This document shows positions 1-64,000 of a stretch of DNA of 64,000 nucleotides, one piece after another (within the stretch, counting starts at the first letter, position 1; each line of letters starts with the position of its first letter). The stretch comes from Eisenibacter elegans DSM 3317 (GTDB lineage: Bacteria; Bacteroidota; Bacteroidia; Cytophagales; Microscillaceae). The DNA is taken from NCBI RefSeq assembly GCF_000430505.1, contig NZ_AUMD01000021.1:128001-192000 (forward strand). Direction: 5' to 3'. The notes beneath the pieces were generated by a model. That model saw only the letters and a list, made by a program, of their open reading frames with translations. It searched no databases and was not told the origin of the DNA. Both the position numbers and the translations under genes were made by a program.

Positions 1-2
1 AT

Positions 3-323
3 AGTATTGCGCGAAATGTCAAAGCTGACCATTTCAAAAAACAAAAATACCTCACCGACCCCCTAGACCCAATCCAGACGGAGCGTAACCTACAGCTCTC
101 GACGGAAGACCGAAGCCTTGAACACGAGGAACAAATCCAAACTTTGTATGAGGCCATCAATAGGCTGCCTGAAGATAAGCGGGAAATACTGGTGCTAAGT
201 CAGTTGGAAGAAATGGAATACAAGGAACTGTCTGCGGTTTTTGGTATTACAGAAAACGCAGCCCGGGTAAAAGTACACCGGGCGCTCAAAAGTTTGAAGG
301 AAATTTTTCATAAAAAATACTAA
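3..323 (+). CDS. ECF-type RNA polymerase sigma-70 factor, C-terminal part (5' end outside window)
   Basis: Open frame from the window edge to a TAA at 321-323. The translation ...LPEDKREILVLSQLEEMEYKELSAVFGITENAARVKVHRALKSLKEIF is a typical sigma-70 region-4 helix-turn-helix of ECF sigma factors. A putative anti-sigma ORF follows immediately. Confidence 0.7.
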   Translation, partial: SIARNVKADHFKKQKYLTDPLDPIQTERNLQLSTEDRSLEHEEQIQTLYEAINRLPEDKREILVLSQLEEMEYKELSAVFGITENAARVKVHRALKSLKEIFHKKY

Positions 324-324
324 G

Positions 325-1596
325 ATGGAACGCAAGCCACAGATGAGTGCGGAAGAAGCGCAGTTGTACTTGGTAGATTATCTTAAAGGGCGGCTAGATA
401 CACAACAGCAGCAAGAGGTGGATTATTGGATAGCCCACGACCCCGCTTGCCAAGAAGCTTGGGAAGATACCCAGCAGCTCTGGGGAGGCTTGGATGCATT
501 GCCCCTAGAAAAACCGTCTGCTAAAAGTAAAGAACGATTTTATGCGATGTTGGAAGGTGCTATCGCCAATACACCAACGGTAGCACCTATGCAAATACAG
601 CGAAGTGGTGAGCTGAAAAACGGGCATCGACTACGCAAACTTTGGAGCCAGCAGCCCCGCTGGGTGGCTACTGCCGCCGCGATGGTATTGTTGGTGGGAA
701 TAGGGTACATGACGGTTATCTGGGGCATAGTGCCCTTGCTCGAAACGGACAACCTAGCTGTCAAGTCTGAAAAAACCACAGCTACCAAAGAGCAGACCCC
801 CGAACACCCCACCCCAACAACAGAGTCTACCCAAGAGGAAGAAACACCCGCAAACTTCGAAGAAGAAGCGCTCGCAGACACGCCAAAACAGAAAATACGT
901 ACACAATTAGACCGTATTGTGGTAGAAGGTGCAGAAGATGAGTCTGTCAAAATGCTTATGTACCAAGAGGTATTGAGAAGTGTAGAAGCACCCAAAGAAG
1001 AAAACGCGATGAAGGAGGTTTGGGCAGACAAATCGGAAGAAGAAACAATACAAAGTGCAGTCGTTACCGGAGTAGCGCCCAACCAGAGAAGTAGTACCCA
1101 AAAAAAACAGCAACTACTTGTGCGTGAAGACAAGCAAAGAAAGGAGCGCGACCGTAGCCGTGATACACAACGTGCCACTCGCAATGAAGCTGTCATATAC
1201 GAAGATGCGGAAGAGGAGATGGTCAAGACTAGGCAGGGTCTTGCGCCCAATACTGCACCTATCGCTGATAGCCCTGGGCGAGCTTATCAAGACAGTCAAT
1301 GGAAGCCCCTCATCGCAATACTCCAAACGCCACAACAGCATAGCTTAGAGCAACAGTTGGGCGCATTTGAGCAGTTGGGAGCGCAAAAGCAGCGCTCCGA
1401 AGTACAAACAGCAGTACTGGGTTGCTTGAATATCGACCGGCAGCCAGAGACGCTTCTATGGACTATCCTCGATTGGGTAGCCCAAGCACAACCACAAGGC
1501 GCTGCGCCTTACCTTAACGCATTGGCACAAAATACCCAGACTGCGGCACGTGTGCGCCAGCGGGCGCAAGAGTTGCTCCAATCCCTCCACCACTAG
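325..1596 (+). CDS. putative anti-sigma factor (single transmembrane segment, long charged C-terminal region)
   Basis: Starts 2 bp after the sigma factor stop. The N-terminus has Cys/His/Trp residues typical of anti-sigma N-domains (DPACQEAWEDTQQLW). A hydrophobic TM segment WVATAAAMVLLVGIGYMTVIWGIV is followed by an E/K/Q-rich low-complexity region. Confidence 0.5.
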   Translation: MERKPQMSAEEAQLYLVDYLKGRLDTQQQQEVDYWIAHDPACQEAWEDTQQLWGGLDALPLEKPSAKSKERFYAMLEGAIANTPTVAPMQIQRSGELKNGHRLRKLWSQQPRWVATAAAMVLLVGIGYMTVIWGIVPLLETDNLAVKSEKTTATKEQTPEHPTPTTESTQEEETPANFEEEALADTPKQKIRTQLDRIVVEGAEDESVKMLMYQEVLRSVEAPKEENAMKEVWADKSEEETIQSAVVTGVAPNQRSSTQKKQQLLVREDKQRKERDRSRDTQRATRNEAVIYEDAEEEMVKTRQGLAPNTAPIADSPGRAYQDSQWKPLIAILQTPQQHSLEQQLGAFEQLGAQKQRSEVQTAVLGCLNIDRQPETLLWTILDWVAQAQPQGAAPYLNALAQNTQTAARVRQRAQELLQSLHH

Positions 1597-2549
1597 AGTA
1601 TGGCCAGCGACGAAGGCTCAAGGCCTTGTACGGGATAAGCCAGACAGGCTTGGTACAATTGTTCCAAATCGGGCACAGCCACAGGCAGCCCCAAGGCCTG
1701 TGCCACGGCCGTAAAAAAACGACTGCGCCCGTCGGCTTGTCCCCTAAGCGACTGAATGGCCTTGGCTCCTGCTGATTTGGATAGCTTCTGCCCATGTAGG
1801 GTTACGAGTGGGTGGTGCAAAAACATACACTTCTGAAAATCAACTAACTCCGGCAAGAGCCCTGCCAGATAGACTTGTAGGGCGGTAGAATCGCGCAAAT
1901 CCTCTCCACGAACAACCCAATCGATGCCCTGTGTTACATCTTCCCAGACAGATACCAACTGATATGCGGGCAGCCTATTTTTACCCCTCAACACAGGGTA
2001 GGGCGCTTGTGTGCCAATGGAAACCTCGACTTGTTGGAGGATTGGATGACATTCGGCGTAGCTGACAATAGCATCCGACATGGTGTTCAAACGCCAAGCT
2101 GCTTCAGCAGTATGAAGCGGCAAGCACCTCTCCACACAAGTACCTGTATACAAGCCTCTTGGGTGCAGCTCTTGGAGCTGTTTTCGGCTACAAGTGCAGG
2201 CAAATAACAGTTGTTTTTCGGCAAGGGATTCGAGTGTATTGTAGTACTGGGCGAGGCGCAGCTGCTGTGAATGGTTGGTATAAAAATCAACAACGGAGCT
2301 AGGGCCGCTGTCCCACTCAATACCAAGCCAATCGAGGGTTTGGAAAATATCTTCTACAAACGCTTGCCGCGTGCGCGCTGCGTCAATATCATCAATGCGC
2401 AGATGTAATCGCCCATTGGGCGCATGCCGCACGCACAACCAAGCCAACACAAAGCCAAAGGCATTGCCCACATGTAGCCAGCCCGAAGGTGTAGGCGCTA
2501 TGCGTGTGTGTAATGCAGGGGTTTGGGTAGCGAGAGAAAAAAGGGACAC
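1593..2549 (-). CDS. gluQ: glutamyl-Q tRNA(Asp) synthetase (GluQRS, truncated GluRS paralog)
   Basis: 318 aa. N-terminal RIAPTPSGWLHVGNAFGFVLAWL...LRIDDID...WLGIEWD matches the class-I HIGH-region pattern of the YadB/GluQ-RS family. The length fits GluQRS rather than full GluRS. Confidence 0.75.
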   Translation of the reverse strand: MSLFSLATQTPALHTRIAPTPSGWLHVGNAFGFVLAWLCVRHAPNGRLHLRIDDIDAARTRQAFVEDIFQTLDWLGIEWDSGPSSVVDFYTNHSQQLRLAQYYNTLESLAEKQLLFACTCSRKQLQELHPRGLYTGTCVERCLPLHTAEAAWRLNTMSDAIVSYAECHPILQQVEVSIGTQAPYPVLRGKNRLPAYQLVSVWEDVTQGIDWVVRGEDLRDSTALQVYLAGLLPELVDFQKCMFLHHPLVTLHGQKLSKSAGAKAIQSLRGQADGRSRFFTAVAQALGLPVAVPDLEQLYQACLAYPVQGLEPSSLAIL

Positions 2550-2585
2550 ACTCCAACAATTAAACCATGGATGATAAACTGAGAT

Positions 2586-3578
2586 TTAAGCTGTTTTTTC
2601 TAATGAAAGCCGCCTAAGAACTCTTTCCAAAACCTCAGCCACCTGTATACCCGCTAAGGTTGAATGGTTTTGAGCTGCAATACTGAGAATATCTACTTCG
2701 AGACCGAGCGGCTGCCAACGCCCGGGGTGTGTAGGGCGCTCTTGTGGATATAGGCCAATCACGGCGGTACCCAGTGCAGCGGCAATATGTAATGGCCCAG
2801 TACTACAAGCTAACATCAAGTCAGCATCGGCCAATAAACGCATCAGCTCTTGCAGAGAGAGTTGCCCTGTAAGATCTTTTACATTAGGCAAAGCGAATAG
2901 TTCAGGGCATCGTTGGCGGATATGCGCCCCTTCAGCAGCCACCCCAGTAATGCAAATCTGCACTGGTACTCCTTGTAGCTGTTGGGCAAGCGCGAAGTAG
3001 CATTCCAAAGGCCACTCTTTGGCACTTCCTTTTGATTTGGGATGCATGACCAAACAGAGCCATCCCACAGGTCGGTCGATGATGTCATCAAGCCCCTCTG
3101 GGGGCTTTAGGCCTATCCAAGCTGTTAGTTGTTCGAGAGTAGGAGTTTGCTCAATGCCGAGAGGTGCTAGGAGCTTGCAGTTTAGTTGTGCTTCGTGCAA
3201 ATCAGAATGTTTGCGGCTGAAGCTGGGTCTTTTATTGGCATACAACCAGTGCCACCAACGATGACTTGTGCCAATACGCATAGGGATTTTGGCCTTGGCT
3301 GCTGCCCTAGCAATCGATTTATCAGGAAGCGCAAATACAATCACATCAGCTTGTATTTGTTGCCAAAGTATTGGTTGTTGGAGTATTTCGGCTTTATCCC
3401 AGAAAAAATCAACGTATGCACACTGTGAGATTAGCTCTTTTGTGTAATGTTGGCCAATAAAGTGAATATTACAATTAGGGTAGTATTGCTTAATCAAGCC
3501 ACAAAGAGGCAAGGTCAGTACTACATCTCCCAAACTGTCAGTACGGCTGATGACAATATTGTGATAAGAAACAGACAT
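2586..3578 (-). CDS. glycosyltransferase family 9 (LPS heptosyltransferase-like)
   Basis: 330 aa. N-terminal SLGDVVLTLPLCGLIKQYYPNCNIHFIG and a C-terminal LACSTGPLHIAAALGTAVIGLY motif are characteristic of GT9 heptosyltransferases. Overlaps the next GT9 gene by 1 nt (operon). Confidence 0.8.
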   Translation of the reverse strand: MSVSYHNIVISRTDSLGDVVLTLPLCGLIKQYYPNCNIHFIGQHYTKELISQCAYVDFFWDKAEILQQPILWQQIQADVIVFALPDKSIARAAAKAKIPMRIGTSHRWWHWLYANKRPSFSRKHSDLHEAQLNCKLLAPLGIEQTPTLEQLTAWIGLKPPEGLDDIIDRPVGWLCLVMHPKSKGSAKEWPLECYFALAQQLQGVPVQICITGVAAEGAHIRQRCPELFALPNVKDLTGQLSLQELMRLLADADLMLACSTGPLHIAAALGTAVIGLYPQERPTHPGRWQPLGLEVDILSIAAQNHSTLAGIQVAEVLERVLRRLSLEKTA

Positions 3579-4582
3579 TATGCGTCATTAGGAGTTTTTT
3601 GAGGATGGTATTCGGGTACTTTAAAGTCAAATACTAAATCTTGCATACACTTAAAATGTCCTTTTGGGCATTTATCTAAACCCGATTTGGAGCAAGGCCT
3701 ACAGGCAAGGTGAGTATTTTCGACGATTTGGTAGGCTTCTTTGTAAGGGTGAAACCCCAGAGTAGAAGTACCCCCATAGATGGCATAAAGTGGCACATCA
3801 AAGGCCGCCATAATGTGTGTCAATCCGGTATCGTGTCCAATAACTGCCTGTGATTTTTGGGCTATCGAGACGGCTTGGTTGAGCGACCAGAGCCCACAGG
3901 CATTAAAAACACGAACACGACCGAAAGGGTGTTTGGCAAAGTACTCCGTTACGATAGTTGCCGTAGCCCTATCCTCCTTACCGCCCAACAACACTACTGG
4001 GCGATTAAGATATTGGCACAATTCTATGAGTTTGGCCGGAGGTAGTTTTTTGGTAAAAGTACTGGCTCCGGTTACAATAGCCACAAAACCAGCGTGAAAA
4101 TCACTTGGGAGTGCTGCCTTGGTATCTAGGTATTCTTCTGTAGCCAAAAAATAATCAAGGCCTTTGCCGTCGGGGCGAATGCCTAGGGGCTTAGCAGCTG
4201 CCAAGTATCTATCGGCTATGTGGACGTTAGGAAGCCTTTTCAGTTTCCAATAAACCAACAGCCACCTACGCCAATTCATTTTATGGTAAGTATAGCTCTT
4301 CACCCCTAGGCGCAGCTTTATCCAAGCTGTGCGAAGGTTTTTGTGTAGGTCAAGTACAAAGTCAAATTTTTCGGCTTTCAGTTGGTCTATTAAGGTGTTG
4401 AGGTCTTGATCTAGGTAGTGTACTTTATCGATATAGGGATTTTGAGCCACCATCATGCGGTATTGCGCCTTGGTAGCAAAGTGAATGGTGGCACTGGGTA
4501 GTTGCGTTTTGAGGCATCGCAGCGTGGGGCTAGTCCAAACAATATCGCCAATGGCAGAAAAGCGAATCACCAATATCTTCAT
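3578..4582 (-). CDS. glycosyltransferase family 9 (LPS heptosyltransferase-like)
   Basis: 334 aa. MKILVIRFSAIGDIVWTSPTLRCLK... and GHDTGLTHIMAAFDVPLYAIYG are GT9 signatures. Confidence 0.8.
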   Translation of the reverse strand: MKILVIRFSAIGDIVWTSPTLRCLKTQLPSATIHFATKAQYRMMVAQNPYIDKVHYLDQDLNTLIDQLKAEKFDFVLDLHKNLRTAWIKLRLGVKSYTYHKMNWRRWLLVYWKLKRLPNVHIADRYLAAAKPLGIRPDGKGLDYFLATEEYLDTKAALPSDFHAGFVAIVTGASTFTKKLPPAKLIELCQYLNRPVVLLGGKEDRATATIVTEYFAKHPFGRVRVFNACGLWSLNQAVSIAQKSQAVIGHDTGLTHIMAAFDVPLYAIYGGTSTLGFHPYKEAYQIVENTHLACRPCSKSGLDKCPKGHFKCMQDLVFDFKVPEYHPQKTPNDA

Positions 4583-4586
4583 TTCT

Positions 4587-5459
4587 TTATACTTTTGAGG
4601 ACTCTGTTGAATTGGCAGCGGCCTGTTCGCGCAGCGCCTTCAGTTTGACATATTTGAGGAAAGTAGCGTAGGCTTCCATCATACTCACCAAAAAACCATA
4701 GTAGCCATCCCAAAAACCTCGTTTCACCAAAAAACTTTTCCAAAAAGCCAACAGCGGGCTGAACAATATAAAAAAAAGCACATATTTTTTCTTGCCTCGT
4801 TGATGATAATCTTGGGCCGATAGGTCTGTAAACTTATTGATTTGGGAAAGGTGCTCTGTAATGGTTGCATAATTATAATGCAACAAGTGTTGTTTGAGCA
4901 GCAGGGATTTGGCTGGCGATGCCATCACGACAGCCTCGTGGACAAGGCCTTGCCAAGCACCTTTTTGTTTGTGCCAAAGACGTAGTTTGATTTCAGGATA
5001 CCAGTTGCCATAGCGAATCCAGTGGCCGCAGTAGTTATTTAGGCGGCGCATTCGATAAGCATCATAGTTGGCAAGCTGGGGCTTCAGGGCTAATATTTCG
5101 GCTTGTAAGGCTTCTGAGAGGCGCTCGTCAGCATCAAGTGACAGTACATAGTCGTGGGTTGCCAGTTGGTTGGCGTAGTTTTTACTAGCACTATAGCCCT
5201 CCCAAGCACGCTGAACCACAGTAGCGCCCATGGCCTTGGCCAGCGCAGGGGTATTATCAGTTGAGAAAGAATCAAGCACCAATATCTCGTCGGCTACCGG
5301 CAGCAGCGAAGCAATACAAGCTTCGATATGGCGAGCTTCATTGAAAGTAATGATAACAGCACTGATTTGGGACATAGCATACAATCCTAATACTGCAAAA
5401 GTAATTAATTTGCCCGATACCATCACGCTATCCCGCAAATCTGTTGGCGAATTTGCCAA
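4587..5459 (-). CDS. glycosyltransferase family 2
   Basis: ISAVIITFNEARHIEACIASL...ILVLDSFSTDNT is the GT2 DxD-type N-terminus, with C-terminal TM helices. The more likely start is the internal ATG at 5375 (MSQISAVIITFNE). Confidence 0.75.
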   Translation of the reverse strand: MANSPTDLRDSVMVSGKLITFAVLGLYAMSQISAVIITFNEARHIEACIASLLPVADEILVLDSFSTDNTPALAKAMGATVVQRAWEGYSASKNYANQLATHDYVLSLDADERLSEALQAEILALKPQLANYDAYRMRRLNNYCGHWIRYGNWYPEIKLRLWHKQKGAWQGLVHEAVVMASPAKSLLLKQHLLHYNYATITEHLSQINKFTDLSAQDYHQRGKKKYVLFFILFSPLLAFWKSFLVKRGFWDGYYGFLVSMMEAYATFLKYVKLKALREQAAANSTESSKV

Positions 5460-5529
5460 ACAATCCGTACTTTTGTTTAAACCTTCCCCCCGCTACTCTT
5501 TAAGTTTTTGTACCTACGCGACGCAATCC

Positions 5530-6132
5530 ATGGAAAAAAGCCCTCAAAAATACAGCGAACAAGAAAAGCATCTGATTTTCAATCAAGAATTCATCCCCTT
5601 GATTGATTCGGCATATAACTTTGCCTTCCGTCTGACACTCGACGAAGACGATGCCAAAGACCTTGTGCAAGATACATACCTCAAGGTTTTCCGCTTTATC
5701 GAATCCTTCCAGAAAGGAACTAATGCCAAAGCGTGGCTGTTTAGGATTTTGAAAAACAACTTCATCAATGATTTTCGCAAGAAAGTCAAAGAGCCAAATA
5801 AAACGGACTATCAAGAGGTTGAGAATTTCTATAATTCTGAAAACGCTGATACAGACCTCAACCTTACCACCGACTTGCGGGTAGAGATTATCCAAGGGAT
5901 GATAGGGGACGAGCTCGTAACAGCGCTCAACTCCTTAGCAGTAGATTTCAGAACAGTGATTATTTTATCAGATATTGAAGGGTTTACATACGAAGAGATG
6001 TCCAAAATCCTCAATATCCCCATCGGTACGGTGCGCTCTAGGCTACACCGCGCCCGCAATATTCTTAAAGAAAAACTAAGAACCTACGCCCAACAAATGG
6101 GGTATAAGACAGACAAACCTGAGCACAACTGA
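5530..6132 (+). CDS. ECF-type RNA polymerase sigma-70 factor
   Basis: Start set at the internal ATG 5530, in frame with the track ORF 5230..6132; the upstream extension overlaps the GT2 gene. The region-2 motif DAKDLVQDTYLKVFRFIESF...AWLFRILKNNFINDFRKK and a region-4 HTH (YEEMSKILNIPIGTVRSRLHRARNILKEKL) are present. Confidence 0.85.
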   Translation: MEKSPQKYSEQEKHLIFNQEFIPLIDSAYNFAFRLTLDEDDAKDLVQDTYLKVFRFIESFQKGTNAKAWLFRILKNNFINDFRKKVKEPNKTDYQEVENFYNSENADTDLNLTTDLRVEIIQGMIGDELVTALNSLAVDFRTVIILSDIEGFTYEEMSKILNIPIGTVRSRLHRARNILKEKLRTYAQQMGYKTDKPEHN

Positions 6133-6248
6133 GCAGCTTAGGCCCTACGGGGTGTTTTATACGGGGTTTATTCCGACAAATCATTACCAAACTATACACT
6201 CAATCCAGATGATGACTTGCTTGCGCCATACCAAACGTCTTTGATATT

Positions 6249-6512
6249 ATGAATTCAAAACAACATTCCTGTACCTGCCAAACCTGTTGTAGCGACTTGC
6301 TACCGTTGGTCATTGACCAAGAAGCCTCTGCCGAAGTAATGGAAATGTTCTTTGAGCACGTCGTCAACTGTGAGCATTGCCAGCGCTGCTACGAGGTAGA
6401 AAAGTGCTTGAAAGACAAAATTAAGAATGCCTGCCAAGGCAAATGTGTCCCTGAGGAATTGGTCAATACGATTCAATCTCAAATCAACTTAATGCTTACC
6501 AACACGAAATAG
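6249..6512 (+). CDS. zinc-finger (HC2-type) putative anti-sigma factor
   Basis: 87 aa, Cys/His-rich (CTCQTCC...HVVNCEHCQRCYEVEKC). Lies immediately downstream of the ECF sigma gene. Confidence 0.6.
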   Translation: MNSKQHSCTCQTCCSDLLPLVIDQEASAEVMEMFFEHVVNCEHCQRCYEVEKCLKDKIKNACQGKCVPEELVNTIQSQINLMLTNTK

Positions 6513-6519
6513 TCCTACG

Positions 6520-6557
6520 ACGGTGTAGTATTTGTGAGGATTACAATATTACACCGT
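6520..6557. promoter_or_regulatory. imperfect palindrome (ACGGTGTAGTAT ... ATATTACACCGT) directly upstream of porU; carries the ATATTACACC motif
   Basis: Seen directly: 12/14 complementary arms separated by about 14 bp, ending 22 bp before the porU ATG. The same 10-mer occurs twice upstream of the CDS at 22515. Confidence 0.35.
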
Positions 6558-6578
6558 TGTAGCTTCTAAGCTACCGCT

Positions 6579-9500
6579 ATGAGAGGAATGCTGCGCCTTG
6601 TGGCTTTGTGCGTATGGCTATTGATACAAACTGATGCTGTGCTTGCCCAAACTTTTGCCCCCAATTCTGTTTTATCTGAGGGGCAATGGCTCAAGATAGC
6701 TATTGTAGAAGAAGGGCTGTACAAAATTTCCGGTCAGTGGCTGCGCCAACAAGGTTGGACGCAAGGCATCTCCCCTTCACAACTACACCTCTATAGCGCC
6801 GGCAACGGGATGTTGCCCCAACGCAATAGTGCTCCCCGCATTGACGACCTTCAACCGGTAGCCATTTGGCTCAACAATCCACAAGCTCCTGCTTTTCAAG
6901 AGCAAGATTTTTTCTTGTTTTATGCCCAAGGCGCACACCAAGTGCGGATTGATACGGCTAATCAGCTTTTCTTGCCCGAAACCAACCTCTATGCGGATAC
7001 CAATTATTATTTCCTAACACTTCACGATCATTCGTCCTTGCAGGCGCGGCTTCAACCCCAAGCAGATTTGGGGGCTGCCAGCGTGGTATTTGAGCACTTT
7101 GATGACTACTGGCATCACGAGCAGGAGCGGGTATCTTTGCTGCTTTCAGGCAGGCAGTGGTATGGCGAGACTTTCAACGACAATACCTTACACACCTTCA
7201 ACATCAATACAGAAGGCTTATTGCCCAATAGCCCGCTTAAGCTCCGTATACAGGCAGTAGGCGGCGGTACCCAAAGCGCTACCTTGAGCATCCGCGCCAA
7301 CAATACCGACATTGGGCAGCTGGGGTTTCCGATCTTGCCCCAACAACGTTATGACCCCAAGGTACAGGAGGTATTACGAACTTTTGACTTTGCAGCCAAT
7401 ACCGTAGGCAATCCCGGCGCTATCCGGCTAGATGTGCGCTATAACCGCCAAGGTAACAATAATTTAGCCTATCTTGATTATCTGACACTACAAATACAGC
7501 GGCGCTTGGCTTATTATAATAGCCCAACGGTATTTCGTACTTTTGAGTCGTTGCAATACCCTACCGCAGCCTATCGTATTGCACAGACACAGGCCGGGGC
7601 AGTGGTCTGGGATATCAGCAACCCCTTGCAGCCCAAACTACAAAACAAGCGGTTTGAGAATGGGCAGACAGTTTTTGCCGTGGCTACCGCAGGGTTGTTG
7701 CGTTCCTTTTTGGTCTTTCAGGGAGAGAACTTCCCCCCCCCTATAGCAGCGCAACGCATCAATAACCAAAACTTGCACGCATCTCCTACCCCCAACTTGC
7801 TCATTATCACACACCCTAGCTTGCAGGCAGAAGCCGAACAACTGGCGGCTTTCCGACGCAATCACGACGGGCTTAATGTGCTGGTGGTCAATACGGTGCA
7901 AGTGTATCACGAATTTTCGGGCGGCAGACCTGACCTCACAGCGCTGCGTGACTTTATTCGAATGTTGTATACACGACAGCCCGAGCAACTACGCTATGTG
8001 CTGCTCTTTGGCGCAGCCTCTGTAGACTACAAAAACCGACTACCTAACAACAGCAATCTGGTGCCGATTTATGAGTCGAGGGAGTCGATACACCCTATTT
8101 TCAGCTATGCTTCGGATGACTATTTTGGCTTTCTGGAGCCGGAAGAGGGGGAATGGGTAGAAAATTTCGGAGGAGACCATACCCTAGAGGTGGGCATTGG
8201 CCGCCTACCTGCCCGCACGCCCACACAGGCCGCAGGGATGGTTCAAAAGCTGATTCGTTACAGCCAGAGTAATGCCCAACAATGGGGGAATTGGCGCAGC
8301 CTGCTGACTTTTGTGGCCGATGATGGCGATTTTAATATCCATCAACTAGATGCAGAACAACTCAGCCAACAAGTGCTCAACAATGCTCCGGCATACAAAC
8401 CATTGAAAAAATTTCTGGATGCGTTTCCCCGTGAGTTGGGTGGCGCAGGCGCAACCAGCCCTAAGCTGACAGAAAGCTTGTTGGAGCGTATCGACAAAGG
8501 CAGCCTTATTGTCAACTATACCGGCCACGGTGCCGAGACTGGATGGGCAGAGGAAGACATTATGAATGCCGGACACTGGCAAAATCTACGCAACACACGC
8601 CTGCCCTTGGTCGTAACGGCAACCTGTGAGTTTGGGCGCTACGATAACCCTACCCTTACCTCTGGCGCACAACTGGCCATACTCAACCCGTTGGGAGGTG
8701 CCATTGGGCTAATTACGACGACAAGACCAGTGTTTTCGAGCACTAATTTTGCCCTTAATCAAGCTTTTTACCAAGTTATTTTCCAAGCCAATGCTGCCGG
8801 TCAACCGCCCAGATTGGGAGAAGTAATGCGCCTGACCAAGAACGCCGCACTCAGAGGGGCGGTCAATCGGAACTTCTCGCTACTCGGAGACCCTTCTATG
8901 CGCCTCAACTATCCCAAACACCAAACAACATTGACCCAGATTTCGGCAGATACCCTACGGGCTTTGCAAGAAATTAGGCTGCAAGGGGAAGTACGCGACA
9001 CTCAAGGGCAACGACTCAGTACTTTCAACGGGCTTGCCCTAGTTACCCTACACGACAAACCGCTCACCCGCCGCACCCTAGGAGTGGGCGCTCCTGCGAT
9101 GAATTTTCAGGAGGTAGACAACCCTTTGTTTCGAGGACAAGTACGGGTGGTGAATGGACAGTATGAGGCAGCTTTCATTATCCCCCAAAATATCAATTAT
9201 CAATTGGGCGAGGGCAACTTGAGGGTATATGCTTATGACAGCCTTGCCGCTACCGATGCTCACGGAATCAACACCTTGGTGGTAGGAGGTAGCGCTCCCT
9301 TAGGAACCCCCGACCGTACACCGCCCACAATTCGGATGTGGATCAATGATGAAAGCTTTGTGTCTGGGCAGGCTATCGAGGGTGACCGCCCTGTGTTGGG
9401 CGCAGCCCTGAGCGACGAGAGCGGCATCAATATCTCTACTGCGGGGCTTAATAATGCCATCCGGGCACGCCTTCGCTATCCCGATGGGCGGGTTCGCGAA

Positions 9501-9983
9501 TGGATACTGAACGAGGAATATGTGGCCGATTTGGACACCTACCAATCGGGGCGACTCCGCTTTGCACTCCCCCGACTCGAAGCCGGTACCTATCAGCTCA
9601 GCCTTGAGGCTTGGGATGTGTGGAACAATAGCACGGAGGAGCAGCTGAGCTTTGTGGTCAATCCAATCTTGCGGATAGGCATCTCCTTGGCCGATATTTA
9701 TCCCAACCCAATGAGCGAAAATGCCACCTTGCGCATCCGACACGACCAAGCCGGCGAAGATCTCAGCCTAACCCTACAGTTGGTAGATAACCAAGGGCGC
9801 TTGGTACAGACTTGGGACTTGGAGCTTCTCGCTGCTCCAGAAACAATCCTGCTTCCTTGGGATGGGCGCGATAGCAAGGGAATGAAAATACACAACGGCA
9901 CATACATCTGCCGGGTATGGTTGCGTTCTAAGCTCAGACAGATTGAGGGCAGACAAAGTATCAAAATATTGGTTGCCCGATGA
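6579..9983 (+). CDS. porU: type IX secretion system sortase PorU (C25 peptidase family)
   Basis: 1134 aa with a signal peptide. The N-terminal motif SEGQWLKIAIVEEGLYKISGQWL is characteristic of PorU. The central region is gingipain-like (VLLFGAASVDYKN...DDYFGFLEPEEGEW). Size matches PorU and porV follows immediately. Confidence 0.8.
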   Translation: MRGMLRLVALCVWLLIQTDAVLAQTFAPNSVLSEGQWLKIAIVEEGLYKISGQWLRQQGWTQGISPSQLHLYSAGNGMLPQRNSAPRIDDLQPVAIWLNNPQAPAFQEQDFFLFYAQGAHQVRIDTANQLFLPETNLYADTNYYFLTLHDHSSLQARLQPQADLGAASVVFEHFDDYWHHEQERVSLLLSGRQWYGETFNDNTLHTFNINTEGLLPNSPLKLRIQAVGGGTQSATLSIRANNTDIGQLGFPILPQQRYDPKVQEVLRTFDFAANTVGNPGAIRLDVRYNRQGNNNLAYLDYLTLQIQRRLAYYNSPTVFRTFESLQYPTAAYRIAQTQAGAVVWDISNPLQPKLQNKRFENGQTVFAVATAGLLRSFLVFQGENFPPPIAAQRINNQNLHASPTPNLLIITHPSLQAEAEQLAAFRRNHDGLNVLVVNTVQVYHEFSGGRPDLTALRDFIRMLYTRQPEQLRYVLLFGAASVDYKNRLPNNSNLVPIYESRESIHPIFSYASDDYFGFLEPEEGEWVENFGGDHTLEVGIGRLPARTPTQAAGMVQKLIRYSQSNAQQWGNWRSLLTFVADDGDFNIHQLDAEQLSQQVLNNAPAYKPLKKFLDAFPRELGGAGATSPKLTESLLERIDKGSLIVNYTGHGAETGWAEEDIMNAGHWQNLRNTRLPLVVTATCEFGRYDNPTLTSGAQLAILNPLGGAIGLITTTRPVFSSTNFALNQAFYQVIFQANAAGQPPRLGEVMRLTKNAALRGAVNRNFSLLGDPSMRLNYPKHQTTLTQISADTLRALQEIRLQGEVRDTQGQRLSTFNGLALVTLHDKPLTRRTLGVGAPAMNFQEVDNPLFRGQVRVVNGQYEAAFIIPQNINYQLGEGNLRVYAYDSLAATDAHGINTLVVGGSAPLGTPDRTPPTIRMWINDESFVSGQAIEGDRPVLGAALSDESGINISTAGLNNAIRARLRYPDGRVREWILNEEYVADLDTYQSGRLRFALPRLEAGTYQLSLEAWDVWNNSTEEQLSFVVNPILRIGISLADIYPNPMSENATLRIRHDQAGEDLSLTLQLVDNQGRLVQTWDLELLAAPETILLPWDGRDSKGMKIHNGTYICRVWLRSKLRQIEGRQSIKILVAR

Positions 9984-10104
9984 CCTCGTCAAACGAACGC
10001 AAGGACTGGTAAAAACACCTCACTGAAATTAGTAAACAAGCGTACTATTTTGTGATAATTCTGTCTATCTTTGCGCGAAGCCTATTTGATAATATCCACT
10101 TGCA

Positions 10105-11274
10105 ATGATGTTGAAAAAAATTTCGCTATTGGCAGCCTTACTAATATGTAGTACGGGCGGCTTATTTGCTCAAAATCCAGCTTTGTTGGGACAAGATACT
10201 ACCCGTAGGGTTATCAACACCTCCCTTCCTTTTTTGAACATAGCACCTGATGCCCGCTCTGCCGGTATGGGCGATATGGGTGTGGCGATGTCGCCAGATG
10301 CCAATACTACCCACTGGAACGCATCTAAAGTAGCTTTTCTAAAGAATAAATTTGGATTTGCGTTCTCTTACAGCCCTTGGTTACAGCGGTTTGTAGGGGA
10401 TATGTCGCTTTCTTATTTGTCGGGCTATTACAAAATCGACGAGCTACAAGGGCTTTCTTCTTCGCTACGCTATTTCAACTTGGGGAATTTCAGCTTCACA
10501 GATGACATAGGCAATCCCATCCGTGATTTTACTCCACGCGAGTTTGCCTTTGATGTGTCTTATGCCCGCAAGCTGTCTGAGCGGCTTAGCGTTGGGGTAA
10601 CGGCACGCTACTTGCACTCCAACCTGACGGCAGACCTGATCCTGTCGAACCAAACCGAAACCCGTGCGGTCAACTCGGCTTCTTTTGACCTGTCGATGTT
10701 CTATCAATCAGAGGCACTGGACTTTATGGGGCTAAACTCTTCTTTTGCCTTTGGTGCCAATTTGTCTAACTTAGGCCCTAAGGTGTCTTATTCTAATGCC
10801 AATGAGGCTGATTTTATCCCAACCAATTTGCGGGTAGGTTTTGCTTCTACCACCTACCTCGACGATTACAACAAGTTTACCTTCGGGATGGACTTCAACA
10901 AGCTACTAGTGCCTACTCCGCCACAGATAGATGGCCAAGGCAATATCATCAGTGGCCGCAATCCGCGAGATGTGGGTGTAATTCAGGGGATGGCTTCGGG
11001 CTTGTTCCAAGCGCCTGGAGGCTTCCGCGAAAAGATGCAAGAAGTCAGCATTGCTACCGGGGTAGAGTATTGGTACAACGACCTGATAGCTGCGCGCATT
11101 GGTTATTTTTATGAAAACGAAAATAAAGGCAACCGCCGTTACTTCACTATCGGCCTAGGGATGCGCTACAACCTCTTTGGTTTGGATGTGGCCTATCTGC
11201 TGCCACAAAACCAAAACAACCCCTTGGCCGAAACTTTGCGCTTTACCCTGTTGTTTGACTTCAAGAACGACTAA
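10105..11274 (+). CDS. porV: type IX secretion system outer-membrane protein PorV (LptO), FadL-like beta-barrel
   Basis: 389 aa with a signal peptide (LFAQNPALLG). N-terminal LPFLNIAPDARSAGMGDMGVAMSPDANTTHWN and C-terminal LRFTLLFDFKND (aromatic-rich terminal strand) match PorV. A conserved porU-porV pair. Confidence 0.8.
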   Translation: MMLKKISLLAALLICSTGGLFAQNPALLGQDTTRRVINTSLPFLNIAPDARSAGMGDMGVAMSPDANTTHWNASKVAFLKNKFGFAFSYSPWLQRFVGDMSLSYLSGYYKIDELQGLSSSLRYFNLGNFSFTDDIGNPIRDFTPREFAFDVSYARKLSERLSVGVTARYLHSNLTADLILSNQTETRAVNSASFDLSMFYQSEALDFMGLNSSFAFGANLSNLGPKVSYSNANEADFIPTNLRVGFASTTYLDDYNKFTFGMDFNKLLVPTPPQIDGQGNIISGRNPRDVGVIQGMASGLFQAPGGFREKMQEVSIATGVEYWYNDLIAARIGYFYENENKGNRRYFTIGLGMRYNLFGLDVAYLLPQNQNNPLAETLRFTLLFDFKND

Positions 11275-11377
11275 ACGCAAAGCCTTCCATAAACACTGGC
11301 GATTGCCGGAAAGTCGGGTGGTGTTTGGGATATTCCCAAGCACTGCCCTTATTTTTTTATGCCAAATCAATGTCTCT

Positions 11378-12676
11378 ATGTTGCTAGACCGAAGTAAAGC
11401 TCCTGATTTTCAGGTAATAGAAAATATATCGCCCCAAGAGGCGGTAGCCGAAACCCTGCCCAATGGGCTGAAGTTACATCATCTGAGCGCTGGTGTGCAG
11501 CCGGTGTGTTATCTGGAGTTGATGTTTGAAGCTGGCACAACCCACGCACAGAGCACCATTATCCCGTCGTTGACTTTCAAAATGTTGGCCGAAGGCACAC
11601 AAAAACGCAGCGCGGGGCAAATTAGCGAATATATGGATAATCTGGGGGCTTTTTGGGAAGTACGCAACACAGCTACTTATAGTAGCTTGGTAGTGTATGC
11701 CCCTACCAAACACCTAGCCGCTGTGTTGACCTTGTTTTTGGAGTTGGTAGAGCAACCCAGCTTTCCTGAAGAAAGCCTACATACCCTCAAACAAGTAACC
11801 AAACAAGGGATTTTGAATGGCTTGCAGAAAACAGCCTATGTAGCCTCTAAGGGGATTAGAGAAGCAACTCTCGGGGCAACCCACCCAGTAGCACTGACGG
11901 CCACGCCGGAGGAGGTAGACCAAATAGGGATGGCCGAACTCGAAGCGTTTTATCAGACCCATATCCGAGGACAAGTATTTGAGGTATTTGTAGCGGGTGC
12001 TTTAGCCCCCGAGCATCTCCAGTACCTCCGCAACTGCTTGGGAGCCTTACACTTCGGCGCAGCCAAGCCCGTTACGCAGTTGCCATTGGCACAACCAACA
12101 ACAGACCAACAAATATTTTTGCCACACGAAGCCAAGCTACAAAGCTCCATCCGAGTAGGGCGGGTGATGTTCCCCAAAAACGACCCCAACTTCTTTAAAG
12201 TACTTATCACCAACGAGTTGTTTGGAGGGTACTTTGGCTCGCGATTGATGAAAAACATTCGAGAAGACAAAGGGTACACCTACGGTATCTCTTCCCAATT
12301 TAGCAGTATTCCCAAAGGGGAAAGCCTATGGATAATCGGCACGGATGTGAAGGCAGAGTTTGCTGCGCAGACACTGGCCGAAATCAACGGCGAAATCAGG
12401 AAACTGCAAGAAGAACCTGTAGCAACAGCCGAACTAGAGCTTGTGCGGAACTATATGCGTGGTGCTTTTGCCGGCAGTATCAACAGCCCTTTTGAGCTGA
12501 TGAACAAGTACAAAGGAATATACCTCTTTGGGTTGGATTATTCATTTTTCAAAAGCTATTTTGAAGCCATCGCGACTATCAGCCCGGACGAAATACAACA
12601 GGTAATGCAACAATACTTCGACCCAAAGATGTTGCACACCGTGGTAGCAGGCGCAGCATCACCTTTTCAGGACTGA
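11378..12676 (+). CDS. M16 (insulinase) family protein lacking the HxxEH zinc motif (non-peptidase homologue)
   Basis: Start set at ATG 11378, in frame with track ORF 11177..12676 whose 5' extension overlaps porV. Overall M16 fold signatures are present. At the position where an active M16 has HFLEHM, this protein has no His pair (LELMFEAGTTHAQSTIIPSLTFKMLAEGT). Confidence 0.65.
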   Translation: MLLDRSKAPDFQVIENISPQEAVAETLPNGLKLHHLSAGVQPVCYLELMFEAGTTHAQSTIIPSLTFKMLAEGTQKRSAGQISEYMDNLGAFWEVRNTATYSSLVVYAPTKHLAAVLTLFLELVEQPSFPEESLHTLKQVTKQGILNGLQKTAYVASKGIREATLGATHPVALTATPEEVDQIGMAELEAFYQTHIRGQVFEVFVAGALAPEHLQYLRNCLGALHFGAAKPVTQLPLAQPTTDQQIFLPHEAKLQSSIRVGRVMFPKNDPNFFKVLITNELFGGYFGSRLMKNIREDKGYTYGISSQFSSIPKGESLWIIGTDVKAEFAAQTLAEINGEIRKLQEEPVATAELELVRNYMRGAFAGSINSPFELMNKYKGIYLFGLDYSFFKSYFEAIATISPDEIQQVMQQYFDPKMLHTVVAGAASPFQD

Positions 12677-12774
12677 TACGCTTGGTGGTAAAAAAAATAA
12701 GAATTGTTTGTACCTTTGGTCAACAATAGCTCTTTTGCAAGAGCTTATCATTACACTTTTAAGTCTCCACGATT

Positions 12775-13593
12775 ATGGCATACAACCTCTTGAAAGGCAA
12801 GCGCGGGATTATCTCTGGTGCGCTCGACCAAAACTCTATCGCTTGGAAAATCGCCCTTCGCGCCAAAGAAGAAGGGGCAAGCTTTACCCTAACCAATGCC
12901 CCGGTGGCTCTGCGCCTAGGAACATTGCAGACCTTGGGCGAGCAATGTGAAGCGCCTATCATCGCTGCCGATGCAACCAGCGTAGACGACCTGACCAAGC
13001 TCTACCAAGAATCAATGGATGTACTGGGCGGTAAAATCGACTTTGTGTTACACGCTATCGGAATGAGCCCCAATGTGCGCAAAGGACGGGATTATGGAGA
13101 TTTGAACTATGACTGGTTTTTGAAAAGCATCGATATCTCGGCGCTTTCATTCCACAAAATGCTCCAAACTGCCGAAAAACTCGATGCGCTCAACGACTAC
13201 GCCTCTGTAGTAGGGCTGTCATACATTGCTGCACAACGTACCTTCGACAGCTACTCGGATATGGCCCAGGCCAAGGCTGTGTTGGAGTCTATCGCCCGCA
13301 GCTATGGGGCACGCTTGGGCAAGACCAAGAAAGTACGTGTAAATACCGTCTCTCAATCACCTACCCAAACTACTGCCGGCACTGGCATCGACGGCTTCGA
13401 CGTGTTTTTTGATTATGCTGACGCAATGTCGCCCTTGGGCAATGCGACTGCCGAAGAATGTGCCGATTATGTCATCACGTTGTTCTCTGATCTGACCCGT
13501 AAGGTAACGATGCAAAACCTCTTCCACGATGGAGGCTTCTCGTGTTCAGGCATTACCGACGAAATTATTGAGAGGCTCAAACCCAAACAATAA
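12775..13593 (+). CDS. fabI: enoyl-[acyl-carrier-protein] reductase (NADH), FabI
   Basis: LKGKRGIISGALDQNSIAWKIA... , LSYIAAQRTFDSYSDMAQAKAVLES (Tyr/Lys catalytic pair) and C-terminal HDGGFS match FabI across its full length. Confidence 0.85.
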   Translation: MAYNLLKGKRGIISGALDQNSIAWKIALRAKEEGASFTLTNAPVALRLGTLQTLGEQCEAPIIAADATSVDDLTKLYQESMDVLGGKIDFVLHAIGMSPNVRKGRDYGDLNYDWFLKSIDISALSFHKMLQTAEKLDALNDYASVVGLSYIAAQRTFDSYSDMAQAKAVLESIARSYGARLGKTKKVRVNTVSQSPTQTTAGTGIDGFDVFFDYADAMSPLGNATAEECADYVITLFSDLTRKVTMQNLFHDGGFSCSGITDEIIERLKPKQ

Positions 13594-13612
13594 GCCCTCA
13601 ACACTAGCCAAT

Positions 13613-13648
13613 TCCCTTGTTACACTGCGTAGCAAGGGATTTTTTGTG
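13613..13648 (+). terminator. rho-independent terminator after fabI
   Basis: A 7-bp stem (TCCCTTG / CAAGGGA) with a 13-nt loop, followed by TTTTTTGTG, 20 bp after the fabI stop. Confidence 0.5.
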
Positions 13649-13914
13649 CTATTAGCTTGCAAATACTACCAAAACTTACTAATTTCGGAAGCCTTGAATG
13701 AGCCAAGCCCCATACTCTTGTACCCTGCCACAAATCCACAACCAAAACTGTGGATTTGATGAGTACAAAATCTTGGCTTTGTAGCAAACAAGGTCTTTCA
13801 TAACTCTGAAGCTAGGGCTTCGGATTTATTTTGCCCAAAATGTCGGGCAGTACACCAAGACCTCCACAAATACCGACACCTTTTTGCTTTTCCTATTTTT
13901 GATTTTTTTGAGAT

Positions 13915-16101
13915 ATGACCAACGCCAAAACTACCCATATACCTGTCGAAACTAACGGCAAGACCCGTACCCAACCCGCCAGCAGCCGCAGCCGAACAAG
14001 TACACTTATCAATAAGAGTAACTACATCAGCCGCGATTTGAGCTGGTTGCAGTTCAACGATCGGGTGCTTGACCAAGCCCGAACACCCTCCCGTACTATC
14101 TTTGAAAGGCTGAAGTTTTTGGCCATTACGGCCTCCAACTTGGACGAGTTTTTTATGATTCGTGTAGGAAGCCTTTACAACTATATCGACTACAGTAAGG
14201 AGCGGGTCGATTATTCGGGGTTGCGCGAGCGGCCATTCAAAAAAATCTTGTTTGAAGCCATTCAAGCCTTTACCAAAACACAACATCAGTGTTTTCAACA
14301 AGAGCTATTGCCCGAATTCAGTAAAAACGGCCTACAAATAGCCAAAGTCAGTGAGCTACGCCCCGAAGAGCAAGCCCAAGTAGCCAATTATTTTATGTAT
14401 ACGCTCTTCCCGATGCTTACCCCGATGGCATATGACAATTATCGCAGCTTCCCGCTGTTGATGAACAAGCTGATGTGTTTTGGGGTCGTTACCAAAGGCA
14501 GCTCCGTAGACAAAGAGGAGGAGCGCCTCTCCTTTGTGCAAATTCCCCAAAATTTGCCGCGTTTTTATGAAATCGACAGGGAAGACACCCTTGTCTTCGT
14601 TCCGATAGAGGAAATCATCCGTACACACATCGACAAGCTCTATCGTAACATCGAAATCTTACAACTCTCGCTCTTCCGCATCACCCGCAACGGCGACATT
14701 ACCCTAGAAGAAAGCGACGACATAGAGCAGGACTTCATAGATGAAATCAAGATTAAGCTCAAAACCCGAAAAACCGGACGTGCCGTCCGGATAGAGGTAG
14801 AGAGAGGCTTCTCCGAGCGCACCATCCGCACATTGCGCAAGCGCTGGGGGTTGGAAGAAGATAATATCTTCGTAACGGATAGCCTGCTTGACTACACAGG
14901 GCTGTTCCAAATAGCCCTACACGATGAGTTCAGAGACCGCATCCCAAGTATCAGTCCTAGTGTGGCTCCGGTGGGGATGAATGAGCCGGATGTAGATATC
15001 TTTGAGCTTATCAAAAAACAGGACTTGCTCTTACATCACCCCTTCAACAGCTTCGAGCCGGTATTGGAGCTGTTAGAAGCCGCCGCCGAAGACGAGGATG
15101 TATTGGCAATCAAAATCACTATCTATCGCCTTTCCAAAAACTCCCGCGTGTCTACAGCCTTGCTCAAGGCCGCTGAAAATGGCAAACACGTATCGGTGTT
15201 GTTTGAGCTAAAGGCTAGGTTTGACGAAGAAAATAATATCCGCGAGGCCGAACGCCTACAAAAAGCCGGCTGCTTTGTGATTTATGGCTTCAATCGCTAT
15301 AAAACACACACCAAGCTGATGCTGATTGTTCGTAAGGAAGACAACCAAGTGGTGCGTTATGTACATATGTCTAGCGGCAACTACAACGAATCTACCGCCC
15401 GACTGTATACTGATATTGGGCTGCTAAGTGCGAGGGAGGGCTATGGGCAAGATATTTCGGAGTTTTTCAATGTCATCACAGGGCATTCCCAGCCTTTGGG
15501 CTACCGCAATCTCATTACATCGCCCAACACGATGCGCGATGCGCTGATAGCGCTCTTGAGGCGCGAAGCCGAAAATGCAGCTAAAGGACTGGCCTGTGGC
15601 GTGGTGATTAAAATCAACTCACTTGAAGACCAGCGCATTATCGACGAGCTGTATTTGGCCTCTCAGGCAGGGGTGCCTATCAAGTTGATTGTTAGGGGAA
15701 TATGTTGCTTGCGTCCACAACGAAAAGGGCTGAGCGAAAACATCGAGGTCATCTCTTTGGTGGGAGATTTGTTGGAACATAGCCGTATTTATTACTTCCA
15801 TAACAACGGCAAACCGCAAGTATATGGAGGGAGTGCCGATGCGATGGTACGCAGCTTTGACCGCCGGATAGAATCGTTGTTCCTGATTACGGATGAGTCT
15901 GTCTTGTCTCAAATCATTACTATCTTAGACATCAACCTTAAGGATAATGTCAATGGCTATGTGATGCAGGAGGATGGCAGCTATGTGCACAAAGTGCCAG
16001 CGGCGGGAGAGGTGTTGGTCAATCTACACGAAGCTTTTTTTGATATGCAGGGTTTGCTCCAACAGCCTACCCAGCTTTTTATGGATAAAAAAACGCGCTA
16101 G
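13915..16101 (+). CDS. ppk: polyphosphate kinase 1
   Basis: 728 aa. N-terminal YISRDLSWLQFNDRVLDQA...ERLKFLAITASNLDEFFMIRV, a central phospholipase-D-like His motif and overall length match PPK1. Confidence 0.9.
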   Translation: MTNAKTTHIPVETNGKTRTQPASSRSRTSTLINKSNYISRDLSWLQFNDRVLDQARTPSRTIFERLKFLAITASNLDEFFMIRVGSLYNYIDYSKERVDYSGLRERPFKKILFEAIQAFTKTQHQCFQQELLPEFSKNGLQIAKVSELRPEEQAQVANYFMYTLFPMLTPMAYDNYRSFPLLMNKLMCFGVVTKGSSVDKEEERLSFVQIPQNLPRFYEIDREDTLVFVPIEEIIRTHIDKLYRNIEILQLSLFRITRNGDITLEESDDIEQDFIDEIKIKLKTRKTGRAVRIEVERGFSERTIRTLRKRWGLEEDNIFVTDSLLDYTGLFQIALHDEFRDRIPSISPSVAPVGMNEPDVDIFELIKKQDLLLHHPFNSFEPVLELLEAAAEDEDVLAIKITIYRLSKNSRVSTALLKAAENGKHVSVLFELKARFDEENNIREAERLQKAGCFVIYGFNRYKTHTKLMLIVRKEDNQVVRYVHMSSGNYNESTARLYTDIGLLSAREGYGQDISEFFNVITGHSQPLGYRNLITSPNTMRDALIALLRREAENAAKGLACGVVIKINSLEDQRIIDELYLASQAGVPIKLIVRGICCLRPQRKGLSENIEVISLVGDLLEHSRIYYFHNNGKPQVYGGSADAMVRSFDRRIESLFLITDESVLSQIITILDINLKDNVNGYVMQEDGSYVHKVPAAGEVLVNLHEAFFDMQGLLQQPTQLFMDKKTR

Positions 16102-16314
16102 TGATGTAGGCACTGACGCGTGTCAAGGGTTCCTTCAGGATAGTTTTGCAAGCCCTATTCTGAAGGAGATACACCAAAGTAGGGGTAAACACCAAAATCA
16201 ACGAACATCTTATATACCCGATGGAAAGTAGTTTGGGAAATTGATACATCAAAAATTAATGGTAATCAAGCAAATACTAGTCAGTGTACATACCTTTCAA
16301 ACAAACATAAACCT

Positions 16315-16716
16315 ATGGTCAATTTATTCAAAACTCGCCAAATCAGGGATGCAATCAATGCTAAGCCCGAAGAAGTTCAGGAGATTATAAACGCTTCCGA
16401 ATATGGTATTTGCATTACCAATGCATCAGGCAACTTCGCCTATGTCAATGACAAATACACCGAGATTTATGGATATAGCCGGGAAGAGTTAGTAGGCCAA
16501 CACTTTTTGATGGTTGTACCTGAGGAATCCAAAGAGCACCTCAATGACTTACACGAGGATTTTATTGCCTCTCAGAGAGAAATATCGCGTAGTTGGGTAG
16601 TGCTCAACAAGGCCGGCAAGCGGATGCGAATCACGGTAGATGCGCGTTTTTCGGATAAGCTGAACAAACAGCCTCACAAAATCACTTTTGTTGAACTGCT
16701 CGAAATACTGGACTAA
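16315..16716 (+). CDS. stand-alone PAS-domain protein
   Basis: 133 aa. GICITNASGNFAYVNDKYTEIYGYSREELVGQHFLMVVPEE is a PAS S-box core. Confidence 0.55.
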   Translation: MVNLFKTRQIRDAINAKPEEVQEIINASEYGICITNASGNFAYVNDKYTEIYGYSREELVGQHFLMVVPEESKEHLNDLHEDFIASQREISRSWVVLNKAGKRMRITVDARFSDKLNKQPHKITFVELLEILD

Positions 16717-16741
16717 ACACACCACTGGACACTTCTCAAAT

Positions 16742-16860
16742 CCCACTGTGGGCTAAGTCTTATTTTACCCCAAAATGAGGCCTTGGCTTATCTCGGAGCT
16801 CCGGCTTCGAGATATTGTTCCAAAAATGCCCGGCAGGGTGTGGACTGAGCTAGGCCATCG
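16742..16860. repeat. copy A of a ~100-bp intergenic repeat (second copy at 62316-62415)
   Basis: Shares ACTGTGGGC, CCCCAAAATGAGGCCTT, TCTC.GAG and TTCCAAAAATG blocks in the same order with the region after cysN. Confidence 0.5.
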
Positions 16861-17056
16861 CCTCGACAAGACTCCGATTGCTGTGTTTTTTGCTTCAAGA
16901 TACTTTCCATTTAGCCCTGTAATAGGGCTGTTGGTAGGGTAAGAATAGTTATTGAGCCAAAAAATACCACTATATCCTTGTTTTGTATAGTTTTGTGTGT
17001 TGGGGTGCTGAGCAACAGCACCTCGGTTGATTGATTTTACAAACCATATCACTTTT

Positions 17057-18949
17057 ATGCAATACACAAAACGCTACCCGCTATATCTGTTGCTCTGGCT
17101 ATGGCTGGGCTTGAGTGCCTTCGTAGGCTATGCCCAAACGGAAGAGTTTTTGCCTCAAGAGCATTATAACAAACAGGAGGTCTATATTACCATGCGCGAT
17201 GGGGTGAAGCTCTTCACCGCCATTTATACGCCCAAAGACATTAGCAAAACCAACAAATACCCTATCCTGATGCAGCGTACTTGCTACAGTGTAGGGCCTT
17301 ATGGAGTGGAAAACTTTCCGAAGCGTTTGGGGCCTTCTGAAACGCTGATGCGCGAAAAGTATATCTTCGTCTATCAGGATGTGCGTGGCAGGTTTATGTC
17401 TGAAGGCGAGTTTGACAATATGCGCCCACAACTGGAACAAGGCGTAAAACACCCCAAGAACGCCATTGATGAGAGCACCGATACCCACGATACCATCGAC
17501 TGGCTGGTCAAAAATGTACCCCACAACAACGGCAACGTAGGCCAGTGGGGCATCTCATACCCAGGATTTTATAGTGCTGTAGGTACTTTGGCTAACCACC
17601 CCGCCCTCAAGGCTTCGTCGCCACAGGCACCCATTGCCGATTTTTATTTTGACGATTTCCACCACCACGGCGCTTATTTCTTGAGTTATTTTTTGGCTAC
17701 CCCCGTGTTTGGCTATCAGAAAACAGCCCCTACTGACAAGCCTTGGTACCAAATGGTACGCCCTGAAACCCGCGACGGCTATCAGTTTTACCTCGATATG
17801 GGGCCGCTCAGCAATGCGAGCAAATATTATGGAGAGGACAACATCTTCTGGAAGCAACTCTCCGAACATCCCGATTATGACGGGTTTTGGCAGAAGCGTA
17901 ACCTGCTTCCACACCTCAAAAACGTAAAGCACGCCGTGATGACCGTCGGCGGATGGTTTGATGCCGAAGACCTCTACGGTCCGCTCAACATCTACAAAAC
18001 CCTAGAGCGCAACAACCCGGGCATCAACAATACTATCGTAATGGGCCCTTGGAGCCACGGCGATTGGGCGCGCAACAGCGGAGACCAAGTCATCAACCAC
18101 ATTTCTTTTGGCAAAAACATCTCGAAGTTTTACCAAGAAGAAATCGAAGCGCCGTTTTTCCGCTACCACCTCAAAGGCGGCGATACCCCCAAGCTACCCG
18201 AAGCCTACCTTTTCGATACCGGACGCAAAGAATGGGCTAAGTTTGATCAATGGCCGCTGCCACAAGCACAAAAAACAGCCTTTTACTTCCACCCCAAGGG
18301 AAAACTCAGCACCCAAGCCCCTAACAATGCCGAGGGTGTATCGACCTTCGTAAGCGACCCCGACAAGCCCGTTCCTTATACCGAGGACATCAAGATTGTG
18401 TTTACCCCACGACAGTATATGACCGGCGACCAACGCTTTGCTGCCCGCCGCCCTGATGTGCTGGTGTTCCAAACCGAGCCCTTGACAGAGGACCTCACCA
18501 TTGCCGGGGAGATTATGGCCAAGCTTAAGGTAGCCATCACGGGTACGGATGCCGACTGGGTCGTAAAACTTATCGATGTATACCCTGACGACACGCCTAA
18601 CGATGAGTTTACCCCAAAACACAAGCAGCTCAGCGGTTACCAACAAATGGTGCGCAGCGAGGTAATCCGTGGGCGCTATCGCAACAGCTACGAAAAGCCC
18701 GAACCCTTTACGCCCAACCAAGTAACCGACATCAACCTTCCACTGCAAGATGTGTTACACACCTTCAAAAAAGGCCATCGACTGATGATTCAGGTGCAAA
18801 GTACTTGGTTTCCCCTCATCGACCGCAACCCACAGAAGTATGTCGACAACATCTTCAAAGCCAAAGAAGAGGACTTTATCAAAGCTACCCACAGCGTGTT
18901 TCACAACAAAGTACATAGCTCTCTCATCGAGCTGCCTGTATTGAAATAA
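17057..18949 (+). CDS. CocE/NonD family hydrolase (S15 X-Pro dipeptidyl-peptidase-like)
   Basis: The track ORF starts at a TTG (17027); the first ATG is 17057. Signal peptide present. YTPKD...YPILMQRTCY...GNVGQWGISYPGFY (nucleophile Ser in GxSYxG) and a C-terminal beta-sandwich region fit the family. Confidence 0.75.
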   Translation: MQYTKRYPLYLLLWLWLGLSAFVGYAQTEEFLPQEHYNKQEVYITMRDGVKLFTAIYTPKDISKTNKYPILMQRTCYSVGPYGVENFPKRLGPSETLMREKYIFVYQDVRGRFMSEGEFDNMRPQLEQGVKHPKNAIDESTDTHDTIDWLVKNVPHNNGNVGQWGISYPGFYSAVGTLANHPALKASSPQAPIADFYFDDFHHHGAYFLSYFLATPVFGYQKTAPTDKPWYQMVRPETRDGYQFYLDMGPLSNASKYYGEDNIFWKQLSEHPDYDGFWQKRNLLPHLKNVKHAVMTVGGWFDAEDLYGPLNIYKTLERNNPGINNTIVMGPWSHGDWARNSGDQVINHISFGKNISKFYQEEIEAPFFRYHLKGGDTPKLPEAYLFDTGRKEWAKFDQWPLPQAQKTAFYFHPKGKLSTQAPNNAEGVSTFVSDPDKPVPYTEDIKIVFTPRQYMTGDQRFAARRPDVLVFQTEPLTEDLTIAGEIMAKLKVAITGTDADWVVKLIDVYPDDTPNDEFTPKHKQLSGYQQMVRSEVIRGRYRNSYEKPEPFTPNQVTDINLPLQDVLHTFKKGHRLMIQVQSTWFPLIDRNPQKYVDNIFKAKEEDFIKATHSVFHNKVHSSLIELPVLK

Positions 18950-18956
18950 AATCTTC

Positions 18957-18991
18957 AAACGCTCTAAAGGTTCTAAATCTTTAGAGCGTTT
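18957..18991. terminator. bidirectional hairpin terminator between convergent genes
   Basis: Perfect 13-bp inverted repeat AAACGCTCTAAAG / CTTTAGAGCGTTT with a 9-nt loop. Flanked by A/T runs on both sides. Lies between the CocE/NonD stop (18949) and the M16 stop (19195). Confidence 0.55.
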
Positions 18992-19194
18992 CGTATAAAA
19001 AATCAGGTCTTTTCGAAGCTTTGGCATAAATCCCTACCGACAGACTTGTAAACCTATCGGCAGGGATATTTTTCAATAGAGTTGCGCTATCCATTCTGCG
19101 CTCCAAAAGGATGGAGTGTTTATAGAGCATCAGTGCGTTGAAAGTGCGCTCTTTACGGAGTTGATTAGCTGGGGTTGTTCAACTCAAACTGAAT

Positions 19195-22008
19195 TTACTC
19201 AGGGTTTACGACCAGCTCTATTCGGTTATCTTGAAATACTTGTTTTGCCAAGGCTTGTAAGTCCTCTTTTTTCAGTTCGTCGATATAGCTCGGGTATGCC
19301 TTTAGGTCGCTCAGAGGGAGTTTGTGTTGGAACATATCGCTCAATGCATTTACCCAAAACTGGTTGCGTTGTTGGTTGGTTTCCCAATCGCGTTTTAGGG
19401 TTTCGGTAACCTTAGTCATATCTTTCTCGCTGATTTGGCCTTGTTGAATCTTAGCGATTTCGGCAAAAACAGCCTCTCGTAAGGTATTGACGTTCTCGGG
19501 CGCACAAGGGAAGCTGACCACTACCGTATACGATGGGTTGGGTGAGGCTGTTAGGCTGGCATTGGCTCCTGTACCATACACACCGCCAATCTCTTCGCGG
19601 AGTTGCTCGATAAGTTTGTTGGTGAGTAGCGAGCCTAGTGCGCTCAGTTTCAAGATATTTTGCGTGGAATAGGGCATACTCCCACCATAGGCGATACCGA
19701 CATAGCTTTTGGGATCACTTCCTTTTTGGAGGGTTTGGCTTAGCGGTTGGGTAGTAAAGCGCAGCCCTAGGTCTTTGGGAGCTTCTTTGCGGTTGCTTAC
19801 GGGCAGAGAGGCTAGGTACTGTACGCTCAATTCCCGCAGTTGGGTTTCATCTACATTACCAGCTACCACTACCGTCATCTTTGAAGCATCGCAGAGGCGG
19901 TTTTTGTAGACTTCAAAGGCTGTTTGTGCCTGAAGACTGTTGAGTATTTCGACCGAAGGCAACACGATAGGCGCACGGGGATGGTCTTGGTAAAAGAGCT
20001 TGTTCAGCTCTACTAGGAAGTAGAATTGCGTATTTGCGCCTAGATTTTGAACTATCCCCGCTGTTTTGTCACGCCAAGTATTGAATGCTTGTTCGCTATA
20101 GCGCGGGTTGGTAATGTATAGATGCAGGAGTTGTAAGGCCGTTTCGAGGTCAGTAGGATTGGTGCTGACATTAATCCCTTGATTGGTGGTGGTGATAAAA
20201 GGGGTTACACGGGCATTTTTACCACTGAGCATTTTTTGTAGGTCTGTATTATCAAATTCTGCTATGCCACCTTCGGCGACAATACTTGTAGCAAAAAAAG
20301 CGTGGCGTTGTTGCTCTTCGGTCAATACAGAGTAGCCGCCGGGGGTGTAGGCATATACCAATATTTCGTCATCTTTGAACTTGGTAGGCTTTACAATGAC
20401 TTCTACACCGTTAGAAAGCACCCAATGTTGTACACCTGGCAACTCTGATAGATTCTTGGTTTTCTTAATGCTTCCGGGCTTGGGTAGCGCCGTCATTAGC
20501 TTGTCTGCCAGTACTTTATCCTGATAAGGCTCCACACGGTTGATATCTACCTGTTTGATAATTTTTTGTATATCCTCTTCGGTAGGAATCTCAAGTTCTT
20601 CTTTTTCGGGAGCTGTAACGATAATCACACGGTTTTCTTTGCTAATCAGGCTTTGAGCCAAACTATTGAGCATAGATAATTCGAGGTTTGGCAGCTGTTC
20701 TTGGACGAAAGCATACATAAACTCTGCGCCCGGGATAGGTTGCTGAGTTAAGAAATGTTGTATATACTGATTGACCAATCGCGCTGATTCGGTGGTGTTG
20801 CGGTCTTTGTAGGCTTTTTCGTAGCGTTGAAGCACCACTTTCTGAGCACGGACAAGCTCTCCCTCCGTGAAGCCGTGGATACGGGCGCGTTTGGCCTCTT
20901 CGAGTAAAATCTTGAGCGCTTCGCGTACTTTACTTTCATTGGTAGCCGAAAACAACTGAAAAACACTGCTTTCGCGCCCTAGGCTACCATCTCCGGCAGA
21001 GGCAGATACTAGTGGTGTACCTTCTTTCTGCATCCATTCGCTGAGGCGGGCGTTGAGCATTTGTGAGACCAACTCCACGGCCAAGTCATTGCGTAGGTCG
21101 TCCAAGGTTTGTGTTGGTTTGAGCGGGTGTTTGTAGTACAGGCGCACTGTCGTAAAGTTAGCCTCCTTGTCTTTGGCTACTTTTACTAGTGTTTCGGCAT
21201 GGCCGGGTACTTCAAATACGGTACGTTCGCGTGGATTTTGTTTTGTAGGAATAGCGCCAAATTGCGCCTTTATTTGCGCCTCCATCTGGTCGAGGTCAAT
21301 ATCACCTACGGCCATAATGGCCATCAAATCGGGGCGATACCAATCGTTATAATATCTGCGGATGGCCTCGTGTTTGAAGTTTTTGATTAGTTCTACATCC
21401 CCGATGGGCAGTCTTTCAGGATAGCGCGAACCGTAATATAACACAGGCAAGTACTGGCGCATCATCCGCTCTTCGCCACCAAGGCGCGAACGCCATTCTT
21501 CTACAATCACGCCACGCTCTTTGTCTATTTCTTCGCCTTCAAAGCTGACAAGATGCGCCCAGTCTTCCAATATTTGCAGACCTTGTTGCACAATCTCAGG
21601 CTTGTCTGTGGGAATGGGGAGAATATAGACCGTTTCGTCGAAGCTGGTGTAGGCGTTGAGGTCTGCCCCAAAGGCTACCCCTACCGACTGTAAGTAGCTG
21701 ACAATTTCGTTTTTGGCGAAGTTCTTAGTACCGTTAAAACACATATGCTCTACAAAGTGTGCCAAGCCGAGCTGATCTTCGTCTTCGAGCAGAGAACCTG
21801 CATTGACGGCCAGACGTAGCTCGACCCGCTTCTCAGGGCGGCTGTTTTGGCGTAGATAATATTTCATCCCATTGGGGAGGATGCCGATGCGCAGTTGAGG
21901 ATCTAGGGGGATTGCTGTTTGATTTTGAGCTGATAAGCTGCTGGTAAGGCATAGCCACAAGCAAGCCAACAACCCCGCAATACGCCAAGGAGTAAGAGAC
22001 TTATTCAT
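19195..22008 (-). CDS. M16 family zinc metallopeptidase (insulinase-like, double-length)
   Basis: Active-site HFVEHMCFNGT (HxxEH) is present. The signal peptide MNKSLTPWRIAGLLACLWLCLTSSLSAQ suggests a start at ATG 22008; the track ORF begins at an upstream GTG at 22059. 937 aa from that start. Confidence 0.85.
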   Translation of the reverse strand: MNKSLTPWRIAGLLACLWLCLTSSLSAQNQTAIPLDPQLRIGILPNGMKYYLRQNSRPEKRVELRLAVNAGSLLEDEDQLGLAHFVEHMCFNGTKNFAKNEIVSYLQSVGVAFGADLNAYTSFDETVYILPIPTDKPEIVQQGLQILEDWAHLVSFEGEEIDKERGVIVEEWRSRLGGEERMMRQYLPVLYYGSRYPERLPIGDVELIKNFKHEAIRRYYNDWYRPDLMAIMAVGDIDLDQMEAQIKAQFGAIPTKQNPRERTVFEVPGHAETLVKVAKDKEANFTTVRLYYKHPLKPTQTLDDLRNDLAVELVSQMLNARLSEWMQKEGTPLVSASAGDGSLGRESSVFQLFSATNESKVREALKILLEEAKRARIHGFTEGELVRAQKVVLQRYEKAYKDRNTTESARLVNQYIQHFLTQQPIPGAEFMYAFVQEQLPNLELSMLNSLAQSLISKENRVIIVTAPEKEELEIPTEEDIQKIIKQVDINRVEPYQDKVLADKLMTALPKPGSIKKTKNLSELPGVQHWVLSNGVEVIVKPTKFKDDEILVYAYTPGGYSVLTEEQQRHAFFATSIVAEGGIAEFDNTDLQKMLSGKNARVTPFITTTNQGINVSTNPTDLETALQLLHLYITNPRYSEQAFNTWRDKTAGIVQNLGANTQFYFLVELNKLFYQDHPRAPIVLPSVEILNSLQAQTAFEVYKNRLCDASKMTVVVAGNVDETQLRELSVQYLASLPVSNRKEAPKDLGLRFTTQPLSQTLQKGSDPKSYVGIAYGGSMPYSTQNILKLSALGSLLTNKLIEQLREEIGGVYGTGANASLTASPNPSYTVVVSFPCAPENVNTLREAVFAEIAKIQQGQISEKDMTKVTETLKRDWETNQQRNQFWVNALSDMFQHKLPLSDLKAYPSYIDELKKEDLQALAKQVFQDNRIELVVNPE

Positions 22009-22456
22009 AAGAGGAATGGGTTTAAGTAATGGGTATTCCCAAATATAGAAACTTTTCACTAATATTTACTTGATTTGAGGACGCACTGTGTTTGATTTAG
22101 GGGTTATTCAATAAATAAATCAGGGATTATTCCACATCATTAGACATTTTTGGTCTTTGTTGTGGTTATGTTGACTCCCTCTTCTTGATGCATATTCAAC
22201 CGCAAAGGGCACAGCGCATACGCAAAGTAACATCCATATTTTAGGCTTTTTAGAAAAGGTCTAGTGGCGTGAGAAAAGATTTAATAACCTAGGATTGGGT
22301 ATAGAGATTCTCTCCCCTCCGAGGTGAATTAGGGGCTTAAATCCTGAAAAATTGCTTTAGGGGCAGGGTTTGTAAACTTATTGCAAAGCATTTGTGCCAA
22401 AGTGTTTTCTTAAAAAAACCTTACTTTACCTATAACCAATACCTAACTTTGACGCA

Positions 22457-22507
22457 TATGTTAGGATTAGCATATTACACCCTAACATAATATTACACCC
22501 TAACATA
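22457..22507. repeat. perfect 18-bp tandem duplication (ATATTACACCCTAACATA x2) preceded by an inverted copy TATGTTAGG
   Basis: Seen directly, ending 7 bp before the ATG at 22515. Candidate operator or promoter element. Confidence 0.6.
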
Positions 22508-22514
22508 ATTGTAT

Positions 22515-22922
22515 ATGGAAACCTTATATGAGGATAGTTTTGTATTGATACAACAAGATTTGTCTCAAAACTTGTTGGTAGACACTTGGTCGGGAGATAG
22601 CGAGAGGCTCGACTCGGAGACGTTCAAACAAATTCTCCTAACTTGGAAAGGCTTGATGCTCGAACATCAGGTGGCGTTTGCCCTGACGGATACGCGTCAT
22701 TTCCGCTTGCCAATGACTCCTGAACTGCAAGAGTGGACAATTGAGCACATTACCAAGGAGCTAGCTGCTAGCAGATATTATCGCAAACACGCTTTTTTGA
22801 TGCCCGAAGAATTTATTGCCGGCTTGGCTATCGAGCAATTTACCCAAGACACCAATGCCGCTGCCGGAGATACACACTTTTTTAGCAGTCTAGACAAAGC
22901 CAAAACTTGGTTGCTTGCTTAA
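22515..22922 (+). CDS. hypothetical ~135-aa protein; paralog of the tandem family at 62637-64000
   Basis: The track ORF begins at TTG 22509; the first ATG is 22515. Alignable over its full length with the three C-terminal paralogs. The block ALTDTRHFRL...LQEWTIE corresponds to YMVDSEFTV...LQDWLNTE. Confidence 0.55.
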   Translation: METLYEDSFVLIQQDLSQNLLVDTWSGDSERLDSETFKQILLTWKGLMLEHQVAFALTDTRHFRLPMTPELQEWTIEHITKELAASRYYRKHAFLMPEEFIAGLAIEQFTQDTNAAAGDTHFFSSLDKAKTWLLA

Positions 22923-23026
22923 AAATGAAGACTACTACAGTATGGATGCAAATGTTACCCGTACTTGGATAATCACTGACTATGACCACGAGGCCTTTGT
23001 GCAGACCTTTGCGTATGAGTCTTAGC

Positions 23027-24352
23027 CTAGCCGCCCATCATCTCGCGTAGGTTGGCCTCAAAATCGTCGTCGTCATCATCATCGCCAAAATCATCTTCAT
23101 CAAAGCTATCAGAATCAAAATCATCTTTTCCGAAGGCGCTAGGGTCAAATTCGGGGGGGTTATTGGGAGGCGATGCCATTGCTACGGGCTCATCGGCCAA
23201 GTAATCGCTAAGGTCATCGTCATCCGCTGCATAGGCGTTCTTTTCTTCGAGTGGCATCTGTGCGAACACTGGCGGTGGAGGCGGGGGCGCTGCACTGCTG
23301 CGCTCTACGGTTTCGGTCTGTACGCCGCCTAAATCTTGCAGAGAAGCTTCTACCCGCTCCATAATGGGAGCCATGAGGTCTTGGGCTACGGGGAAGTAAG
23401 GGGTAAGGTCTTGGGCAAACTGATGCAAATGCGAAGTTTGCAGCCAAATGCTGCCCGTTCCGGCCATAGGCACTAAAATGGTTTGAGCTTGGCCATAGAG
23501 AGTCGTCAGGCGGCGCGCACGGCTCAAGTCCATACTGATAGAAGGCTCATAGGCAATCACATTGGCCAAATTGACTTCGATGACATCATCGTTGAGCAGC
23601 TTTTCGACCATTACGCCATTGCCATATACAAAGGCAGTGCCTTGGCCTTGTAGTTTTTCGAGCACAAACCCGTGTTTGTCGTAGGCGTTGAGCGCGACAT
23701 CGAGGTCATCATAATGACTCAAGACCGCCTCTGCCGAGGCGCAAAGAAAGGCTCCGCGCTGAAAAAGCAGGGTTTGCTCGTGTAGCTCTTCGAGGTCAAT
23801 ACGGACAATCCTACCCATTCGTGGAGCAACAAAGGCCACTGTCCGCAGGTACTCGCTGTTGTTTTGAAAGCGTGTGAGATAAAAATACGGCTTTTCTGTA
23901 GGTGGGGGGGGCTGTGATGGCGGCGGGATATCCTCCTCTTCCTCCAATATGTCGTCTTCCTCATCCTCCCAAGGGGGTAGGTCTGGTGGGAGTGTGTCTT
24001 CTGACTCAAACTCTATCTTTCGTCCACGCACCCAGCTTTTGAGCGCCCAGAAGGCTTTTTCAATCAATGGGGGATTATAATCGTCTTCTTCTTCCTTGGG
24101 TGCGGGGGCATCGCTCCAGTCGTCGTCATCGTCCTCCTCCTCAAAAACCGCCTCTGGCGGCGGTGGGGGCGGAGCTTGTTTGGGCATATAATCTGAGAGC
24201 CTAATGGCTTGTGTTTGGATGGCCACCTCTTCATCGAGGTACAATAAAGCTCGGGCATCGCCCTGAAGGGCGCGGCCGGGTTCGAGTTTGATTTCAAGAA
24301 TCTGCTTGAAATACTCATCAATGACTCGATATGTGAGAGAGGTTTGGCTCAT
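23027..24352 (-). CDS. AIM24/DUF124-family protein with long acidic/proline-rich insertions
   Basis: The C-terminal half carries AIM24-like motifs (GAFLCASAEAV..., GTAFVYGNGVMVEKLLNDDVIEVNLANVIAYEPSISMDL, GTGSIWLQTSHL). The N-terminal 50 aa also look AIM24-like, but are separated from the rest by about 110 aa of D/E/P-rich low complexity. A D/E-rich tail is also present. Confidence 0.6.
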   Translation of the reverse strand: MSQTSLTYRVIDEYFKQILEIKLEPGRALQGDARALLYLDEEVAIQTQAIRLSDYMPKQAPPPPPPEAVFEEEDDDDDWSDAPAPKEEEDDYNPPLIEKAFWALKSWVRGRKIEFESEDTLPPDLPPWEDEEDDILEEEEDIPPPSQPPPPTEKPYFYLTRFQNNSEYLRTVAFVAPRMGRIVRIDLEELHEQTLLFQRGAFLCASAEAVLSHYDDLDVALNAYDKHGFVLEKLQGQGTAFVYGNGVMVEKLLNDDVIEVNLANVIAYEPSISMDLSRARRLTTLYGQAQTILVPMAGTGSIWLQTSHLHQFAQDLTPYFPVAQDLMAPIMERVEASLQDLGGVQTETVERSSAAPPPPPPVFAQMPLEEKNAYAADDDDLSDYLADEPVAMASPPNNPPEFDPSAFGKDDFDSDSFDEDDFGDDDDDDDFEANLREMMGG

Positions 24353-24444
24353 CAGAATAGCAAGTACGTCATTTTTCGTCGAATTTGCACATCAATGGGA
24401 GGGCTTTCGCAAAAATGTGCCCTCATCTACTATCTATAGCTGCT

Positions 24445-24490
24445 GAAAAGACATTGCCCCAAGGCTGCTAAGCTGCAACCTTGGGGCAAT
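24445..24490 (-). terminator. rho-independent terminator after the giant gene
   Basis: Perfect 12-bp stem ATTGCCCCAAGG / CCTTGGGGCAAT with a 14-nt loop. On the minus strand it is followed by GTCTTTTC. Confidence 0.55.
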
Positions 24491-24546
24491 TTGTGGGGGG
24501 CGGATGCCAGTTTGCGGGCGTATACCCAATCAAAACTGCTTTGGAC

Positions 24547-27500
24547 TTAAAATCCGTCATCTCCGCTTTCGCCTGAGTACAGCGCACGGAACTTGCTCAT
24601 AAATGCATCTTTTCGGTCGCTTCCGGCAGGCTGTAGCGAAAACTGCCCGTCTTTGGCTTTCTTGGTTTGTCGCGCATCAATGTCTTTGTTGAAGGCCTCA
24701 TTAGAAGAGACCGCAAAGAGCACGTTGTTGTCCATCTCGAAGAAGTACCAAGAGTTGGCAGATATTTCGACATATACCGAGAAGCCGTCGCTGCTACCAG
24801 ACCCTTTTCGGATTTCGACTGCACCCGTTACGGGGGTGTTGACGATTTTGTTGCCCACACTGAAGAGCATAAAGTTTCCTTTGCTATAGAAAGTACGGAA
24901 CTCGTCGTTCCAGTGTAGCTGTACTCCGCTGATGTTGAGAGGTGAAATCAGGCTGGGCAACATTTCCATTGGCTGTACTGGGCGGCGTTTTTTCTCGGCA
25001 AAGTAGCGCTTCATCTCTCGGTCGCCGGCGATTTCGGCCAAGTTATGTGTCATAGTACCGGCTTCTTCGATATTGTAAGGGTTTTCGGGCTTTTGTAACA
25101 ATACCTCTTCTACCATCTTACTCACAGAAGTAGGAGGAACAGGGGCTTTTAGGGCGATGAAGCTATCGAATTGGTAGGTTTCCTTTTCGGGATTGTATTT
25201 GCATACGCCCACAGTCTGGAGGTGCGGGGAGTGAATAGAATCTAGGAGGCGGAATGGCCCTTCCATAATCAGTTCACCGGTAATGTCATTGAAGAGCAGT
25301 TCACTGCCTACATAGCTCAGTCGGGCGCGGTAGCTCACCGGAGCCAGCTGGAAAATACCGGTGTTGGGGTTGGCTGTCAATTCTCCGCTAGCCAAGAAGA
25401 CATCCCTATCGGAGTTAGATTCCATTGGCGAGATGAAGGTACTGTATAGCTCATTGGCAGCATTGAAATGCAAGCCGGCAGTTAAGATTTGGCCGGCGGC
25501 TGGGGTTTTCTCACGGAATGGCAGCTGGGTGTCGCCAGAGCTACGTTTGTAAGGAATCCAGCTATTAAATCCGGCTCCACTCTTCAAGTCCATTTTGATG
25601 TACCCATCGAGCGCCAAGTTTTTGTCATTGGCAAACATATACACCTTGCCATAATAGAGAATCCCGGTAGTGATATAGATGGGGGCTTCTTCGCTGACAT
25701 AACCCTGCGAAACGGTGATGCGTCTTTTGCCGTCTAGGGCTGCAAAGGAGGTATAGTTTCCAGAGATTTCATCATCAGGAACAGCATCAGGGTCATCAGG
25801 ATCTACTGGATCATCCGAGCCGTCGGGGTTTTTCTTGTTGTCTTTTTCCCGCTCTTTGGTCGACTTCTTGTCTTCTTTTTCTTGTTCAAATGCGGCTTTT
25901 CCGTCTAAGAAAGCCTGTTTTTTTCTCCCTTTCTTGTCATCGGTTTCGGTATCGTTGAGGGTGAGTACGTTTTCAAACTGTTTTTTCTCGGCCTGTACCT
26001 GGGCTGCGTCTAAGAGTCGGAAGTCATCGAACTTGATGTTGTAGATAGTACTGTCTACCTTGTTGTTGAAGGCATAGGTAGCATTGCCTTCGAAATCAAT
26101 TCGGGAGTTGATTTTGATACGCCCATCAAAGAGGTTGTGGTATTGGTTAAGGGTATCAATGACGAGCTTGGCATTGCGTAGGGTTTCGATATCGGCCTCT
26201 CCTCTTACGACCACCCTGCCCGAATCGGGGAGGATACGCGCATCGGCAGAGGTGATATAGGGAACCCCTTCGATGATAAGTCGTCGTTCTTGGGTGTTGT
26301 AGTGTGCTTCGGAGCCATTGAATCGGACATCACGCCCGTCATACGATTCGCCGCCATACTTGGTAGAGGCAAAGATAGAGGTGCTATCGCCCTGCATATC
26401 AATCATATTGGTGGCTGTATTCCAGCGGGCTTCTTGGATATTGGTTTGGAACTTGGCATAAGGGAAGCTAAAGGCCAGATAGTTGATATTGCGAACCTCT
26501 TCCGAAGGCTGTGAGTAAGCAAATCCTTGGCGTAGACTCATATTGAGGTCTACAAAGTTGCCTTTGAGTAGTTCGGGATTATTGACATAAAACGATTGGT
26601 CGGTACTACGGGGGTCTCGTTTGGCAGAATTGACCTTAAATTCGAGTTGTGTTCCTACTAGGCTATCTATTCCCAACATATAAGGATCCATTCCCATCGC
26701 AATCATCTCAAAATCACTTCTTACGGCACTACCATAGCCATACAAGCCGGTAGATTTGACAATCAGCGTGCCATAGAGTGTCATCATCTCAAAGTTGTCG
26801 GCACCATCATTGCCATAGACTTCAAACAAGCGGCTAGAGTATTCGATTTCGTAGCGGTCTTCGCCCAAGAAACCATCGATATATTCTCGATTGTCAATCA
26901 TCAGACTGTCATCGAGCACAGCCCAAGCCATTTTGGCTCGTTCGCCTATGGCCATCGGGAAAGAGGCCTTTTTGGAGCCTATTTTTTCGGCTCGGTCTAC
27001 CTTAAACTCTACCTCATCAGCGTATACATATTTGGGCAAAAAGAGGTATCGTTTGCCGATGGTATTCTCGACCTTGGTACTGAGGAAAGTAATCAGGCCG
27101 GAAGAGAACATCCCTTCTTTGTTCATCACAATAGGTTCGTTGAAGCGAATATGTGCGCCCTCGACGCGGCTTTCTTCCGGGTATTTGCTCAGAATGTCTT
27201 GATGTAGTTCTTCGACCCTTCCCGGCGAGTTTTGAATCATATCTTGAGGAATGCCTAGGTCGTGGGTGGCAATCCATTCTTTTACGTAACCACGCTCGGG
27301 GTAGAGGTCATAGCCCTCGGGGGGTGGGTGGTGTGTAAAGCCCATTTGGCCGCCAGTGCCGGGCAAGCCAACCAACGTTTCTTTGAAGGGCGGAAAAATA
27401 TTACAGCTCATAATTCCGGGGAAGCGTGGTTCCTTGATGTAGAGGCTGTCTAGTTTTACTTCGGGCATAATGAATTTCACCCGGGTAGAGTCATAAGCGC

Positions 27501-30027
27501 CATCTTGGCGTGTTTCTAGCGCAAAGTTCATAAAGCCACCTCCGGGGATGTTGAGCTTGGGATAGGTGGCAAAAAACTCTCCGGGCATTTGGTCGCTTTC
27601 CCCTTGTTTCAGCCCCGATTTGTTGGTGGGCAGGTTGATTTGCATCGTTCCGGCTTCGTCATAAACTATTTCGGAACCGAAGTACTGCGGCTCAGGCTGT
27701 CTGGTAACGGGGTTGTATACGATGTTGCCGTTTTCGTCTGTAGCCGGGATGATGTTGCCGGTGCTGTCGCGCATAATGAAGAGGATGTCTTCAATTTCGG
27801 GCATATCCAATACAAACTCCTCGTAGTTGAAGGTAAACATCCTTCCTCTGAAGCGCATATCGCCGATTTTGGCTTCGCCTGCCTCCATAAAAATGGTTCG
27901 GTTTGAGAATATCTGTACTTCGTTGTTGGCCGGCACGAGATAAACCCCCAGCTCGTGGCTGATGGGGAATTCTTTGACCCCCCGCACCAACAAGTTGCTC
28001 CCGCCCAGAATCATACTGGCATTGGGAATCCAATTGATGGTTACGGACTCGTTGCCGAGGCTGTCATAAACAGCCTGATTGCCCACACGTACCCGCGACT
28101 GGATGCGTAGGTCGTCATAGTCATAGTTATAATAAATATCGCGTTCGCCCGGGGTCTGGAAGCCCAGCTGTGGTTGGTAAGTAGGGCGACCATTGATGTC
28201 TCCTACTACATTTTGGGCATTGACATCTTTGGCGGTATAATAAAACTTATCCGCATCTACATAATGCACCAGTTTGTAACCGAGGGTGATTTTGTGCCTT
28301 TTGGTCCATTCGTCCGTTTCGGTTTTGGGATTCCAACGCTGGTATTCGTCTTCTTCTATCTCTAGTGCGCCTTTCAGGCGCAAGTCTGTTGCCACACCCA
28401 AAAGGACATTGGGGTCCTGTTTGTAGTCTTCGGCCATCTCCTCCAGATAGAAGGGGTCGTACATACTATAGGAAATCCCCTCTCTGATGAGTTTGCGGGC
28501 ATAATTATGAAAAATCTTGTAAGGGTTGAAATCATAAATACTAGAGGCATAGGTGTATACATCTGGGTCATAGAAATCAAAAGACTCAAAAGTTACGGGC
28601 AGCAAGCTATCGGTGAGGGTAGTCAAGAAAAAATTGAGGCTATCATTGGTCATATCATAGCTGAGCAGGTCTACATCCATCAAAAACTTATGGTCGGTAT
28701 TGATAAAGGGAGTTTCTTGAAAGACACTGTTCTTGTTGCGTATCAGCTCTATGCGCGACTTATCGATATGGTATACCAAGTCTACCGATGTATGGAACAC
28801 CGAGTCTGCCCCACCATAAAAGTAGATGGAGAACTTTGTGTTTTTGGCAGTTACGCGTGTTTGCTCGAAGATAAACTCGCGCCCTCGCACATTGAAGAGT
28901 GGCTCGCCGCCACGCTCTGCGTAAAGTGTCGAGAGGCCGCGCTCACGTGCACCCACACCTTTGATACCCTGTAGGGCAAAGCCCCCTTGGTAGCTTACAT
29001 ATTCTCCTAGGCCAGTGATGCGGACATCTTCGTCTGACTGAAACTTGGGATAATCAGCCACCGTAAGGGTATCTATAATCACCCGTTTGGTTTTACCGTC
29101 TACTTTGATATTTCGGTATACATACTCTTTTTTGCGGTCTTTGGAGATAAAGTCAAAGCTGCCTGTAATCCCCCCGCTAAAATAGCTTCCATTGCTGAGT
29201 TGTGCGTCTTTGCTGTGGATAGCGGCTTTTCCGGCTTCCAGCACAAAATCTCCCAAGGAGCAGGTAATCTGCCCTGTCGAAAGGTTGGGGTACTCGCGTT
29301 TGAAGCCAACTTGTGTTTTGCCCTCTTCGTTTTTATGCTTGGTACTGACATAGAGGTTGGCCCAGTCGAAGCTTCCTCCATTGCCGATAAAGTTATGACT
29401 GAGCATTTTGTAATCGCCAGAAGTACTGGAGACAAAGCTAGAGTCGAAAGGCGACACCAAGGCTAGGTCTACCCGGCTTACCTGCAGTATGGGCTCATCT
29501 TCGTAGCGAATATTGTAAGAGCCTTGCGCAAGGTAGACCTTGTTGTAGGAGCTGTAATAGAGCGCTTGGTGGGCGTAGAAGTGGTAGAGTTGTACAAAAA
29601 ACTCCTCTGTTGTCTTGGTATTGATATTGGTCTGCAACATCGACAAACAAGCATCGAGCAGATTACCCAACTGAGAGCTGTTGAGAATAGACTGCTCGGT
29701 GCCTTCGATTAGGGCTGCATAAAAATGTTTGTATGCACTGTTGAAATCACACTGTTTTTGCAACAACTCATTAGAAATCTGGATGACTTTTTGTTGTGCG
29801 GGCTGTCCCATACCGCTCCATACCTGCCCAAACCGCTCCGACAGGGCGGCACCATCTGTGGCATTGTATTTGACCATCAGTTGACCTACAAGGGCAATGA
29901 ATTTTTCGGTGCTATCAGGAGCGGTTTTCGTATAGCGTTGCGCTTGCAGCGGCGCTACAGTCAGCAGGAGGCTGCCGCAGATGCCCCACAAAAGCATCCA
30001 TAAACGAGTTTTTGAAAACATAGCCAT
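24547..30027 (-). CDS. very large (1826 aa) secreted, probably outer-membrane, protein of unknown function
   Basis: Single uninterrupted ORF with a signal peptide (LLLTVAPLQAQ). The body is beta-rich with many aromatic-alternating segments. There is a K/E/D-rich linker (about aa 1370-1440), and the protein ends in ...DDGF (C-terminal Phe, as in many OM beta-barrels). Identity with SprA, LptD or TamB could not be established from the sequence alone. Confidence 0.7.
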   Translation of the reverse strand: MAMFSKTRLWMLLWGICGSLLLTVAPLQAQRYTKTAPDSTEKFIALVGQLMVKYNATDGAALSERFGQVWSGMGQPAQQKVIQISNELLQKQCDFNSAYKHFYAALIEGTEQSILNSSQLGNLLDACLSMLQTNINTKTTEEFFVQLYHFYAHQALYYSSYNKVYLAQGSYNIRYEDEPILQVSRVDLALVSPFDSSFVSSTSGDYKMLSHNFIGNGGSFDWANLYVSTKHKNEEGKTQVGFKREYPNLSTGQITCSLGDFVLEAGKAAIHSKDAQLSNGSYFSGGITGSFDFISKDRKKEYVYRNIKVDGKTKRVIIDTLTVADYPKFQSDEDVRITGLGEYVSYQGGFALQGIKGVGARERGLSTLYAERGGEPLFNVRGREFIFEQTRVTAKNTKFSIYFYGGADSVFHTSVDLVYHIDKSRIELIRNKNSVFQETPFINTDHKFLMDVDLLSYDMTNDSLNFFLTTLTDSLLPVTFESFDFYDPDVYTYASSIYDFNPYKIFHNYARKLIREGISYSMYDPFYLEEMAEDYKQDPNVLLGVATDLRLKGALEIEEDEYQRWNPKTETDEWTKRHKITLGYKLVHYVDADKFYYTAKDVNAQNVVGDINGRPTYQPQLGFQTPGERDIYYNYDYDDLRIQSRVRVGNQAVYDSLGNESVTINWIPNASMILGGSNLLVRGVKEFPISHELGVYLVPANNEVQIFSNRTIFMEAGEAKIGDMRFRGRMFTFNYEEFVLDMPEIEDILFIMRDSTGNIIPATDENGNIVYNPVTRQPEPQYFGSEIVYDEAGTMQINLPTNKSGLKQGESDQMPGEFFATYPKLNIPGGGFMNFALETRQDGAYDSTRVKFIMPEVKLDSLYIKEPRFPGIMSCNIFPPFKETLVGLPGTGGQMGFTHHPPPEGYDLYPERGYVKEWIATHDLGIPQDMIQNSPGRVEELHQDILSKYPEESRVEGAHIRFNEPIVMNKEGMFSSGLITFLSTKVENTIGKRYLFLPKYVYADEVEFKVDRAEKIGSKKASFPMAIGERAKMAWAVLDDSLMIDNREYIDGFLGEDRYEIEYSSRLFEVYGNDGADNFEMMTLYGTLIVKSTGLYGYGSAVRSDFEMIAMGMDPYMLGIDSLVGTQLEFKVNSAKRDPRSTDQSFYVNNPELLKGNFVDLNMSLRQGFAYSQPSEEVRNINYLAFSFPYAKFQTNIQEARWNTATNMIDMQGDSTSIFASTKYGGESYDGRDVRFNGSEAHYNTQERRLIIEGVPYITSADARILPDSGRVVVRGEADIETLRNAKLVIDTLNQYHNLFDGRIKINSRIDFEGNATYAFNNKVDSTIYNIKFDDFRLLDAAQVQAEKKQFENVLTLNDTETDDKKGRKKQAFLDGKAAFEQEKEDKKSTKEREKDNKKNPDGSDDPVDPDDPDAVPDDEISGNYTSFAALDGKRRITVSQGYVSEEAPIYITTGILYYGKVYMFANDKNLALDGYIKMDLKSGAGFNSWIPYKRSSGDTQLPFREKTPAAGQILTAGLHFNAANELYSTFISPMESNSDRDVFLASGELTANPNTGIFQLAPVSYRARLSYVGSELLFNDITGELIMEGPFRLLDSIHSPHLQTVGVCKYNPEKETYQFDSFIALKAPVPPTSVSKMVEEVLLQKPENPYNIEEAGTMTHNLAEIAGDREMKRYFAEKKRRPVQPMEMLPSLISPLNISGVQLHWNDEFRTFYSKGNFMLFSVGNKIVNTPVTGAVEIRKGSGSSDGFSVYVEISANSWYFFEMDNNVLFAVSSNEAFNKDIDARQTKKAKDGQFSLQPAGSDRKDAFMSKFRALYSGESGDDGF

Positions 30028-30100
30028 AAGTATTTTTTTAAGCAGTTGAGTAGTGTAAGTTCAGGACAGTTTGTATTCAAACGCCTAAGCAGCCTGTAAG

Positions 30101-30937
30101 CTAACGAGTGGCGGGTTCGTAGCGTACGGCTACCCAGCGGTTTTTTTCTTTGATACTGACGGGCTTCCAACCTTGGGCTTGCATCGCTTCGCTGATGAGC
30201 GCCTCGTCTTCTACATAAAACCCGCTCAGCAATACCGTAGCGCCCGGGCGTAATAGGCGCACATAGGCCGGAATTTCTGCCAAGAGTACATTGCGGTTGA
30301 TATTGGCTAGCAAGATATCATAACCACCACGCAGGGAGAGGGTCTCTATGGTGCCTTGGTAAATCTGAATAGCCTCACAATCATTGAGTTGTGCGTTTTC
30401 GCGTGCGTTTTCGGCAGCCCATTCTTCTATATCATAGGCTTCTACCCAAGTAGCCCGCAATTTCATTGCCATAATTGCCAAAATACCCGTACCACTGCCC
30501 GCATCCAGTACAGATTTTTGCGAATGGTCAAGCGCAAGTTGGTGCTCAAGCATCAAGGCAGTGGTTTCGTGATGCCCCGTCCCAAACGACATTTTTGGGT
30601 TAATCAGCAGTTCGTAGGCAAAGCTAGGGTCTGGAGCGTGAAAAGAGGCCCTCACACGACACTGTGTGCCGACAGTGATGGGTTCGTAGTGTTTTTCCCA
30701 GTCTTCGTTCCAGTTTTGTTGGGCAATGGTCTCATACCGGTATTGCCAAGTGGCTTGCTCGGTATAGGTTTCTTGGAGCAGTGCCAAGGCCGAAGCATCA
30801 AACAAATCGCTCACAATGTATGCCTCTAGCCCTTGCTCGGTTTCTACAAAGGTCTCGAAGCCTAGTTCGGCCAATTCGGCCATCAAGATTTCTACAAAAT
30901 CTGCCGGAGCAGTAACATAAACGGCGGTGTATTCCAC
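30101..30937 (-). CDS. prmA: ribosomal protein L11 methyltransferase
   Basis: 278 aa. The SAM-binding motif VLDAGSGTGILAIMAMKLRA and the overall PrmA layout are present. Confidence 0.85.
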   Translation of the reverse strand: MEYTAVYVTAPADFVEILMAELAELGFETFVETEQGLEAYIVSDLFDASALALLQETYTEQATWQYRYETIAQQNWNEDWEKHYEPITVGTQCRVRASFHAPDPSFAYELLINPKMSFGTGHHETTALMLEHQLALDHSQKSVLDAGSGTGILAIMAMKLRATWVEAYDIEEWAAENARENAQLNDCEAIQIYQGTIETLSLRGGYDILLANINRNVLLAEIPAYVRLLRPGATVLLSGFYVEDEALISEAMQAQGWKPVSIKEKNRWVAVRYEPATR

Positions 30938-31144
30938 GGCATTGATTGTTTAGGGGTGAATGTGTTTGGGAGTATAGCGTAGAAGGGATGGAGGATGGGG
31001 CTACAAATGTCTAGGTTTTTTGCTAACTTTCGATGTAATTGACCCAAAAGCGCTTCTTTTTAGGCTCCCGGGCTTCTAACAAACGGAGGCTTTAGGCAGT
31101 TTTAAGGTCTGTACTTCTTTCTCTTTACCCTAGCCCCTCTGTCT

Positions 31145-32341
31145 ATGTTACAATTGTTTTACAAAAAATTAGCCGGCTGCTTGCTGTTGCTGGGAGGTAT
31201 TTTTTTGCTTAATGCCTGTGGATCACAGCCTAACAACAATAACAGCAACACACAAGACACTACCAGCGCCGGTATGGCTCAGGCTGATACCGAAAAGTTG
31301 CCGCTCTCCAAACTACGCCTGCCCGAAGGGTTTGAAATCAGCATCTATGCCGAAGGCATCGAAGAGGCTCGCTCGATGGCGCTCAGCCCCAAGGGAACGC
31401 TTTTTGTCGGCAACCGACGCAAAGACAAGGTGTATGCCCTTGTAGACACCAACCAAGACTACCGTGCCGACAAGGTCTATGTCATCGCCTCCGGCCTCAA
31501 TATGCCCAATGGGGTGGCCTTCAAAGACGGCAGCCTCTATGTGGCTGAAGTAAACCGTATTTTGCGTTTTGATGATATCGAAAACCGCCTCGATAACCCC
31601 CCTACGCCGGTAGTAGTGTATGACCAATACCCCACCGACAAGCACCACGGCTGGAAATTTATCGCCTTTGGCCCCGATGGCAAGCTCTATGTCCCTGTGG
31701 GAGCGCCCTGCAACATCTGCGAGCGCCTCGATAACCCTTTTTATGCTTCCATTACCCGTATGGATCCTGATGGCAATAATGTAGAAGTGTTTGCTTCGGG
31801 GGTGCGCAATACAGTGGGCTTCACTTGGCATCCCGAAAATAAAGAAATGTGGTTTACGGATAATGGACGTGATATGCTGGGCGACGACATCCCGCCTTGT
31901 GAACTCAACCACGCCCCCAAGGCTGGAATGCACTTTGGCTACCCCTACTGCCACGGGGGCGACCTGCCCGACCCTGAGTTTGGCAGCAAACGTAAGTGTG
32001 AGGAGTTTACCGCACCCGCCCAAAAGCTAGGCCCTCACGTGGCTCCACTGGGTATCCGGTTTTATACCGGCAATATGTTCCCCAAATCTTACAAAAATCA
32101 GTTGATTTTTGCCGAGCACGGCTCTTGGAACCGCAATAAGAAGATTGGCTACCGTCTCTGCATTGCTGAGCTGGAGGGCGACAAAGTGGTGAGCTACAAA
32201 CCTTTTATCGATGGGTGGCTCGACAATGACTCTCAGGAGGTATGGGGCCGACCGGTCGATGTTCAGCTTCTGCCCGATGGCTCGATGCTCGTGTCTGATG
32301 ACTATGCTGATGTTATTTACCGCATTACCTACAAAGGCTAA
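31145..32341 (+). CDS. PQQ-dependent sugar (aldose/sorbosone) dehydrogenase, soluble beta-propeller type
   Basis: Lipoprotein-type signal (LLNACGS). GLNMPNGVAF..., LYVPVGAPCNICE and WFTDNGRDMLGDDIPPCELN are hallmarks of the YliI/sorbosone dehydrogenase family. Confidence 0.8.
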   Translation: MLQLFYKKLAGCLLLLGGIFLLNACGSQPNNNNSNTQDTTSAGMAQADTEKLPLSKLRLPEGFEISIYAEGIEEARSMALSPKGTLFVGNRRKDKVYALVDTNQDYRADKVYVIASGLNMPNGVAFKDGSLYVAEVNRILRFDDIENRLDNPPTPVVVYDQYPTDKHHGWKFIAFGPDGKLYVPVGAPCNICERLDNPFYASITRMDPDGNNVEVFASGVRNTVGFTWHPENKEMWFTDNGRDMLGDDIPPCELNHAPKAGMHFGYPYCHGGDLPDPEFGSKRKCEEFTAPAQKLGPHVAPLGIRFYTGNMFPKSYKNQLIFAEHGSWNRNKKIGYRLCIAELEGDKVVSYKPFIDGWLDNDSQEVWGRPVDVQLLPDGSMLVSDDYADVIYRITYKG

Positions 32342-32564
32342 TGCAGCCTCTCAGTACATCCAAGACGTGCTGATTTCCGTGGCTATCAATGACTTTTAGG
32401 AAAATCAATTTCTTGGAATAATCGCTATCAAACATAACCCACAGTTACAGGCTGTGGGTTTTTAGATGTAGGCAGAAAAGCAGTCTAAGGCTTACTTCTC
32501 CAAAATATCTAAGGTGTATTTACTTGCATTCTGATAGCTTTATATTCCGATACTGATATTACAA

Positions 32565-32761
32565 CCCACTTTCCGCACCCCTTAATTTCAGATTACGGAA
32601 TTAAGATAAAAATAGATTAAATTGATTTTTAATTGTGTTTTTCAAATAAAATCCTGTAGATGAGTGTTTTTTAAAAAACAGGTTTTATTATAATTGAGCA
32701 CTGAAAAATGCTAATTTACTTAATAGTACCTAATCTTGAAAAACAGGGTGCGGAAAGTGGG
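32565..32761. repeat. perfect 16-bp inverted repeat pair (CCCACTTTCCGCACCC at 32565-32580; GGGTGCGGAAAGTGGG at 32746-32761) flanking ~165 bp of AT-rich DNA
   Basis: Seen directly. The right arm lies at the 5' boundary of the restriction-modification gene relic. Confidence 0.6.
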
Positions 32762-32977
32762 GTCTATATCAACGATACCCAATACTTCGACCATGTGCCT
32801 CAAGTAGCCTAGGAGTTTTATATCGGGGGCTACCAACCGGCTCAAAAATGGCTCAAAGACCGGAAAGACCGCCAATTGGAGTTTGAGGATATTTTGCACT
32901 ATCAAAAAATCATCGTAGCACTAACCGAAACCGACAGACTGATGAGAGAGATTGATAAAATCAACTTCATAACCTAG
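32708..32977 (+). pseudogene. C-terminal remnant of a large restriction-modification (type IIG/ISP-like N6-methyltransferase-endonuclease) gene, with an in-frame TAG
   Basis: The translation ...VPNLEKQGAESGVYINDTQYFDHVPQVA*EFYIGGYQPAQKWLKDRKDRQLEFEDILHYQKIIVALTETDRLMREIDKINFIT resembles the conserved C-terminal tail of large RM fusion enzymes. The TAG at 32810-32812 sits where a Trp (TGG) is expected. There is no upstream coding sequence; an AT-rich non-coding stretch follows upstream. Confidence 0.45.
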
Positions 32978-32996
32978 TGTCGAGCACCACAGAACT

Positions 32997-33506
32997 TTAG
33001 GAGCGGTAGGTGCTAAACCCGGGCTTGCTGCCGTGTGCTTGACTGCTGTCTACTACCCGAATAGCCACTACCTCGGCGCTGGCTGTTTGAATGCCTTCAG
33101 CCCAAGCTTCGCAGGCGATGATCGTTTTGCGTCCTTTTACTTCCAACACCCGAGCCTCCAACCTGATGGGAACATCAATGGGGGTGGGTTGTAAGTACTT
33201 CACCGTCATAGTTCCTGTGGCATACATATACACTGGGGCGCTGTCGTAGGGGCGGCCTTCGCTGCGGTAGGCGTGTGCCATAGCTGTCCCCATGGTATGG
33301 CAGTCGATAAGGGTTGCCAAAATCCCCCCATTCATCAAGCCCTTCCAACCTTGATACTTAGGGTCGTGGGCATCCCACAGGCAGACACAGGCATCCCCTT
33401 CCCAATGGCTTTTGATTTGCAGCCCTTGGGGGTTGTCCTTACCACAACCAAAGCAGATGTTGCCGTCCATAAAGTCTTGAATGTAGTCTGTATCAGGGTT
33501 TTGCAT
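32997..33506 (-). CDS. PaaI-family (hotdog-fold) thioesterase
   Basis: 169 aa. HGGILATLIDCHTMGTAMAHAY is the typical PaaI/4HBT core. Confidence 0.7.
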   Translation of the reverse strand: MQNPDTDYIQDFMDGNICFGCGKDNPQGLQIKSHWEGDACVCLWDAHDPKYQGWKGLMNGGILATLIDCHTMGTAMAHAYRSEGRPYDSAPVYMYATGTMTVKYLQPTPIDVPIRLEARVLEVKGRKTIIACEAWAEGIQTASAEVVAIRVVDSSQAHGSKPGFSTYRS

Positions 33507-33538
33507 AAGGATTTGCGCAGTTTTTGAGTTGGAGTGAT

Positions 33539-34501
33539 TTACCTAGGAACTTCTACACTTTGTAGAATTTGGTTGATGACCTGCTGTAGGGCCAGCCCTT
33601 CCATTTCTTTTTCGGGGGTAAGCACTAGGCGGTGGACGAGTACATGTGGGCTGATAAATTTGACATCATCGGGGGTGATAAAATCACGTCCTTGGACAGC
33701 CGCATAGGCTTTGGCACCGGCCAAAATCGCTAGAGAGGCGCGGGGCGATGCCCCCAGATAGAGCGCGGGATGGTGGCGTGTTTGGTGAACAATCTGCGCG
33801 ATATAGCGCAAAAAATCCTCCTGAACGTGAATTTGTTGGATATACTGCCGGTAGCGTGTCAGGGATGTAGGGTCAAGCACAGGGCTTAGCGCCGGAGGGC
33901 TGTTCTGAGGGCGTTGGTGTAGGCGGTTTAGGATTTCGATTTCTTCGCTGAAAGAGGGGTAGCCGACCGTGATTTTGAACAAAAAGCGGTCGAGTTGGGC
34001 TTCTGGTAGGCGGTAAGTCCCTTCTTGCTCGATAGGGTTTTGGGTGGCCAATACCATAAAAGGTGTATCCATGGGGTAGGTCTTACCGTCCATCGTAATT
34101 TGGCGCTCTTCCATTACTTCAAAAAGTGCCGATTGGGTCTTGGCCGGAGCGCGGTTGATTTCATCAATCAAGACCATATTGGCAAAAATGGCCCCTTGTC
34201 GAAACTCAAACTGTGTCGTTTGGGGGTTGAATACCGAAGTACCCAATACGTCCGAAGGCATCAAGTCAGGGGTAAACTGGATACGCGAGAATTTAGCGGC
34301 GATAACAGAAGACAGAAGCTTTGCTGTCAGTGTTTTGGCTACGCCCGGCAGGCCTTCAATCAGGACGTGCCCATTGGCCAAAAGCGCCGTAAGTAGCAAG
34401 TCGACCATAGTGTGTTGGCCAACGAGGGTTTGGCCTATATCTTCTTTGACGCGGTTGAGTGCTTGGTGCAGCTCAGATAGGTCTAGGCGGTTTTCAAACA
34501 T
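33539..34501 (-). CDS. MoxR-family AAA+ ATPase
   Basis: Walker A GLPGVAKT, Walker B LIDEINRA and overall MoxR length (320 aa). Confidence 0.85.
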   Translation of the reverse strand: MFENRLDLSELHQALNRVKEDIGQTLVGQHTMVDLLLTALLANGHVLIEGLPGVAKTLTAKLLSSVIAAKFSRIQFTPDLMPSDVLGTSVFNPQTTQFEFRQGAIFANMVLIDEINRAPAKTQSALFEVMEERQITMDGKTYPMDTPFMVLATQNPIEQEGTYRLPEAQLDRFLFKITVGYPSFSEEIEILNRLHQRPQNSPPALSPVLDPTSLTRYRQYIQQIHVQEDFLRYIAQIVHQTRHHPALYLGASPRASLAILAGAKAYAAVQGRDFITPDDVKFISPHVLVHRLVLTPEKEMEGLALQQVINQILQSVEVPR

Positions 34502-34617
34502 AGGAAGAAGAAGCTACTAACCTTGATGGAGTTGTTGAATGAAGGGGTTCGGAGCTGTTATTGCAGCCTATCCAAACCCACTTCAATATAAGGATAAATA
34601 GGATTGGAGCATAAGCT

Positions 34618-35379
34618 TTAGTACAAATTATCCAAAAACTTGTCTTTCACCTCAAAATCATCGAGGGTCAGAAACTGCTCCCAAAAGTCTGTTTCGGGTA
34701 ATGGTCCTACACAGATGATGGGCTCTTTGCGTACCGGATGTACAAAATACAGGCGGCGGGCGTGTAGGTGAATGCTCTGGTCTTCGTTAGCACGAGGGAA
34801 GCCATACTTTGTATCACCTTTGATAGGGCAGCCCATACTGGCCAACTGCACCCGAATTTGGTGTGGGCGGCCTGTGAGGGGGCTTATCTCCAAGAGGTAG
34901 TGGTCGTTTAGGTAGCCCAGCGTGCGGTAGGTCAGCTCAGCCTTTTGTGCCTCGGGGTGTGGATAATCATAGGCCGTTACGTAGTTGCGGCTTTCGTCTT
35001 TGAGCAGCCAGTGTGTCAGCTTGTCTTGTTTTTTGGGAGGCTTACGCTTGACAATCGCCCAGTAAGTTTTTTGGATTTCGCGTTTGCGGAAAAGCTCTGT
35101 CATCCGTTCTAGTCCTTTGGAGGTACGCGCCAACACTACCAGTCCACTGACAGGCCGGTCGAGACGGTGTACCAAGCCCATAAAAACCTCGCCGGGTTTG
35201 TCATATTTTTCCTTGATGTATACTTTGGCGTGGTCGAGCAGGGTACGGTCTTTGGTATGGTCGCCCTGAACCAAAAGACCAGATGGCTTGCTGACGATGA
35301 GAAGGTGATTGTCTTCGTAAATGACTTGGAAAGGGAGTTTCATGACCGTCTGTGTGGGTGGAAATAAAAAGATGGGCAA
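34618..35379 (-). CDS. RluA-family RNA pseudouridine synthase
   Basis: The HRLDRPVSGLVVLA catalytic-Asp motif is present. A possible alternative start is MKLPFQVIYEDNHLL (35343). Confidence 0.8.
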   Translation of the reverse strand: MPIFLFPPTQTVMKLPFQVIYEDNHLLIVSKPSGLLVQGDHTKDRTLLDHAKVYIKEKYDKPGEVFMGLVHRLDRPVSGLVVLARTSKGLERMTELFRKREIQKTYWAIVKRKPPKKQDKLTHWLLKDESRNYVTAYDYPHPEAQKAELTYRTLGYLNDHYLLEISPLTGRPHQIRVQLASMGCPIKGDTKYGFPRANEDQSIHLHARRLYFVHPVRKEPIICVGPLPETDFWEQFLTLDDFEVKDKFLDNLY

Positions 35380-35611
35380 TATAGAAGCCTATAAGTTTTT
35401 GAATACTTTAGCAATGGGGGTGAGCCCATCGGGTAGCGCTTGAGATATCAACAGCTTATGAGATATACTCAACCCAAACTGGTTGGGGAAATGTGCGCGC
35501 TGAGAGTCCTGGAGAATCAAGAAAATCAAATCCTGTAAATCCTCTTCAGAAAGCAGGGCTAAAACGGAGGTCAAAGCATTCATTTTATACCAAAATAAGA
35601 CCTCGTGTTGC

Positions 35612-35641
35612 CCCGAAGCGATGGCTTCGGGCTATTTTTGG
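35612..35641 (+). terminator. orphan plus-strand intrinsic terminator
   Basis: An 8-bp GC-rich stem CCCGAAGC / GCTTCGGG with loop GATG, followed by CTATTTTTGG. No plus-strand CDS lies within 3 kb upstream. Confidence 0.4.
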
Positions 35642-35691
35642 CAGTGTCTAGGGTAGTAAAATATCAAACATTAAAGTAGTAGTGTTAGCAT

Positions 35692-37581
35692 CTATGAGAC
35701 CTTACTAATACGGATAAGGTGTTGCTCACGGTCTCGGCTGTGATAATAGCGGAGGCATTGATTGGCCTCATCCATCTCAAAATACCCGTCCGAGACTTCT
35801 ACTTTGTAGCCTTGGGGGAATTGATAACGAGGGATAAACAGCTCCGTACAGCCATTGCCCATTTCGGGGTAGTGTGTAAACTCAAACTCGAAGATGTGCT
35901 TTCGGTAGTCGAAGAAAAGCCTGTCGGCAATGCCCGAAACGGCCATAGGGTAGGGTCGCAAAATCGCTTTGAGCGAGCGTCCGCCGCTGTAGGGGTCTTC
36001 ATCGTCTTGGTATTCGGTACGGCTAAAGATGGAGCAGTCTTCGGTATTGAGGCCGTCGCCCTGTTCGTGGGTATTGGTGGGGGTGTAGTTCCAATAGCAG
36101 TAATGGAGCAATAGGTTTTTCTCCAGCCTGCTGAGTATCTGGTCAGTAGCCTTGGTATGTGTTTGGTAGTTTTGTGTTTTGAGTGCCCTTCCGTCGTTGA
36201 GATTAAAGGGGATACCCACTTGGCTGATGAACGTAGGCACTCCACCGAGTAGGTCGATGCTTTGTTGTTTGAGGGCTTGCAGGTGTTCTTCCTTTGTGCG
36301 CTCAATCTTTTGTTTGCCCCATACCGTACGGTGGCGGCGCAGGTCATAGTCGAGCCAGGCGCTATGCATTCCGGCAAAATGAGGCATTGCTTCGCGCCAA
36401 ACCACACTATTGACAATCTGCTGTGCGTCTTCGGAGTTGAACTGTGGGTGTTCTTCGTCGAGGGGAGGAGCGCTGAAAATCAGCGCCTCGGAGTGTTGTT
36501 GGCGGATGCCCTCGGCAAAGCGGTTGATGAATGGCAGCAGGTAGTCTTCTGCAAAGTTCACGCGGCGCTCGTTGATTTCGGTAAAGTAGTGAGGCTTGAG
36601 CAGGCGCGAAGTACCGATACCGTCAGACTCCCATACATCGTGGGTTTTCCAAATACAGCGGAAGCCATTGAGCCAAGCCTTTACCCCCGTAGGGTTGAGC
36701 TGTACCTTGCCTTTTTGGGCAGGGCCAAAGCGCCCAAACTCCCAGTTTTCGACCTCGCAAGGGTTACCCAAGCCCAACATCATCGACTGAAAGGGGGTGG
36801 GCGAAGGGCCTTTGCGCAGCAAAAACTGATTGCTGTGGAGGTTTTCCCAGCCTATCCATCCTGCGCTGGGGTTGTGCATGACTTCATAGCCAATCACATT
36901 GGCACAAGTAACCAAACGCTGCGCCAAGGCACTATAAGCAGCGATATAGCGCTGTTGTAAGTATTCTTGGATAGGTATTTGGTTGTGGACGAGTGTCTGG
37001 GGCGCAAAATCATTTCCCGCAAAAAAGAGCGTAAACATCGTAGCGGCAGCCAACTTAGGGTAGTTGCTCAACGTGTAGGCTTGTTGATAGTCGTTGGGCG
37101 ACTCGTGGTGTAGGGTGGCTGCGCCGGCCTTGGCAAACTGCTGTACGTCCAGGCCGGCCAGCTCAAAAGTCCAAGCGGGTGCGCCTGCGCCACCCGAAAA
37201 GCGGCTCCAAGCCTCTTGATAAGGACAAATCAAAACCCAAAGTCCGTGTTGGATGGCTTTACCGGCCAAGCTGCGGATATGATCGAGGTAGGCTTCATCG
37301 TATTGCTCTGGAGCAATAGGCTCTATGGCCTCCCAAGGCACCAGCAAGCGTACCAAATTAAAACCCCACTGCGAGAGTCGTTTGAAGTGTTGGTCGGCCT
37401 CTTCCAGCGGGAAAGGGGTATTGAGGTAGCTGACACGCTTGCGGTCGTAGAAGTTGTCAGGTATTTCGGAGCGAACCCTCGGGGTGTGAGGAAGCAAGGC
37501 GTTGCCGCCTACCGAAATGCCGCGAAAAAACAAGCTCCGGTCGTGCTCATCGACAAATTGTTGGGCTTTGATTTGAATCAT
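35692..37581 (-). CDS. glycoside hydrolase family 5-like protein (YIR007W/EGCrP-like branch)
   Basis: 629 aa. N-terminal FVDEHDRSLFFRGISVGGN and the (beta/alpha)8 pattern support GH5. At the expected NEP acid/base position the sequence reads IGYEVMHNPS; this alignment is by eye and uncertain. Confidence 0.6.
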   Translation of the reverse strand: MIQIKAQQFVDEHDRSLFFRGISVGGNALLPHTPRVRSEIPDNFYDRKRVSYLNTPFPLEEADQHFKRLSQWGFNLVRLLVPWEAIEPIAPEQYDEAYLDHIRSLAGKAIQHGLWVLICPYQEAWSRFSGGAGAPAWTFELAGLDVQQFAKAGAATLHHESPNDYQQAYTLSNYPKLAAATMFTLFFAGNDFAPQTLVHNQIPIQEYLQQRYIAAYSALAQRLVTCANVIGYEVMHNPSAGWIGWENLHSNQFLLRKGPSPTPFQSMMLGLGNPCEVENWEFGRFGPAQKGKVQLNPTGVKAWLNGFRCIWKTHDVWESDGIGTSRLLKPHYFTEINERRVNFAEDYLLPFINRFAEGIRQQHSEALIFSAPPLDEEHPQFNSEDAQQIVNSVVWREAMPHFAGMHSAWLDYDLRRHRTVWGKQKIERTKEEHLQALKQQSIDLLGGVPTFISQVGIPFNLNDGRALKTQNYQTHTKATDQILSRLEKNLLLHYCYWNYTPTNTHEQGDGLNTEDCSIFSRTEYQDDEDPYSGGRSLKAILRPYPMAVSGIADRLFFDYRKHIFEFEFTHYPEMGNGCTELFIPRYQFPQGYKVEVSDGYFEMDEANQCLRYYHSRDREQHLIRISKVS

Positions 37582-37632
37582 ATACAGTGTAAGGGCGCTA
37601 GACAGTGAAAAAGGTGCGGTGGTTGGGCGGAG

Positions 37633-38376
37633 CTACAACCACTCGTATTGATGCTCTTGGATGTCGAGATTGTGATAGACCTTCTGCACGTCGTCGTCGT
37701 CTTCGAGTACGCTGATAAGCTTGAGTACCTCTTTGATGGCTTCATCATCAAGGCTGACCATAGAGACCGGAATGCGTTGCAACTCGGCGTTTTCGGCTTC
37801 TATTTTTTGCTCTTCAAGCCCTTTTTGTACGCGCCCAAAGTCTTCCATCGCGCAGGTTACCAAGAAGGTATTGTCTTGAAACTCTACGTCTTCAGCTCCC
37901 ACATCGATGAGTGTAAGGGTAAACTCATCGGTATCTATACCTTCAGGAGCCTGAATGGTAAACACTCCCTTGCGTTGAAATATAAATTCGAGGGAGCCGT
38001 TAGTGCCGAGGCTGCCGTTGTATTTGCGGAAAGTAGAGCGTACGTTCTGTACAGTACGGGTCGGGTTGTCTGTCATGGCTTCTACAAAAACAGCCACTCC
38101 GTTAGAGCCATATCCTTCGTAGCTTACCTCGGTATAGTCGGTAGAGTCGTTGCCGGTAGCTTTGTTGATGGCGCGTTCGATGTTGTCCTTGGGTACGTTG
38201 GCTCCTTTGGCGTTTTGGATGGCCAATCGCAGGCGCGGGTTCGACTCTGGGTCGCCGCCGCCGGTGCGTGCAGCCACGCTGATTTCTTTGATGAGCTTGG
38301 TAAACAACTTACCGCGTTTGGCATCAGCGGCTCCTTTGCGGTGTTTGATATTGGCCCATTTACTATGTCCTGCCAT
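37633..38376 (-). CDS. yebC: YebC/PmpR family DNA-binding transcriptional regulator
   Basis: MAGHSKWANIKHRKGAADAKRGKLFTKLIKEI... is the invariant YebC N-terminus. Confidence 0.85.
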   Translation of the reverse strand: MAGHSKWANIKHRKGAADAKRGKLFTKLIKEISVAARTGGGDPESNPRLRLAIQNAKGANVPKDNIERAINKATGNDSTDYTEVSYEGYGSNGVAVFVEAMTDNPTRTVQNVRSTFRKYNGSLGTNGSLEFIFQRKGVFTIQAPEGIDTDEFTLTLIDVGAEDVEFQDNTFLVTCAMEDFGRVQKGLEEQKIEAENAELQRIPVSMVSLDDEAIKEVLKLISVLEDDDDVQKVYHNLDIQEHQYEWL

Positions 38377-38439
38377 AACAAATGATGGTATATTTGGTTA
38401 TCAAAAATAGCTATAATACGAAGGCTTACAGCCTAAAAA

Positions 38440-38572
38440 GTACAAAGGTAGCAATTATACCCTATGCAAACAATTGCAGGCTACCTTTTGCGCCGCCACG
38501 GCTGCGTGAAATACCTCAACATTTTTGCCCTGTGCTCATATAGCCATTCCCAAAAAACAGCTACCTTTGTAC
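38440..38572. repeat. perfect 13-bp inverted repeat (GTACAAAGGTAGC / GCTACCTTTGTAC) flanking 107 bp in the yebC / ABC-transporter divergent intergenic region
   Basis: Seen directly. A third partial copy GCTACCTTTT lies at 38480-38489. Confidence 0.55.
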
Positions 38573-38603
38573 CTGTTTTTGACTATACTAGGACAAGCCT
38601 CCA

Positions 38604-40436
38604 ATGAAAACATTCTTTCGTATACTCTCTTACGGCAAGCCGCTCAATCGATACATTATCCCGTATTTTTTGTTTTCGCTCCTATATTCCGTATTTTCTT
38701 TGGCCAACTTCGGTCTATTGGTACCCTTGCTAGATGTCTTGTTTAGTGATACCTCCGTGGCAGCCCAAACAGCAGCGCCCTTTCCAGAGGCTTCGTTTTC
38801 GCCACGCTATGTCATCGACGTATTTTACTACTACTTTTATCATTACATCCGTACCTACGGTGCTTTCAGCACCTTACAGTTCGTTTGTGGTATATTCATT
38901 CTGGCAATGATTTTGTCTAATATTTGCCTCTATTTCTCTATTCGGGTGATGGAGTATATGCGGGTGCAGGTGGTGGAGAACTTGCGCCGCGATTTTTTTA
39001 CCAAAATTACCCAACTACACTTGGGCTACTTTTCCGATCAGCGAAAAGGAGACATCATGGCTCGTATGACTACAGATGCCGTAGAGGTGGAAGCAATGGC
39101 GATGAACACCCTCCGGATGATTTTCAAAGATCCACTCAAAATCATCTTGTTTTTCATCGGCTTGTTTGTCATTTCTGTAAAGCTGACCTTATTTACCTTG
39201 GTATTTATCCCTTTGTCGAGCTTATTGGTGGCCTATGTCATCAACAAGCTCAAGCGCAAGGCCGACTATACCCAGCAGATTTTGGGCAATATGGGCAGTA
39301 TCTTGGATGAAACCATTGGTGGGCTGCGCGTCATCAAAGCCTTTAATGCAGGGCCTTATATCCGAGGGGTGTTTGAAGCCCAAAACCAAGCCTACTCCCG
39401 CACAATGCGCTCCCTTGCCCGCACACGTGAGGCGGCCTCACCTTTGTCAGAAGTGCTCGGCACTACTATCGTGGCCGGTATCTTGCTCTATGGTGGCAGC
39501 TTGGTACTCAGCGACCAGTCGGAGCTGAAAGCCAGCCAGTTTGTAGCATACATCACTCTCTTCTGGCAGATTATGCAGCCTGCCAAAAGCTTGACCAGCG
39601 CCTTCAGTGTGGTGCAGAAAGGTATTGCCGCCGGCGACCGTATCTTTGCTGTATTAGATACGCCTCTGGCCATCACCGACAAGCCCGAGGCCACCCCGCT
39701 CAAGGCCTTTGAAGAGGGAATCACGTTTGAAAACGTCTCTTTCCGCTACGAAGACAATTGGGTGCTCAAAGATATCAGCTTTAGTATCCCTAAGGGCAAA
39801 ACAGTAGCCCTTGTAGGCGAAACAGGCAGCGGCAAGTCTACAATCGCCGACCTTATCCCGCGCTTCTACGACGTACAGTCTGGCGCGATTCGTATCGATG
39901 GGCACGATATCCGCGACTTGCAGTGGGAAACAATTATGCAAAACCTAGGCATTGTTACCCAAGACGCAATCCTCTTTCACGATACCATCTACAACAACAT
40001 TGCCTTTGGCAGCCCCCACGCCACCCGCGAAGAGGTAGAACGCGCCGCACAAATAGCCAATGCCCACGAGTTTATTCTCCATGCTGAGCAAGGCTACCAA
40101 ACGGTCATCGGCGACCGAGGCGTAAAGCTCTCCGGAGGCCAACGACAACGCATCACCATCGCACGGGCAATCTTGAAAAACCCGCCTATACTGATTCTGG
40201 ATGAAGCAACCTCGGCGCTCGATGCAGGCTCCGAAAAACTCGTACAAGAGGCGCTCGATAACCTGATGCAAAACCGCACCTCCTTGGTCATCGCACACCG
40301 CCTCAGCACCATCCAAAACGCAGACGAAATCTTGGTATTGCGCCAAGGCGAAATCATTGAGCGCGGAACGCACGAGTCGCTCCTGCGTAATCAGGATGGG
40401 GTCTACCGTAAGTTCAAACACATGCAAACACTATAA
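38604..40436 (+). CDS. ABC transporter permease/ATP-binding fusion protein (MsbA/lipid-exporter type)
   Basis: Six TM helices, then an NBD with GETGSGKST, LSGGQRQRITIARAILKNPPILILDEATSALD and a His-loop. Confidence 0.85.
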   Translation: MKTFFRILSYGKPLNRYIIPYFLFSLLYSVFSLANFGLLVPLLDVLFSDTSVAAQTAAPFPEASFSPRYVIDVFYYYFYHYIRTYGAFSTLQFVCGIFILAMILSNICLYFSIRVMEYMRVQVVENLRRDFFTKITQLHLGYFSDQRKGDIMARMTTDAVEVEAMAMNTLRMIFKDPLKIILFFIGLFVISVKLTLFTLVFIPLSSLLVAYVINKLKRKADYTQQILGNMGSILDETIGGLRVIKAFNAGPYIRGVFEAQNQAYSRTMRSLARTREAASPLSEVLGTTIVAGILLYGGSLVLSDQSELKASQFVAYITLFWQIMQPAKSLTSAFSVVQKGIAAGDRIFAVLDTPLAITDKPEATPLKAFEEGITFENVSFRYEDNWVLKDISFSIPKGKTVALVGETGSGKSTIADLIPRFYDVQSGAIRIDGHDIRDLQWETIMQNLGIVTQDAILFHDTIYNNIAFGSPHATREEVERAAQIANAHEFILHAEQGYQTVIGDRGVKLSGGQRQRITIARAILKNPPILILDEATSALDAGSEKLVQEALDNLMQNRTSLVIAHRLSTIQNADEILVLRQGEIIERGTHESLLRNQDGVYRKFKHMQTL

Positions 40437-40457
40437 CCCACACCGAAGCCCACCACT

Positions 40458-40985
40458 ATGGATAAAGTACTTATTGTTCTCAAAAATATCACTGTTGCCA
40501 TTTTCCTAGTTGTCCTGAGCTTTGCCTATTATGATATGGGCGAGGGCATCAGCTCTATGATCATTCTGTTTTTGGACAATCAGGGGCTGCCCGGCGCAAA
40601 AATAGACCGTTCTTGGTTCTTTTATGGCCTGAGTCTTTTTGTAGTACTCTTTAATGCGCTGATTGCTACAGCTATCCAATTGTTGCGCCGTTATCCTATT
40701 CAGGCCTTGCCGGTAGCAAAGGCCGACTTTTGGCACGCCAACGAAGAAAATCTGATTGAAACACGATCAATATGGGTAGGATGGTTGGCCGCGCTAGGCA
40801 TATTTGCCAACCTATGGCTGTTGACAATGGTCATCAGAGTCTGGTTTATTCACCGCACACTGATTGGCACAGTAGAGGCATACCACCCCTTCTGGATTGT
40901 ATTGTTGGTCTTCTTGCTGGGTTGGATGATATTTCCCTCATTGCGTTTCCGCAGTCTGCCCAAAGCCGATACAGCCATAGAATAA
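40458..40985 (+). CDS. hypothetical integral membrane protein (4 predicted TM helices)
   Basis: Hydrophobic segments VAIFLVVLSFAYY, LSLFVVLFNALIATAI, WLAALGIFANLWLLTMVI and IVLLVFLLGWMIF. Starts 22 bp after the ABC gene. Confidence 0.5.
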   Translation: MDKVLIVLKNITVAIFLVVLSFAYYDMGEGISSMIILFLDNQGLPGAKIDRSWFFYGLSLFVVLFNALIATAIQLLRRYPIQALPVAKADFWHANEENLIETRSIWVGWLAALGIFANLWLLTMVIRVWFIHRTLIGTVEAYHPFWIVLLVFLLGWMIFPSLRFRSLPKADTAIE

Positions 40986-41054
40986 GGAACAACCAACAAC
41001 CGTAGTGCTTGCTGTGCCCACTAACCATAGCCTCTCCCTATTTGCCACAATTAT

Positions 41055-41375
41055 TTGACTGATAGTTGTATTGGAAGCATACAGCCTGCAGCAAGGCCGC
41101 CCAAAAAAGTATGGCTGCCTCAGCCACGGAAACGATGGCCAAAGAGAAAAAATACCTCCAATTGCGCCTACACGATGGGCTTTTTGCTACTGTTGCCGGA
41201 GTTTGCCAAGTATATTTCTGCTTTCTGGATGGGGATGTTTGTAAGTGCTTACTTTGTACAGGGTATTGTTACAACGCTCCTTATCAGGAAAAATGTTCAG
41301 AAAGAACTCCGAGAACTGCGCGTAGTGGTGGCACTGCAAGAGCGTTTGTTGGAGCAGGAAATTTCATCAGTGTAA
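41055..41375 (+). CDS. small hypothetical (membrane) protein
   Basis: The ORF ends 19 bp before a strong plus-strand terminator. An internal start at MGFLLLLPEFAKYISAFWMGMFVSAYF would give a ~66-aa single-TM protein. An overlapping alternative frame (41066..41440) runs through the terminator and is disfavoured. Confidence 0.3.
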   Translation: MTDSCIGSIQPAARPPKKVWLPQPRKRWPKRKNTSNCAYTMGFLLLLPEFAKYISAFWMGMFVSAYFVQGIVTTLLIRKNVQKELRELRVVVALQERLLEQEISSV

Positions 41376-41393
41376 GGGATACTGTCAGCGCAG

Positions 41394-41437
41394 CTTTTAG
41401 CCGCCTGTGCTTTCATAGGCGGCTAAAAGTGTTCTTT
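41394..41437 (+). terminator. rho-independent terminator
   Basis: Perfect 13-bp stem CTTTTAGCCGCCT / AGGCGGCTAAAAG with a 10-nt loop, followed by TGTTCTTTTAG. Confidence 0.5.
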
Positions 41438-41531
41438 TAGAGGAAAAATTGATGCAGCTAGTCCCCATCATGCGTTCTTGATTCCGCCTGCGTCCTCACA
41501 GACGATTGTAGGGCGGCATCATTTTTAGTTT

Positions 41532-42458
41532 TTATAACGCTTTCCTGATTTCCTCCAACATCTTCTTGCCGCCATCAGCCAAGAGTTCTTCTGCGAGTGT
41601 TTGGCCTATTTTTTCGGCATCGGCAGCGGCTCCGCTGAGGCTTCGGCGCAAGATTTGCGTACCATCAAGGCTGATGATACCGGCCTCTAACGTTACTTGG
41701 TCTTTTTGGAGCGTGGCATAGCCAAAAATCGGCACACTACAGCCGCCTTCTAGTTTGCGCAACAGGCTGCGTTCGGCCTTGAGGCAGGCCTCTGTTTGAG
41801 GGTGATTGACCAACTGTCTGATTTGCTCGTATTTTTTGCTATCTAGCTTGGTAGAGGCTTCTATCGCAATGGCGCCTTGCCCCACAGCAGGGGTAAAAAT
41901 ATTCAAGGGAAGCTCTTCGACGATATACTCTCCATAATTCATTCGGTGTACGCCTGCATAGGCCAAGATAAGCGCATCATAGTAGCCCTCTTCAAGCTTT
42001 TTCATGCGGGTTTGGAGGTTGCCACGAGCTTCGGCTGAGCGCACATTGGGGTAGTAGTGTTTGAGCATCGCCGAGCGGCGGGTAGAAGACGTACCTACCA
42101 CAAACGAACGGTCAAAATCAGCCATACGGGTGTCCGTATTATAGCTAATGACCACATCGTGTGGTTTTTCGCGTTCGTCAAAGGCAATCAAGGCCAAGCC
42201 CTTGCCCAAGCTCGACTGCACGTCTTTGGCACTATGTACGGCGATATCAATCTTTTTTTCTAAAAGTTGCTCTTCTAGCTCTGCCGTAAACAGCCCTTTG
42301 CTGCCGATTTTGGACAAAGATTTATCGAGAATTTTATCTCCTTTGGTTTCAATGGTAATGATTTCAGAAGCGATACCGCCCTTTTTAAGCAATGCTGCAA
42401 TATGTTTGGCTTGCCAAAGGGCAAGTTTGCTTCCTCTCGTACCGATACGTATGGTCAT
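41532..42458 (-). CDS. hemC: hydroxymethylbilane synthase (porphobilinogen deaminase)
   Basis: MTIRIGTRGSKLALWQA...AVHSAKDV and the dipyrromethane-cofactor Cys region (LEGGCSVPI) are present. Start placed at the conserved MTIRIG, in frame with track ORF end 42509. Confidence 0.85.
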   Translation of the reverse strand: MTIRIGTRGSKLALWQAKHIAALLKKGGIASEIITIETKGDKILDKSLSKIGSKGLFTAELEEQLLEKKIDIAVHSAKDVQSSLGKGLALIAFDEREKPHDVVISYNTDTRMADFDRSFVVGTSSTRRSAMLKHYYPNVRSAEARGNLQTRMKKLEEGYYDALILAYAGVHRMNYGEYIVEELPLNIFTPAVGQGAIAIEASTKLDSKKYEQIRQLVNHPQTEACLKAERSLLRKLEGGCSVPIFGYATLQKDQVTLEAGIISLDGTQILRRSLSGAAADAEKIGQTLAEELLADGGKKMLEEIRKAL

Positions 42459-42585
42459 GGGCACAAATAGTACTTTGGTGGAATTTTTACAAAAACAAAA
42501 TTTTTTCAAAAAAATGCAAGCCTTTTGTCAATCTTTAAGTATTGTTAAGGCTTTGCACGGTAGGCTTTGCCGAAGCGCAGCCAAG

Positions 42586-43722
42586 TTATTGGGCGTAGCT
42601 GCCGGTTTGTTTGAGCAATCGCGCCAGCTGTATCGATAGGTTTAAGAACAATATTTTGCCATTCGCATTGCGCTCTAGGTGGCCGTATGCGGTATTGAGG
42701 GCTTCATAAATACCGGGGGTGTTTTCGAGATGCATCACCTTTCCCAGTCCTTGGATAAACTGTACAGCCTCACCTTCGAGCCGTACCAAGCTGCCTAGGG
42801 CTTGCCCTGAGAGCAGTGCGTCGCGGCAGGCTCCCATACCATAACGAATCAGGTTTTTTTGTGTTTCTTTCCCCATTTTCCCAAACACTTCCATAAAAGA
42901 AAGCATCTCCAATACGTCTGACTTATAACAGGCGCGCATCCAATCTCTAAAAAAAGGCAGGTGCTCCATGGCTTCTGATTGTAGCAGGCGGTGGGCTTCA
43001 CTCATACTGCCGTCGGCTAAGTAGCCGATGGCTTGCGCACGGGCTTCGTCTATGGGATAATGGGCAAGCAGGTTTTGGCGTAATTCTTCATCGCTGAAGG
43101 CCGGAATTTGCAGTGCCTGTACCCGCGAGCGGATGGTAGCCAGCAGCTTATCGGGTTGGTAACTGACCAACAAGAAGATTGTACGAGAAGGGGGCTCTTC
43201 TAAAATCTTGAGTATGGCATTGGCCGCGTTGAGGTTCATCCACTCGGGCAGCCACATCAGCAGTACTTTGTAGTTGGCCTCAAAAGGTTTGAGTGCTAGG
43301 GAGTTGACCAGCCTCCTGCTTTCTTCTACTGCGATAGAGGCCTGTTTGTTGTCAGCTTCTATCAAGTGTAGCCATTGGCTGAGATCTAGATAAGGGGTAT
43401 CGAGCAGAGCGCTCCGCCACTCAGCCAAAAAGTCGAGGGAGGTCGCCTTGCTGACGTTTGCCGTGTTGGCAGTTGGGAAGACAAAGTGCAAGTCAGGGTG
43501 AATCAGCTTGCCAGATTTGACACATGACGGACAGACCCCGCAAGCCCCAGTAGCATCAGGTTGTTGGCACAACAACAGCGAGGCATAGGCCCAAGCAATG
43601 GGTAGGGCGGCACCCCCTTCTTGTCCATAGAAAAGCTGTGCATGTGCGATTTGCCCACGGTGATAGGCTTGCAAAAGTTGTTCTTTGACGGTATCGAGCC
43701 CGACAATATCTGAGAAACGCAT
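42586..43722 (-). CDS. holB: DNA polymerase III subunit delta-prime
   Basis: HAQLFYGQEGGAALPIAWAYASLLLCQQP...GVCPSCVKSGKLIHPDLHFVFP (zinc module) and an AAA+-like layout over 378 aa. Confidence 0.75.
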   Translation of the reverse strand: MRFSDIVGLDTVKEQLLQAYHRGQIAHAQLFYGQEGGAALPIAWAYASLLLCQQPDATGACGVCPSCVKSGKLIHPDLHFVFPTANTANVSKATSLDFLAEWRSALLDTPYLDLSQWLHLIEADNKQASIAVEESRRLVNSLALKPFEANYKVLLMWLPEWMNLNAANAILKILEEPPSRTIFLLVSYQPDKLLATIRSRVQALQIPAFSDEELRQNLLAHYPIDEARAQAIGYLADGSMSEAHRLLQSEAMEHLPFFRDWMRACYKSDVLEMLSFMEVFGKMGKETQKNLIRYGMGACRDALLSGQALGSLVRLEGEAVQFIQGLGKVMHLENTPGIYEALNTAYGHLERNANGKILFLNLSIQLARLLKQTGSYAQ

Positions 43723-43746
43723 AAGCGGCAGAACTGAATTTGGAGG

Positions 43747-44181
43747 TTAGGGTTGGCAATGCTTTTGTAGCGCCTCTTGGGCGGGCTGATAACCGAGTGT
43801 CAGCGCCTTTTGCCAGCTTTCACAGGCGCGAGGCTTATCGCCAAGATTAAAAAAAGCCCAGCCTTGGTTATACCATACAAGGTCTTCGTGAGTGAGACCG
43901 CCGTATTGTAGCGCGTCAGCATAGTCATAAAGCGCATCTTGGTATTGCTTCAGGCGCGCCTGGCTGAAGCCGCGCTCTGCATAAGCATCCCCAAGGCGGG
44001 GGTTGTTGTTCAGAACTTGGCTATATAGCGCGATAGCTTGCTGAAACTCGCCGTTTTGGCGCGCTGCGCGTGCTTCGGCTAGTAGTTGGGCTTCGGGTTG
44101 CGCCTGAAGCAGCGCCGAGCCGCTCCAATAGCCCAACAGCAAACCCTGAACAATCAGTACCCCTAGTCTTTTCATTTGCAA
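43747..44181 (-). CDS. TPR-repeat protein (secreted)
   Basis: Signal peptide plus 3 TPR-like units. 10-bp overlap with the upstream TPR gene. Confidence 0.55.
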   Translation of the reverse strand: MQMKRLGVLIVQGLLLGYWSGSALLQAQPEAQLLAEARAARQNGEFQQAIALYSQVLNNNPRLGDAYAERGFSQARLKQYQDALYDYADALQYGGLTHEDLVWYNQGWAFFNLGDKPRACESWQKALTLGYQPAQEALQKHCQP

Positions 44182-45296
44182 AAAAGGCTGATGACATATT
44201 CGACTTCTTTGAAGCCTAGACTCTGCGCCTTTTTCCAGTCATCACAAGCATCTTTCATCGACCCTTTATCTTTAAAAACATTCCCACGGCGGTAGTAATA
44301 GTTTTCATTCTTGGGGTCTAATTTGATGGCTTGGGTCAGATCTTGGAGGGCGCGGTCATAGTTTTCAACATTTATAAAATACGTAGCACGGAGGTAATAG
44401 TTTTCTGCATTTTTGGGCTCATTGGCCAAAAGCGCGTCCAGCGCCGCAAAAGTTTGGCGTGATTCCTGTCTGCGGGAGTGAAAATACGCTTTTTCGCGGT
44501 AGGCGTTGGCTGGGTCTAGTTTGATGGCTTCTGCAAAAGCTGCTTCATAGCCCGCTGTATCCTGTTGAAAAGCTTTGAGATAGGCCATTTGTATAAAGGC
44601 AAAAAGCGGGTCTTTGGCTTTGAGTTTTTCAATCTCTGCGTAGCTTTTTGCTGTTTTTTGTTGAATCATATATAGCCAAGCCAAGGCGCTGAGCGCTTCT
44701 TGGGGGTTGAGATTGGCCCAGGCCTCATATTGTTTGATAGCAGACAGGGTGTCGCCTTGGCGCATATGCAAATCGGCCAGTTCGGGGTAAACTTCTTCGT
44801 ATTGGGGGACGCTCTTTTTCAACTTCTCAAGCACGTCTACAGCTTTTTGTGCTTCTTGAACACCTTCGTAGAGAGAGGCCAAGTGTCGGTAGGCTTCTAC
44901 AAAACTTGGGGCAAAACGGATGGCAGTGGTGAAGTCTTGTACCGCACCGTCGAGGTTACTTAAAAAAGCTCGGCTCAAGCCCCGCTCATTATAAGCTTGC
45001 GCGTTTTGGGGTTCGGCTTGCAGTACTTTGTCAAAGTCATATAACGAGCCTTGGTATAGCTCGGCCTTGCGCTTGGCATAACCCCGATAGAGGTAGGCCT
45101 CTAGGTAATTGGGATTGACTAGGATGGCTGTATCCAAGGCGGCGATGGCCTCGTCCCAGTTTTCATTTTGCAAATAATAAGCGCCTAACTCAAAATAAGC
45201 TGTATCCATTTGCGCCAAGGCGCGTGGTGCAGCGAGCCAAAGACTACAAGGGAGGATAAATGTTTGTAAAAACAAATATGTTAATTTTCTACTCAT
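44172..45296 (-). CDS. TPR-repeat protein (secreted)
   Basis: Signal peptide plus 8-9 TPR units with the recurring A..Y...G...A..D pattern. Confidence 0.6.
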   Translation of the reverse strand: MSRKLTYLFLQTFILPCSLWLAAPRALAQMDTAYFELGAYYLQNENWDEAIAALDTAILVNPNYLEAYLYRGYAKRKAELYQGSLYDFDKVLQAEPQNAQAYNERGLSRAFLSNLDGAVQDFTTAIRFAPSFVEAYRHLASLYEGVQEAQKAVDVLEKLKKSVPQYEEVYPELADLHMRQGDTLSAIKQYEAWANLNPQEALSALAWLYMIQQKTAKSYAEIEKLKAKDPLFAFIQMAYLKAFQQDTAGYEAAFAEAIKLDPANAYREKAYFHSRRQESRQTFAALDALLANEPKNAENYYLRATYFINVENYDRALQDLTQAIKLDPKNENYYYRRGNVFKDKGSMKDACDDWKKAQSLGFKEVEYVISLFCK

Positions 45297-45377
45297 AAAA
45301 ATCAGTAAATTATTCGTTGCTCAATTAGTCCATCAGTATCACAGGGGAGCAAGAGATTGGCAAATCTCGCCTGTTGG

Positions 45378-46571
45378 TTAGTGCTCATAGCTGGTTTCTT
45401 GTTGATAGAGGTATTGCAGAATAGCGCGTTCGGTGTGGGAGAGTTTGATTTGTCGGCGCTCCATCACCCGTTCGGCAGTTTCAATGGCCTTGTCCAGCTC
45501 ATACACCTCAAATCCTTCTGCGCCTCCCCAAGCAAAGGAAGGGACGTGCTTAGGGGGAAATCCACCGCCAAACACATTGGCCGACACCCCGACTACCGTA
45601 CCAGTGTTGAACATCGTATTGATGCCGGCCTTGGCGTGGTCGCCCATCAGCAGGCCGCAAAACTGCAATCCGGTGTCTTGAAAATCTTGCTCGGCGTAGC
45701 TCCAGACCTTCACAGTGCTATAGTTGTTCTTGAGGTTGGAGTTATTGGTATCGGCTCCTAGGTTACACCATTGCCCCAGCACGGCGTTGCCGAGGAAGCC
45801 TTCGTGGCCTTTGTTCGAATAGCCCCAGAAGATGCTGTTGCTGACCTCACCCCCGACCTTACAGTAAGGGCCTATGGTCGTATTGGGGCGTATTTTAGCG
45901 CCTATATTCACCACTGCCCCCTCACCAATAGCCACCGGGCCTTGGATGATAGCCCCCTCCTGAATATGGGCGTTTTTGCCGATGTATATCGGCCCTTGGC
46001 TGGCGTTTAAGATAGCGGCTTGTACTTGTGCGCCTTCTTCCAGAAAAACTTGGTCAAGTTGGTATCCCCGCGTGAGCGGGTCTGTAAGGGGCACACCGCT
46101 GCGCCCTTGGGTCAGGCGCTGGTAATCTTGTTGAATAACCGCTCCATTGTAAAGAAACAGCTCCCAAGGATACCGAATCAGGGTAGGAGGGTGAGGGTAG
46201 GGGAGTATATCAAAAGTAAGCGGCTGTAAGGGGTACTGAAACTCTTCGGCAGGCAAACAACAGGCAAGCAGCGTATCATCATAGGCCAGCCCTTGGCCTA
46301 CCTCCAGCGCTGCGATGGCCTGTACCAATTCGGGTGTAGGCAATAAAGACCCCACAATGGCGATATTGGCCTCATCGAGGCTGTAGGCGGGGTATTTGTG
46401 TTGCAGATAGGGCACGGTCAGGTAGAGCGGCTCCGCTCCCCATAGCTGTGTCCACTTTTCGGCAATAGTATCGATGCCGATACGCAAGTCGGCAATGGCA
46501 CGAGTAAAACTCAAGGGTTTGAGTTGCTCATGCAAACTGGGGGTATCAATCAAAAAATAGGGCTTAGGCAT
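45378..46571 (-). CDS. putative sugar-nucleotide transferase / acyltransferase with left-handed beta-helix (GlmU-like family)
   Basis: C-terminal hexapeptide repeats (IGKNAHIQEGAIIQGPVAIGEGAVVNIGAKIRPNTTIGPYCKVGG...). Start taken at MPKPYFLID (46571), in frame with track end 46637. Confidence 0.6.
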   Translation of the reverse strand: MPKPYFLIDTPSLHEQLKPLSFTRAIADLRIGIDTIAEKWTQLWGAEPLYLTVPYLQHKYPAYSLDEANIAIVGSLLPTPELVQAIAALEVGQGLAYDDTLLACCLPAEEFQYPLQPLTFDILPYPHPPTLIRYPWELFLYNGAVIQQDYQRLTQGRSGVPLTDPLTRGYQLDQVFLEEGAQVQAAILNASQGPIYIGKNAHIQEGAIIQGPVAIGEGAVVNIGAKIRPNTTIGPYCKVGGEVSNSIFWGYSNKGHEGFLGNAVLGQWCNLGADTNNSNLKNNYSTVKVWSYAEQDFQDTGLQFCGLLMGDHAKAGINTMFNTGTVVGVSANVFGGGFPPKHVPSFAWGGAEGFEVYELDKAIETAERVMERRQIKLSHTERAILQYLYQQETSYEH

Positions 46572-46714
46572 ACAAGCGCAGGTCTTGATGAAAACGGTTT
46601 TAGCTCGAAAGATAAGGAGTTTTTGGGCATCAATCAACCTTTTTAAAACAAAACACCGCCCATACTCCTCAGGAGCAAGGGCGGCGTTAGGAGCAGATGA
46701 AACAGCACCCAGGC

Positions 46715-46957
46715 TTATTTCTTGGCAAAACGCTTGTTGAATTTCTCCACACGACCTGCAGTATCTACAAATACTTTCTTACCGGTGTAGAAGGGGTGTG
46801 ACTCAGAGCTAACCTCTACCTTGTAAGCAGGGTAAGTCTTGCCTTCAAACTCTACTGTGTCGGTAGTTTCTACTGTAGAGCGGGTCAAAAACTTGGAATC
46901 GTTGGAAGTATCCCAAAATACTACCTCACGATAGTTAGGGTGAATGTCTTTTTTCAT
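46715..46957 (-). CDS. rpmE2: 50S ribosomal protein L31 type B (zinc-independent paralog)
   Basis: 80 aa, [24 protein letters not shown]...HPFYTGK; lacks the CxxC pair. Confidence 0.85.
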
Positions 46958-47217
46958 GGCTTAATGCAATGCTTATTGAGTTGCGAATTGATAGACTCTA
47001 TCCAAAAAGGATTGCAAAGGTAGCAAACATCTAACATATTCACAATAAAACAGCTAGGAAAAAACCTTCCCCACGCTGTTGAACTTTATGAGCGACCTCA
47101 GGGTTTTTCAAACATAGCGCCCATAAGGCCGGGCTGCGTTTGTGAGGTATGTTATGAATGCCTCCTTACGGAGAAGCCACAAGTGATTAGATTTTCTCAA
47201 AACCTCCCCCCATCTCC

Positions 47218-47811
47218 ATGATTACCCCCACTCATCTCAACAATGCCTATACTTACGAAACGTATACTGCCTTGATAGACCAGCTTCTGAGCGAGGGCAA
47301 AACAACAGGAACCAACCAGAGTGAGTTCTTGACCGAATACACCCGGATGAACCAACAGCGGATGAAACGTTGGGATAAGACCTATACACCAAGTGCTAAG
47401 GTGCAGGCTGCGGCTGCTCGCATCCAATCACCCCAAACTTGGCTTATCCTGACCGAAGGCTGGTGTGGTGATGCTGCCCAAAATATCCCGCTATTGGTCA
47501 AAATAGCCCGAAGCAACCCCCTGATTACCGTCAAGCTACTCCTGCGCGACGAGCATCTCGATGTCATGGATGCCTTCTTGACGGACGGTGGCCGGGCAAT
47601 TCCCAAGCTCATTATCCTCAACGAAGCCTTAGAGGTTTTGGCCGACTGGGGGCCGCGCCCCAATACTGCCCAAATGATGGCCAAAGAGTTTAAAGCTCAG
47701 CCCGACGGGGATTTTAAAGTTTTTGCAGCCCAATTGCACAAGTGGTATGCCGACAACAAAGGCCAAGAATTGGAGCAGGAGCTGGAAGCCTTGCTGCAAA
47801 AGCTAGTCTGA
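47218..47811 (+). CDS. thioredoxin-like family protein
   Basis: WLILTEGWCGDAAQNIPLL has a thioredoxin-fold CxxD/CGDA-type motif. 197 aa. Confidence 0.65.
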   Translation: MITPTHLNNAYTYETYTALIDQLLSEGKTTGTNQSEFLTEYTRMNQQRMKRWDKTYTPSAKVQAAAARIQSPQTWLILTEGWCGDAAQNIPLLVKIARSNPLITVKLLLRDEHLDVMDAFLTDGGRAIPKLIILNEALEVLADWGPRPNTAQMMAKEFKAQPDGDFKVFAAQLHKWYADNKGQELEQELEALLQKLV

Positions 47812-48243
47812 CTGTCTTGTGATTGTTGTTGGCATAGGCTATCTTCATGGTACATCCTGACCTGACTCCAAACTATTTAAGCCTGTTGCTTTAAGAAGCC
47901 GTAAAACAAGCCCAGAAACGTTACCAAGAAGTAATAAACGCCATGATGATGGACTTGAACTACATGCGTGAGGACTTGAGGAGTTGCCAGACGGCATCGG
48001 GGATGAAAGCCCAGCTCGATACCCTAGAGTACATCCTGTACCCATCACCATTTGACCTCGAATTTGATACGCTCATGGAGATAATCGAGCCTTTTTCAGA
48101 AGGCAAACCCAAGCGGCGCTAAGACCTCAAGACAATGAATATTTTTGCCCATAGCCATAGGTTGTGGTTTTTTTTGTATTTGCATCTATCTTTGCCCTTC
48201 TTTTTACGTACAAAGAGCAGTTTATAACCAATACCATATCATT

Positions 48244-49668
48244 ATGAAACAATCGATACAGCGTTTTTTGGCCGTTTGTTTTGCCCTAGTGCTTGGCTGC
48301 TGGGGTTCGGCTATAGCCCAAAATCCAGAAGATATATTTTTTGGCGCAGATAGCACCAGCCGCCTCAATGTACCCCTCGGCATCACTACTTTTGGTGACC
48401 AAGCCTACGTGGGGATGCGTATTCAGCCCGAGATATCTCTCGGTAAAATCGGCTTTGGCCTTGATGTACCCTTGTTCTTTAGCCTTCAAGATGGATCTTT
48501 CCGTACCCAAGAGTTCCAAGACGGAATCTTGGGCGTATTGCGTATGGTGCGCTATTTCCGCTATGGCCGCAAAGGTCGTGATCCGCTTTTCTTTCGTCTT
48601 GGTGATTTGAGCCAGACCTACTTTGGCGGTGGCGGCCTTATCAACAACTACACCAACTCTCCTAGCTTTGAGCGCCGCAAAGTGGGTATCCTCTTTGATG
48701 TACGCCCCAACAAAATGTGGGGAGTCGAAGGGATGTACAGTGACTTCTCTACTACCGGCCTTTTTGCAGTGCGGCCATACGTACGCCCCTTGGCCAACTT
48801 GCCTATCCCTATCATCAACACGATGGAAGTAGGGGCAACCTATGCCGGCGATTATACCCAACAACTCATCAACTTTGAGGGAGAGTTAGAAGATGCGCGC
48901 TTCGTAAACAAAGGGATGAACGCCTTTGGCGCAGATTTGGGCTTTGTAATTTTTAACACTGATTTTCTCAACCTACGCCTCCTAGGCCAGTTCAACTACC
49001 TAGCACGCAATAGCGCCTTGGCTAGCTTCGTAACAGAATCTAACGAGGAGGCTGACGTACTTGGGGTTGACCGCCCATTTGCCAATGGCTATGATGCCGG
49101 GATTGGTGCCAGTGTGGGAGCTGTGGCTCGGATGAAGTTTATTGCCAATATTTTCAGCATCGAAGCCCGCCTTGAGCGCCTTTGGTATGGCAATAACTAT
49201 ATCCCTCAGTTTTTTGATGCTTTTTATGCCATCAATCCGGATGATAAAATCTTGCGCCTAGCCAATGCCGAGGGTGTACAAGGCATTTATGGCTCTTTGG
49301 GTGGGGTATTCCTCAACAAAATCCGACTCACAGGGGGCTTACAAGTACCTGATTTGATTTCGGAGGCCAACCCTGCCTTTATCTTCTTTACCCTTGACCC
49401 GGGTGATATCATCCCTAAGATTATCTTCAATGCCAACTATTTCAAAGGTGGTCTGACTACTTTCAACGACGCGCTTGTGCTTGACCAGCGCTCGCTAGCA
49501 ACAGCCTTGATAGCCTACAAAATCAAGCCTTTCCTCGCCGCCGGGGTACAGTATCGCTGGACTTTTGCCCTCACCGAAGTAGACGGTGTAGAGCAGTTCC
49601 GTGCTACCAGTATGGTGATGCCTTATGTAGGGCTCACTATGCCGCTGGGCTTCCTAAACGGCAACTAA
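48244..49668 (+). CDS. hypothetical outer-membrane (beta-barrel-like) protein
   Basis: Signal peptide MKQSIQRFLAVCFALVLGCWGSAIAQ at the internal ATG 48244. Alternating hydrophobic beta-strand pattern. Ends ...LGFLNGN. Confidence 0.55.
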   Translation: MKQSIQRFLAVCFALVLGCWGSAIAQNPEDIFFGADSTSRLNVPLGITTFGDQAYVGMRIQPEISLGKIGFGLDVPLFFSLQDGSFRTQEFQDGILGVLRMVRYFRYGRKGRDPLFFRLGDLSQTYFGGGGLINNYTNSPSFERRKVGILFDVRPNKMWGVEGMYSDFSTTGLFAVRPYVRPLANLPIPIINTMEVGATYAGDYTQQLINFEGELEDARFVNKGMNAFGADLGFVIFNTDFLNLRLLGQFNYLARNSALASFVTESNEEADVLGVDRPFANGYDAGIGASVGAVARMKFIANIFSIEARLERLWYGNNYIPQFFDAFYAINPDDKILRLANAEGVQGIYGSLGGVFLNKIRLTGGLQVPDLISEANPAFIFFTLDPGDIIPKIIFNANYFKGGLTTFNDALVLDQRSLATALIAYKIKPFLAAGVQYRWTFALTEVDGVEQFRATSMVMPYVGLTMPLGFLNGN

Positions 49669-49707
49669 AAACATAGCAGCTCATCAGGCGTAATGGATGA
49701 CAAAAAT

Positions 49708-49740
49708 AAGCGCTCCGTCGACCAAGTCTTCGGAGCGCTT
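49708..49740. terminator. hairpin between convergent genes (10-bp stem AAGCGCTCCG / CGGAGCGCTT)
   Basis: Seen directly between the OMP stop (49668) and the yceI stop (49788). The flanking A/T runs are modest. Confidence 0.4.
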
Positions 49741-49787
49741 GCTATTCAAACATACACAAAAAATAATCGAAACTAAAAACCAGTTTC

Positions 49788-50315
49788 TTAAGCCTGTTTG
49801 GCAAATTGGATGTTGCCGACAATTTTTACCTCATTGCTGACAACCACGCCTCCGGCTTCTGTAACTGCATCCCACGCCAAGCCAAATTCTTTGCGCAAAA
49901 TCTTGCCTTCTAGCTCAAAGCCGGCCTTGGTATTGCCATAAGGATCTACCATAGTGCCACCGTAGGTTACATCGAGAGTTACTTCTTTGCTGATACCGCG
50001 GATGCTCAAATTGCCCACGAGTTGGTACTCACCTGCGCCTGTCTTCTTGAAAGCTGTGCTCTCAAAAGTCATTTTAGGGTGTGCAGCTGCCGCAAAAAAA
50101 TCCTCTGAGCGAAGGTGCTCATCACGCTGACCGTTGTTGGTGTCAATGCTTGATACATCTGCCGAAAAACTGATCTTGGCATCACTGAAGTCTTCTTGAC
50201 CCGCCTCAAGGCTGGCATTGAAGTCTTTGAAACGTCCGGTTACAGTAGAAATTACCAAGTGCTTTACTTTGAAAAGCAGCTCTGAGTGCATAGGGTCTAA
50301 TTGCCAAGTTGCCAT
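49788..50315 (-). CDS. yceI: YceI-family periplasmic polyisoprenoid-binding protein
   Basis: WQLDPMHSELLFKVKHLVISTVTGRFKDF and GNLSIRGISKEVTLDV match YceI. Confidence 0.8.
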   Translation of the reverse strand: MATWQLDPMHSELLFKVKHLVISTVTGRFKDFNASLEAGQEDFSDAKISFSADVSSIDTNNGQRDEHLRSEDFFAAAAHPKMTFESTAFKKTGAGEYQLVGNLSIRGISKEVTLDVTYGGTMVDPYGNTKAGFELEGKILRKEFGLAWDAVTEAGGVVVSNEVKIVGNIQFAKQA

Positions 50316-50695
50316 AATGATGGAGTGATTTAAGATGAAATGGGGATATTATTAAGTGTTTGAACATATAACGTTTAAACATATAATATGGTTTACAAGT
50401 GTTATACTTTTCCCACAGAGTTTTATAAATTTTATATACAAACAATTGATTGTCAATATATTACAAATAAATTAATTTTGTTGTATCCCCCATCCAATCC
50501 AGGCTTCAACATAAGAGTACTGTTGTGTGGGACTAGCCAAAGGCTCCCGAAACCACACAATATTTTGGTGCTGGGGTATTATGTGTTGGCGGGTATTTCC
50601 CTAATAAATAGGGCGAAAAAATCAGAATGTATTGACACAAAGCTGCTAAACATTCCGTATAACCAAATATATTATCACCAAAATAAGCGCGGCGT

Positions 50696-51403
50696 ATGAA
50701 CAAGTTACTACTGATAAGCAGCATATTCTTGATGGCTCAGGCTTGTGGAGGAGAGCAAACCGCCGACAACCACACCACCCCTCAAAATACCAATCCTCAA
50801 GAGGTGGCCATAGAGCAAACCCCCAAAACAACCACCGAAAAACCTCAGGAACTCCCCGACTTGGCGACCCAACTACAGCAACCACAGGCTAAGGAAGTGG
50901 CTTCAAAAGAAACAGGGCGCAATGTCAAGGCGTTGATAGCACAATTGCGCAAAGACGCAAGCGTAGAGTTGATATTTGCCGAGCCTGATTATGGCAAGAC
51001 ACAGACCGACAGCGTGTTTGAGGGCTATGAAGTCCGCCTGACTACTAGCTGCCTCAATGATGAGGGCGTATTACAAGAAATGTATGATATGGCGGGTCTT
51101 GCTCCCAAAGCATATATGGTATCACATAACTACCAGACAACCGTACAAATCGGCCACGCAGGCCAAGAAATTGTTGTGCGTAATATTCGCAAAGAAGACC
51201 TCCAAGGGCAGTTGATGCCGCGCTTTGTAGAAGATGCTATCTTGAAGCATCCTGAGCTGTTAGGTTTCAACACCCGAACTAAAGAATTACAACTGGCGTT
51301 CATTATAGGAATACCCAGTACAGACTTGGTAGTAATGGTACAAGTGGCTGTTGATATGAAAGGCCAAGTACGGGTAACTGCCATCGAAAACTTGATGATG
51401 TAA
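50696..51403 (+). CDS. hypothetical lipoprotein
   Basis: Lipoprotein-type signal (FLMAQACGG). No recognisable domain. Confidence 0.5.
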   Translation: MNKLLLISSIFLMAQACGGEQTADNHTTPQNTNPQEVAIEQTPKTTTEKPQELPDLATQLQQPQAKEVASKETGRNVKALIAQLRKDASVELIFAEPDYGKTQTDSVFEGYEVRLTTSCLNDEGVLQEMYDMAGLAPKAYMVSHNYQTTVQIGHAGQEIVVRNIRKEDLQGQLMPRFVEDAILKHPELLGFNTRTKELQLAFIIGIPSTDLVVMVQVAVDMKGQVRVTAIENLMM

Positions 51404-51521
51404 GCCTGTGCTTACCCTAGGATTTCAAATGTTTTTGTTTGTGTTTGTTTGAATTTCAAAATGCCCTTATGCTTTGCGTACGGGCGTTTTTGTTGGGATT
51501 GAGCGGTCGTGTGTGGGCTTT

Positions 51522-54038
51522 TTAGCGTTTTACTTTGAAGCCCAATACCAGCATATCGTCTACTTGTTCTATTTCTCCCATCCAATCATTCATCACATCA
51601 TCGAGTACGTGGCGCTGCTCATCCATTCGTAGTGTATGGATATTGAGTAGGAGTTGATGCAAGCGTTTGGTCGTAAACTTTTTCTCGTCGCGGCTACCTA
51701 TTTGGTCTTGAAACCCATCGGTAAGTAGGTAAAACACTGTGGGCTTGTCAAGGGGGATGGTATGGGTGCTAAACTTACGTTCGTTGCCCTTGATGTGCCA
51801 GCCTCCCACAGGGTTATTGTCGCCTTGGATAATGCGGATTTCCTTGTTTTGGATATAAAGCAGCGGATTGTATGCGCCGGCATAGAGCATTTCTTCTTCC
51901 TCTAGGTCAATAACACAGATGGCGGCATCCATCCCATCTTGGTTATTGGTCTCATTTTGCTTGAGGGCGATGCGTATTTCTTGGTGTAGGCGATACAATA
52001 TTTGGCTAGGCTCTACGATTCCTTCGTGGATTACGATATTGTTGAGCAAGTCGTTGCCAATAGCGCTCATAAATGCTCCGGGTACGCCGTGGCCGGTACA
52101 GTCGATGGCTGCAATGACAATTTTTTCGTTGATAATCTCCTTCAACACCCGTCTAGCCCCTTTTTCTGTCAGTACTTCTTCGTAGATAGGCTTGGGGTCA
52201 GTTTTGGCAAACCAATAAAAGTCGCCCGAAACAATGTCTTTTGGCTTAAATAACACAAAGGCATCTCCCACCACGTGTTGGAGTTGGTGAATGGGGGGCA
52301 GTATCGCCTCTTGGATACGCTGAGCGTAGCTGATACTGTCGATGATTTGTTCTTTTTGTTGCTGTATTTGGTTGTAGACTTTGGCATTTTCAAGGGCAAT
52401 GACGGCATAGTTGCCCAAGTTGCGCAGCAAGTCTAGGTGTAGAGGCTGGTACAGATTAGGCTCTGTACTTTGGACAGTAATCACCCCGACGGGTTTTCCG
52501 TGCGACATCAAAGGCAGCATCATTAAAGACTGAGGTGGGTTGGTGGCCTGTCCATTGACCTGCATCAGGCCTAAGGGGTAGGGGAGGGCTTGCTCGCGCA
52601 AATCGGGCAGCAGCAGGTCGTGGCGTTGTAGAAAACAATGAGCTTCAAGGCTGTGTTCCTCATTTTCCAGCGAGAGACTGTATTCATAGGGCGCAGCCTG
52701 TGTGGTGGCGTGGGTAAAAAACTCAAGATGATTGTGCCTTGGGTTGTATACCCCAATACCAAAAGAGCTGGCCTGTAGCAAATCCTGCATAGGGTTGACC
52801 GCCCTCTGGATAATATTGAGGATAGAGAAATTGGTGGCTATTTCTTGGCCAAGGGCGTTGAGGGTTCGGAAATACTCTGCAAAGCGCGTCAGCTCACGGC
52901 GTTCGGCCTCGGTGTTGTCTTGCTGGCTTTCGAGGGCGATGCTGCGTTCTTCAAATTCTTCGGACACCAAGTTGAAAAGCGCTTTGACTTGAGCGATTTC
53001 GTTGTCCATTGTTTGTGCCGCCACTATATCCATACGTCGCTGTTCGATATTGCTCACACCTTTGTCTATGAGCATACTGGGCGATACTTGGTCAAAGACT
53101 TCTTCCATATTGGCACGCAAGGCCTGCAAGGGCTTGATGATGTCTTTCCAGATAAAGAAGGCTAACTGCGCAAAAATCAACAACATCAATCCCATCCCAA
53201 TACCGGTGATAGTACTGAGCCGTGTTTTGAAATTTGTCTGTGCTTGGTGCGTATTTACTTGTAGGGCTTCGGTTTGTTGGCGGGTATTGACCAATAGCTC
53301 CATCCATCGTGCACCGGTACCGCTAGTATTGCTCAGGTCTAGCTGTTCTTCGAGGGCAGTAGCCTGCGAAAAACTTTTGGCGTAGCGTTCCCAACGGTAT
53401 AGCTGTTCATTGGCATCAGGGGCAGTGCTTGCCTTGAGCAGGGTGCTGATTTCTTGGGCTGTACGTTTCCAATAGTCGAGTTGTTCGGCTTGGCGTGTGC
53501 TCCAATAGCTTTGCTCGGCGGCGCGTAGTTGGTATTGGCGTTGCTCGAATATAGCAGGGTTTTGACTCACCAAGGTGTTGAGCGCCAACTGTGCGTCATA
53601 ACGTGCGCCTTTTTCTAAACTCCCCCTGCTGACCCAGAGCTTGGCTACGGCCTCTGATTCTTGCGCCAGTTTTTTTGCTTGTTGTTGTAGCTCCTTGAAG
53701 AGCAACAAGGTTTGGTTGCTATGGCCATACCAAGCGTCTAGTTGGTCTATGCTGAGCTTGACTTGGCGATGCGAGTAATCAAAGTCATCCAATATTTTTT
53801 TGAGCGCCTTGTCGTCTGCCGGGAGCTGTTGTTGTACTGTCCAGTATTGGTTTTGTAGTTGGCCTATTTGCTGGTGTAATGTTTGTAGTTCATACAAGGC
53901 TTGTTGGGTTTGTCGTTGGCGTTCTAGGGTATATAAAGTACTTATATACAGCATTATACCGGCGAATAAAAATATACCCAAAGACCAAGCTAGGCGGTAT
54001 TGAACTGAAAAAAACAAACGTCTTAGTGTTGGTATCAT
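51522..54038 (-). CDS. membrane-anchored sensor PP2C-type (SpoIIE/RsbU-like) serine phosphatase with a periplasmic coiled-coil sensor, a second TM and a GAF-like region
   Basis: The C-terminal SGDFYWF...IDCTGHGVPGAFMS...DGMDAAICVI...LLTDGF is the PP2C/SpoIIE signature. Two TM helices (aa 20-40 and ~285-305) bracket a long Q/L-rich extracytoplasmic region. Confidence 0.75.
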   Translation of the reverse strand: MIPTLRRLFFSVQYRLAWSLGIFLFAGIMLYISTLYTLERQRQTQQALYELQTLHQQIGQLQNQYWTVQQQLPADDKALKKILDDFDYSHRQVKLSIDQLDAWYGHSNQTLLLFKELQQQAKKLAQESEAVAKLWVSRGSLEKGARYDAQLALNTLVSQNPAIFEQRQYQLRAAEQSYWSTRQAEQLDYWKRTAQEISTLLKASTAPDANEQLYRWERYAKSFSQATALEEQLDLSNTSGTGARWMELLVNTRQQTEALQVNTHQAQTNFKTRLSTITGIGMGLMLLIFAQLAFFIWKDIIKPLQALRANMEEVFDQVSPSMLIDKGVSNIEQRRMDIVAAQTMDNEIAQVKALFNLVSEEFEERSIALESQQDNTEAERRELTRFAEYFRTLNALGQEIATNFSILNIIQRAVNPMQDLLQASSFGIGVYNPRHNHLEFFTHATTQAAPYEYSLSLENEEHSLEAHCFLQRHDLLLPDLREQALPYPLGLMQVNGQATNPPQSLMMLPLMSHGKPVGVITVQSTEPNLYQPLHLDLLRNLGNYAVIALENAKVYNQIQQQKEQIIDSISYAQRIQEAILPPIHQLQHVVGDAFVLFKPKDIVSGDFYWFAKTDPKPIYEEVLTEKGARRVLKEIINEKIVIAAIDCTGHGVPGAFMSAIGNDLLNNIVIHEGIVEPSQILYRLHQEIRIALKQNETNNQDGMDAAICVIDLEEEEMLYAGAYNPLLYIQNKEIRIIQGDNNPVGGWHIKGNERKFSTHTIPLDKPTVFYLLTDGFQDQIGSRDEKKFTTKRLHQLLLNIHTLRMDEQRHVLDDVMNDWMGEIEQVDDMLVLGFKVKR

Positions 54039-54334
54039 ATCAAGAGTTGCAGCCTGTTTCCAAAGTTACTAAAACTTTATCTTGAGCTTAACGAAGATGC
54101 GGGCATTTTTTTGATATAAGTTCAAAAATACTCTTTTTGGTGATTTCAAAGTTGGTGTACCTTAACCCCTCGCAATGAGACCATACGCTGGTGTACAATA
54201 CCTTTGAGATGCCAAATGCGAGGCGCGCCATATTTTAGCGAATTTTCTTGCAAAAAACTTGCCTATCCTGTAACGTTACACGATGAAGTCAGTATACCCT
54301 TCTAACAATCTCATTCACACAAACCAATACCCCT

Positions 54335-55339
54335 ATGCGTATCACAAACTTTTCAACCCAACAGCGACTGTCCCTCGTGTTTTTGGGGCTGACGTTATTA
54401 GGTGTCTTGCCCTCTTGTGGAGGAGGCGGTGGCTCCAGCGAAGGTTATAGGCAAAAATCTGCCGCCACAGAGGCGGAGTATGCCGAAGAGAGCGCTGCTT
54501 CTTATGACACACAAGAGGCTCCTCGGGAGCTGGATGCCCAGGCCTCCGAAATAGACCAGAGGCAGTTTGTATCGCTCGATAATCGCCTCAACCTCGATAG
54601 CAGTGGACGGGAGTTTATCCGGACAGCGCGGTTGCGGTTTGAGGTCAAGCAAGTAAAACAGGCCACACTCAAAGTAGAAAACCTAGTAGCCCAATACAAG
54701 GGCTTCATCATCAGTGCCCAGCTCGAAAGCAAACCGCGTGGAGAATACTATACGCCTATCAGCGCCGATTCCACCTGCCATACCCGTGTATATCACCTCC
54801 AAAACCAGCTGACCTTGCGTATCCCCAGCCGGCAGTTGGATGCTTTTCTCAAAGAATTACAGCCACTGGTACAATACCTAGAGTACTTCCGCCAAAACGC
54901 CGAGGATGTGAGTCTCTTGCAAATGCAGAAGCGTGTGGCTGCCCGGCGCTGGGCGTTAGCTGCCAGCCAACAACAGCAAAATGTAGCACAAAAGCCCGGC
55001 GATCTAATGCAGACTTCTGATGTACAAACACGCCTGCTGTATCAACAGCTTCAGGCCGATGAGCAAGAGTTTGAAGTCAAACAATTGGCCGACCAAGTGG
55101 CTTTTGCCACAGTATATTTGGAGCTGTATGAATCTAGTCGTCATCACCAAGTGATTGTCGCCGATACGTATACCATCAAACCTTATCGCCCTAGTTTTGG
55201 CAAGCGTGCGCTGGATGCGCTACAAGGTGGCTGGGAAGGCTTGGTCAATTTTGTGCTCCTACTGTTCCGTTGGTGGCCCGGAGTACTTATGCTCACAGCG
55301 ATTGCTGGATGGTGGATATACCGTAAACGTAAAGCCTAG
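54335..55339 (+). CDS. hypothetical lipoprotein with a C-terminal TM anchor (DUF4349-like architecture)
   Basis: LPSCGGGGGS lipobox, a Q-rich coiled segment and a terminal TM GVLMLTAIAGWWIYRKRKA. Confidence 0.45.
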   Translation: MRITNFSTQQRLSLVFLGLTLLGVLPSCGGGGGSSEGYRQKSAATEAEYAEESAASYDTQEAPRELDAQASEIDQRQFVSLDNRLNLDSSGREFIRTARLRFEVKQVKQATLKVENLVAQYKGFIISAQLESKPRGEYYTPISADSTCHTRVYHLQNQLTLRIPSRQLDAFLKELQPLVQYLEYFRQNAEDVSLLQMQKRVAARRWALAASQQQQNVAQKPGDLMQTSDVQTRLLYQQLQADEQEFEVKQLADQVAFATVYLELYESSRHHQVIVADTYTIKPYRPSFGKRALDALQGGWEGLVNFVLLLFRWWPGVLMLTAIAGWWIYRKRKA

Positions 55340-55577
55340 TTACAATCTCCTAACAAACGTTATAGATAAAGCAGCGAGCACCAAGGATTAAGCTCTTGGT
55401 TTGTGCCAGCTAAGAAGTACGATTTTGGTACAAGCCTGAATCCTTTCTAAAGGCAGCCTATGGGGCAACCCTTGGGCTGCAAAAATGTCCTAGGGTATGA
55501 GTTTTGGCTAAACCAAGGGTAGCTTTTTACGAAAAACAAAGCATTTTGTGTAAATTGCCTGCCTAACACACCCCGCA

Positions 55578-57197
55578 ATGACGCAATTGTTTTTTTCCCA
55601 TCCTATTATCAAAGCTTGCTTTGTAGCTTTGATTTTTTCTTGTTTTATATTGCCTGTCAAGCCCTTGCAGGCCCAAATGGAGGCCGAAGCAGCAGTTACT
55701 TATCATACCCGCAAGCGCGAGATGCGGGGTGTTTGGATAACGACAGTATTCGGCAGTGATTTTCCCAAACACATTGGTACCAATAGCTATGCTCAAAAGG
55801 AACAGATGAGGCAACTCATTGATAGCTTGGCGGCAGCAGGAATCAACAGTGTGTTTTTTCAGGTGCGCCCTAGTGGTGATGCTTTCTACCAGACCCACCT
55901 TGCGCCTTGGTCCGAATGGCTGACGGGGGTGCAGGGACGCGCTCCCGAACCTTTTTATGACCCGCTGGCTCTTCTGATAGAGCACTGTCACCTCCACGGG
56001 ATAGAAGCCCACGCGTGGCTCAATCCTTATCGGGCCACACATAACATCGAAAAAACACAGCCCCACGACAGCCACTTACTCAAGTCGCGCCCAGATTGGA
56101 TTTTGACCTATGGTAAAAAGCGTATCCTTAATCCGGGGTTGCCACAAGTGCGCCAACACATTGTTGAGGTAGTAAAAGACTTAATTATCCGCTATGACCT
56201 TGACGGGATTCACTTCGATGATTATTTCTACCCTTATCCCGAAAAAGATCTTTCTATCAACGACCTCAACACGTATGTTCAATACAATGAGCGGCAACTG
56301 GCCTTGGACGATTGGCGACGCGACAATGTTGACAAGCTGATTCGTGATGTTTCGGAAACGATTCAAAAATACAAACCCTTGGTCAAATTTGGTGTCAGCC
56401 CTCCGGGCGTATGGCGCAACCAACAAGACGACCCTCGCGGCTCTGCGACCCGCGCCGGTATTCCGGCCTATGATGCGATATTTGCCAATAGCTTGCGTTG
56501 GCTCGAAGAAGGGTGGATTGACTACATTGCTCCGCAACTGTATTGGCACATAGGCCATCCGACGGCTGATTTTCAGACCTTGATTGACTGGTGGGCGGCG
56601 CAAAAAAATTCAGGGAGACACATCTACATCGGCCACGCCCTCTACAAAGGGGTAGAAAACAGTTGGAATAATCGTCGTGAGATTATCCATCAGATAGAGG
56701 CCATACGCAAGCTCCCCAATATTCAGGGAAGCATCCATTTTCGTGCGGCACATCTTTTTGCGGCCAACTCCGAGTACCCAATACAAGTAAGGCAGGCATA
56801 CCAAAGCCCCATTTTGTTACCCAATATGCCTTGGAAAGACAGCATTCCGCCGCTTAGCCCGCGCCGCCTAATGGTAGCACAAGATACCAGCGGGGTCTTG
56901 TTGCGTTGGGTAGAGCCATATCCGGCAGCTGATCAAGACGAGGCGCAGGCCTATGTCATCTACCGCTGTCTTAGCAGTGAAGTACTCCAGATAGAAAACC
57001 CTCGGCACATCCTTTCGGTCAAGCACCGAACAACAGATTTTTTTGACCAAACCGGAACGGTAGGGGCTTCGTATGTTTATGGAGTATCGGCATTGGATAA
57101 AATGCACAACGAAAGCAGCGTTACCAAGGTACGGGTAAGCCGCTATGGCGACCGCAGCGAAGACACCTCTCTCATTATCTACCTGAGGCTTCCCTAG
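55578..57197 (+). CDS. family 10-like glycosyl hydrolase (GHL10/DUF187, YngK-like)
   Basis: Signal peptide. RGVWITTV...SVFFQVRPSGDAFY...HAWLNPYRA...GIHFDDYFYPYP are the conserved blocks of this family. Confidence 0.7.
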   Translation: MTQLFFSHPIIKACFVALIFSCFILPVKPLQAQMEAEAAVTYHTRKREMRGVWITTVFGSDFPKHIGTNSYAQKEQMRQLIDSLAAAGINSVFFQVRPSGDAFYQTHLAPWSEWLTGVQGRAPEPFYDPLALLIEHCHLHGIEAHAWLNPYRATHNIEKTQPHDSHLLKSRPDWILTYGKKRILNPGLPQVRQHIVEVVKDLIIRYDLDGIHFDDYFYPYPEKDLSINDLNTYVQYNERQLALDDWRRDNVDKLIRDVSETIQKYKPLVKFGVSPPGVWRNQQDDPRGSATRAGIPAYDAIFANSLRWLEEGWIDYIAPQLYWHIGHPTADFQTLIDWWAAQKNSGRHIYIGHALYKGVENSWNNRREIIHQIEAIRKLPNIQGSIHFRAAHLFAANSEYPIQVRQAYQSPILLPNMPWKDSIPPLSPRRLMVAQDTSGVLLRWVEPYPAADQDEAQAYVIYRCLSSEVLQIENPRHILSVKHRTTDFFDQTGTVGASYVYGVSALDKMHNESSVTKVRVSRYGDRSEDTSLIIYLRLP

Positions 57198-57245
57198 CCT
57201 GTGGGGTGGTATTCAAAAAACTACCCCATTATCTGTGAATAGTCC

Positions 57246-57656
57246 CTAAAGGCTCAGCCCTGTGAGGTTTTCTTTACTTAAAGGCTTGTTGATAAATTCT
57301 TTGACATACGAATACTTCTTGGAGCGTTTGATGTCTTTCGAATTGATAGAAGATGTCAGCATCACAATTTTGCTAAAGTTTTGAATGCGCGAGGGGAGCT
57401 TTTCGAACTCATCCAAAAACTGAAACCCGTCCATCAGCGGCATATCAATATCCAAGAAAATAATTTCTGGCAAACCATTCTCAGCCCCCACTACTTCCAC
57501 GAGTTTGTCAGCGTTTTTGAGAAACTCTATGGCGCTCTTCCCGCCGGTGTGCACAAAAATATGATTACAGATACTGGCAGACTCGATGATGCGTTGGTTG
57601 ATGAGGTTGTCAATTTCGTTGTCGTCGATGAGCATTACGATGTTGTACTTTGCCAT
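57246..57656 (-). CDS. orphan response regulator (receiver domain only)
   Basis: IVMLIDDNEIDN...IIFLDIDMPLMDGFQFL...IVMLTSS carries the phospho-acceptor Asp and the Thr/Lys positions. Confidence 0.75.
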   Translation of the reverse strand: MAKYNIVMLIDDNEIDNLINQRIIESASICNHIFVHTGGKSAIEFLKNADKLVEVVGAENGLPEIIFLDIDMPLMDGFQFLDEFEKLPSRIQNFSKIVMLTSSINSKDIKRSKKYSYVKEFINKPLSKENLTGLSL

Positions 57657-57872
57657 AAGAGGTAGTGCTATTTAGGAGTTCGAGATAATGAGGGTTTTTA
57701 GAGCCTCTGGGGAGGTATCAATTGCAAGATACATATTTCTTTACAATGACCTTAAAAGTCTGTAAGAAAATTACGTATTGATAAGTCTGTTTTTGTGTTA
57801 AGTTGTGAAACAGGCGCTTCCCTAGCTTTTGGGCTGGGGAGGCGCTTGAGTGATGGAGGTTTGTGATACGGT

Positions 57873-59453
57873 TTAGATATCAAATTTGATGCCTTGAGCC
57901 AAGGGCAAGCTTGCTCCATAATTGATGGTATTGGTTTGGCGGCGCATATATGCCTTCCAGGCATCGGAGCCAGACTCGCGGCCTCCACCGGTTTCTTTTT
58001 CGCCACCAAAAGCGCCACCTATTTCGGCTCCCGACGTACCGATATTGACATTGGCAATTCCACAATCAGAGCCATTGGCCGACAAGAAGCGTTCGGTTTC
58101 GAGTAAGTGATTGGAGAAAACAGCTGAGGAGAGCCCTTGGCGTACACTGTTTTGGATGGCAATAGCCTCCTCTATTGCACCTTGATACGAAATCAGGTAC
58201 AAAATGGGTGCAAAAGTTTCGGTTTGAACCATTTCATATTCATTTTTGGCTTCGACCAAGGCAGGGCTTACATAGTATCCTTGCTCGTAAGGGCTGTGGT
58301 TGAGCGCTTCTCCGCCACACAATAGCCGTCCTCCTTCGGCTTGTACCTTGTTGAGGGCTTGTTGGAATTGCTCTACGGCAGCGGCATCAATCAGTGGGCC
58401 TACCAATACACCTTCGGCCAAGGGGCTGCCGATACTGAGTGTTGGGTATATTTGTAGGAGGCGGTTTTTGACTTGTTCGTAGACCTGCTCGTGAACAATA
58501 AGGCGGCGGGTAGTGGTACAGCGTTGCCCGCAGGTACCTACAGCGCCAAAAATAGTTGCGCGAATGGCCATTTCGAGATTGGCTTCGGGCGTGATGATGA
58601 TGGCATTGTTGCCACCCAGCTCTAAGATAGTTTTGCCTAGGCGTGCGCCTACTGTTTGGGCTACTTGCTTGCCCATTCGGGTAGAGCCGGTAGCCGAAAT
58701 AAGGGGGACACGTTCGTCTTCGGTCATCCAAGTGCCGGCAGCCGCTTCTCCCTGCAAAAGGCAGAAAATGCCTTCAGGCAGCTGGTTTTCGGCCAAAACT
58801 TCGGCAATAATCCGCTGGCAGGCAATGGCACACAGTGGGGTTTTTTCGGAGGGTTTCCATATACATACATCTCCACAGACGGCGGCTATCATCGCGTTCC
58901 AAGACCATACGGCCACTGGGAAGTTGAAAGCCGAAATAATACCCACAATCCCTAGGGGGTGGTATTGCTCAAACATCCGGTGCTCGGGGCGCTCGGAGTG
59001 GGTAGTCATCCCATAGAGTTGGCGCGAGAGTCCGACGGCAAAATCACAGATATCAATCATCTCCTGTACTTCTCCTAAACCCTCTTGATAGAGCTTGCCC
59101 ATCTCGATAGAGACCAAGCGCCCCAATGGTTCTTTGTATTGTCGTAGGCGCTCACCAATCTGCCGTACAATTTCCCCGCGCTTAGGGGCAGGAACATTGC
59201 GCCATACCTTGAAAGCCGCTTCTGCCTTTTCTATCAAGGCATCATACTCTGCACGGGTGGCATATTGTACTTCGGCCAGTGCTTGACCATTGATAGGCGA
59301 GTAGCTGGTGAAGGCGCTGTGTTCGTCGCTCAGCACCCCCCATTCTTGGCCAGAGCTAGAGGCCGGATTGCGGGGCTTAATGCCTAAGGTTGTGAGGGTT
59401 TCCTGTAATTGTAGTATTTGCATCATAGGAGTTATGAATGGCTGTGCGAACAA
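57873..59453 (-). CDS. aldehyde dehydrogenase family protein (ALDH7/antiquitin-like, semialdehyde dehydrogenase type)
   Basis: Catalytic ELGGNNAII (Glu) and GQRCTTTRR (Cys) are present. The FNFPVAVWSWN and IWKPSEKTPL blocks resemble ALDH7. Confidence 0.8.
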   Translation of the reverse strand: MFAQPFITPMMQILQLQETLTTLGIKPRNPASSSGQEWGVLSDEHSAFTSYSPINGQALAEVQYATRAEYDALIEKAEAAFKVWRNVPAPKRGEIVRQIGERLRQYKEPLGRLVSIEMGKLYQEGLGEVQEMIDICDFAVGLSRQLYGMTTHSERPEHRMFEQYHPLGIVGIISAFNFPVAVWSWNAMIAAVCGDVCIWKPSEKTPLCAIACQRIIAEVLAENQLPEGIFCLLQGEAAAGTWMTEDERVPLISATGSTRMGKQVAQTVGARLGKTILELGGNNAIIITPEANLEMAIRATIFGAVGTCGQRCTTTRRLIVHEQVYEQVKNRLLQIYPTLSIGSPLAEGVLVGPLIDAAAVEQFQQALNKVQAEGGRLLCGGEALNHSPYEQGYYVSPALVEAKNEYEMVQTETFAPILYLISYQGAIEEAIAIQNSVRQGLSSAVFSNHLLETERFLSANGSDCGIANVNIGTSGAEIGGAFGGEKETGGGRESGSDAWKAYMRRQTNTINYGASLPLAQGIKFDI

Positions 59454-59652
59454 AAATCGCAGGTGTAGTATTGATTTGATGGGTAAATGTACTAAAAAAT
59501 CACATAGCTTGGGGGCTTCCTCACAAATGAATCACCTTGGGGGAATCCCTCAGAATAGAGTACGAACGCGTCAAAGTTTGTATATTTGCACTCGTTTGGT
59601 TGGCGCTCTGTGGCGCTGCTTAATATTCTCATCATCATCTCACATTTCAACT

Positions 59653-60753
59653 ATGGGGCTTCAATGCGGAATTGTAGGTCTGCCCAACGTGGGTAAGTCG
59701 ACCTTGTTCAATGCTTTATCTTCTTCGGCCAAGGCCGAATCGGCCAACTATCCTTTCTGTACCATCGAGCCTAATGTAGGCAAAGTAACCGTGCCCGACG
59801 AGCGTATCGACCAACTGGCTGAGTTGGTACAGCCTGAGCGCATTCTGCCTACCGTCATTGAGTTTGTAGACATTGCCGGGTTGGTCAAAGGGGCAAGCCA
59901 GGGCGAGGGCTTGGGCAACAAGTTCTTGGGTAATATCCGCGAGGTAGATGCCATCATCCACGTGGTACGCTGCTTTCAGGACCCCAACATCGTTCACGTC
60001 GCCGGCAAGGTAGACCCTGTGGCCGACAAAGAAATCATCGATACAGAGCTACAGCTCAAAGACCTCGAAAGCATCGACAAGCGCATTGCGAAGGTAGAAC
60101 GTACGGCCAAGGCGGGTGATGCTGCCGCCAAAAAAGAATATGAGTTGCTCTCAAGGTTTAAAAGTACTTTAGAATCGGGCCAAAACGCCCGACTAGTAAG
60201 CTACAGCGCCGATGAAGCTGCCTATATCGATAGCCTACAGCTATTGACGATTAAACCTGTCATTTATGTGGCCAATGTAGAAGAAAGCGCTATCCACAAC
60301 GGCAACGAATACGTAGAGGCGCTCCGCCAAGCTGTAGCCGATGAGGGGGCAGAGGTAATCATTGTTTCGGCAGCTATAGAAGCTGAAATAGCCGAGCTGA
60401 CTGAGCCCGAAGAGAAGGCGGTGTTCTTGGCTGAATATGGCCTGAAAGAGTCGGGGCTAAGCCGCCTCATCAAAACCTCATACCGCTTGTTGAATTTGAT
60501 TACATACTTCACCGCCGGCAAGAAGGAAGTACGTGCTTGGACTATCCGCCAAGGCTGGAAGGCTCCCCAAGCCGCAGGGGTGATTCACTCAGATTTTGAG
60601 CGGGGATTCATCCGCGCCGAAGTTATCAAAATACCTGACTATATGCAGTACAGAAGCGAAGCTGCCTGCCGCGATGCTGGAAAAATTGCTGTAGAAGGAA
60701 AAGAATATATTGTAGAAGATGGGGATGTGATGCACTTCCGCTTCAATGTATAG
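59653..60753 (+). CDS. ychF: redox-regulated ribosome-associated ATPase YchF
   Basis: Start at the internal ATG 59653 (MGLQCGIVGLPNVGKSTLFNALS). The track ORF's upstream extension overlaps the ALDH gene on the other strand. TGS domain at the C-terminus. Confidence 0.9.
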   Translation: MGLQCGIVGLPNVGKSTLFNALSSSAKAESANYPFCTIEPNVGKVTVPDERIDQLAELVQPERILPTVIEFVDIAGLVKGASQGEGLGNKFLGNIREVDAIIHVVRCFQDPNIVHVAGKVDPVADKEIIDTELQLKDLESIDKRIAKVERTAKAGDAAAKKEYELLSRFKSTLESGQNARLVSYSADEAAYIDSLQLLTIKPVIYVANVEESAIHNGNEYVEALRQAVADEGAEVIIVSAAIEAEIAELTEPEEKAVFLAEYGLKESGLSRLIKTSYRLLNLITYFTAGKKEVRAWTIRQGWKAPQAAGVIHSDFERGFIRAEVIKIPDYMQYRSEAACRDAGKIAVEGKEYIVEDGDVMHFRFNV

Positions 60754-61032
60754 CAGATAGCCTGTTCCTGTATAGAGGCGTAAGCGGCTTAGGGATAGGC
60801 GAGCAGTACCCCACAGCACGAAGTGCGAGGAGTACAGCCGCCTAGCCCGACCCGAAGGGGAAGCCCCAGTTATTTGTAGTGGTTCAAAAGCTCGTAGAAA
60901 ATGGTGTTTTTCAAAGATTTGATGTTTTGTTTTTGCCAAATATCCTACTTAGTCGATAGAATATTAATAGTATTCTTGCAAAAGCCTTTAGAATTACAGA
61001 AATTGCAGCGTCTTTAAAAGTCTACCAAGATT

Positions 61033-62283
61033 ATGGATATACTCAGATTTTTTACAGCCGGCAGCGTAGATGACGGCAAAAGCACCCTTATCGGTCGATT
61101 GCTCTATGACAGCCGTGCTATTCCGCTAGACTTGCTCGAAGCCATTGAGCGAGCCAGCAAAAACAAGAACGACGGCGAGATAGACCTTGCCCTCTTGACG
61201 GATGGCTTGCGTGATGAGCGCGCTCAAGGCATTACTATTGATGTGGCCTACAAGTATTTCCAAACCGAGCGGCGCAAGTTCATTATTGCCGATACTCCCG
61301 GGCACGTACAGTATACCCGCAATATGGTTACGGGAGCCTCTAATTGCCAGCTGGCTGTCATCTTAGTGGATGCTCGCGAAGGAGTAACCGAGCAAACCAA
61401 GCGCCATACCTATCTCTGTCATCTGTTGGGGATTAAGCATATGGTCATTGCCATCAACAAAATGGACTTGGTAGACTATGCCGAGAGCCGTTTTGAGGAA
61501 ATTATAGCCGACTACGAGGCTTTTGCTGCGCCGTTGGCCATCGCCAATCTGGCCTTTATACCCGTGTCGGCGCTCAAAGGCGACAACATCGTCCATCCGT
61601 CTGCTCGGATGCCTTGGTACAAGGGCTTGGCCTTATTGCCCTTCCTCGAAGAGGTGTCTATTGTAGAAGTGCTCTCTACTCAGCCCCGTTTTCAGGTGCA
61701 ATATGTTATCCGTCCTCAAACCGATGCGCTACACGATTATCGTGGCTATGCCGGGCGCATCAATAGCGGTACTTACAAAGCAGGGCAGGAGGTAGTGATA
61801 TTGCCCTCGGGCTTACGCACAACATTGGCCGCCATAGAATTTGACGGCCAACAACTGCCCGAAGCAAGCGCGCCTATGTCTGTGGTATTACACTTGGCCG
61901 AAGATGTCGATGTAAGCCGTGGCGATATGATTGTGCCTGCTACAGAGGCTCCCACACTCAGCCGTGAGTTGAGGGCCTCTCTCTGCTGGATGGAAAACCA
62001 GCCGCTCAATCTTTCCAAAAAATACTTACTCCAACACAACAGCCGCCTCATTCGATGTGCTGTGAAGGAAGTAAGCCAAAAAACGGATATACACACCCTA
62101 GAGGCTGTTTTGGGAGACAATACACTGTTACTCAATGATATTGGGCAGGTTGTTATCCGCTTGGCTGCGCCTATAGCTGCCGATACCTATAGCCAAAATC
62201 GCGAAAATGGTGCTTTTATCCTGATTGATGAGCAACACAATAATACTGTTGCCGCCGGAATGATTACGGCTGTCGAAATATAG
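61033..62283 (+). CDS. cysN: sulfate adenylyltransferase subunit 1 (CysN-type GTPase)
   Basis: G1 GSVDDGKST, G3 DTPGH, G4 NKMD. 416 aa with no APS-kinase extension. No cysD is adjacent. Confidence 0.75.
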   Translation: MDILRFFTAGSVDDGKSTLIGRLLYDSRAIPLDLLEAIERASKNKNDGEIDLALLTDGLRDERAQGITIDVAYKYFQTERRKFIIADTPGHVQYTRNMVTGASNCQLAVILVDAREGVTEQTKRHTYLCHLLGIKHMVIAINKMDLVDYAESRFEEIIADYEAFAAPLAIANLAFIPVSALKGDNIVHPSARMPWYKGLALLPFLEEVSIVEVLSTQPRFQVQYVIRPQTDALHDYRGYAGRINSGTYKAGQEVVILPSGLRTTLAAIEFDGQQLPEASAPMSVVLHLAEDVDVSRGDMIVPATEAPTLSRELRASLCWMENQPLNLSKKYLLQHNSRLIRCAVKEVSQKTDIHTLEAVLGDNTLLLNDIGQVVIRLAAPIAADTYSQNRENGAFILIDEQHNNTVAAGMITAVEI

Positions 62284-62315
62284 GCTGTTGCACACGCTAC
62301 TGAATATTTTTCAAA

Positions 62316-62415
62316 TCCCGCAGTTTTAACTGTGGGCGAGGCCTCATTTTGCCCCCAAAATGAGGCCTTAGTTTGTCTCTGAGGTGCTTTTCCAAAAATG
62401 TCCATTGGTGCGGCT
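62316..62415. repeat. copy B of the ~100-bp intergenic repeat (see 16742-16860)
   Basis: Same ordered blocks as copy A. Contains a 9-bp G-U-tolerant hairpin CCCGCAGTT/AACTGTGGG and the terminator hairpin below. Confidence 0.5.
62339..62368 (+). terminator. rho-independent terminator after cysN
   Basis: Perfect 13-bp stem AGGCCTCATTTTG / CAAAATGAGGCCT with loop CCCC, followed by TAGTTTGTCTCT. Confidence 0.55.
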
Positions 62416-62636
62416 GTTGCATTACCTCGGTGTAAATCTTTAGCTCTTCTGTTATTTTGGCGCTCAAGTCCTCAAAAACCTTCTTAGTGATAGGTTTGCA
62501 AACCTATTGCCAAGGGTTTATGCCAAATGTACGGAAGAAGCAGATGTTTTGGTAGAAGAGTGTTGGATTTGTATTGTATTTTTTAGTTATTGTAGGATTA
62601 TTTACACATCGAGCCCTTCTCTAAATACGAACACTG

Positions 62637-63056
62637 ATGATTACTTATTCAGACAATGATTTGATGCGCATCGAATATGATGCAACCCTCAAGGCTGTGG
62701 TGTATGCTTGGAAAAAAGGCAACCACGGGATGACCGAAGAACAATACAAAACAGAAATGCGCCGCGCTCTGGCCGCAGTACAGGAGTACAAAGCGCTGAC
62801 GGTCATCGCCTATATGGTCGATTCTGAGTTTACGGTCAAGCCCCAACTACAGGACTGGCTCAATACCGAAGTAATGTACCAACTATTCCCCTATGGCTGT
62901 CGCTATGTGATAGTGGTCTTGAGCCAAGATTTTATTGCCCGTCTTTCGATAGAACAAGTATTTGAAGAAAAAACCGAAAACCGTGTTGGCAATATGTTTG
63001 TAGGAAGTATGGAAGCCGCCCGTGTAGAAGCTGCAAAGTTTCTGCAAGCAGCTTAA
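62637..63056 (+). CDS. hypothetical ~140-aa protein, tandem paralog 1 (putative STAS/SpoIIAA-like fold)
   Basis: MITYSDNDLMRIEYDATLKAVVYAWKKGNHGMTEEQYK...LTVIAYMVDSEFTV...LQDWLN...RYVIVVLSQDFIARLSIEQVF. The two downstream neighbours are 50-65% similar. Confidence 0.6.
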   Translation: MITYSDNDLMRIEYDATLKAVVYAWKKGNHGMTEEQYKTEMRRALAAVQEYKALTVIAYMVDSEFTVKPQLQDWLNTEVMYQLFPYGCRYVIVVLSQDFIARLSIEQVFEEKTENRVGNMFVGSMEAARVEAAKFLQAA

Positions 63057-63086
63057 AACACTACAAATCAACTCACTAGTGTGCTT

Positions 63087-63512
63087 ATGACGATTATAGA
63101 AGAAAGCCAGTATCTACAGATTGTGCATGACTCAAGTATCAAAGCCCTGATATACAGCCTAAAAAAAGGAAACTATGATATGTTTGATGAGGATTACAAA
63201 GCCGGTATTTTGCGTGTATTGGCAGCCTCTCAAGTCCATCGCCCGCTAACTGTCATCGCCAACTCTTATGAGTCGGAGTTTACTGTCAGCATAGAGTTGC
63301 AAGACTGGCTCAACAACGAAGTGGCTGTCAAAATTCCCCCTACAGGAGCGAAACATATGGTCATTGTGCCGAGCAAGGACTTTATTGTTCGCCTTTCGGT
63401 AGAGCAAGCCGTTGACGATTCGGCCAAACCTATTACCATCACGTTTGCTACTTCGCTAGAAGATGCCCGCCGGCAAGCTGCCGATAATCTACAAAAGCAC
63501 TTATTGCCCTAG
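63087..63512 (+). CDS. hypothetical ~140-aa protein, tandem paralog 2
   Basis: The track ORF starts at GTG 63081; the first ATG is 63087 (MTIIEESQYLQIVHD...). Same block structure (LTVIANSYESEFTV...LQDWLNNE...HMVIVPSKDFIVRLSVEQ). Confidence 0.6.
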   Translation: MTIIEESQYLQIVHDSSIKALIYSLKKGNYDMFDEDYKAGILRVLAASQVHRPLTVIANSYESEFTVSIELQDWLNNEVAVKIPPTGAKHMVIVPSKDFIVRLSVEQAVDDSAKPITITFATSLEDARRQAADNLQKHLLP

Positions 63513-63586
63513 AAACAACCGTGTTTTCTGGTGCCCTATATCATATAATCACGATTCTCTCACTACTATCCCCACTATTTCTGCTT

Positions 63587-64000
63587 ATGATTACCTATGC
63601 CGACACCGACTATATGCGTATTGAATTTGACAAAAGCCTCAACGCGATGATATACCGATGGAAATCAGGCAATCACGGGATGAGCGATGAGGAATACAAA
63701 ACCGAAATGCGCCGTTGTATAGAGTGCATCAAGACTTACCGACCTCTGACGGTGATTGCCTATATGGTCGATTCTAACTTCAGCATACACCCAGCGCTAC
63801 AAGACTGGCTCAATAAGGAAATCATTGCTTCGTTATTTCCCAATGGCTGTAGATATGCAATCTTGGTAGAGAGTGCCGATTTTATTGCCCGGCTCTCATT
63901 AGAGCAAGTCTTTGCCGACAAAACCGAGGAGCGCGTCGGCAGTGTATTTGTCAGTACTTTGGAGGAGGCGTATGGGTATGCGCAAAAATTTTTGGGCGAA
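63587..64000 (+). CDS. hypothetical protein, tandem paralog 3 (3' end beyond window)
   Basis: ATG at 63587; the open frame runs to the window edge (138 codons). MITYADTDYMRIEFDKSLNAMIYRWKSGNHGMSDEEYKTEMRR...YMVDSNFSI...LQDWLNKE... is about 70% identical to paralog 1. Confidence 0.6.
   Translation, partial: MITYADTDYMRIEFDKSLNAMIYRWKSGNHGMSDEEYKTEMRRCIECIKTYRPLTVIAYMVDSNFSIHPALQDWLNKEIIASLFPNGCRYAILVESADFIARLSLEQVFADKTEERVGSVFVSTLEEAYGYAQKFLGE

Follow-up and report, generated by a model that had tools for sequence, protein, structure and literature searches.

The DNA analysed here, referred to as the window, is a 64-kb stretch from Eisenibacter elegans (Cytophagales), in which five genes follow one another on the + strand in the order ECF sigma factor, zinc-finger anti-sigma factor, porU, porV, and an M16 homologue lacking HxxEH. 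ORF coordinates and Pfam and NCBIfam profiles confirmed all five genes at the positions and in the order given in the initial annotation, and its gene identifications, including the RsrA-like nature of the anti-sigma factor, were correct. The same arrangement was found by exact-protein look-up in three further public contigs of E. elegans. That the sigma pair adjoins porU is a fact of the E. elegans genome and no statistical signal; it is the conservation of this adjacency that fails. The features, all on the + strand, are:

5468..5475, +, sigma-A type −7 box TACTTTTG, an exact TAnnTTTG match, 55 bp before the sigma ATG
5530..6132, +, ECF sigma factor, SigH/SigR-like, 200 aa, a Cytophagales core gene
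6249..6512, +, soluble ZAS anti-sigma factor, RsrA-like, 87 aa with 10 Cys
6515..6562, +, stem-loop with 18-nt arms and a 12-nt loop (inverted repeat and RNA fold)
6579..9983, +, porU, T9SS C-terminal signal peptidase/sortase (NF033707, 1205 bits, cut-off 420)
10066..10073, +, sigma-A type −7 box TATCTTTG, exact TAnnTTTG, 32 bp before the porV ATG
10105..11274, +, porV, T9SS outer-membrane shuttle (NF033710, 474.8 bits, cut-off 250)
11316..11358, +, canonical intrinsic terminator between porV and the M16 gene (terminator scan)
11375..12676, +, non-catalytic M16B subunit homologue of a porV-associated subfamily (Peptidase_M16_C, 84.5 bits)

The sigma and anti-sigma factors

The sigma factor contains only regions 2 and 4 within about 200 aa (Pfam Sigma70_r2, 55.5 bits, residues 28-85; Sigma70_r4_2, 56.3 bits, residues 128-177), the domain content of an ECF (group IV) factor; it scored 85.9 bits against the NCBIfam superfamily model sigma70-ECF (cut-off 42.9), and the co-oriented anti-sigma gene adjoining ECF factors is represented by the 87-aa ZAS-type ORF 116 nt downstream. 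Its best NCBIfam match was TIGR02947 (SigH_actino) with 167.4 bits, under the equivalog cut-off of 251.55, so that by score it falls outside the SigH/SigR (ECF12-type) equivalog; the nearest solved structure in the PDB comparison was M. tuberculosis SigH, matched over its full length (E 1e-39). Orthologues with 70-79% identity were present in 80 other Cytophagales species. A housekeeping sigma-A promoter appears to drive the gene: TAnnTTTG is the −7 consensus of the Bacteroidetes housekeeping sigma factor (PMC9723704), and boxes of this type are also found just before the start of the orthologous sigma genes in relatives. Neither 5300-5530 nor 6133-6578 contained a match to an autoregulatory GGAAY-N18-(C)GTT promoter for the sigma operon, and the candidate family motif GGAAC-N18-CGTTC, which orthologous sigma genes of Cyclobacteriaceae and Leadbetterella carry within their 3′ end, was not found in Eisenibacter 5300-6620.

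The anti-sigma factor has no hydrophobic segment and is cytoplasmic. It aligned with RsrA (5frf) over its whole length, with the residues of its H37-x3-C41-x2-C44 motif in register and its N-terminal cysteines C8, C10, C13, and C14 falling at the position of RsrA C11, so that both the ZAS motif and an upstream ligand are present. Scores of 20.1 bits with Pfam zf-HC2 (slightly below the 22.2 cut-off) and 32.1 bits with NCBIfam RsrA (TIGR03988; E 8.8e-8, below the 62.5 cut-off) are a marginal miss of curated thresholds by a short, divergent protein. Redox sensitivity of RsrA is reported to be set by E39, E40, L45, and E46 (PMC3177212); these are replaced here by V39, N40, Q45, and R46. A small ORF lay directly after the sigma gene in all 80 of 80 orthologous loci; HxxxCxxC was kept in 20 of 81 orthologous anti-sigma factors, and both motif cysteines were gone in 17 of the 81. 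On this comparison of sequences, the zinc/redox motif has been lost repeatedly.

With SigR-RsrA of Streptomyces coelicolor and SigH-RshA of M. tuberculosis, the ECF12-type switch for thiol-oxidative stress, the Eisenibacter pair has in common a two-domain ECF sigma factor and an adjoining small soluble anti-sigma factor, which shares Y48, E51, K55, C62, and P68 with RsrA. It differs in scoring below the equivalog cut-offs, in having a host from the Bacteroidota rather than the Actinobacteria, in not keeping the redox-determinant residues beside the cysteines, and in having a sigma-A-type box, without a recognisable autoregulatory SigR-type promoter, upstream of the sigma gene. An RsrA homologue, CHU_0600, has been listed for C. 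hutchinsonii (Jung et al. 2011; PMC3177212).

Gene neighbourhoods in related genomes

The initial annotation had proposed that the pair exerts local, dedicated, redox- or metal-responsive control over porU and porV, and had named different neighbours in relatives as an observation that would refute it. That observation was made in every case: porU or porV followed the sigma pair in none of 80 Cytophagales loci, 78 of which extended at least 700 nt and 68 at least 3.5 kb past the anti-sigma gene, and all 80 had other downstream genes. These were mostly gmk (57/80) and nadD (50/80), the gaps frequently being as short as 1-15 nt, and probably the pair is co-transcribed with them in relatives. Such tight linkage makes co-transcription with whatever follows an ancestral habit of the pair. 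In the closest relatives, Microscilla sp. and marine bacterium AO1-C, the left-hand GT9-GT9-GT2|sigma-anti-sigma order is kept and is followed by gmk-nadD; both of the latter genes are absent from the Eisenibacter window.

The view from porU was the same, with no sigma pair upstream at any of 21 distinct porU loci, so that the linkage of regulator and target expected of a dedicated regulator was conserved from neither side. The upstream neighbours of porU elsewhere were dnaA, BlaI/BlaR, MlaD, SDR, or MBL-hydrolase/PssA/PurS. The MAG whose PorU is closest (46% identity) carried porU and the sigma pair on different contigs (...055 and ...026, respectively), and in C. hutchinsonii porU is CHU_3237 (PMC8564354) and the RsrA homologue CHU_0600 (PMC3177212). 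The sigma factor is far more conserved than PorU (79% versus 46% identity). The porU-porV unit itself is typical: PorU has a visible N-terminal signal peptide and a Peptidase_C25 domain (348 bits), as required of a sortase, PorV scored 226 bits with Pfam PorV and well above its curated equivalog cut-off, and the two genes stand in the same order as PG0026/PG0027 of P. gingivalis and CHU_3237/CHU_3238 of C. hutchinsonii. The difference from other porU-porV pairs is limited to the upstream neighbour, which varies across genomes.

Signals around porU and the control of its transcription

The stem-loop fills most of the 66-bp spacer between the anti-sigma gene and porU (6513-6578). Its fold of −29.9 kcal/mol (z = −5.6) was matched in stability by 0 of 200 shuffles, and the window held no further copies, making it unique and not a repeated element. 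The hairpin is not followed by a T tract, unlike the terminators after porV and fabI in the window, the former of which consists of a 15-pair stem with 8 GC pairs and then TTATTTTTTT. Exact sigma-A −7 boxes precede the sigma gene, porV, and fabI; within 200 nt before porU there was none, and TATTTGTG at 6529, inside the hairpin, is a −7-like box with one mismatch. An ECF-type −35/−10 pair, for which the initial annotation had pointed to 6513-6578, was absent there and from the 200 nt upstream of porU, both in SigH-type form (GGAAY-N16-19-GTT/CGTT) and as the generic AAC-N15-18-CGT. CGTT, the SigH-type −10 core, does occur 20 nt before the porU ATG and is enriched upstream of porU generally (8/13 loci versus 3.0 expected). 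No −35 element lies at a workable distance from it, the best candidate, GGATT, being spaced by only 13 nt instead of the roughly 18 required.

We consider it very improbable that the adjoining sigma factor acts directly on an ECF-type promoter of porU (and porV), responding to redox state or metal through the anti-sigma factor. The two units do adjoin and are co-oriented, the ZAS motif is intact, the CGTT is in place, and ECF-type control of porU has precedents: the mapped porU promoter of F. psychrophilum is of ECF type, with CGT as its −10 box, and the gene is induced along with thiol-specific antioxidant enzymes (PMC9723704), and porU and porV mRNA in P. gingivalis depends on the PorXY-SigP pathway (PMC7712824), which likewise implicates an ECF sigma factor in T9SS gene expression. 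SigP differs, however, in owing its activation to the response regulator PorX, not to release from a ZAS anti-sigma factor, and in being unlinked to porU; the Eisenibacter sigma factor is SigH-like and is conserved beside gmk-nadD, not beside T9SS genes. Also weighing against this explanation are an adjacency confined to the Eisenibacter lineage, the unworkable spacing of GGATT and CGTT, the missing GGAAC-N18-CGTTC, the replacement of the RsrA redox residues, and the presence of a sigma-A-type box of its own at porV. A weaker form of coupling, in which porU, having lost its own promoter after a rearrangement, depends mostly on transcripts that run on from the sigma/anti-sigma unit, is unlikely, less so than direct recognition. 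PorU levels would then track the promoter of the sigma operon without the sigma factor recognising any porU promoter, and the hairpin would be a partial attenuator or an RNA processing or stability element. The short spacer, the lack of an exact −7 box before porU where three other genes in the region have one, and the tight spacing of sigma, anti-sigma, gmk, and nadD in relatives, which fits operons reaching past the anti-sigma gene, all agree with it, and because the hairpin has no T tract, read-through into porU is possible. On the other hand, the one-mismatch box lies in the hairpin, and Bacteroidota promoters tolerate variants such as SM5 TAnnTTGY (PMC9723704); a hairpin of this stability right after the stop codon may act as a terminator or a pause site; and promoters within the anti-sigma coding region were scanned by consensus only.

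As the pair is widely conserved and stands beside porU-porV only in this species, and as porV is flanked by a sigma-A-type promoter and a terminator of its own, with a hairpin at the breakpoint, the comparison of loci indicates that the sigma/anti-sigma pair is most likely not a dedicated regulator of porU and porV. We favor with good confidence a lineage-specific juxtaposition, by rearrangement, of two independently conserved modules. One would be a core Cytophagales stress switch in which a small RsrA-like anti-sigma factor in the cytoplasm keeps a SigH/SigR-like sigma factor inactive; the Eisenibacter protein retains the full Cys-His-Cys-Cys zinc site, and, by analogy with RsrA and RshA, thiol oxidation or loss of zinc would release the sigma factor. 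The other is the T9SS attachment-complex pair porU-porV, with an orphan inactive M16B subunit as its conserved companion. The rearrangement would be specific to the Eisenibacter lineage, its breakpoint being the hairpin-occupied spacer, and any coupling of the sigma pair to porU would be incidental read-through.

The M16 gene and the meaning of the locus

The position of HxxEH in the M16 homologue reads S-L-T-F-K (IPSLTFKMLAEGT), so the zinc ligands of an active metallopeptidase are absent, as the initial annotation had stated, and HxxEH was likewise lacking in all 83 of 83 aligned homologues. The fold is that of an inactive M16B subunit: besides the M16_C domain and an M16 N-domain (22.8 bits), residues 27-429 gave a full-length match to the 'zinc peptidase inactive subunit' 3amj_B (E 1.9e-28), the best match in the PDB, which is chain B of the heterodimeric enzyme of Sphingomonas sp. 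A1 and has the same two-domain fold without HxxEH. Classical inactive subunits are encoded right after an active HxxEH partner; in contrast, members of the porV-linked subfamily have no such partner beside them, and the only other M16 protein in the window is a fused protein of 954 aa (19195-22059). The subfamily (41 members after porV, about 8 in other contexts, and 3 of unknown context) clustered cleanly apart from 27 copies encoded after an active HLFEH subunit, which are more distant metagenomic homologues. Gaps to porV were often only 24-60 bp, and the linkage spans several lineages, including Microscilla marina and Spirosoma taeanense; in C. hutchinsonii a 'zinc protease' gene, CHU_3239, is next after porV, as in Eisenibacter (PMC8564354). 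The linkage was absent in Raineya, a Microscillaceae-like MAG, and Hugenholtzia. The suggestion that this gene is more than a chance neighbour of porV thus finds support in synteny, and, on the evidence of gene order, the zinc-less M16 gene is a conserved porV companion. Overall, the initial annotation held for the gene identities and the M16 synteny and failed for dedicated control of porU and porV.

Whether gene order here reflects function rather than inertia is more doubtful. The M16 protein might serve the PorU/PorV module as an accessory factor, for instance as a chaperone-like or peptide-binding partner in the cytoplasm, or as one subunit of a protease with T9SS-related substrates; this proposal is tentative, somewhat less unlikely than the read-through origin of porU transcripts. 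The separate sequence cluster, the short gaps, and the recurrence of the linkage in M. marina, S. taeanense, and C. hutchinsonii argue for it. Lacking a signal peptide, the protein is predicted to stay in the cytoplasm, away from the outer membrane at which PorU and PorV act; moreover, a canonical terminator separates porV from the M16 gene in Eisenibacter, the three exceptions lack the linkage, and we found no literature on the function of the porV-linked protein, which publications mention only for C. hutchinsonii, as an annotated neighbour.

A dedicated regulator at this locus would have meant a new redox switch, encoded beside the type IX secretion sortase that it controls; because the comparison of genomes speaks against such a switch, the locus is unfit as a lead for T9SS regulation. 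A combined conjecture, that the porV-linked, partner-less, zinc-less M16B subfamily is an unrecognised cytoplasmic component linked in function to the T9SS attachment module and that, in Eisenibacter, read-through from the SigH/RsrA-like operon places the sortase under thiol-stress-linked transcription, is quite unlikely, below either of the tentative readings above. If true, nature would here have rewired regulation by rearrangement, through a recent fusion of the porU locus to a SigH/RsrA-like operon. Two by-products, both of modest value, concern the wider group: nearly all Cytophagales carry the SigH/RsrA-like pair as a core module, very strongly conserved and usually found beside gmk-nadD, and in many Bacteroidota the porU-porV cluster has a conserved third gene, the one for the orphan inactive M16B subunit.

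The five genes and their relatives

All five genes that the initial annotation had placed at 5530-12676 on the + strand were present, in the order it listed; genes of known kinds simply sit side by side here. The sigma and anti-sigma proteins match NCBI entries of Eisenibacter elegans (Cytophagales, Microscillaceae) exactly.

5530-6132, + strand, ECF sigma factor (200 aa) with regions 2 and 4 only, passing the ECF superfamily model
6249-6512, + strand, ZAS anti-sigma factor (87 aa) with 10 cysteines and no hydrophobic segment
6579-9983, + strand, PorU, unambiguous (NF033707, 1205 bits)
10105-11274, + strand, PorV, unambiguous (NF033710, 475 bits)
11375-12676, + strand, M16 homologue with an M16_C domain and a weak M16 N-domain

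The best curated match of the sigma factor was TIGR02947, the actinobacterial SigH family, at 167 bits and thus below the equivalog cut-off of 251; its closest solved relative was M. tuberculosis SigH, over the full length (E 1e-39). The anti-sigma factor carries the ZAS motif H37-x3-C41-x2-C44 and more cysteines at positions 8, 10, 13, and 14. It scored marginally against zf-HC2 (20.1 bits; cut-off 22.2) and at E 8.8e-8 against the RsrA model, and RsrA aligned with it end to end with the zinc ligands in register. Zinc binding by the Eisenibacter protein is likely. By analogy, the module would work like SigR-RsrA or SigH-RshA, the actinobacterial thiol-stress switches; unlike them, it falls outside the curated equivalogs. 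The residues reported to tune the redox sensitivity of RsrA, E39, E40, L45, and E46 (PMC3177212), are V, N, Q, and R in the Eisenibacter protein. With moderate support, we infer that the Eisenibacter anti-sigma factor senses thiol redox state. A second ECF system lies at 325-1596 (+) in the window, encoding a 423-aa anti-sigma-like protein (NCBIfam NF052375, E 1.8e-7, below the cut-off); the 172-aa ECF sigma factor that precedes it is cut by the window start and is whole in locus L001 (3557-4075).

Gene neighborhoods of the sigma/anti-sigma pair and of porU

We surveyed sigma orthologues at one genome per species, which gave 80 further loci with 10-kb flanks. When the 87-aa anti-sigma factor was used as query, the word-indexed homologue search returned only itself; its orthologues were recovered by position 3′ of the sigma gene, not by sequence search, and an ORF of 78-119 aa lay directly 3′ of sigma in 80 of 80 loci. 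Within this one orthologous family (L004-L083) the ZAS motif is eroding, while the partner sigma stays 70-79% identical across Cytophagales: HxxxCxxC was kept in 20 of 81 anti-sigma factors, its His was replaced by K, N, or Q (K/N/QxxxCxxC) in 42, and both motif cysteines were lost in 17.

Beyond the anti-sigma ORF, 78 loci had 700 nt of sequence or more and 68 had 3.5 kb or more, which was adequate for a check of downstream genes. Guanylate kinase (gmk) was the next gene in 57 loci and was followed in 50 by a CTP_transf_like (Pfam) cytidylyltransferase, which we read as NadD, with gaps often of just 1-15 nt; neither gmk nor nadD was found within the window. The nearest relatives, Microscilla sp. 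and marine bacterium AO1-C, have GT9-GT9-GT2 upstream as in Eisenibacter, but gmk-nadD downstream. PorU or PorV was encoded 3′ of the pair in none of the 80 loci, and the sole sigma locus with porU-porV at all (L046) has them 7.5 kb upstream of sigma.

From the porU side, a SigH-like pair was found 5′ of the gene in none of 21 distinct porU loci. The genes there were dnaA, a divergent BlaI/BlaR pair (Microscilla marina), MlaD (Raineya), an SDR (Hugenholtzia), an unknown ORF (Spirosoma) or, in many metagenomic contigs, an MBL-hydrolase/PssA/PurS set. The MAG whose PorU is closest to that of Eisenibacter (46% identity) carries porU and the sigma pair on separate contigs. The C. hutchinsonii RsrA homologue according to Jung et al. 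is CHU_0600 (PMC3177212), only a putative orthologue of the Eisenibacter anti-sigma factor, for which literature searches found no functional study; porU/porV there are CHU_3237/3238 (PMC8564354). The initial annotation had proposed the pair as a dedicated regulator of porU-porV. By its own account, other neighbors of the pair in relatives would refute this, and such neighbors were found: linkage was seen in 0 of 80 sigma loci and 0 of 21 porU loci, and the proposal is not supported. We conclude that the pair and porU became neighbors in the Eisenibacter lineage and that the breakpoint lies in the 66-bp spacer 6513-6578.

Two further arrangements were seen around porU. An MBL-fold hydrolase and CDP-alcohol phosphatidyltransferase, with or without PurS, form a larger conserved block, MBL-PssA-(PurS)-porU-porV-M16 (L100-L102, L105, L108, L112, L120, L123, L137, L150, and L158). 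The sole porU locus with any sigma nearby is on the metagenomic contig L099 (100-2164). An ECF sigma gene lies some 2 kb before porU there, and genes for an unknown protein of 243 aa and an OMP beta-barrel protein of 365 aa come after it; the sigma factor is cut by the contig end and is unrelated to that of the window (34% identity).

Transcription signals and the control of porU

Promoters were sought by script with TAnnTTTG and ECF patterns, an E. coli-type scan being uninformative for Bacteroidota. TAnnTTTG is the −7 box consensus of Bacteroidetes sigma-A (PMC9723704), and the pattern scan placed exact boxes, with none before the anti-sigma, porU, or M16 genes, at

5468, before the sigma gene
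10066, before porV
12711, before fabI

Orthologous sigma genes have TAnnTTTG boxes near their starts as well, and these sigma-A boxes suggest that the sigma gene is transcribed constitutively, with post-translational control through the anti-sigma factor.

Among the relatives, AAC-N15-18-CGT before the anti-sigma gene was enriched (17 of 81, versus 6.2 in shuffles). Since 14 of the 17 matches fall inside sigma coding sequence (R-N-L-L-K-x-K-L-R-S), coding constraint and promoter function are inseparable, and, with the motif also absent from Eisenibacter, we set aside an ECF promoter before the anti-sigma gene as a general feature. In Cyclobacteriaceae and Leadbetterella, GGAAC-N18-CGTTC is invariant near the 3′ end of the sigma gene (its final ~60 nt), within the stretch that encodes R-N-L-L-K-x-K-L-R-S, and adjacent synonymous sites vary (L015, L017, L019-L025, L028, L030, L031, L033, L037, and L039; also L046, L049-L052, L055, L059, L061, and L075). 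It agrees with the SigH/SigR promoter consensus and could serve the anti-sigma gene as an internal feedback promoter that depends on sigma; it is absent from the sigma genes of Eisenibacter and other Microscillaceae.

Two structured elements flank porU-porV:

6515-6562, inverted repeat (hairpin) with 18-nt arms, nearly all of the porU spacer, at the synteny breakpoint
11316-11348, then TTATTTTTTT (element 11316-11358), canonical intrinsic terminator between porV and the M16 gene

A second canonical terminator of the region follows fabI, and an Rfam search of the whole window found no RNA family. The hairpin is very stable and occurs once in the window; it folds as RNA at −29.9 kcal/mol (z −5.6) and lacks a T tract; it may be a terminator, an attenuator, a protein-binding site, or a rearrangement scar. 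A repeated REP-like element was rejected, other weak matches in the window not being inverted repeats.

The ECF promoter that the initial annotation had suggested looking for before porU did not appear: 6133-6578 contains neither GGAAY-N16-19-GTT/CGTT nor AAC-N15-18-CGT, and the SigH-type consensus matched the whole window twice (26261 and 63691), not above chance. CGTT at 6556-6559, 20 nt before the porU ATG, is part of the hairpin's 3′ arm and has no −35 at a usable distance. In 8 of 13 non-redundant loci (the window, L086, L101, L105, L110, L135, L158, and L168), CGTT occurred in the 80 nt before porU; 3.0 were expected, and only 2 of 1000 shuffles gave as many as 8. No common −35 partner was derivable for these boxes. 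The enrichment recalls the CGT −10 box of the ECF-type promoter (SM6) mapped at F. psychrophilum porU, a gene that is co-induced with thiol-specific antioxidant enzymes (PMC9723704). P. gingivalis depends on PorXY-SigP for its porU/porV mRNA (PMC7712824). Because of these precedents and the CGTT enrichment, ECF control of porU is plausible in general. The same two precedents favor direct, specific control of porU by the adjacent sigma factor, but nothing ties such control to this particular sigma, and we regard it as very improbable. Passive read-through from the sigma/anti-sigma unit into porU is better placed, though still unlikely, since porU shows no clear promoter and the hairpin in the spacer is not a canonical terminator.

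The M16 homologue next to porV

As initially annotated, the M16 homologue lacks zinc ligands, with S-L-T-F-K at the HxxEH position, and its gene does follow porV in relatives. Its best solved match was 3amj_B, the inactive subunit of the Sphingomonas heterodimeric M16B peptidase (E 1.9e-28). We fetched 80 metagenomic relatives for comparison; HxxEH was absent from all 83 aligned relatives. The proteins (the window, L085, and L088-L168) fell into two cleanly separated sequence clusters. One cluster takes in all 27 copies whose gene comes right behind that of an active ~412-aa HLFEH subunit, the classical arrangement. The other holds all 41 porV-linked copies, including those of Eisenibacter, Microscilla marina, and Spirosoma taeanense, together with about 8 copies that have different surroundings and 3 without known context. 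The porV-linked proteins look like a subfamily of orphan inactive subunits linked to porU-porV. In many genomes the porV-M16 gap is just 24-60 bp, whereas in the window this spacer holds a terminator. The only other M16 protein in the window (19195-22059, −) is double-length (954 aa), with an intact HFVEH and an N-terminal hydrophobic segment, and is not one of the ~412-aa partners of inactive subunits.

CHU_3239, the gene that follows porV in C. hutchinsonii, carries a zinc protease annotation (PMC8564354), so the M16 neighbor has been seen before, though literature searches found no functional study of M16 together with T9SS or porV. A direct role of the M16 homologue in the outer-membrane attachment complex seems unlikely because the protein has no signal peptide and a terminator precedes its gene in Eisenibacter. 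The rewiring of porU by read-through has a small residual chance and would be interesting if true; the porV-associated inactive M16 subfamily is a modest lead.

What the first reader, a model, noticed from the sequence alone, without database searches (positions are those of the whole stretch)
22515..64000. Four-member family of ~140-aa proteins (one copy at 22.5 kb, tandem triplication at 62.6-64.0 kb) with a predicted STAS/SpoIIAA-like fold and a conserved Asp-Ser/Thr
The three consecutive genes (62637, 63087, 63587) and the gene at 22515 align end to end. The secondary-structure-like pattern (beta-beta-alpha-beta-alpha-beta-alpha) and a conserved D-[ST] at the end of the third strand (YMVDSEF / YMVDSNF / NSYESEF / LTDTRHF) mirror the phospho-acceptor position of anti-sigma-factor antagonists. 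The window also encodes a membrane sensor PP2C (SpoIIE/RsbU-type) phosphatase, an orphan receiver domain and a PAS protein, but no RsbW-type kinase. An uncharacterised, expanded partner-switching-like module is plausible. Tandem triplication itself suggests recent diversification.
Basis: partly seen in the sequence, partly recalled or inferred. Interest (0 to 1): 0.6.

Follow-up and report, generated by a model that had tools for sequence, protein, structure and literature searches.

The report
Divergent SpoIIAA-like (DUF3478) paralog family
Four small genes in this Eisenibacter elegans window are real paralogs of an uncharacterised, Cytophagales-expanded branch of the known SpoIIAA-like (DUF3478) fold family, but they lack the phosphorylation site and the kinase/phosphatase neighbours of a partner-switching module, so the finding is fairly ordinary.

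Summary
Four ~135-141-aa ORFs (22515, 62637, 63087, 63587) are homologous end to end. A profile built without them finds exactly these four in the window (E 5e-42 to 2e-32).

The STAS/SpoIIAA-like fold is supported:
- The AF2 model has pLDDT 93.7.
- 39 of 147 relatives hit Pfam PF11964 "SpoIIAA-like" (ex-DUF3478), although the window proteins themselves do not.

The functional interpretation is not supported:
- The "conserved D-[ST]" is not one column. The D-T of copy 4 lies three residues before the D-S of copies 1 and 3.
- Those columns are N/D/E/K and mostly Phe in the wider family.
- They sit about five residues before the SpoIIAA Ser58-equivalent position. That position reads K, S, H, T in the four copies and is followed by a near-invariant Pro.
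- The window has no STAS or RsbW-type hit. The PP2C lies 8.6 kb away on the other strand.
- Across about 100 related loci the neighbours are heterogeneous. Five loci lie near SiaB, SiaC or PP2C genes.
- The triplication is lineage-specific but old, because dS is saturated.

Best reading: non-phosphorylated binding modules that use the α2/α3 face. Their function is unknown.

The parts
22515..22922 (+). Paralog 4 (135 aa, WP_026999740.1, 'hypothetical protein'). It is monocistronic, lying between an M16 peptidase (-) and an AIM24 gene (-). It keeps the family consensus (D59-T60, T-P-E-L-Q-E-W, A-I-E-Q, A..W-L) and belongs to a different subfamily from the triplet.
   Evidence: E 5.5e-42 against the non-window HMM; nearest relatives P0004 and P0012.
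62637..63056 (+). Paralog 1 of the tandem triplet (139 aa, P0001). It was the query for the AF2 models.
   Evidence: E 9.6e-37.
63087..63512 (+). Paralog 2 of the tandem triplet (141 aa, WP_026999772.1). The ATG at 63087 fits the family N-terminus better than the GTG at 63081. It is the most divergent of the three (42% to copy 1) and has lost W25.
   Evidence: (E 2.3e-32).
63587..64000 (+). Paralog 3 of the tandem triplet. The window end cuts off two codons and the stop. The full gene is 140 aa (WP_026999773.1). Downstream, outside the window, come a 139-aa OmpA-domain gene and a divergent MerR gene.
   Evidence: (E 3.5e-37).
62338..62369 (+). A 14-bp-stem hairpin (GAGGCCTCATTTTG-CCCC-CAAAATGAGGCCTT) just after the cysN-like gene. 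It probably separates that gene from the triplet's transcription unit. No comparable hairpin lies between the three copies, whose gaps are 30 and 74 nt.
   Evidence: consensus scan plus direct reading; function inferred.

Best explanation
The four genes are paralogs of a distinct, divergent subfamily of the SpoIIAA-like / DUF3478 (Pfam PF11964) family, which has the STAS/Sec14-type a/b fold. The subfamily is strongly expanded in Cytophagales (Microscillaceae, Bernardetiaceae, Thermonema) and in some Bacteroidales MAGs. Many paralogs per genome occur as scattered singletons and short tandem arrays.

Shown: homology, fold, distribution, signature residues, and the absence of a conserved gene partner.

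Inferred mechanism: these are stand-alone cytoplasmic binding modules that are not regulated by Ser/Thr phosphorylation. Their functional site is the cleft or face formed by helices a2 and a3, the 'switch/lid' helices of the solved DUF3478 proteins 2ook and 2q3l. The subfamily-specific, nearly invariant polar residues sit there: Q72 and W74 in P-E-L-Q-x-W, and S104, E106 and Q107 in L-S-x-E-Q. A conserved F122...A128..W131-L132 cluster pins helix a4 to the sheet, as in 2ook/2q3l. The bound species, whether an amphiphilic small molecule as proposed for DUF3478 or a protein partner, is unknown.

The Eisenibacter triplet is an old lineage-specific tandem expansion. It has lost two family-conserved residues (D59 and W131) but is still under purifying selection.
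For: - Family reality: a profile of the four copies finds 1859 cluster representatives at E<=1e-3 and 952 at E<=1e-10, nearly all 130-145 aa.
- Link to PF11964: 39 of 147 members hit it at E<=1e-3 (best 1.1e-8), and it is the only recurrent Pfam family. PF11964-annotated P0152 matches the family profile at 3e-19 in a 5.8e9-sequence database and aligns full length.
- Shared conserved residues: the spacing W74 / A92 / F122 / A128 / W131 / L132 mirrors Trp71 / Ala88 / Phe114 / Ala120 / Trp123 / Leu124 described for 2ook and 2q3l (PMC2954212).
- Signature on a2/a3: Q72 in 147/147, W74 in 145, E106 in 134, Q107 in 141. Q72 lies on the buried face of a2, and a3 has no net amphipathicity. The lowest pLDDT is at residues 101-120, which fits a mobile a3.
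- Distribution: 70 true loci in 37 assemblies, almost all Cytophagales or Bacteroidales. One Microscilla assembly has at least 18 copies and strain AO1-C at least 10. Ten of the 70 loci carry arrays of 2-5 copies.
- No conserved partner: 127 immediate neighbours fall into 166 Pfam families, the top one (AraC) with only 5. 96 of 132 neighbours are singletons in all-vs-all BLAST.
- Triplet history: monophyletic among 236 sequences, with dS saturated and dN/dS about 0.2 for copies 1 and 3.
Against: - The window proteins themselves give no Pfam or NCBIfam hit, even at E<=10. Family assignment is therefore transitive.
- Profile-profile comparison with SpoIIAA is not significant (hhalign probability 0.1).
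- No coordinates were available, so placing the conserved residues in a cleft rests on helical-wheel reasoning and on analogy with 2q3l.
- The ligand-carrier function of DUF3478 is itself only a structural-genomics proposal.
- A few loci do sit next to partner-switch genes.
Confidence: 0.6

Rival explanations
1. The proteins are anti-sigma-antagonist-like phosphoproteins of an expanded partner-switching module. An unidentified kinase phosphorylates a loop or helix-start Ser/Thr, and the window's GAF-SpoIIE PP2C dephosphorylates it.
For: - The column equivalent to SpoIIAA Ser58 (column 68) is Thr or Ser in 84 of 147 family members, and in copies 2 and 4.
- A PP2C, a lone receiver and a PAS protein are in the window.
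- Five of about 100 related loci lie within 8 kb of SpoIIE, SiaB-like or SiaC genes, always on the same strand.
Against: - D62-S63 is not a conserved column and lies about five residues before the acceptor-equivalent position.
- Column 68 is K, S, H, T in the four copies. A near-invariant Pro follows it, not the D-S-S-G context.
- No member hits Pfam STAS or STAS_2.
- The window has no RsbW-type kinase or sigma factor. The PP2C is 8.6 kb away on the opposite strand, separated by DUF4349, GHL10, receiver, aldehyde dehydrogenase, YchF and CysN-like genes.
- SpoIIE is absent from the recurrent neighbour families, and HATPase_c appears in 2 of 127 neighbours.
- None of 31 metagenome loci has SiaC or SiaB, and only one has a distant SpoIIE.
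Confidence: 0.12
2. Some members are not switch phosphoproteins themselves. They are instead the downstream binding target, or output, of SiaC-type (DUF1987) partner-switch modules in Bacteroidota. They would take the place that the diguanylate cyclase SiaD has in Pseudomonas.
For: - Locus L022 has TPR-SpoIIE, PAS-SpoIIE, DUF6272 (SiaB-like), SiaC and then the family gene. All are on one strand, and there is a 1-nt gap between SiaC and the family gene.
- L044, L028 and L014 also carry SiaC or SiaB-like genes on the same strand within 0.5-3.5 kb.
- Chen et al. 2021 suggest that DUF1987 proteins modulate the adjacent protein (PMC8457831).
Against: - Only four loci of about 100, and only one tight junction.
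- Not replicated in 31 metagenome loci.
- No SiaC or SiaB gene is in the window or in the 9 kb downstream of it.
- No background frequency could be computed, so enrichment is unproven.
Confidence: 0.08
3. The tandem arrays and many scattered paralogs reflect an immunity or defence role. Examples would be immunity proteins of polymorphic toxins or components of anti-phage systems.
For: Many paralogs per genome, arrays of 2-5 copies and highly variable neighbourhoods.
Against: - No recurrent PADLOC hit in 147 members; only single weak matches.
- No toxin, Rhs or nuclease domains among the recurrent neighbour families.
- The family has nearly invariant polar residues and is under purifying selection, which is unlike fast-evolving immunity proteins.
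- The neighbours are mostly housekeeping or metabolic genes.
Confidence: 0.04

Closest known systems
Pfam PF11964 'SpoIIAA-like' (formerly DUF3478; SCOP Sfri0576-like). Solved members are Shewanella YP_749275.1 (2ook) and YP_001095227.1 (2q3l), Kumar et al. 2010, PMC2954212.
   Same: - Stand-alone cytoplasmic domain of about 125-140 aa with the b/a superhelix fold.
- A conserved Trp early in a2.
- The conserved Ala(b)-Phe(b)-Ala..Trp-Leu(a4) anchoring cluster with identical spacing.
- The SpoIIAA phospho-Ser position is not conserved.
- No adjacent kinase.
- 39 of 147 relatives reach the Pfam model.
   Different: - The window proteins do not reach the Pfam model.
- The subfamily has its own nearly invariant signature, P-E-L-Q-x-W and L-S-x-E-Q. 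PF11964-annotated relatives such as P0152 lack it.
- The model has one extra N-terminal strand.
- The G-K-L-T-H and Tyr34/Asp73 motifs of the Shewanella proteins were not seen.
- The expansion is Bacteroidota-specific, whereas the described members are mostly proteobacterial and single-copy.
Anti-sigma-factor antagonists and stressosome STAS proteins (SpoIIAA, RsbV, RsbS, RsbR; Pfam PF01740/PF13466).
   Different: - No sequence-level match: Pfam gives none, and hhalign probability is 0.1.
- No D-S-S-G. The acceptor-equivalent column is variable and is followed by Pro.
- No cognate HATPase_c kinase and no operonic PP2C.
- Only about 80 of 139 residues superpose.
SiaC / DUF1987 (PF09345), the phosphoprotein of the SiaABC partner switch.
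   Same: Both are small and have a STAS-related fold according to PMC8457831. The two occasionally occur in the same gene cluster (L022, L044, L028, L014).
   Different: No detectable homology: no Pfam hit, and hhalign probability is 0.3. Where both occur together they are separate genes.
Sec14 / CRAL-TRIO / BCH lipid-binding domains.
   Same: They share the SCOP 'SpoIIAA-like' fold class. There are weak Foldseek hits to BCH (8k70, E 9e-3) and to neurofibromin SecPH. DUF3478 was proposed to carry non-polar ligands by analogy with these domains.
   Different: TM-scores are only about 0.3. There is no sequence similarity, and the proteins are much smaller and lack the extra helical lid domain.

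Membership tests
Pfam PF11964 SpoIIAA-like (DUF3478) | The protein scores against the Pfam model. | tested here: not met
   The four window proteins give no PF11964 hit even at E<=10. Transitively, 39 of 147 profile-retrieved relatives hit it at E<=1e-3, and PF11964-annotated P0152 hits the family profile at 3e-19. The window proteins are therefore filed as a divergent sister subfamily, not as members by the Pfam criterion.
Pfam PF11964 SpoIIAA-like (DUF3478) | SpoIIAA-like b/a fold (b1-b2-a1-b3-a2-b4-a3-b5-a4). | tested here: met
Pfam PF11964 SpoIIAA-like (DUF3478) | The conserved clusters described for 2ook/2q3l: Trp in a2, and Ala(b4), Phe(b5), Ala..Trp-Leu (a4). | tested here: met
   Family columns are W74 145/147, A92 126, F122 136, A128 133, W131 140 and L132 103, with the same spacing as Trp71, Ala88, Phe114, Ala120, Trp123 and Leu124. 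Copy 4 keeps all of them. The triplet has replaced W131 by E, Q and Y.
Pfam PF11964 SpoIIAA-like (DUF3478) | Open/closed (metamorphic) a2-a3 cavity that binds non-polar ligands. | not testable with these tools
   No model coordinates were available. There are only indirect hints: the lowest pLDDT is at 101-120 and a3 lacks amphipathicity.
Anti-sigma-factor antagonist / partner-switching STAS (SpoIIAA, RsbV) | Sequence membership in STAS (PF01740) or STAS_2 (PF13466). | tested here: not met
   None of the 147 members hits these models at E<=1. hhalign against a SpoIIAA alignment gives probability 0.1.
Anti-sigma-factor antagonist / partner-switching STAS (SpoIIAA, RsbV) | Conserved phosphorylatable Ser/Thr at the start of helix a2 (D-S-S-G). 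| tested here: not met
Helix a2 starts at residue 69. In DUF3478 the equivalent residue is five before the conserved Trp, which is column 69 here; the non-significant hhalign register puts Ser58 at column 68. Column 68 is T48/S36/V13/H8 of 147, and K, S, H, T in copies 1-4. Column 69 is Pro in 113 of 147.
Anti-sigma-factor antagonist / partner-switching STAS (SpoIIAA, RsbV) | Cognate HATPase_c (RsbW/SpoIIAB-type) kinase and PP2C phosphatase in the same gene cluster. | tested here: not met
   The window has no HATPase_c hit. The PP2C is 8.6 kb away on the opposite strand. Downstream of the triplet are OmpA-like and MerR genes. Among 127 immediate neighbours elsewhere, HATPase_c appears twice and SpoIIE is not among the recurrent families. 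In-house HMMs find SpoIIE, SiaB or SiaC within 8 kb in 5-6 of 70 genome loci. Of 31 metagenome loci none has SiaB or SiaC, and one has a distant SpoIIE.
Anti-sigma-factor antagonist / partner-switching STAS (SpoIIAA, RsbV) | STAS three-dimensional fold. | tested here: met
SiaC / DUF1987 (PF09345) | Sequence match to the SiaC model. | tested here: not met
   No PF09345 hit among 147 members. hhalign against five SiaC sequences gives probability 0.3.

The most novel reading that the evidence does not exclude
This Bacteroidota-specific SpoIIAA-like subfamily is a new kind of STAS-fold signalling adaptor. It would carry no phospho-switch of its own. Its invariant Q72/E106/Q107 cleft would bind either a metabolite or the unphosphorylated SiaC-type protein, so that at least some paralogs would act as outputs of SiaABC-like partner switches, as the L022 operon suggests. 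The large paralog sets would diversify that output.
Probability: 0.1. Interest if true: 0.55.

Novelty: new member of a known kind. Interest (0 to 1): 0.25.

Why it matters
The result gives four 'hypothetical proteins' of Eisenibacter elegans a fold and a superfamily: WP_026999740.1, WP_026999772.1, WP_026999773.1 and the copy-1 protein. The same applies to roughly 1,900 clusters of relatives.

It defines a subfamily signature, P-E-L-Q-x-W plus L-S-x-E-Q, that current Pfam and NCBIfam models miss. It also removes a tempting but unsupported annotation as anti-sigma antagonists of a partner-switching module.

The function of DUF3478-type proteins is still unknown. A lineage with dozens of paralogs per genome could be a useful system for finding their ligands or partners, but nothing here is surprising to a specialist.

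Tried and rejected
- Direct Pfam and NCBIfam scans of the four proteins gave only noise.
- The word-indexed protein search found only the query itself or very few relatives.
- Profile and single-sequence searches of PDB sequences found no meaningful hit.
I replaced it with a hand-made degenerate DNA pattern of the L-x-[DN]-x5-[FY]-x-[IV]-x-P-[DE]-L-Q-[DE]-W motif.
- hhalign against SpoIIAA and against SiaC was not significant in either case. The SpoIIAA register is used only as a consistency check.
- The afdb50 fold library was unavailable.
- 2ook and 2q3l never appeared in the top structure hits, so I could make no direct superposition on DUF3478 structures.
- The defence or immunity reading was rejected.
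- The 335-aa ORF in L056 was checked for a fusion. Its N-terminal 206 aa has no Pfam hit and is probably an ORF-calling extension.
- SiaC/PP2C adjacency was followed up, but it was not replicated in metagenome loci.
- 'Recent triplication' was rejected on saturated dS.


Full report
**1. The observation**

The window is from Eisenibacter elegans (Cytophagales, Microscillaceae). Copy 1 is 100% identical to an NCBI 'hypothetical protein' of that species.

ORF listing and translation confirm four genes:
- 22515-22922, 135 aa
- 62637-63056, 139 aa
- 63087-63512, 141 aa
- 63587 to the window end, 138 codons with no stop

The source contig shows that the last gene is 140 aa. It is followed by a 139-aa OmpA-domain gene and a divergent MerR gene, not by further copies.

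The four align end to end. Identity to copy 1 is 42, 61 and 20%. Copy 1 against the distant 22.5-kb copy gives BLASTP E 9e-7. A profile built only from relatives outside the window hits exactly these four window ORFs (E 5.5e-42 to 2.3e-32) and nothing else at E<=10. The four-member family is real.

NCBI names copies 2, 3 and 4 'hypothetical protein', and copy 1 likewise.

**2. The 'conserved D-[ST]'**

All copies share an invariant P/I-x-L-Q-x-W anchor. Counted from it, the D-T of copy 4 (LTDTRHF) aligns with Y59-M60 of copy 1. It lies three residues before D62-S63.

In 147 family members:
- column 62 is N41/D30/E24/K18
- column 63 is F76/S20/L17/M14
- the conserved acidic residue is column 59 (D96/N39), which the triplet has replaced by Y, N and Y

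**3. What the family is**

None of the four proteins hits Pfam or NCBIfam. A profile of the four searched against 1.84 billion cluster representatives finds 1859 proteins at E<=1e-3 and 952 at E<=1e-10. Nearly all are 130-145 aa, and a few are tandem double domains.

Scanning 147 of these against Pfam gives one recurrent family, PF11964 'SpoIIAA-like'. It has 60 hits at E<=1 and 39 at E<=1e-3, with a best E of 1.1e-8. A minor second family is DUF7793. A PF11964-annotated protein (P0152) matches the family profile at 3e-19 and aligns full length, but it lacks the subfamily's Q72 and L-S-x-E-Q.

PF11964 is the former DUF3478, defined from the Shewanella structures 2ook and 2q3l (PMC2954197; PMC2954212). 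The conserved residues reported there are Trp71 in a2, and Ala88, Phe114, Ala120, Trp123 and Leu124 anchoring a4. They recur here with the same spacing as W74, A92, F122, A128, W131 and L132.

I therefore file the window proteins as a divergent sister subfamily of PF11964. It has its own nearly invariant signature: Q72 147/147, W74 145, S104 124, E106 134, Q107 141.

**4. Fold**

With only four sequences, AF2 gave pLDDT 78. Foldseek then ranked RsbS, a Planctomyces STAS protein and SpoIIAA on top, with TM 0.5-0.7 and E about 1e-2.

With the 147-sequence alignment the model reaches pLDDT 93.7. Its elements are E2-6, E10-15, E20-25, H34-51, E55-59, H69-86, E90-94, H97-112 and H125-138. The lowest confidence is at residues 101-120.

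Overall, a STAS/SpoIIAA-like fold is supported, although the similarity covers only about 60% of the chain.

**5. The phospho-acceptor question**

My recalled B. subtilis SpoIIAA sequence is identical to PDB 1auz. Ser58 lies in D-S-S-G at the start of a2, eight residues after the preceding strand.

In the model the strand ends at residue 59 and a2 starts at 69. Kumar et al. place the equivalent residue of DUF3478 proteins (Asp66/Ser66) five residues before the conserved Trp71. That corresponds to column 69 here. The best local hhalign register against SpoIIAA puts Ser58 on column 68, although it is not significant (probability 0.1).

Column 68 is T48/S36/V13/H8 in the family, and K, S, H, T in copies 1-4. 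Column 69 is Pro in 113 of 147. So D62-S63 does lie in the b-a loop, but about five residues upstream of the acceptor-equivalent position. The true equivalent is not conserved among the four paralogs and lacks the D-S-S-G context. A T/S-P start is also simply a good helix N-terminus, which is my inference.

**6. Genomic context**

A membrane GAF-SpoIIE PP2C lies at 51522-54038(-), a lone receiver at 57246-57656(-) and a PAS protein at 16315-16716(+).

Pfam scans of the other sizeable ORFs show housekeeping, T9SS and envelope genes. None has a HATPase_c, STAS or sigma-factor hit. The PP2C is 8.6 kb from the triplet on the other strand. Between them lie DUF4349, GHL10, receiver, aldehyde dehydrogenase, YchF and CysN-like genes. 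A 14-bp-stem hairpin at 62338-62369 follows the CysN-like gene. The triplet has short intergenic gaps of 30 and 74 nt and probably forms its own unit.

**7. Related loci**

A degenerate DNA pattern for the motif retrieved 73 genome loci. Of these, 70 carry true family genes: 93 domains in 37 assemblies, almost all Cytophagales plus some Bacteroidales MAGs. One Microscilla assembly has at least 18 copies and strain AO1-C at least 10. Ten loci have arrays of 2-5 copies.

The 127 immediate neighbours fall into 166 Pfam families. The commonest is AraC, with 5. SpoIIE is not among the recurrent families. In all-vs-all BLAST 96 of 132 neighbours are singletons, and the rest reflect synteny between related genomes. 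PADLOC shows nothing recurrent.

**8. A minority association**

Two neighbours were SiaC (DUF1987) proteins, so I followed them up.
- L022 has TPR-SpoIIE, PAS-SpoIIE, DUF6272 (which I take to be SiaB-like, from my own knowledge), SiaC and then the family gene. All are on one strand, with a 1-nt gap before the family gene.
- In-house HMMs find similar genes on the same strand in L044, L028, L014 and L012, where a PP2C lies 90 nt after a five-copy array. L040 has a distant one.
- Chen et al. propose that DUF1987 proteins modulate adjacent proteins (PMC8457831).
- A second sample of 31 metagenome loci contained no SiaC or SiaB-like gene and one distant SpoIIE. I had no genomic background frequency.

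This remains a lead, not evidence.

**9. History of the copies**

In a neighbour-joining tree of 236 family sequences the triplet is monophyletic. Copy 4 groups with orthologue-like sequences from other sources (P0004 at 54% identity, and P0012).

Synonymous sites are saturated for all pairs. For copies 1 and 3, dS is 1.5 and dN 0.30. The triplication is therefore lineage-specific but old, and the copies are under purifying selection. The triplet has lost D59 and W131, and copy 2 has also lost W25, so it is a derived subclade.

**10. Mechanism**

Shown:
- homology to the DUF3478 lineage
- a STAS-like fold
- cytoplasmic stand-alone architecture; direct reading of the N-termini shows no signal peptide or transmembrane segment
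- a signature concentrated on a2 and a3
- no conserved gene partner

Inferred: the functional site is the a2/a3 face. In 2q3l and 2ook this is the mobile 'switch' that opens a hydrophobic cavity. In canonical STAS proteins it is the partner-binding face, which is my own knowledge. Helical-wheel analysis puts the invariant Q72 on the buried side of a2. It also shows that a3 is hydrophobic on more than one side, with E106 and Q107 beside F99, I100 and L103. This fits a buried polar anchor in a cleft.

I commit to 'non-phosphorylated ligand- or partner-binding module'. Confidence is about 0.6 for the package, made up of about 0.9 for identity and fold and about 0.35 for the binding-cleft mechanism.

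**11. Verdict**

The family is real. The result is a new, un-modelled subfamily of a known domain of unknown function. Interest is modest.

Noticed in passing
L022:205-6219 (Bacteroidales MAG DYQJ01000138): An apparent operon of TPR-SpoIIE, PASx3-SpoIIE, DUF6272 (SiaB-like), SiaC (PF09345) and a member of this family, with only 1 nt between SiaC and the family gene. Similar same-strand SiaB, SiaC or PP2C genes lie near family genes in L044, L028, L014 and L012.
   Followed up: partly
window 6579-11274: A 1134-aa Peptidase_C25 (gingipain-like) protein is immediately followed by a PorV (type IX secretion) gene. This may be a T9SS cargo/shuttle pair.
   Followed up: no
window 24547-30027 (-): An 1826-aa ORF with a signal-peptide-like N-terminus and no Pfam hit at E<=1e-5. 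It is a large uncharacterised secreted or surface protein.
   Followed up: no
window 23027-24352 (-): An AIM24-domain protein carrying long proline-rich and Asp/Glu-rich low-complexity segments: an insert after about residue 55 and an acidic C-terminal tail. That is unusual for bacterial AIM24 proteins.
   Followed up: no
window 62338-62369: A perfect 14-bp-stem hairpin (GAGGCCTCATTTTG CCCC CAAAATGAGGCCTT) lies 55 nt after the stop of the CysN-like GTPase gene. It is a likely terminator separating that gene from the triplet.
   Followed up: partly
window 61033-62283 (+): A CysN/EF-Tu-like GTPase (GTP_EFTU plus GTP-eEF1A_C domains) has no CysD-like gene next to it. Its upstream neighbour is YchF.
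   Followed up: no
L012:5643-7809 (Cytophagales MAG JANPJR010000101): A five-copy tandem array of the family with an A-B-A-(fragment)-B pattern. This indicates segmental duplication of a two-gene unit. One copy is an 80-aa fragment.
   Followed up: partly
L016:714-1532; also proteins P0008 (273 aa) and P0042 (306 aa): Single polypeptides containing two tandem copies of the domain, so arrays sometimes fuse into double-domain proteins.
   Followed up: partly
window 59308-60753 (+) versus 57873-59453 (-): The listed YchF ORF starts at a GTG that overlaps the aldehyde dehydrogenase gene on the other strand. The Pfam match begins at residue 120, so the true start is probably an internal Met about 115 codons downstream.
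   Followed up: no

Follow-up and report, generated by a model that had tools for sequence, protein, structure and literature searches.

The 64,000-nucleotide stretch of the Eisenibacter elegans DSM 3317 genome analysed here (the window) encodes a soluble AIM24-fold protein whose domain is split by two acidic, disordered linkers and followed by an acidic, disordered tail. The host lineage of the window is the Microscillaceae, within the Cytophagales. The protein belongs to a monophyletic Cytophagales subfamily (mostly Microscillaceae) descended from a compact AIM24 protein of ~260 aa. Each structured element of that ancestor persists in the subfamily (N-terminal strand block, basic amphipathic linker helix, beta core, and C-terminal helices), and the three connectors joining them are expanded into polyanionic, often proline-rich disordered segments. 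With a probability of roughly 40%, the architecture represents a basic helix tethered on a soluble AIM24 scaffold and masked or spaced by polyanionic disordered arms. No description of an internal triple expansion of disordered acidic sequence in AIM24 was found in the searched literature, and the subfamily is best regarded as a lineage-restricted elaboration of a known fold, not as a new kind of system. The features of the window and of the related loci are collected in Table 1.

Table 1. Features of the window, numbered from its first letter, and genes at related loci (prefix L, own numbering).
Feature	Position	Strand	Basis
Split AIM24 family protein, complete ORF, 441 aa + stop	23027..24352	-	ORF call, Pfam, NCBI identity
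N-terminal beta-strand block, aa 1-50	24203..24352	-	1yox 5-45 alignment, AF2, subfamily conservation
Acidic linker L1, aa 51-92, net -13	24077..24202	-	Composition, AF2
Basic amphipathic helix island NPPLIEKAFWALKSWVRGRKIEFE, aa 93-116	24005..24076	-	AF2, alignment with compact members
Acidic linker L2, aa 117-154, net -14	23891..24004	-	Composition
Rest of AIM24 domain, aa 155-339	23336..23890	-	Pfam 158-306, 1yox, AF2, Foldseek
Acidic disordered tail, aa 340-441	23030..23335	-	Composition, AF2
Short predicted C-terminal helix, aa 429-438 (DFEANLREMM)	23039..23068	-	AF2
16-bp perfect G+C-rich hairpin + short T run	24453..24490	-	-31.1 kcal/mol, z = -5.9
1826-aa ORF, signal-peptide-like N-terminus	24547-30027	-	
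137-aa ORF, convergent with the AIM24 gene	22509-22922	+	
Paralogs of the 137-aa ORF	62637-63056, 63081-63512, 63521-64000	+	
15-nt tandem array ATCATCATCATCAAA, 3.4 copies	23075-23125		
Polyphosphate kinase 1	13915-16101	+	
Stand-alone PAS-domain protein	16315-16716	+	
Small gene directly upstream of AIM24, related loci	L001:1780-2025, L002:9743-10000, L004:275-472, L005:6796-7071, L010:9774-10004, L011:5804-6004, L013:2022-2192, L014:5752-5979, L017:4001-4237, L018:1898-2110		
DUF4293 gene (~160 aa, 3-4 hydrophobic segments), directly downstream of split AIM24	L001:3317-3790, L005:8312-8797, L010:11195-11677, L013:4048-4524		

Family membership and predicted fold

The product of the 441-codon frame is 100% identical to the NCBI entry "AIM24 family protein [Eisenibacter elegans]". 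The Pfam AIM24 profile (PF01987) matches aa 158-306 over profile positions 58-204 of 205, at 80.9 bits (E = 1.3e-22; gathering threshold 25.7 bits). Profile positions 1-57 of the domain are present as well, outside the Pfam match reported. Alignment to 1yox (PA3696; sequence match E = 1.2e-21) falls into two pieces, which pair query residues 3-44 with chain residues 5-45 and query residues 157-311 with chain residues 75-229. The N-terminal piece is weak when taken alone (7.8 bits), and the alignment shows the corresponding block to be kept across the subfamily and in compact members. In the NCBIfam collection, the hypothetical equivalog model TIGR00266 scores 48.6 bits, below its curated cut-off of 96.6; on profile score, the protein appears related to this equivalog group without being a member of it.

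An AF2 model calculated from a 53-sequence alignment places aa 7-50 and 157-305 in one domain, with pLDDT values of 93-98 over aa 11-50 and of 91-98 over most of aa 151-300. Foldseek comparison of the model with the PDB returns 1yox (E = 7.4e-16, TM-score on target 0.84-0.87) and 1pg6 (E = 2.1e-12, TM-score on target 0.76) and no further significant match. The predicted fold is thus the beta-sandwich-repeat fold of 1YOX and 1PG6. The profile score, the 1yox alignment, and the fold matches together bear out the AIM24/DUF124 identity proposed in the initial annotation. That annotation had proposed to map the insertion boundaries against family profiles; the gap between the two 1yox pieces runs from query residue 44 to 157, and the Pfam match begins at aa 158.

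Neither a signal peptide nor a transmembrane segment was found in the 441-aa protein, and PADLOC defence models gave no match to it at E <= 0.1. Because the protein departs from the compact single-domain architecture (~220-270 aa), having 441 aa with ~200 aa of non-domain sequence in three blocks, it is classed as an AIM24 variant.

Anatomy and composition of the split protein

The N-terminal block contains predicted strands at aa 7-13, 16-23, 28-31, 36-39, and 43-50. The first linker, L1, is 38% D+E and 21% P and includes PPPPPP at aa 61-66 and EEEDDDDD at aa 71-78; apart from a short turn at aa 52-54, the AF2 model gives it no regular secondary structure, and pLDDT falls to ~61. The second linker, L2, is 40% D+E and 29% P (with the runs EDEEDD, EEEED, and PPPSQPPPP) and occupies a position at which compact members have 0 residues. 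The remainder of the domain consists of the beta core (aa 157-305) followed by two C-terminal helices (aa 309-319 and 321-339). Runs in the tail include PPPPPP at aa 356-361 and DDDDDDD at aa 424-430. Disorder had been anticipated for the acidic segments, and the AF2 model agrees over most of their length: aa 71-95, 110-140, and 341-428 are modelled at low confidence and, two three-residue turns aside, without regular secondary structure.

The separation of the N-terminal strands (aa 1-50) from the rest of the domain (aa 155-339) by an acidic, proline-rich stretch is confirmed, at ~104 aa. The initial annotation had described this stretch as a single low-complexity insert of ~110 aa. Its acidic and proline-rich character stands, but it is not uniform, for it encloses a conserved basic helix at aa 94-111. 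Since this ancestral helix lies inside the insert, there are two acidic insertions rather than one. An acidic tail is likewise present as described, although at ~100 aa rather than ~90 aa, and it ends in the short predicted helix listed in Table 1. Loosely similar amphipathic C-terminal ends occur in many subfamily members (e.g., LDIDKIVEEL) without being strictly conserved, and some compact AIM24 members end in GxLGGLGNLF. A conserved C-terminal motif was considered on account of the short, amphipathic, acidic helix with which many members terminate, but it is given little weight because it is not universal.

The net charge is -28 over aa 326-441 and -63 over the whole protein, which contains three poly-Pro runs and several D/E runs. 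Compared with the other non-nested ORFs of the window (48 in all), the protein is the clear outlier in composition: the D+E+P fraction peaks at 0.70 in a 40-aa stretch (median 0.275), and the net charge per residue reaches -0.143, with the next ORF at -0.079. Proteome-wide acidity, as in a halophile-type adaptation, was considered and set aside, the other window ORFs not being acidic. The poly-Asp run of the tail is underlain by a 15-nt tandem array, which is consistent with replication slippage as the origin of the low-complexity sequence.

The basic linker helix

The conserved core of the basic helix is PLIEKAFWALKSWVRGRK (aa 94-111), modelled by AF2 as a helix at aa 96-109 with pLDDT ~71. 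This segment, of the pattern LLEKLWxATKKxI, aligns to GL(F/M)GKL(F/L)xAGKRxLTGES of compact AIM24 proteins, and this alignment shows it to be homologous to their mobile linker helix (GLxGKLxxAGKRxLTGES). In the closest pairs, whose cores are 81-85% identical, helix identity is 83-94% and that of L1, L2, and the tail is 30-62%. In more distant pairs, helix conservation is no better than that of the core.

The helix is basic throughout the family, with a mean charge of +3.2 in the split clade versus a comparison mean of +2.3 (Mann-Whitney p = 0.0016), a statistic that is uncorrected for phylogeny and computed on phylogenetically related sequences. When a compact member is modelled by AF2, this helix (aa 58-70) receives pLDDT 62-75 versus 96-98 for the core, and the 1yox chains resolve only 186-209 of 250 residues. 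Because of these low model values and unresolved residues, the helix is probably mobile throughout the family. Its hydrophobic moment (0.33-0.53) is moderate, comparable to that of known membrane-targeting helices, and not decisive.

A split acidic clade in the Cytophagales

An exhaustive HMMER search of 1.84 billion representatives gave 1214 matches. About 17 clusters at 50% identity have a full-length, single-stretch match; the remaining matches listed are other AIM24 proteins that match over the core only, most of them compact. A word-indexed search with the full protein returned 3 proteins, low-complexity words swamping the candidates, and a linker-free chimeric query returned one compact relative only. 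A genome scan added seven further loci of this layout, each from a MAG of the Microscillaceae, Cytophagaceae, or Cytophagales, and the named cluster members are all Microscillaceae/Cytophagales. The initial annotation had proposed to check related genomes for the same insertions, and ~17 clusters and these further loci carry them.

The layout was measured in 17 members with script-located landmarks (one of them a truncated protein that lacks the tail), and three more match by eye. Its order is N-terminal block, acidic L1 (41-102 aa), basic helix, acidic L2 (24-69 aa), core, and acidic tail (25-114 aa). Net charges across the 17 segmented members range from -4 to -44 in L1, from -5 to -26 in L2, and from -6 to -33 in the tails. 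In a neighbour-joining tree of 231 conserved columns, the split proteins form a single clade that 49 of 50 bootstraps recover, and the window protein, which has the same layout, lies inside it. The nearest outsiders by distance are the compact protein P0004 and a compact protein of Fulvivirga imtechensis. In Fulvivirga the gene order is gltX, small gene, and a 258-aa compact AIM24, and in several split members it is gltX, small gene, and split AIM24; the shared position suggests orthology and one expansion event in a Cytophagales lineage.

The layout is unusual for the family, as the initial annotation had supposed. Most AIM24 matches in the HMMER search are 225-290 aa long, and more than 93% of Pfam AIM24 members consist of the domain alone (PMC6677890). 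By the two-piece 1yox alignment, the connector that is ~29 residues long in PA3696 measures ~112-115 aa in the window protein; in compact P0004 it is ~34 aa. Across the split clade, the insert site spans 85-191 aa versus ~34 aa in compact members, so the acidic regions are not ordinary family loops.

The linkers keep their acidity and not their sequence or length, which suggests selection on composition. An unlikely though serious alternative is drift in permissive loops, by which flexible connectors would tolerate slippage-born acidic sequence that is soluble and harmless and serves as a linker only. The wide ranges of linker length fit this alternative, as do linkers that evolve much faster than the core, a proline content that is not conserved among split members (0.01 to 0.34), the 15-nt array beneath the poly-Asp run, and expansion sites that fall where compact proteins are modelled at low confidence or are left unresolved. 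Yet expansion and acidity affect all three connectors in every member, although the clade is deep and core identity within it is only ~30-40%, linker lengths are stable within subclades (e.g., 59/59/61 and 53/50/50), and no other window protein is so biased. Drift alone is not expected to hold the net charge between -35 and -120 in every full-length member analysed.

Genomic context in Eisenibacter elegans

The hairpin in Table 1 follows the stop of the 1826-aa ORF (24547) by 57 nt, ahead of the AIM24 start (24352), and is likely the terminator of the upstream 1826-aa gene. With this hairpin between the giant gene and AIM24, the latter probably has its own promoter, and independent transcription is likely. 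At the 14 related loci, neither the 137-aa ORF, the M16 peptidase, nor the 1826-aa ORF is found beside AIM24. Synteny with these window neighbours was therefore rejected, and the link to the flanking genes raised in the initial annotation finds support neither in shared neighbours nor in the position of the hairpin.

The 1826-aa ORF has no Pfam or NCBIfam match and contains a charged Lys/Glu- and Asp/Pro-rich stretch of its own (KKSTKEREKDNKKNPDGSDDPVDPDDPDAVPDDE). Three tandem ORFs at the window end are weak paralogs of the 137-aa ORF (22-24% identity, E = 1e-4 to 6e-4); no Pfam match was found for any of the four, and the label "STAS-like" once attached to the 137-aa neighbour is without Pfam or NCBIfam support. 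Polyphosphate kinase 1 and a stand-alone PAS-domain protein are encoded 7-9 kb from the AIM24 gene, with no evident link to it.

The neighbourhood also bears on the possibility that the acidic segments are a cation-binding polyanion, in which D/E segments would bind Ca2+, Mg2+, or metals for buffering or sensing and would switch the scaffold. TerD binds Ca2+. A protein of this kind would resemble the acidic Ca2+ binders of low affinity and high capacity, and the net charge of -63 and the D/E runs (EEEDDDDD and DDDDDDD, for example) fit such a role. Adjacency of AIM24 genes to ter genes (terD) of the tellurite-resistance cluster in other bacteria is mentioned in a passage of PMC5822837 that cites Anantharaman et al. 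2012, and it would favour the same interpretation. However, no ter genes or cation transporters stand next to AIM24 in the window or at the 14 related loci, and no defined Ca2+-binding motif was found in the 441-aa protein; cation binding as the main role is considered improbable.

The small upstream gene and its neighbours in relatives

At 9 of the 14 related subfamily loci, the gene immediately upstream of AIM24 is a conserved small one (56-91 aa), which often overlaps the AIM24 start by 1-4 nt. The small protein is Lys-rich at its N-terminus and carries the core motif FDIxINSFGEIISNYDVDKINEFLNKNVEDKKLKNR, and no Pfam or PADLOC match to it was found. Because the pair is kept while the outer flanks differ (gltX, ftsY, and others), the small gene and AIM24 move together. 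The small protein has 546 homologs in the Cytophagales; its gene also occurs without AIM24 in Echinicola and Thermonema and is missing at 4 other subfamily loci. No small gene is adjacent to AIM24 in E. elegans, and tblastn and profile searches found none in the 64-kb window. Four related loci carry a DUF4293 gene directly downstream of split AIM24 (Table 1), and no counterpart of it was found in the window.

A small protein with a Lys-rich N-terminus could also serve as a basic partner in a condensate or coacervate, with opposite charge blocks driving phase separation. Binding of basic partners and condensate formation had been suggested in the initial annotation, and the blocky charge pattern of the split protein would suit such a role. 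The chance of this is slight. A net charge of -63 is far from balance and disfavours self-coacervation, a Lys-rich small protein is also encoded beside the compact, non-acidic Fulvivirga AIM24, and the small gene is not adjacent in E. elegans.

Weakest of all, and practically negligible, is the possibility of an artefact. The initial annotation had named a fusion of two ORFs across a frameshift as a refuting case; an assembly error, or an ORF miscalled through non-coding low-complexity DNA, would have the same effect. Alternative reading frames stay open for 75-96 codons in the GA-rich stretches, and the related MAG locus L004 has a frameshift that splits its gene and illustrates what an artefact would look like, but the window gene is one frame without any such break and yields the same protein as NCBI, the order of N-terminal block, L1, helix, L2, core, and tail recurs in independent assemblies and metagenomes (~17 clusters), and the N-terminal block, which cannot fold without the core, is joined to it by AF2 in one domain matching 1yox.

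Proposed mechanism

The favoured reading is that of a basic helix tethered to a soluble AIM24 scaffold. The AIM24 domain would serve as the scaffold in the manner of eukaryotic members that hold membrane-associated complexes together, and the mobile basic helix would be its docking element, binding either a partner or the surface of an anionic membrane. In the split subfamily, this helix would hang on two acidic tethers of ~40-60 aa each. Together with the acidic tail, the tethers may shield the basic helix in cis by electrostatic attraction, until cations or a competing basic partner set it free, and may form a charged spacer or brush around the beta domain. Because strongly acidic tethers would be repelled by an anionic membrane, a protein partner is favoured over lipid. 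In most relatives, the likely partner would be the product of the small upstream gene, a highly charged protein whose translation is often coupled to that of AIM24. The model is also weakened by the only moderate hydrophobic moment of the helix and by the small gene, which is absent from the window and from four other subfamily loci and also occurs without AIM24.

A bolder proposal, for which the odds are long, is that split AIM24 and the small charged protein constitute an undescribed Cytophagales two-component module, in which the helix is switched by its own polyanionic arms. Switching would then respond to cations, ionic strength, or a basic partner. If true, this module would provide the first mechanistic handle on bacterial AIM24 function.

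The split clade can be regarded as a natural experiment that separates indispensable parts (strand block, basic linker helix, and core) from free connectors. The mobile basic helix stands out as the part that probably carries the function, and the small upstream gene supplies a candidate partner. With charge deeply conserved and sequence not, the clade would be a clean case, in bacteria, of selection acting on bulk properties of disordered regions.

Comparison with known AIM24 proteins

According to PMC6677890, experimental work on AIM24 proteins has not extended to any bacterial member. Two compact AIM24/DUF124 proteins of unknown function, PA3696 of Pseudomonas aeruginosa (1YOX) and SpyM3_0169 of Streptococcus pyogenes (1PG6), share the fold of the window protein and the same order of N-terminal block, linker helix, and core. 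They differ in length (243-250 aa), in having a connector of ~29 aa, and in lacking the acidic tail, which adds ~100 aa to the window protein. The nearest compact relatives by distance, from Fulvivirga imtechensis AK7 (L017:4244-5020, 258 aa) and P0004 (259 aa), have a linker helix homologous to that of the window protein but no acidic expansions: L1 is ~15 aa, L2 is 0 aa, and the net charge is about -5 to -7. The Fulvivirga gene occupies the genomic slot of the split members.

Compact AIM24 genes also occur in Patescibacteria (L008:8287-9138 and L009:9743-10615, in Saccharibacteria / Dojkabacteria MAGs), within a neighbourhood conserved between both MAGs. Their products end in a hydrophobic, TM-like segment, so that here the AIM24 domain is attached to a membrane by other means.

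Fungal IDC4 / NCU04645 combines an AIM24 domain with a conserved low-complexity, proline-rich disordered region (a Pro/Gln-rich N-terminus). In contrast to the segments described here, that region is terminal, P/Q-rich, non-acidic, and outside the domain, and it belongs to another lineage and has another origin.

The sole functional precedent is provided by yeast Aim24 and Arabidopsis PAWH1/PAWH2, which have the AIM24 domain in common with the window protein and act as scaffolds that stabilise membrane-associated complexes. Yeast Aim24 is associated with the mitochondrial inner membrane and contributes to the stability of MICOS and of respiratory supercomplexes, and plant PAWH1/2 bind EBS7 in the Hrd1 (ERAD) complex via the AIM24 region. 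These eukaryotic proteins differ from the split protein in possessing a mitochondrial presequence or C-terminal TM helices and in lacking internal acidic insertions, and functional homology between them and the window protein is assumed.
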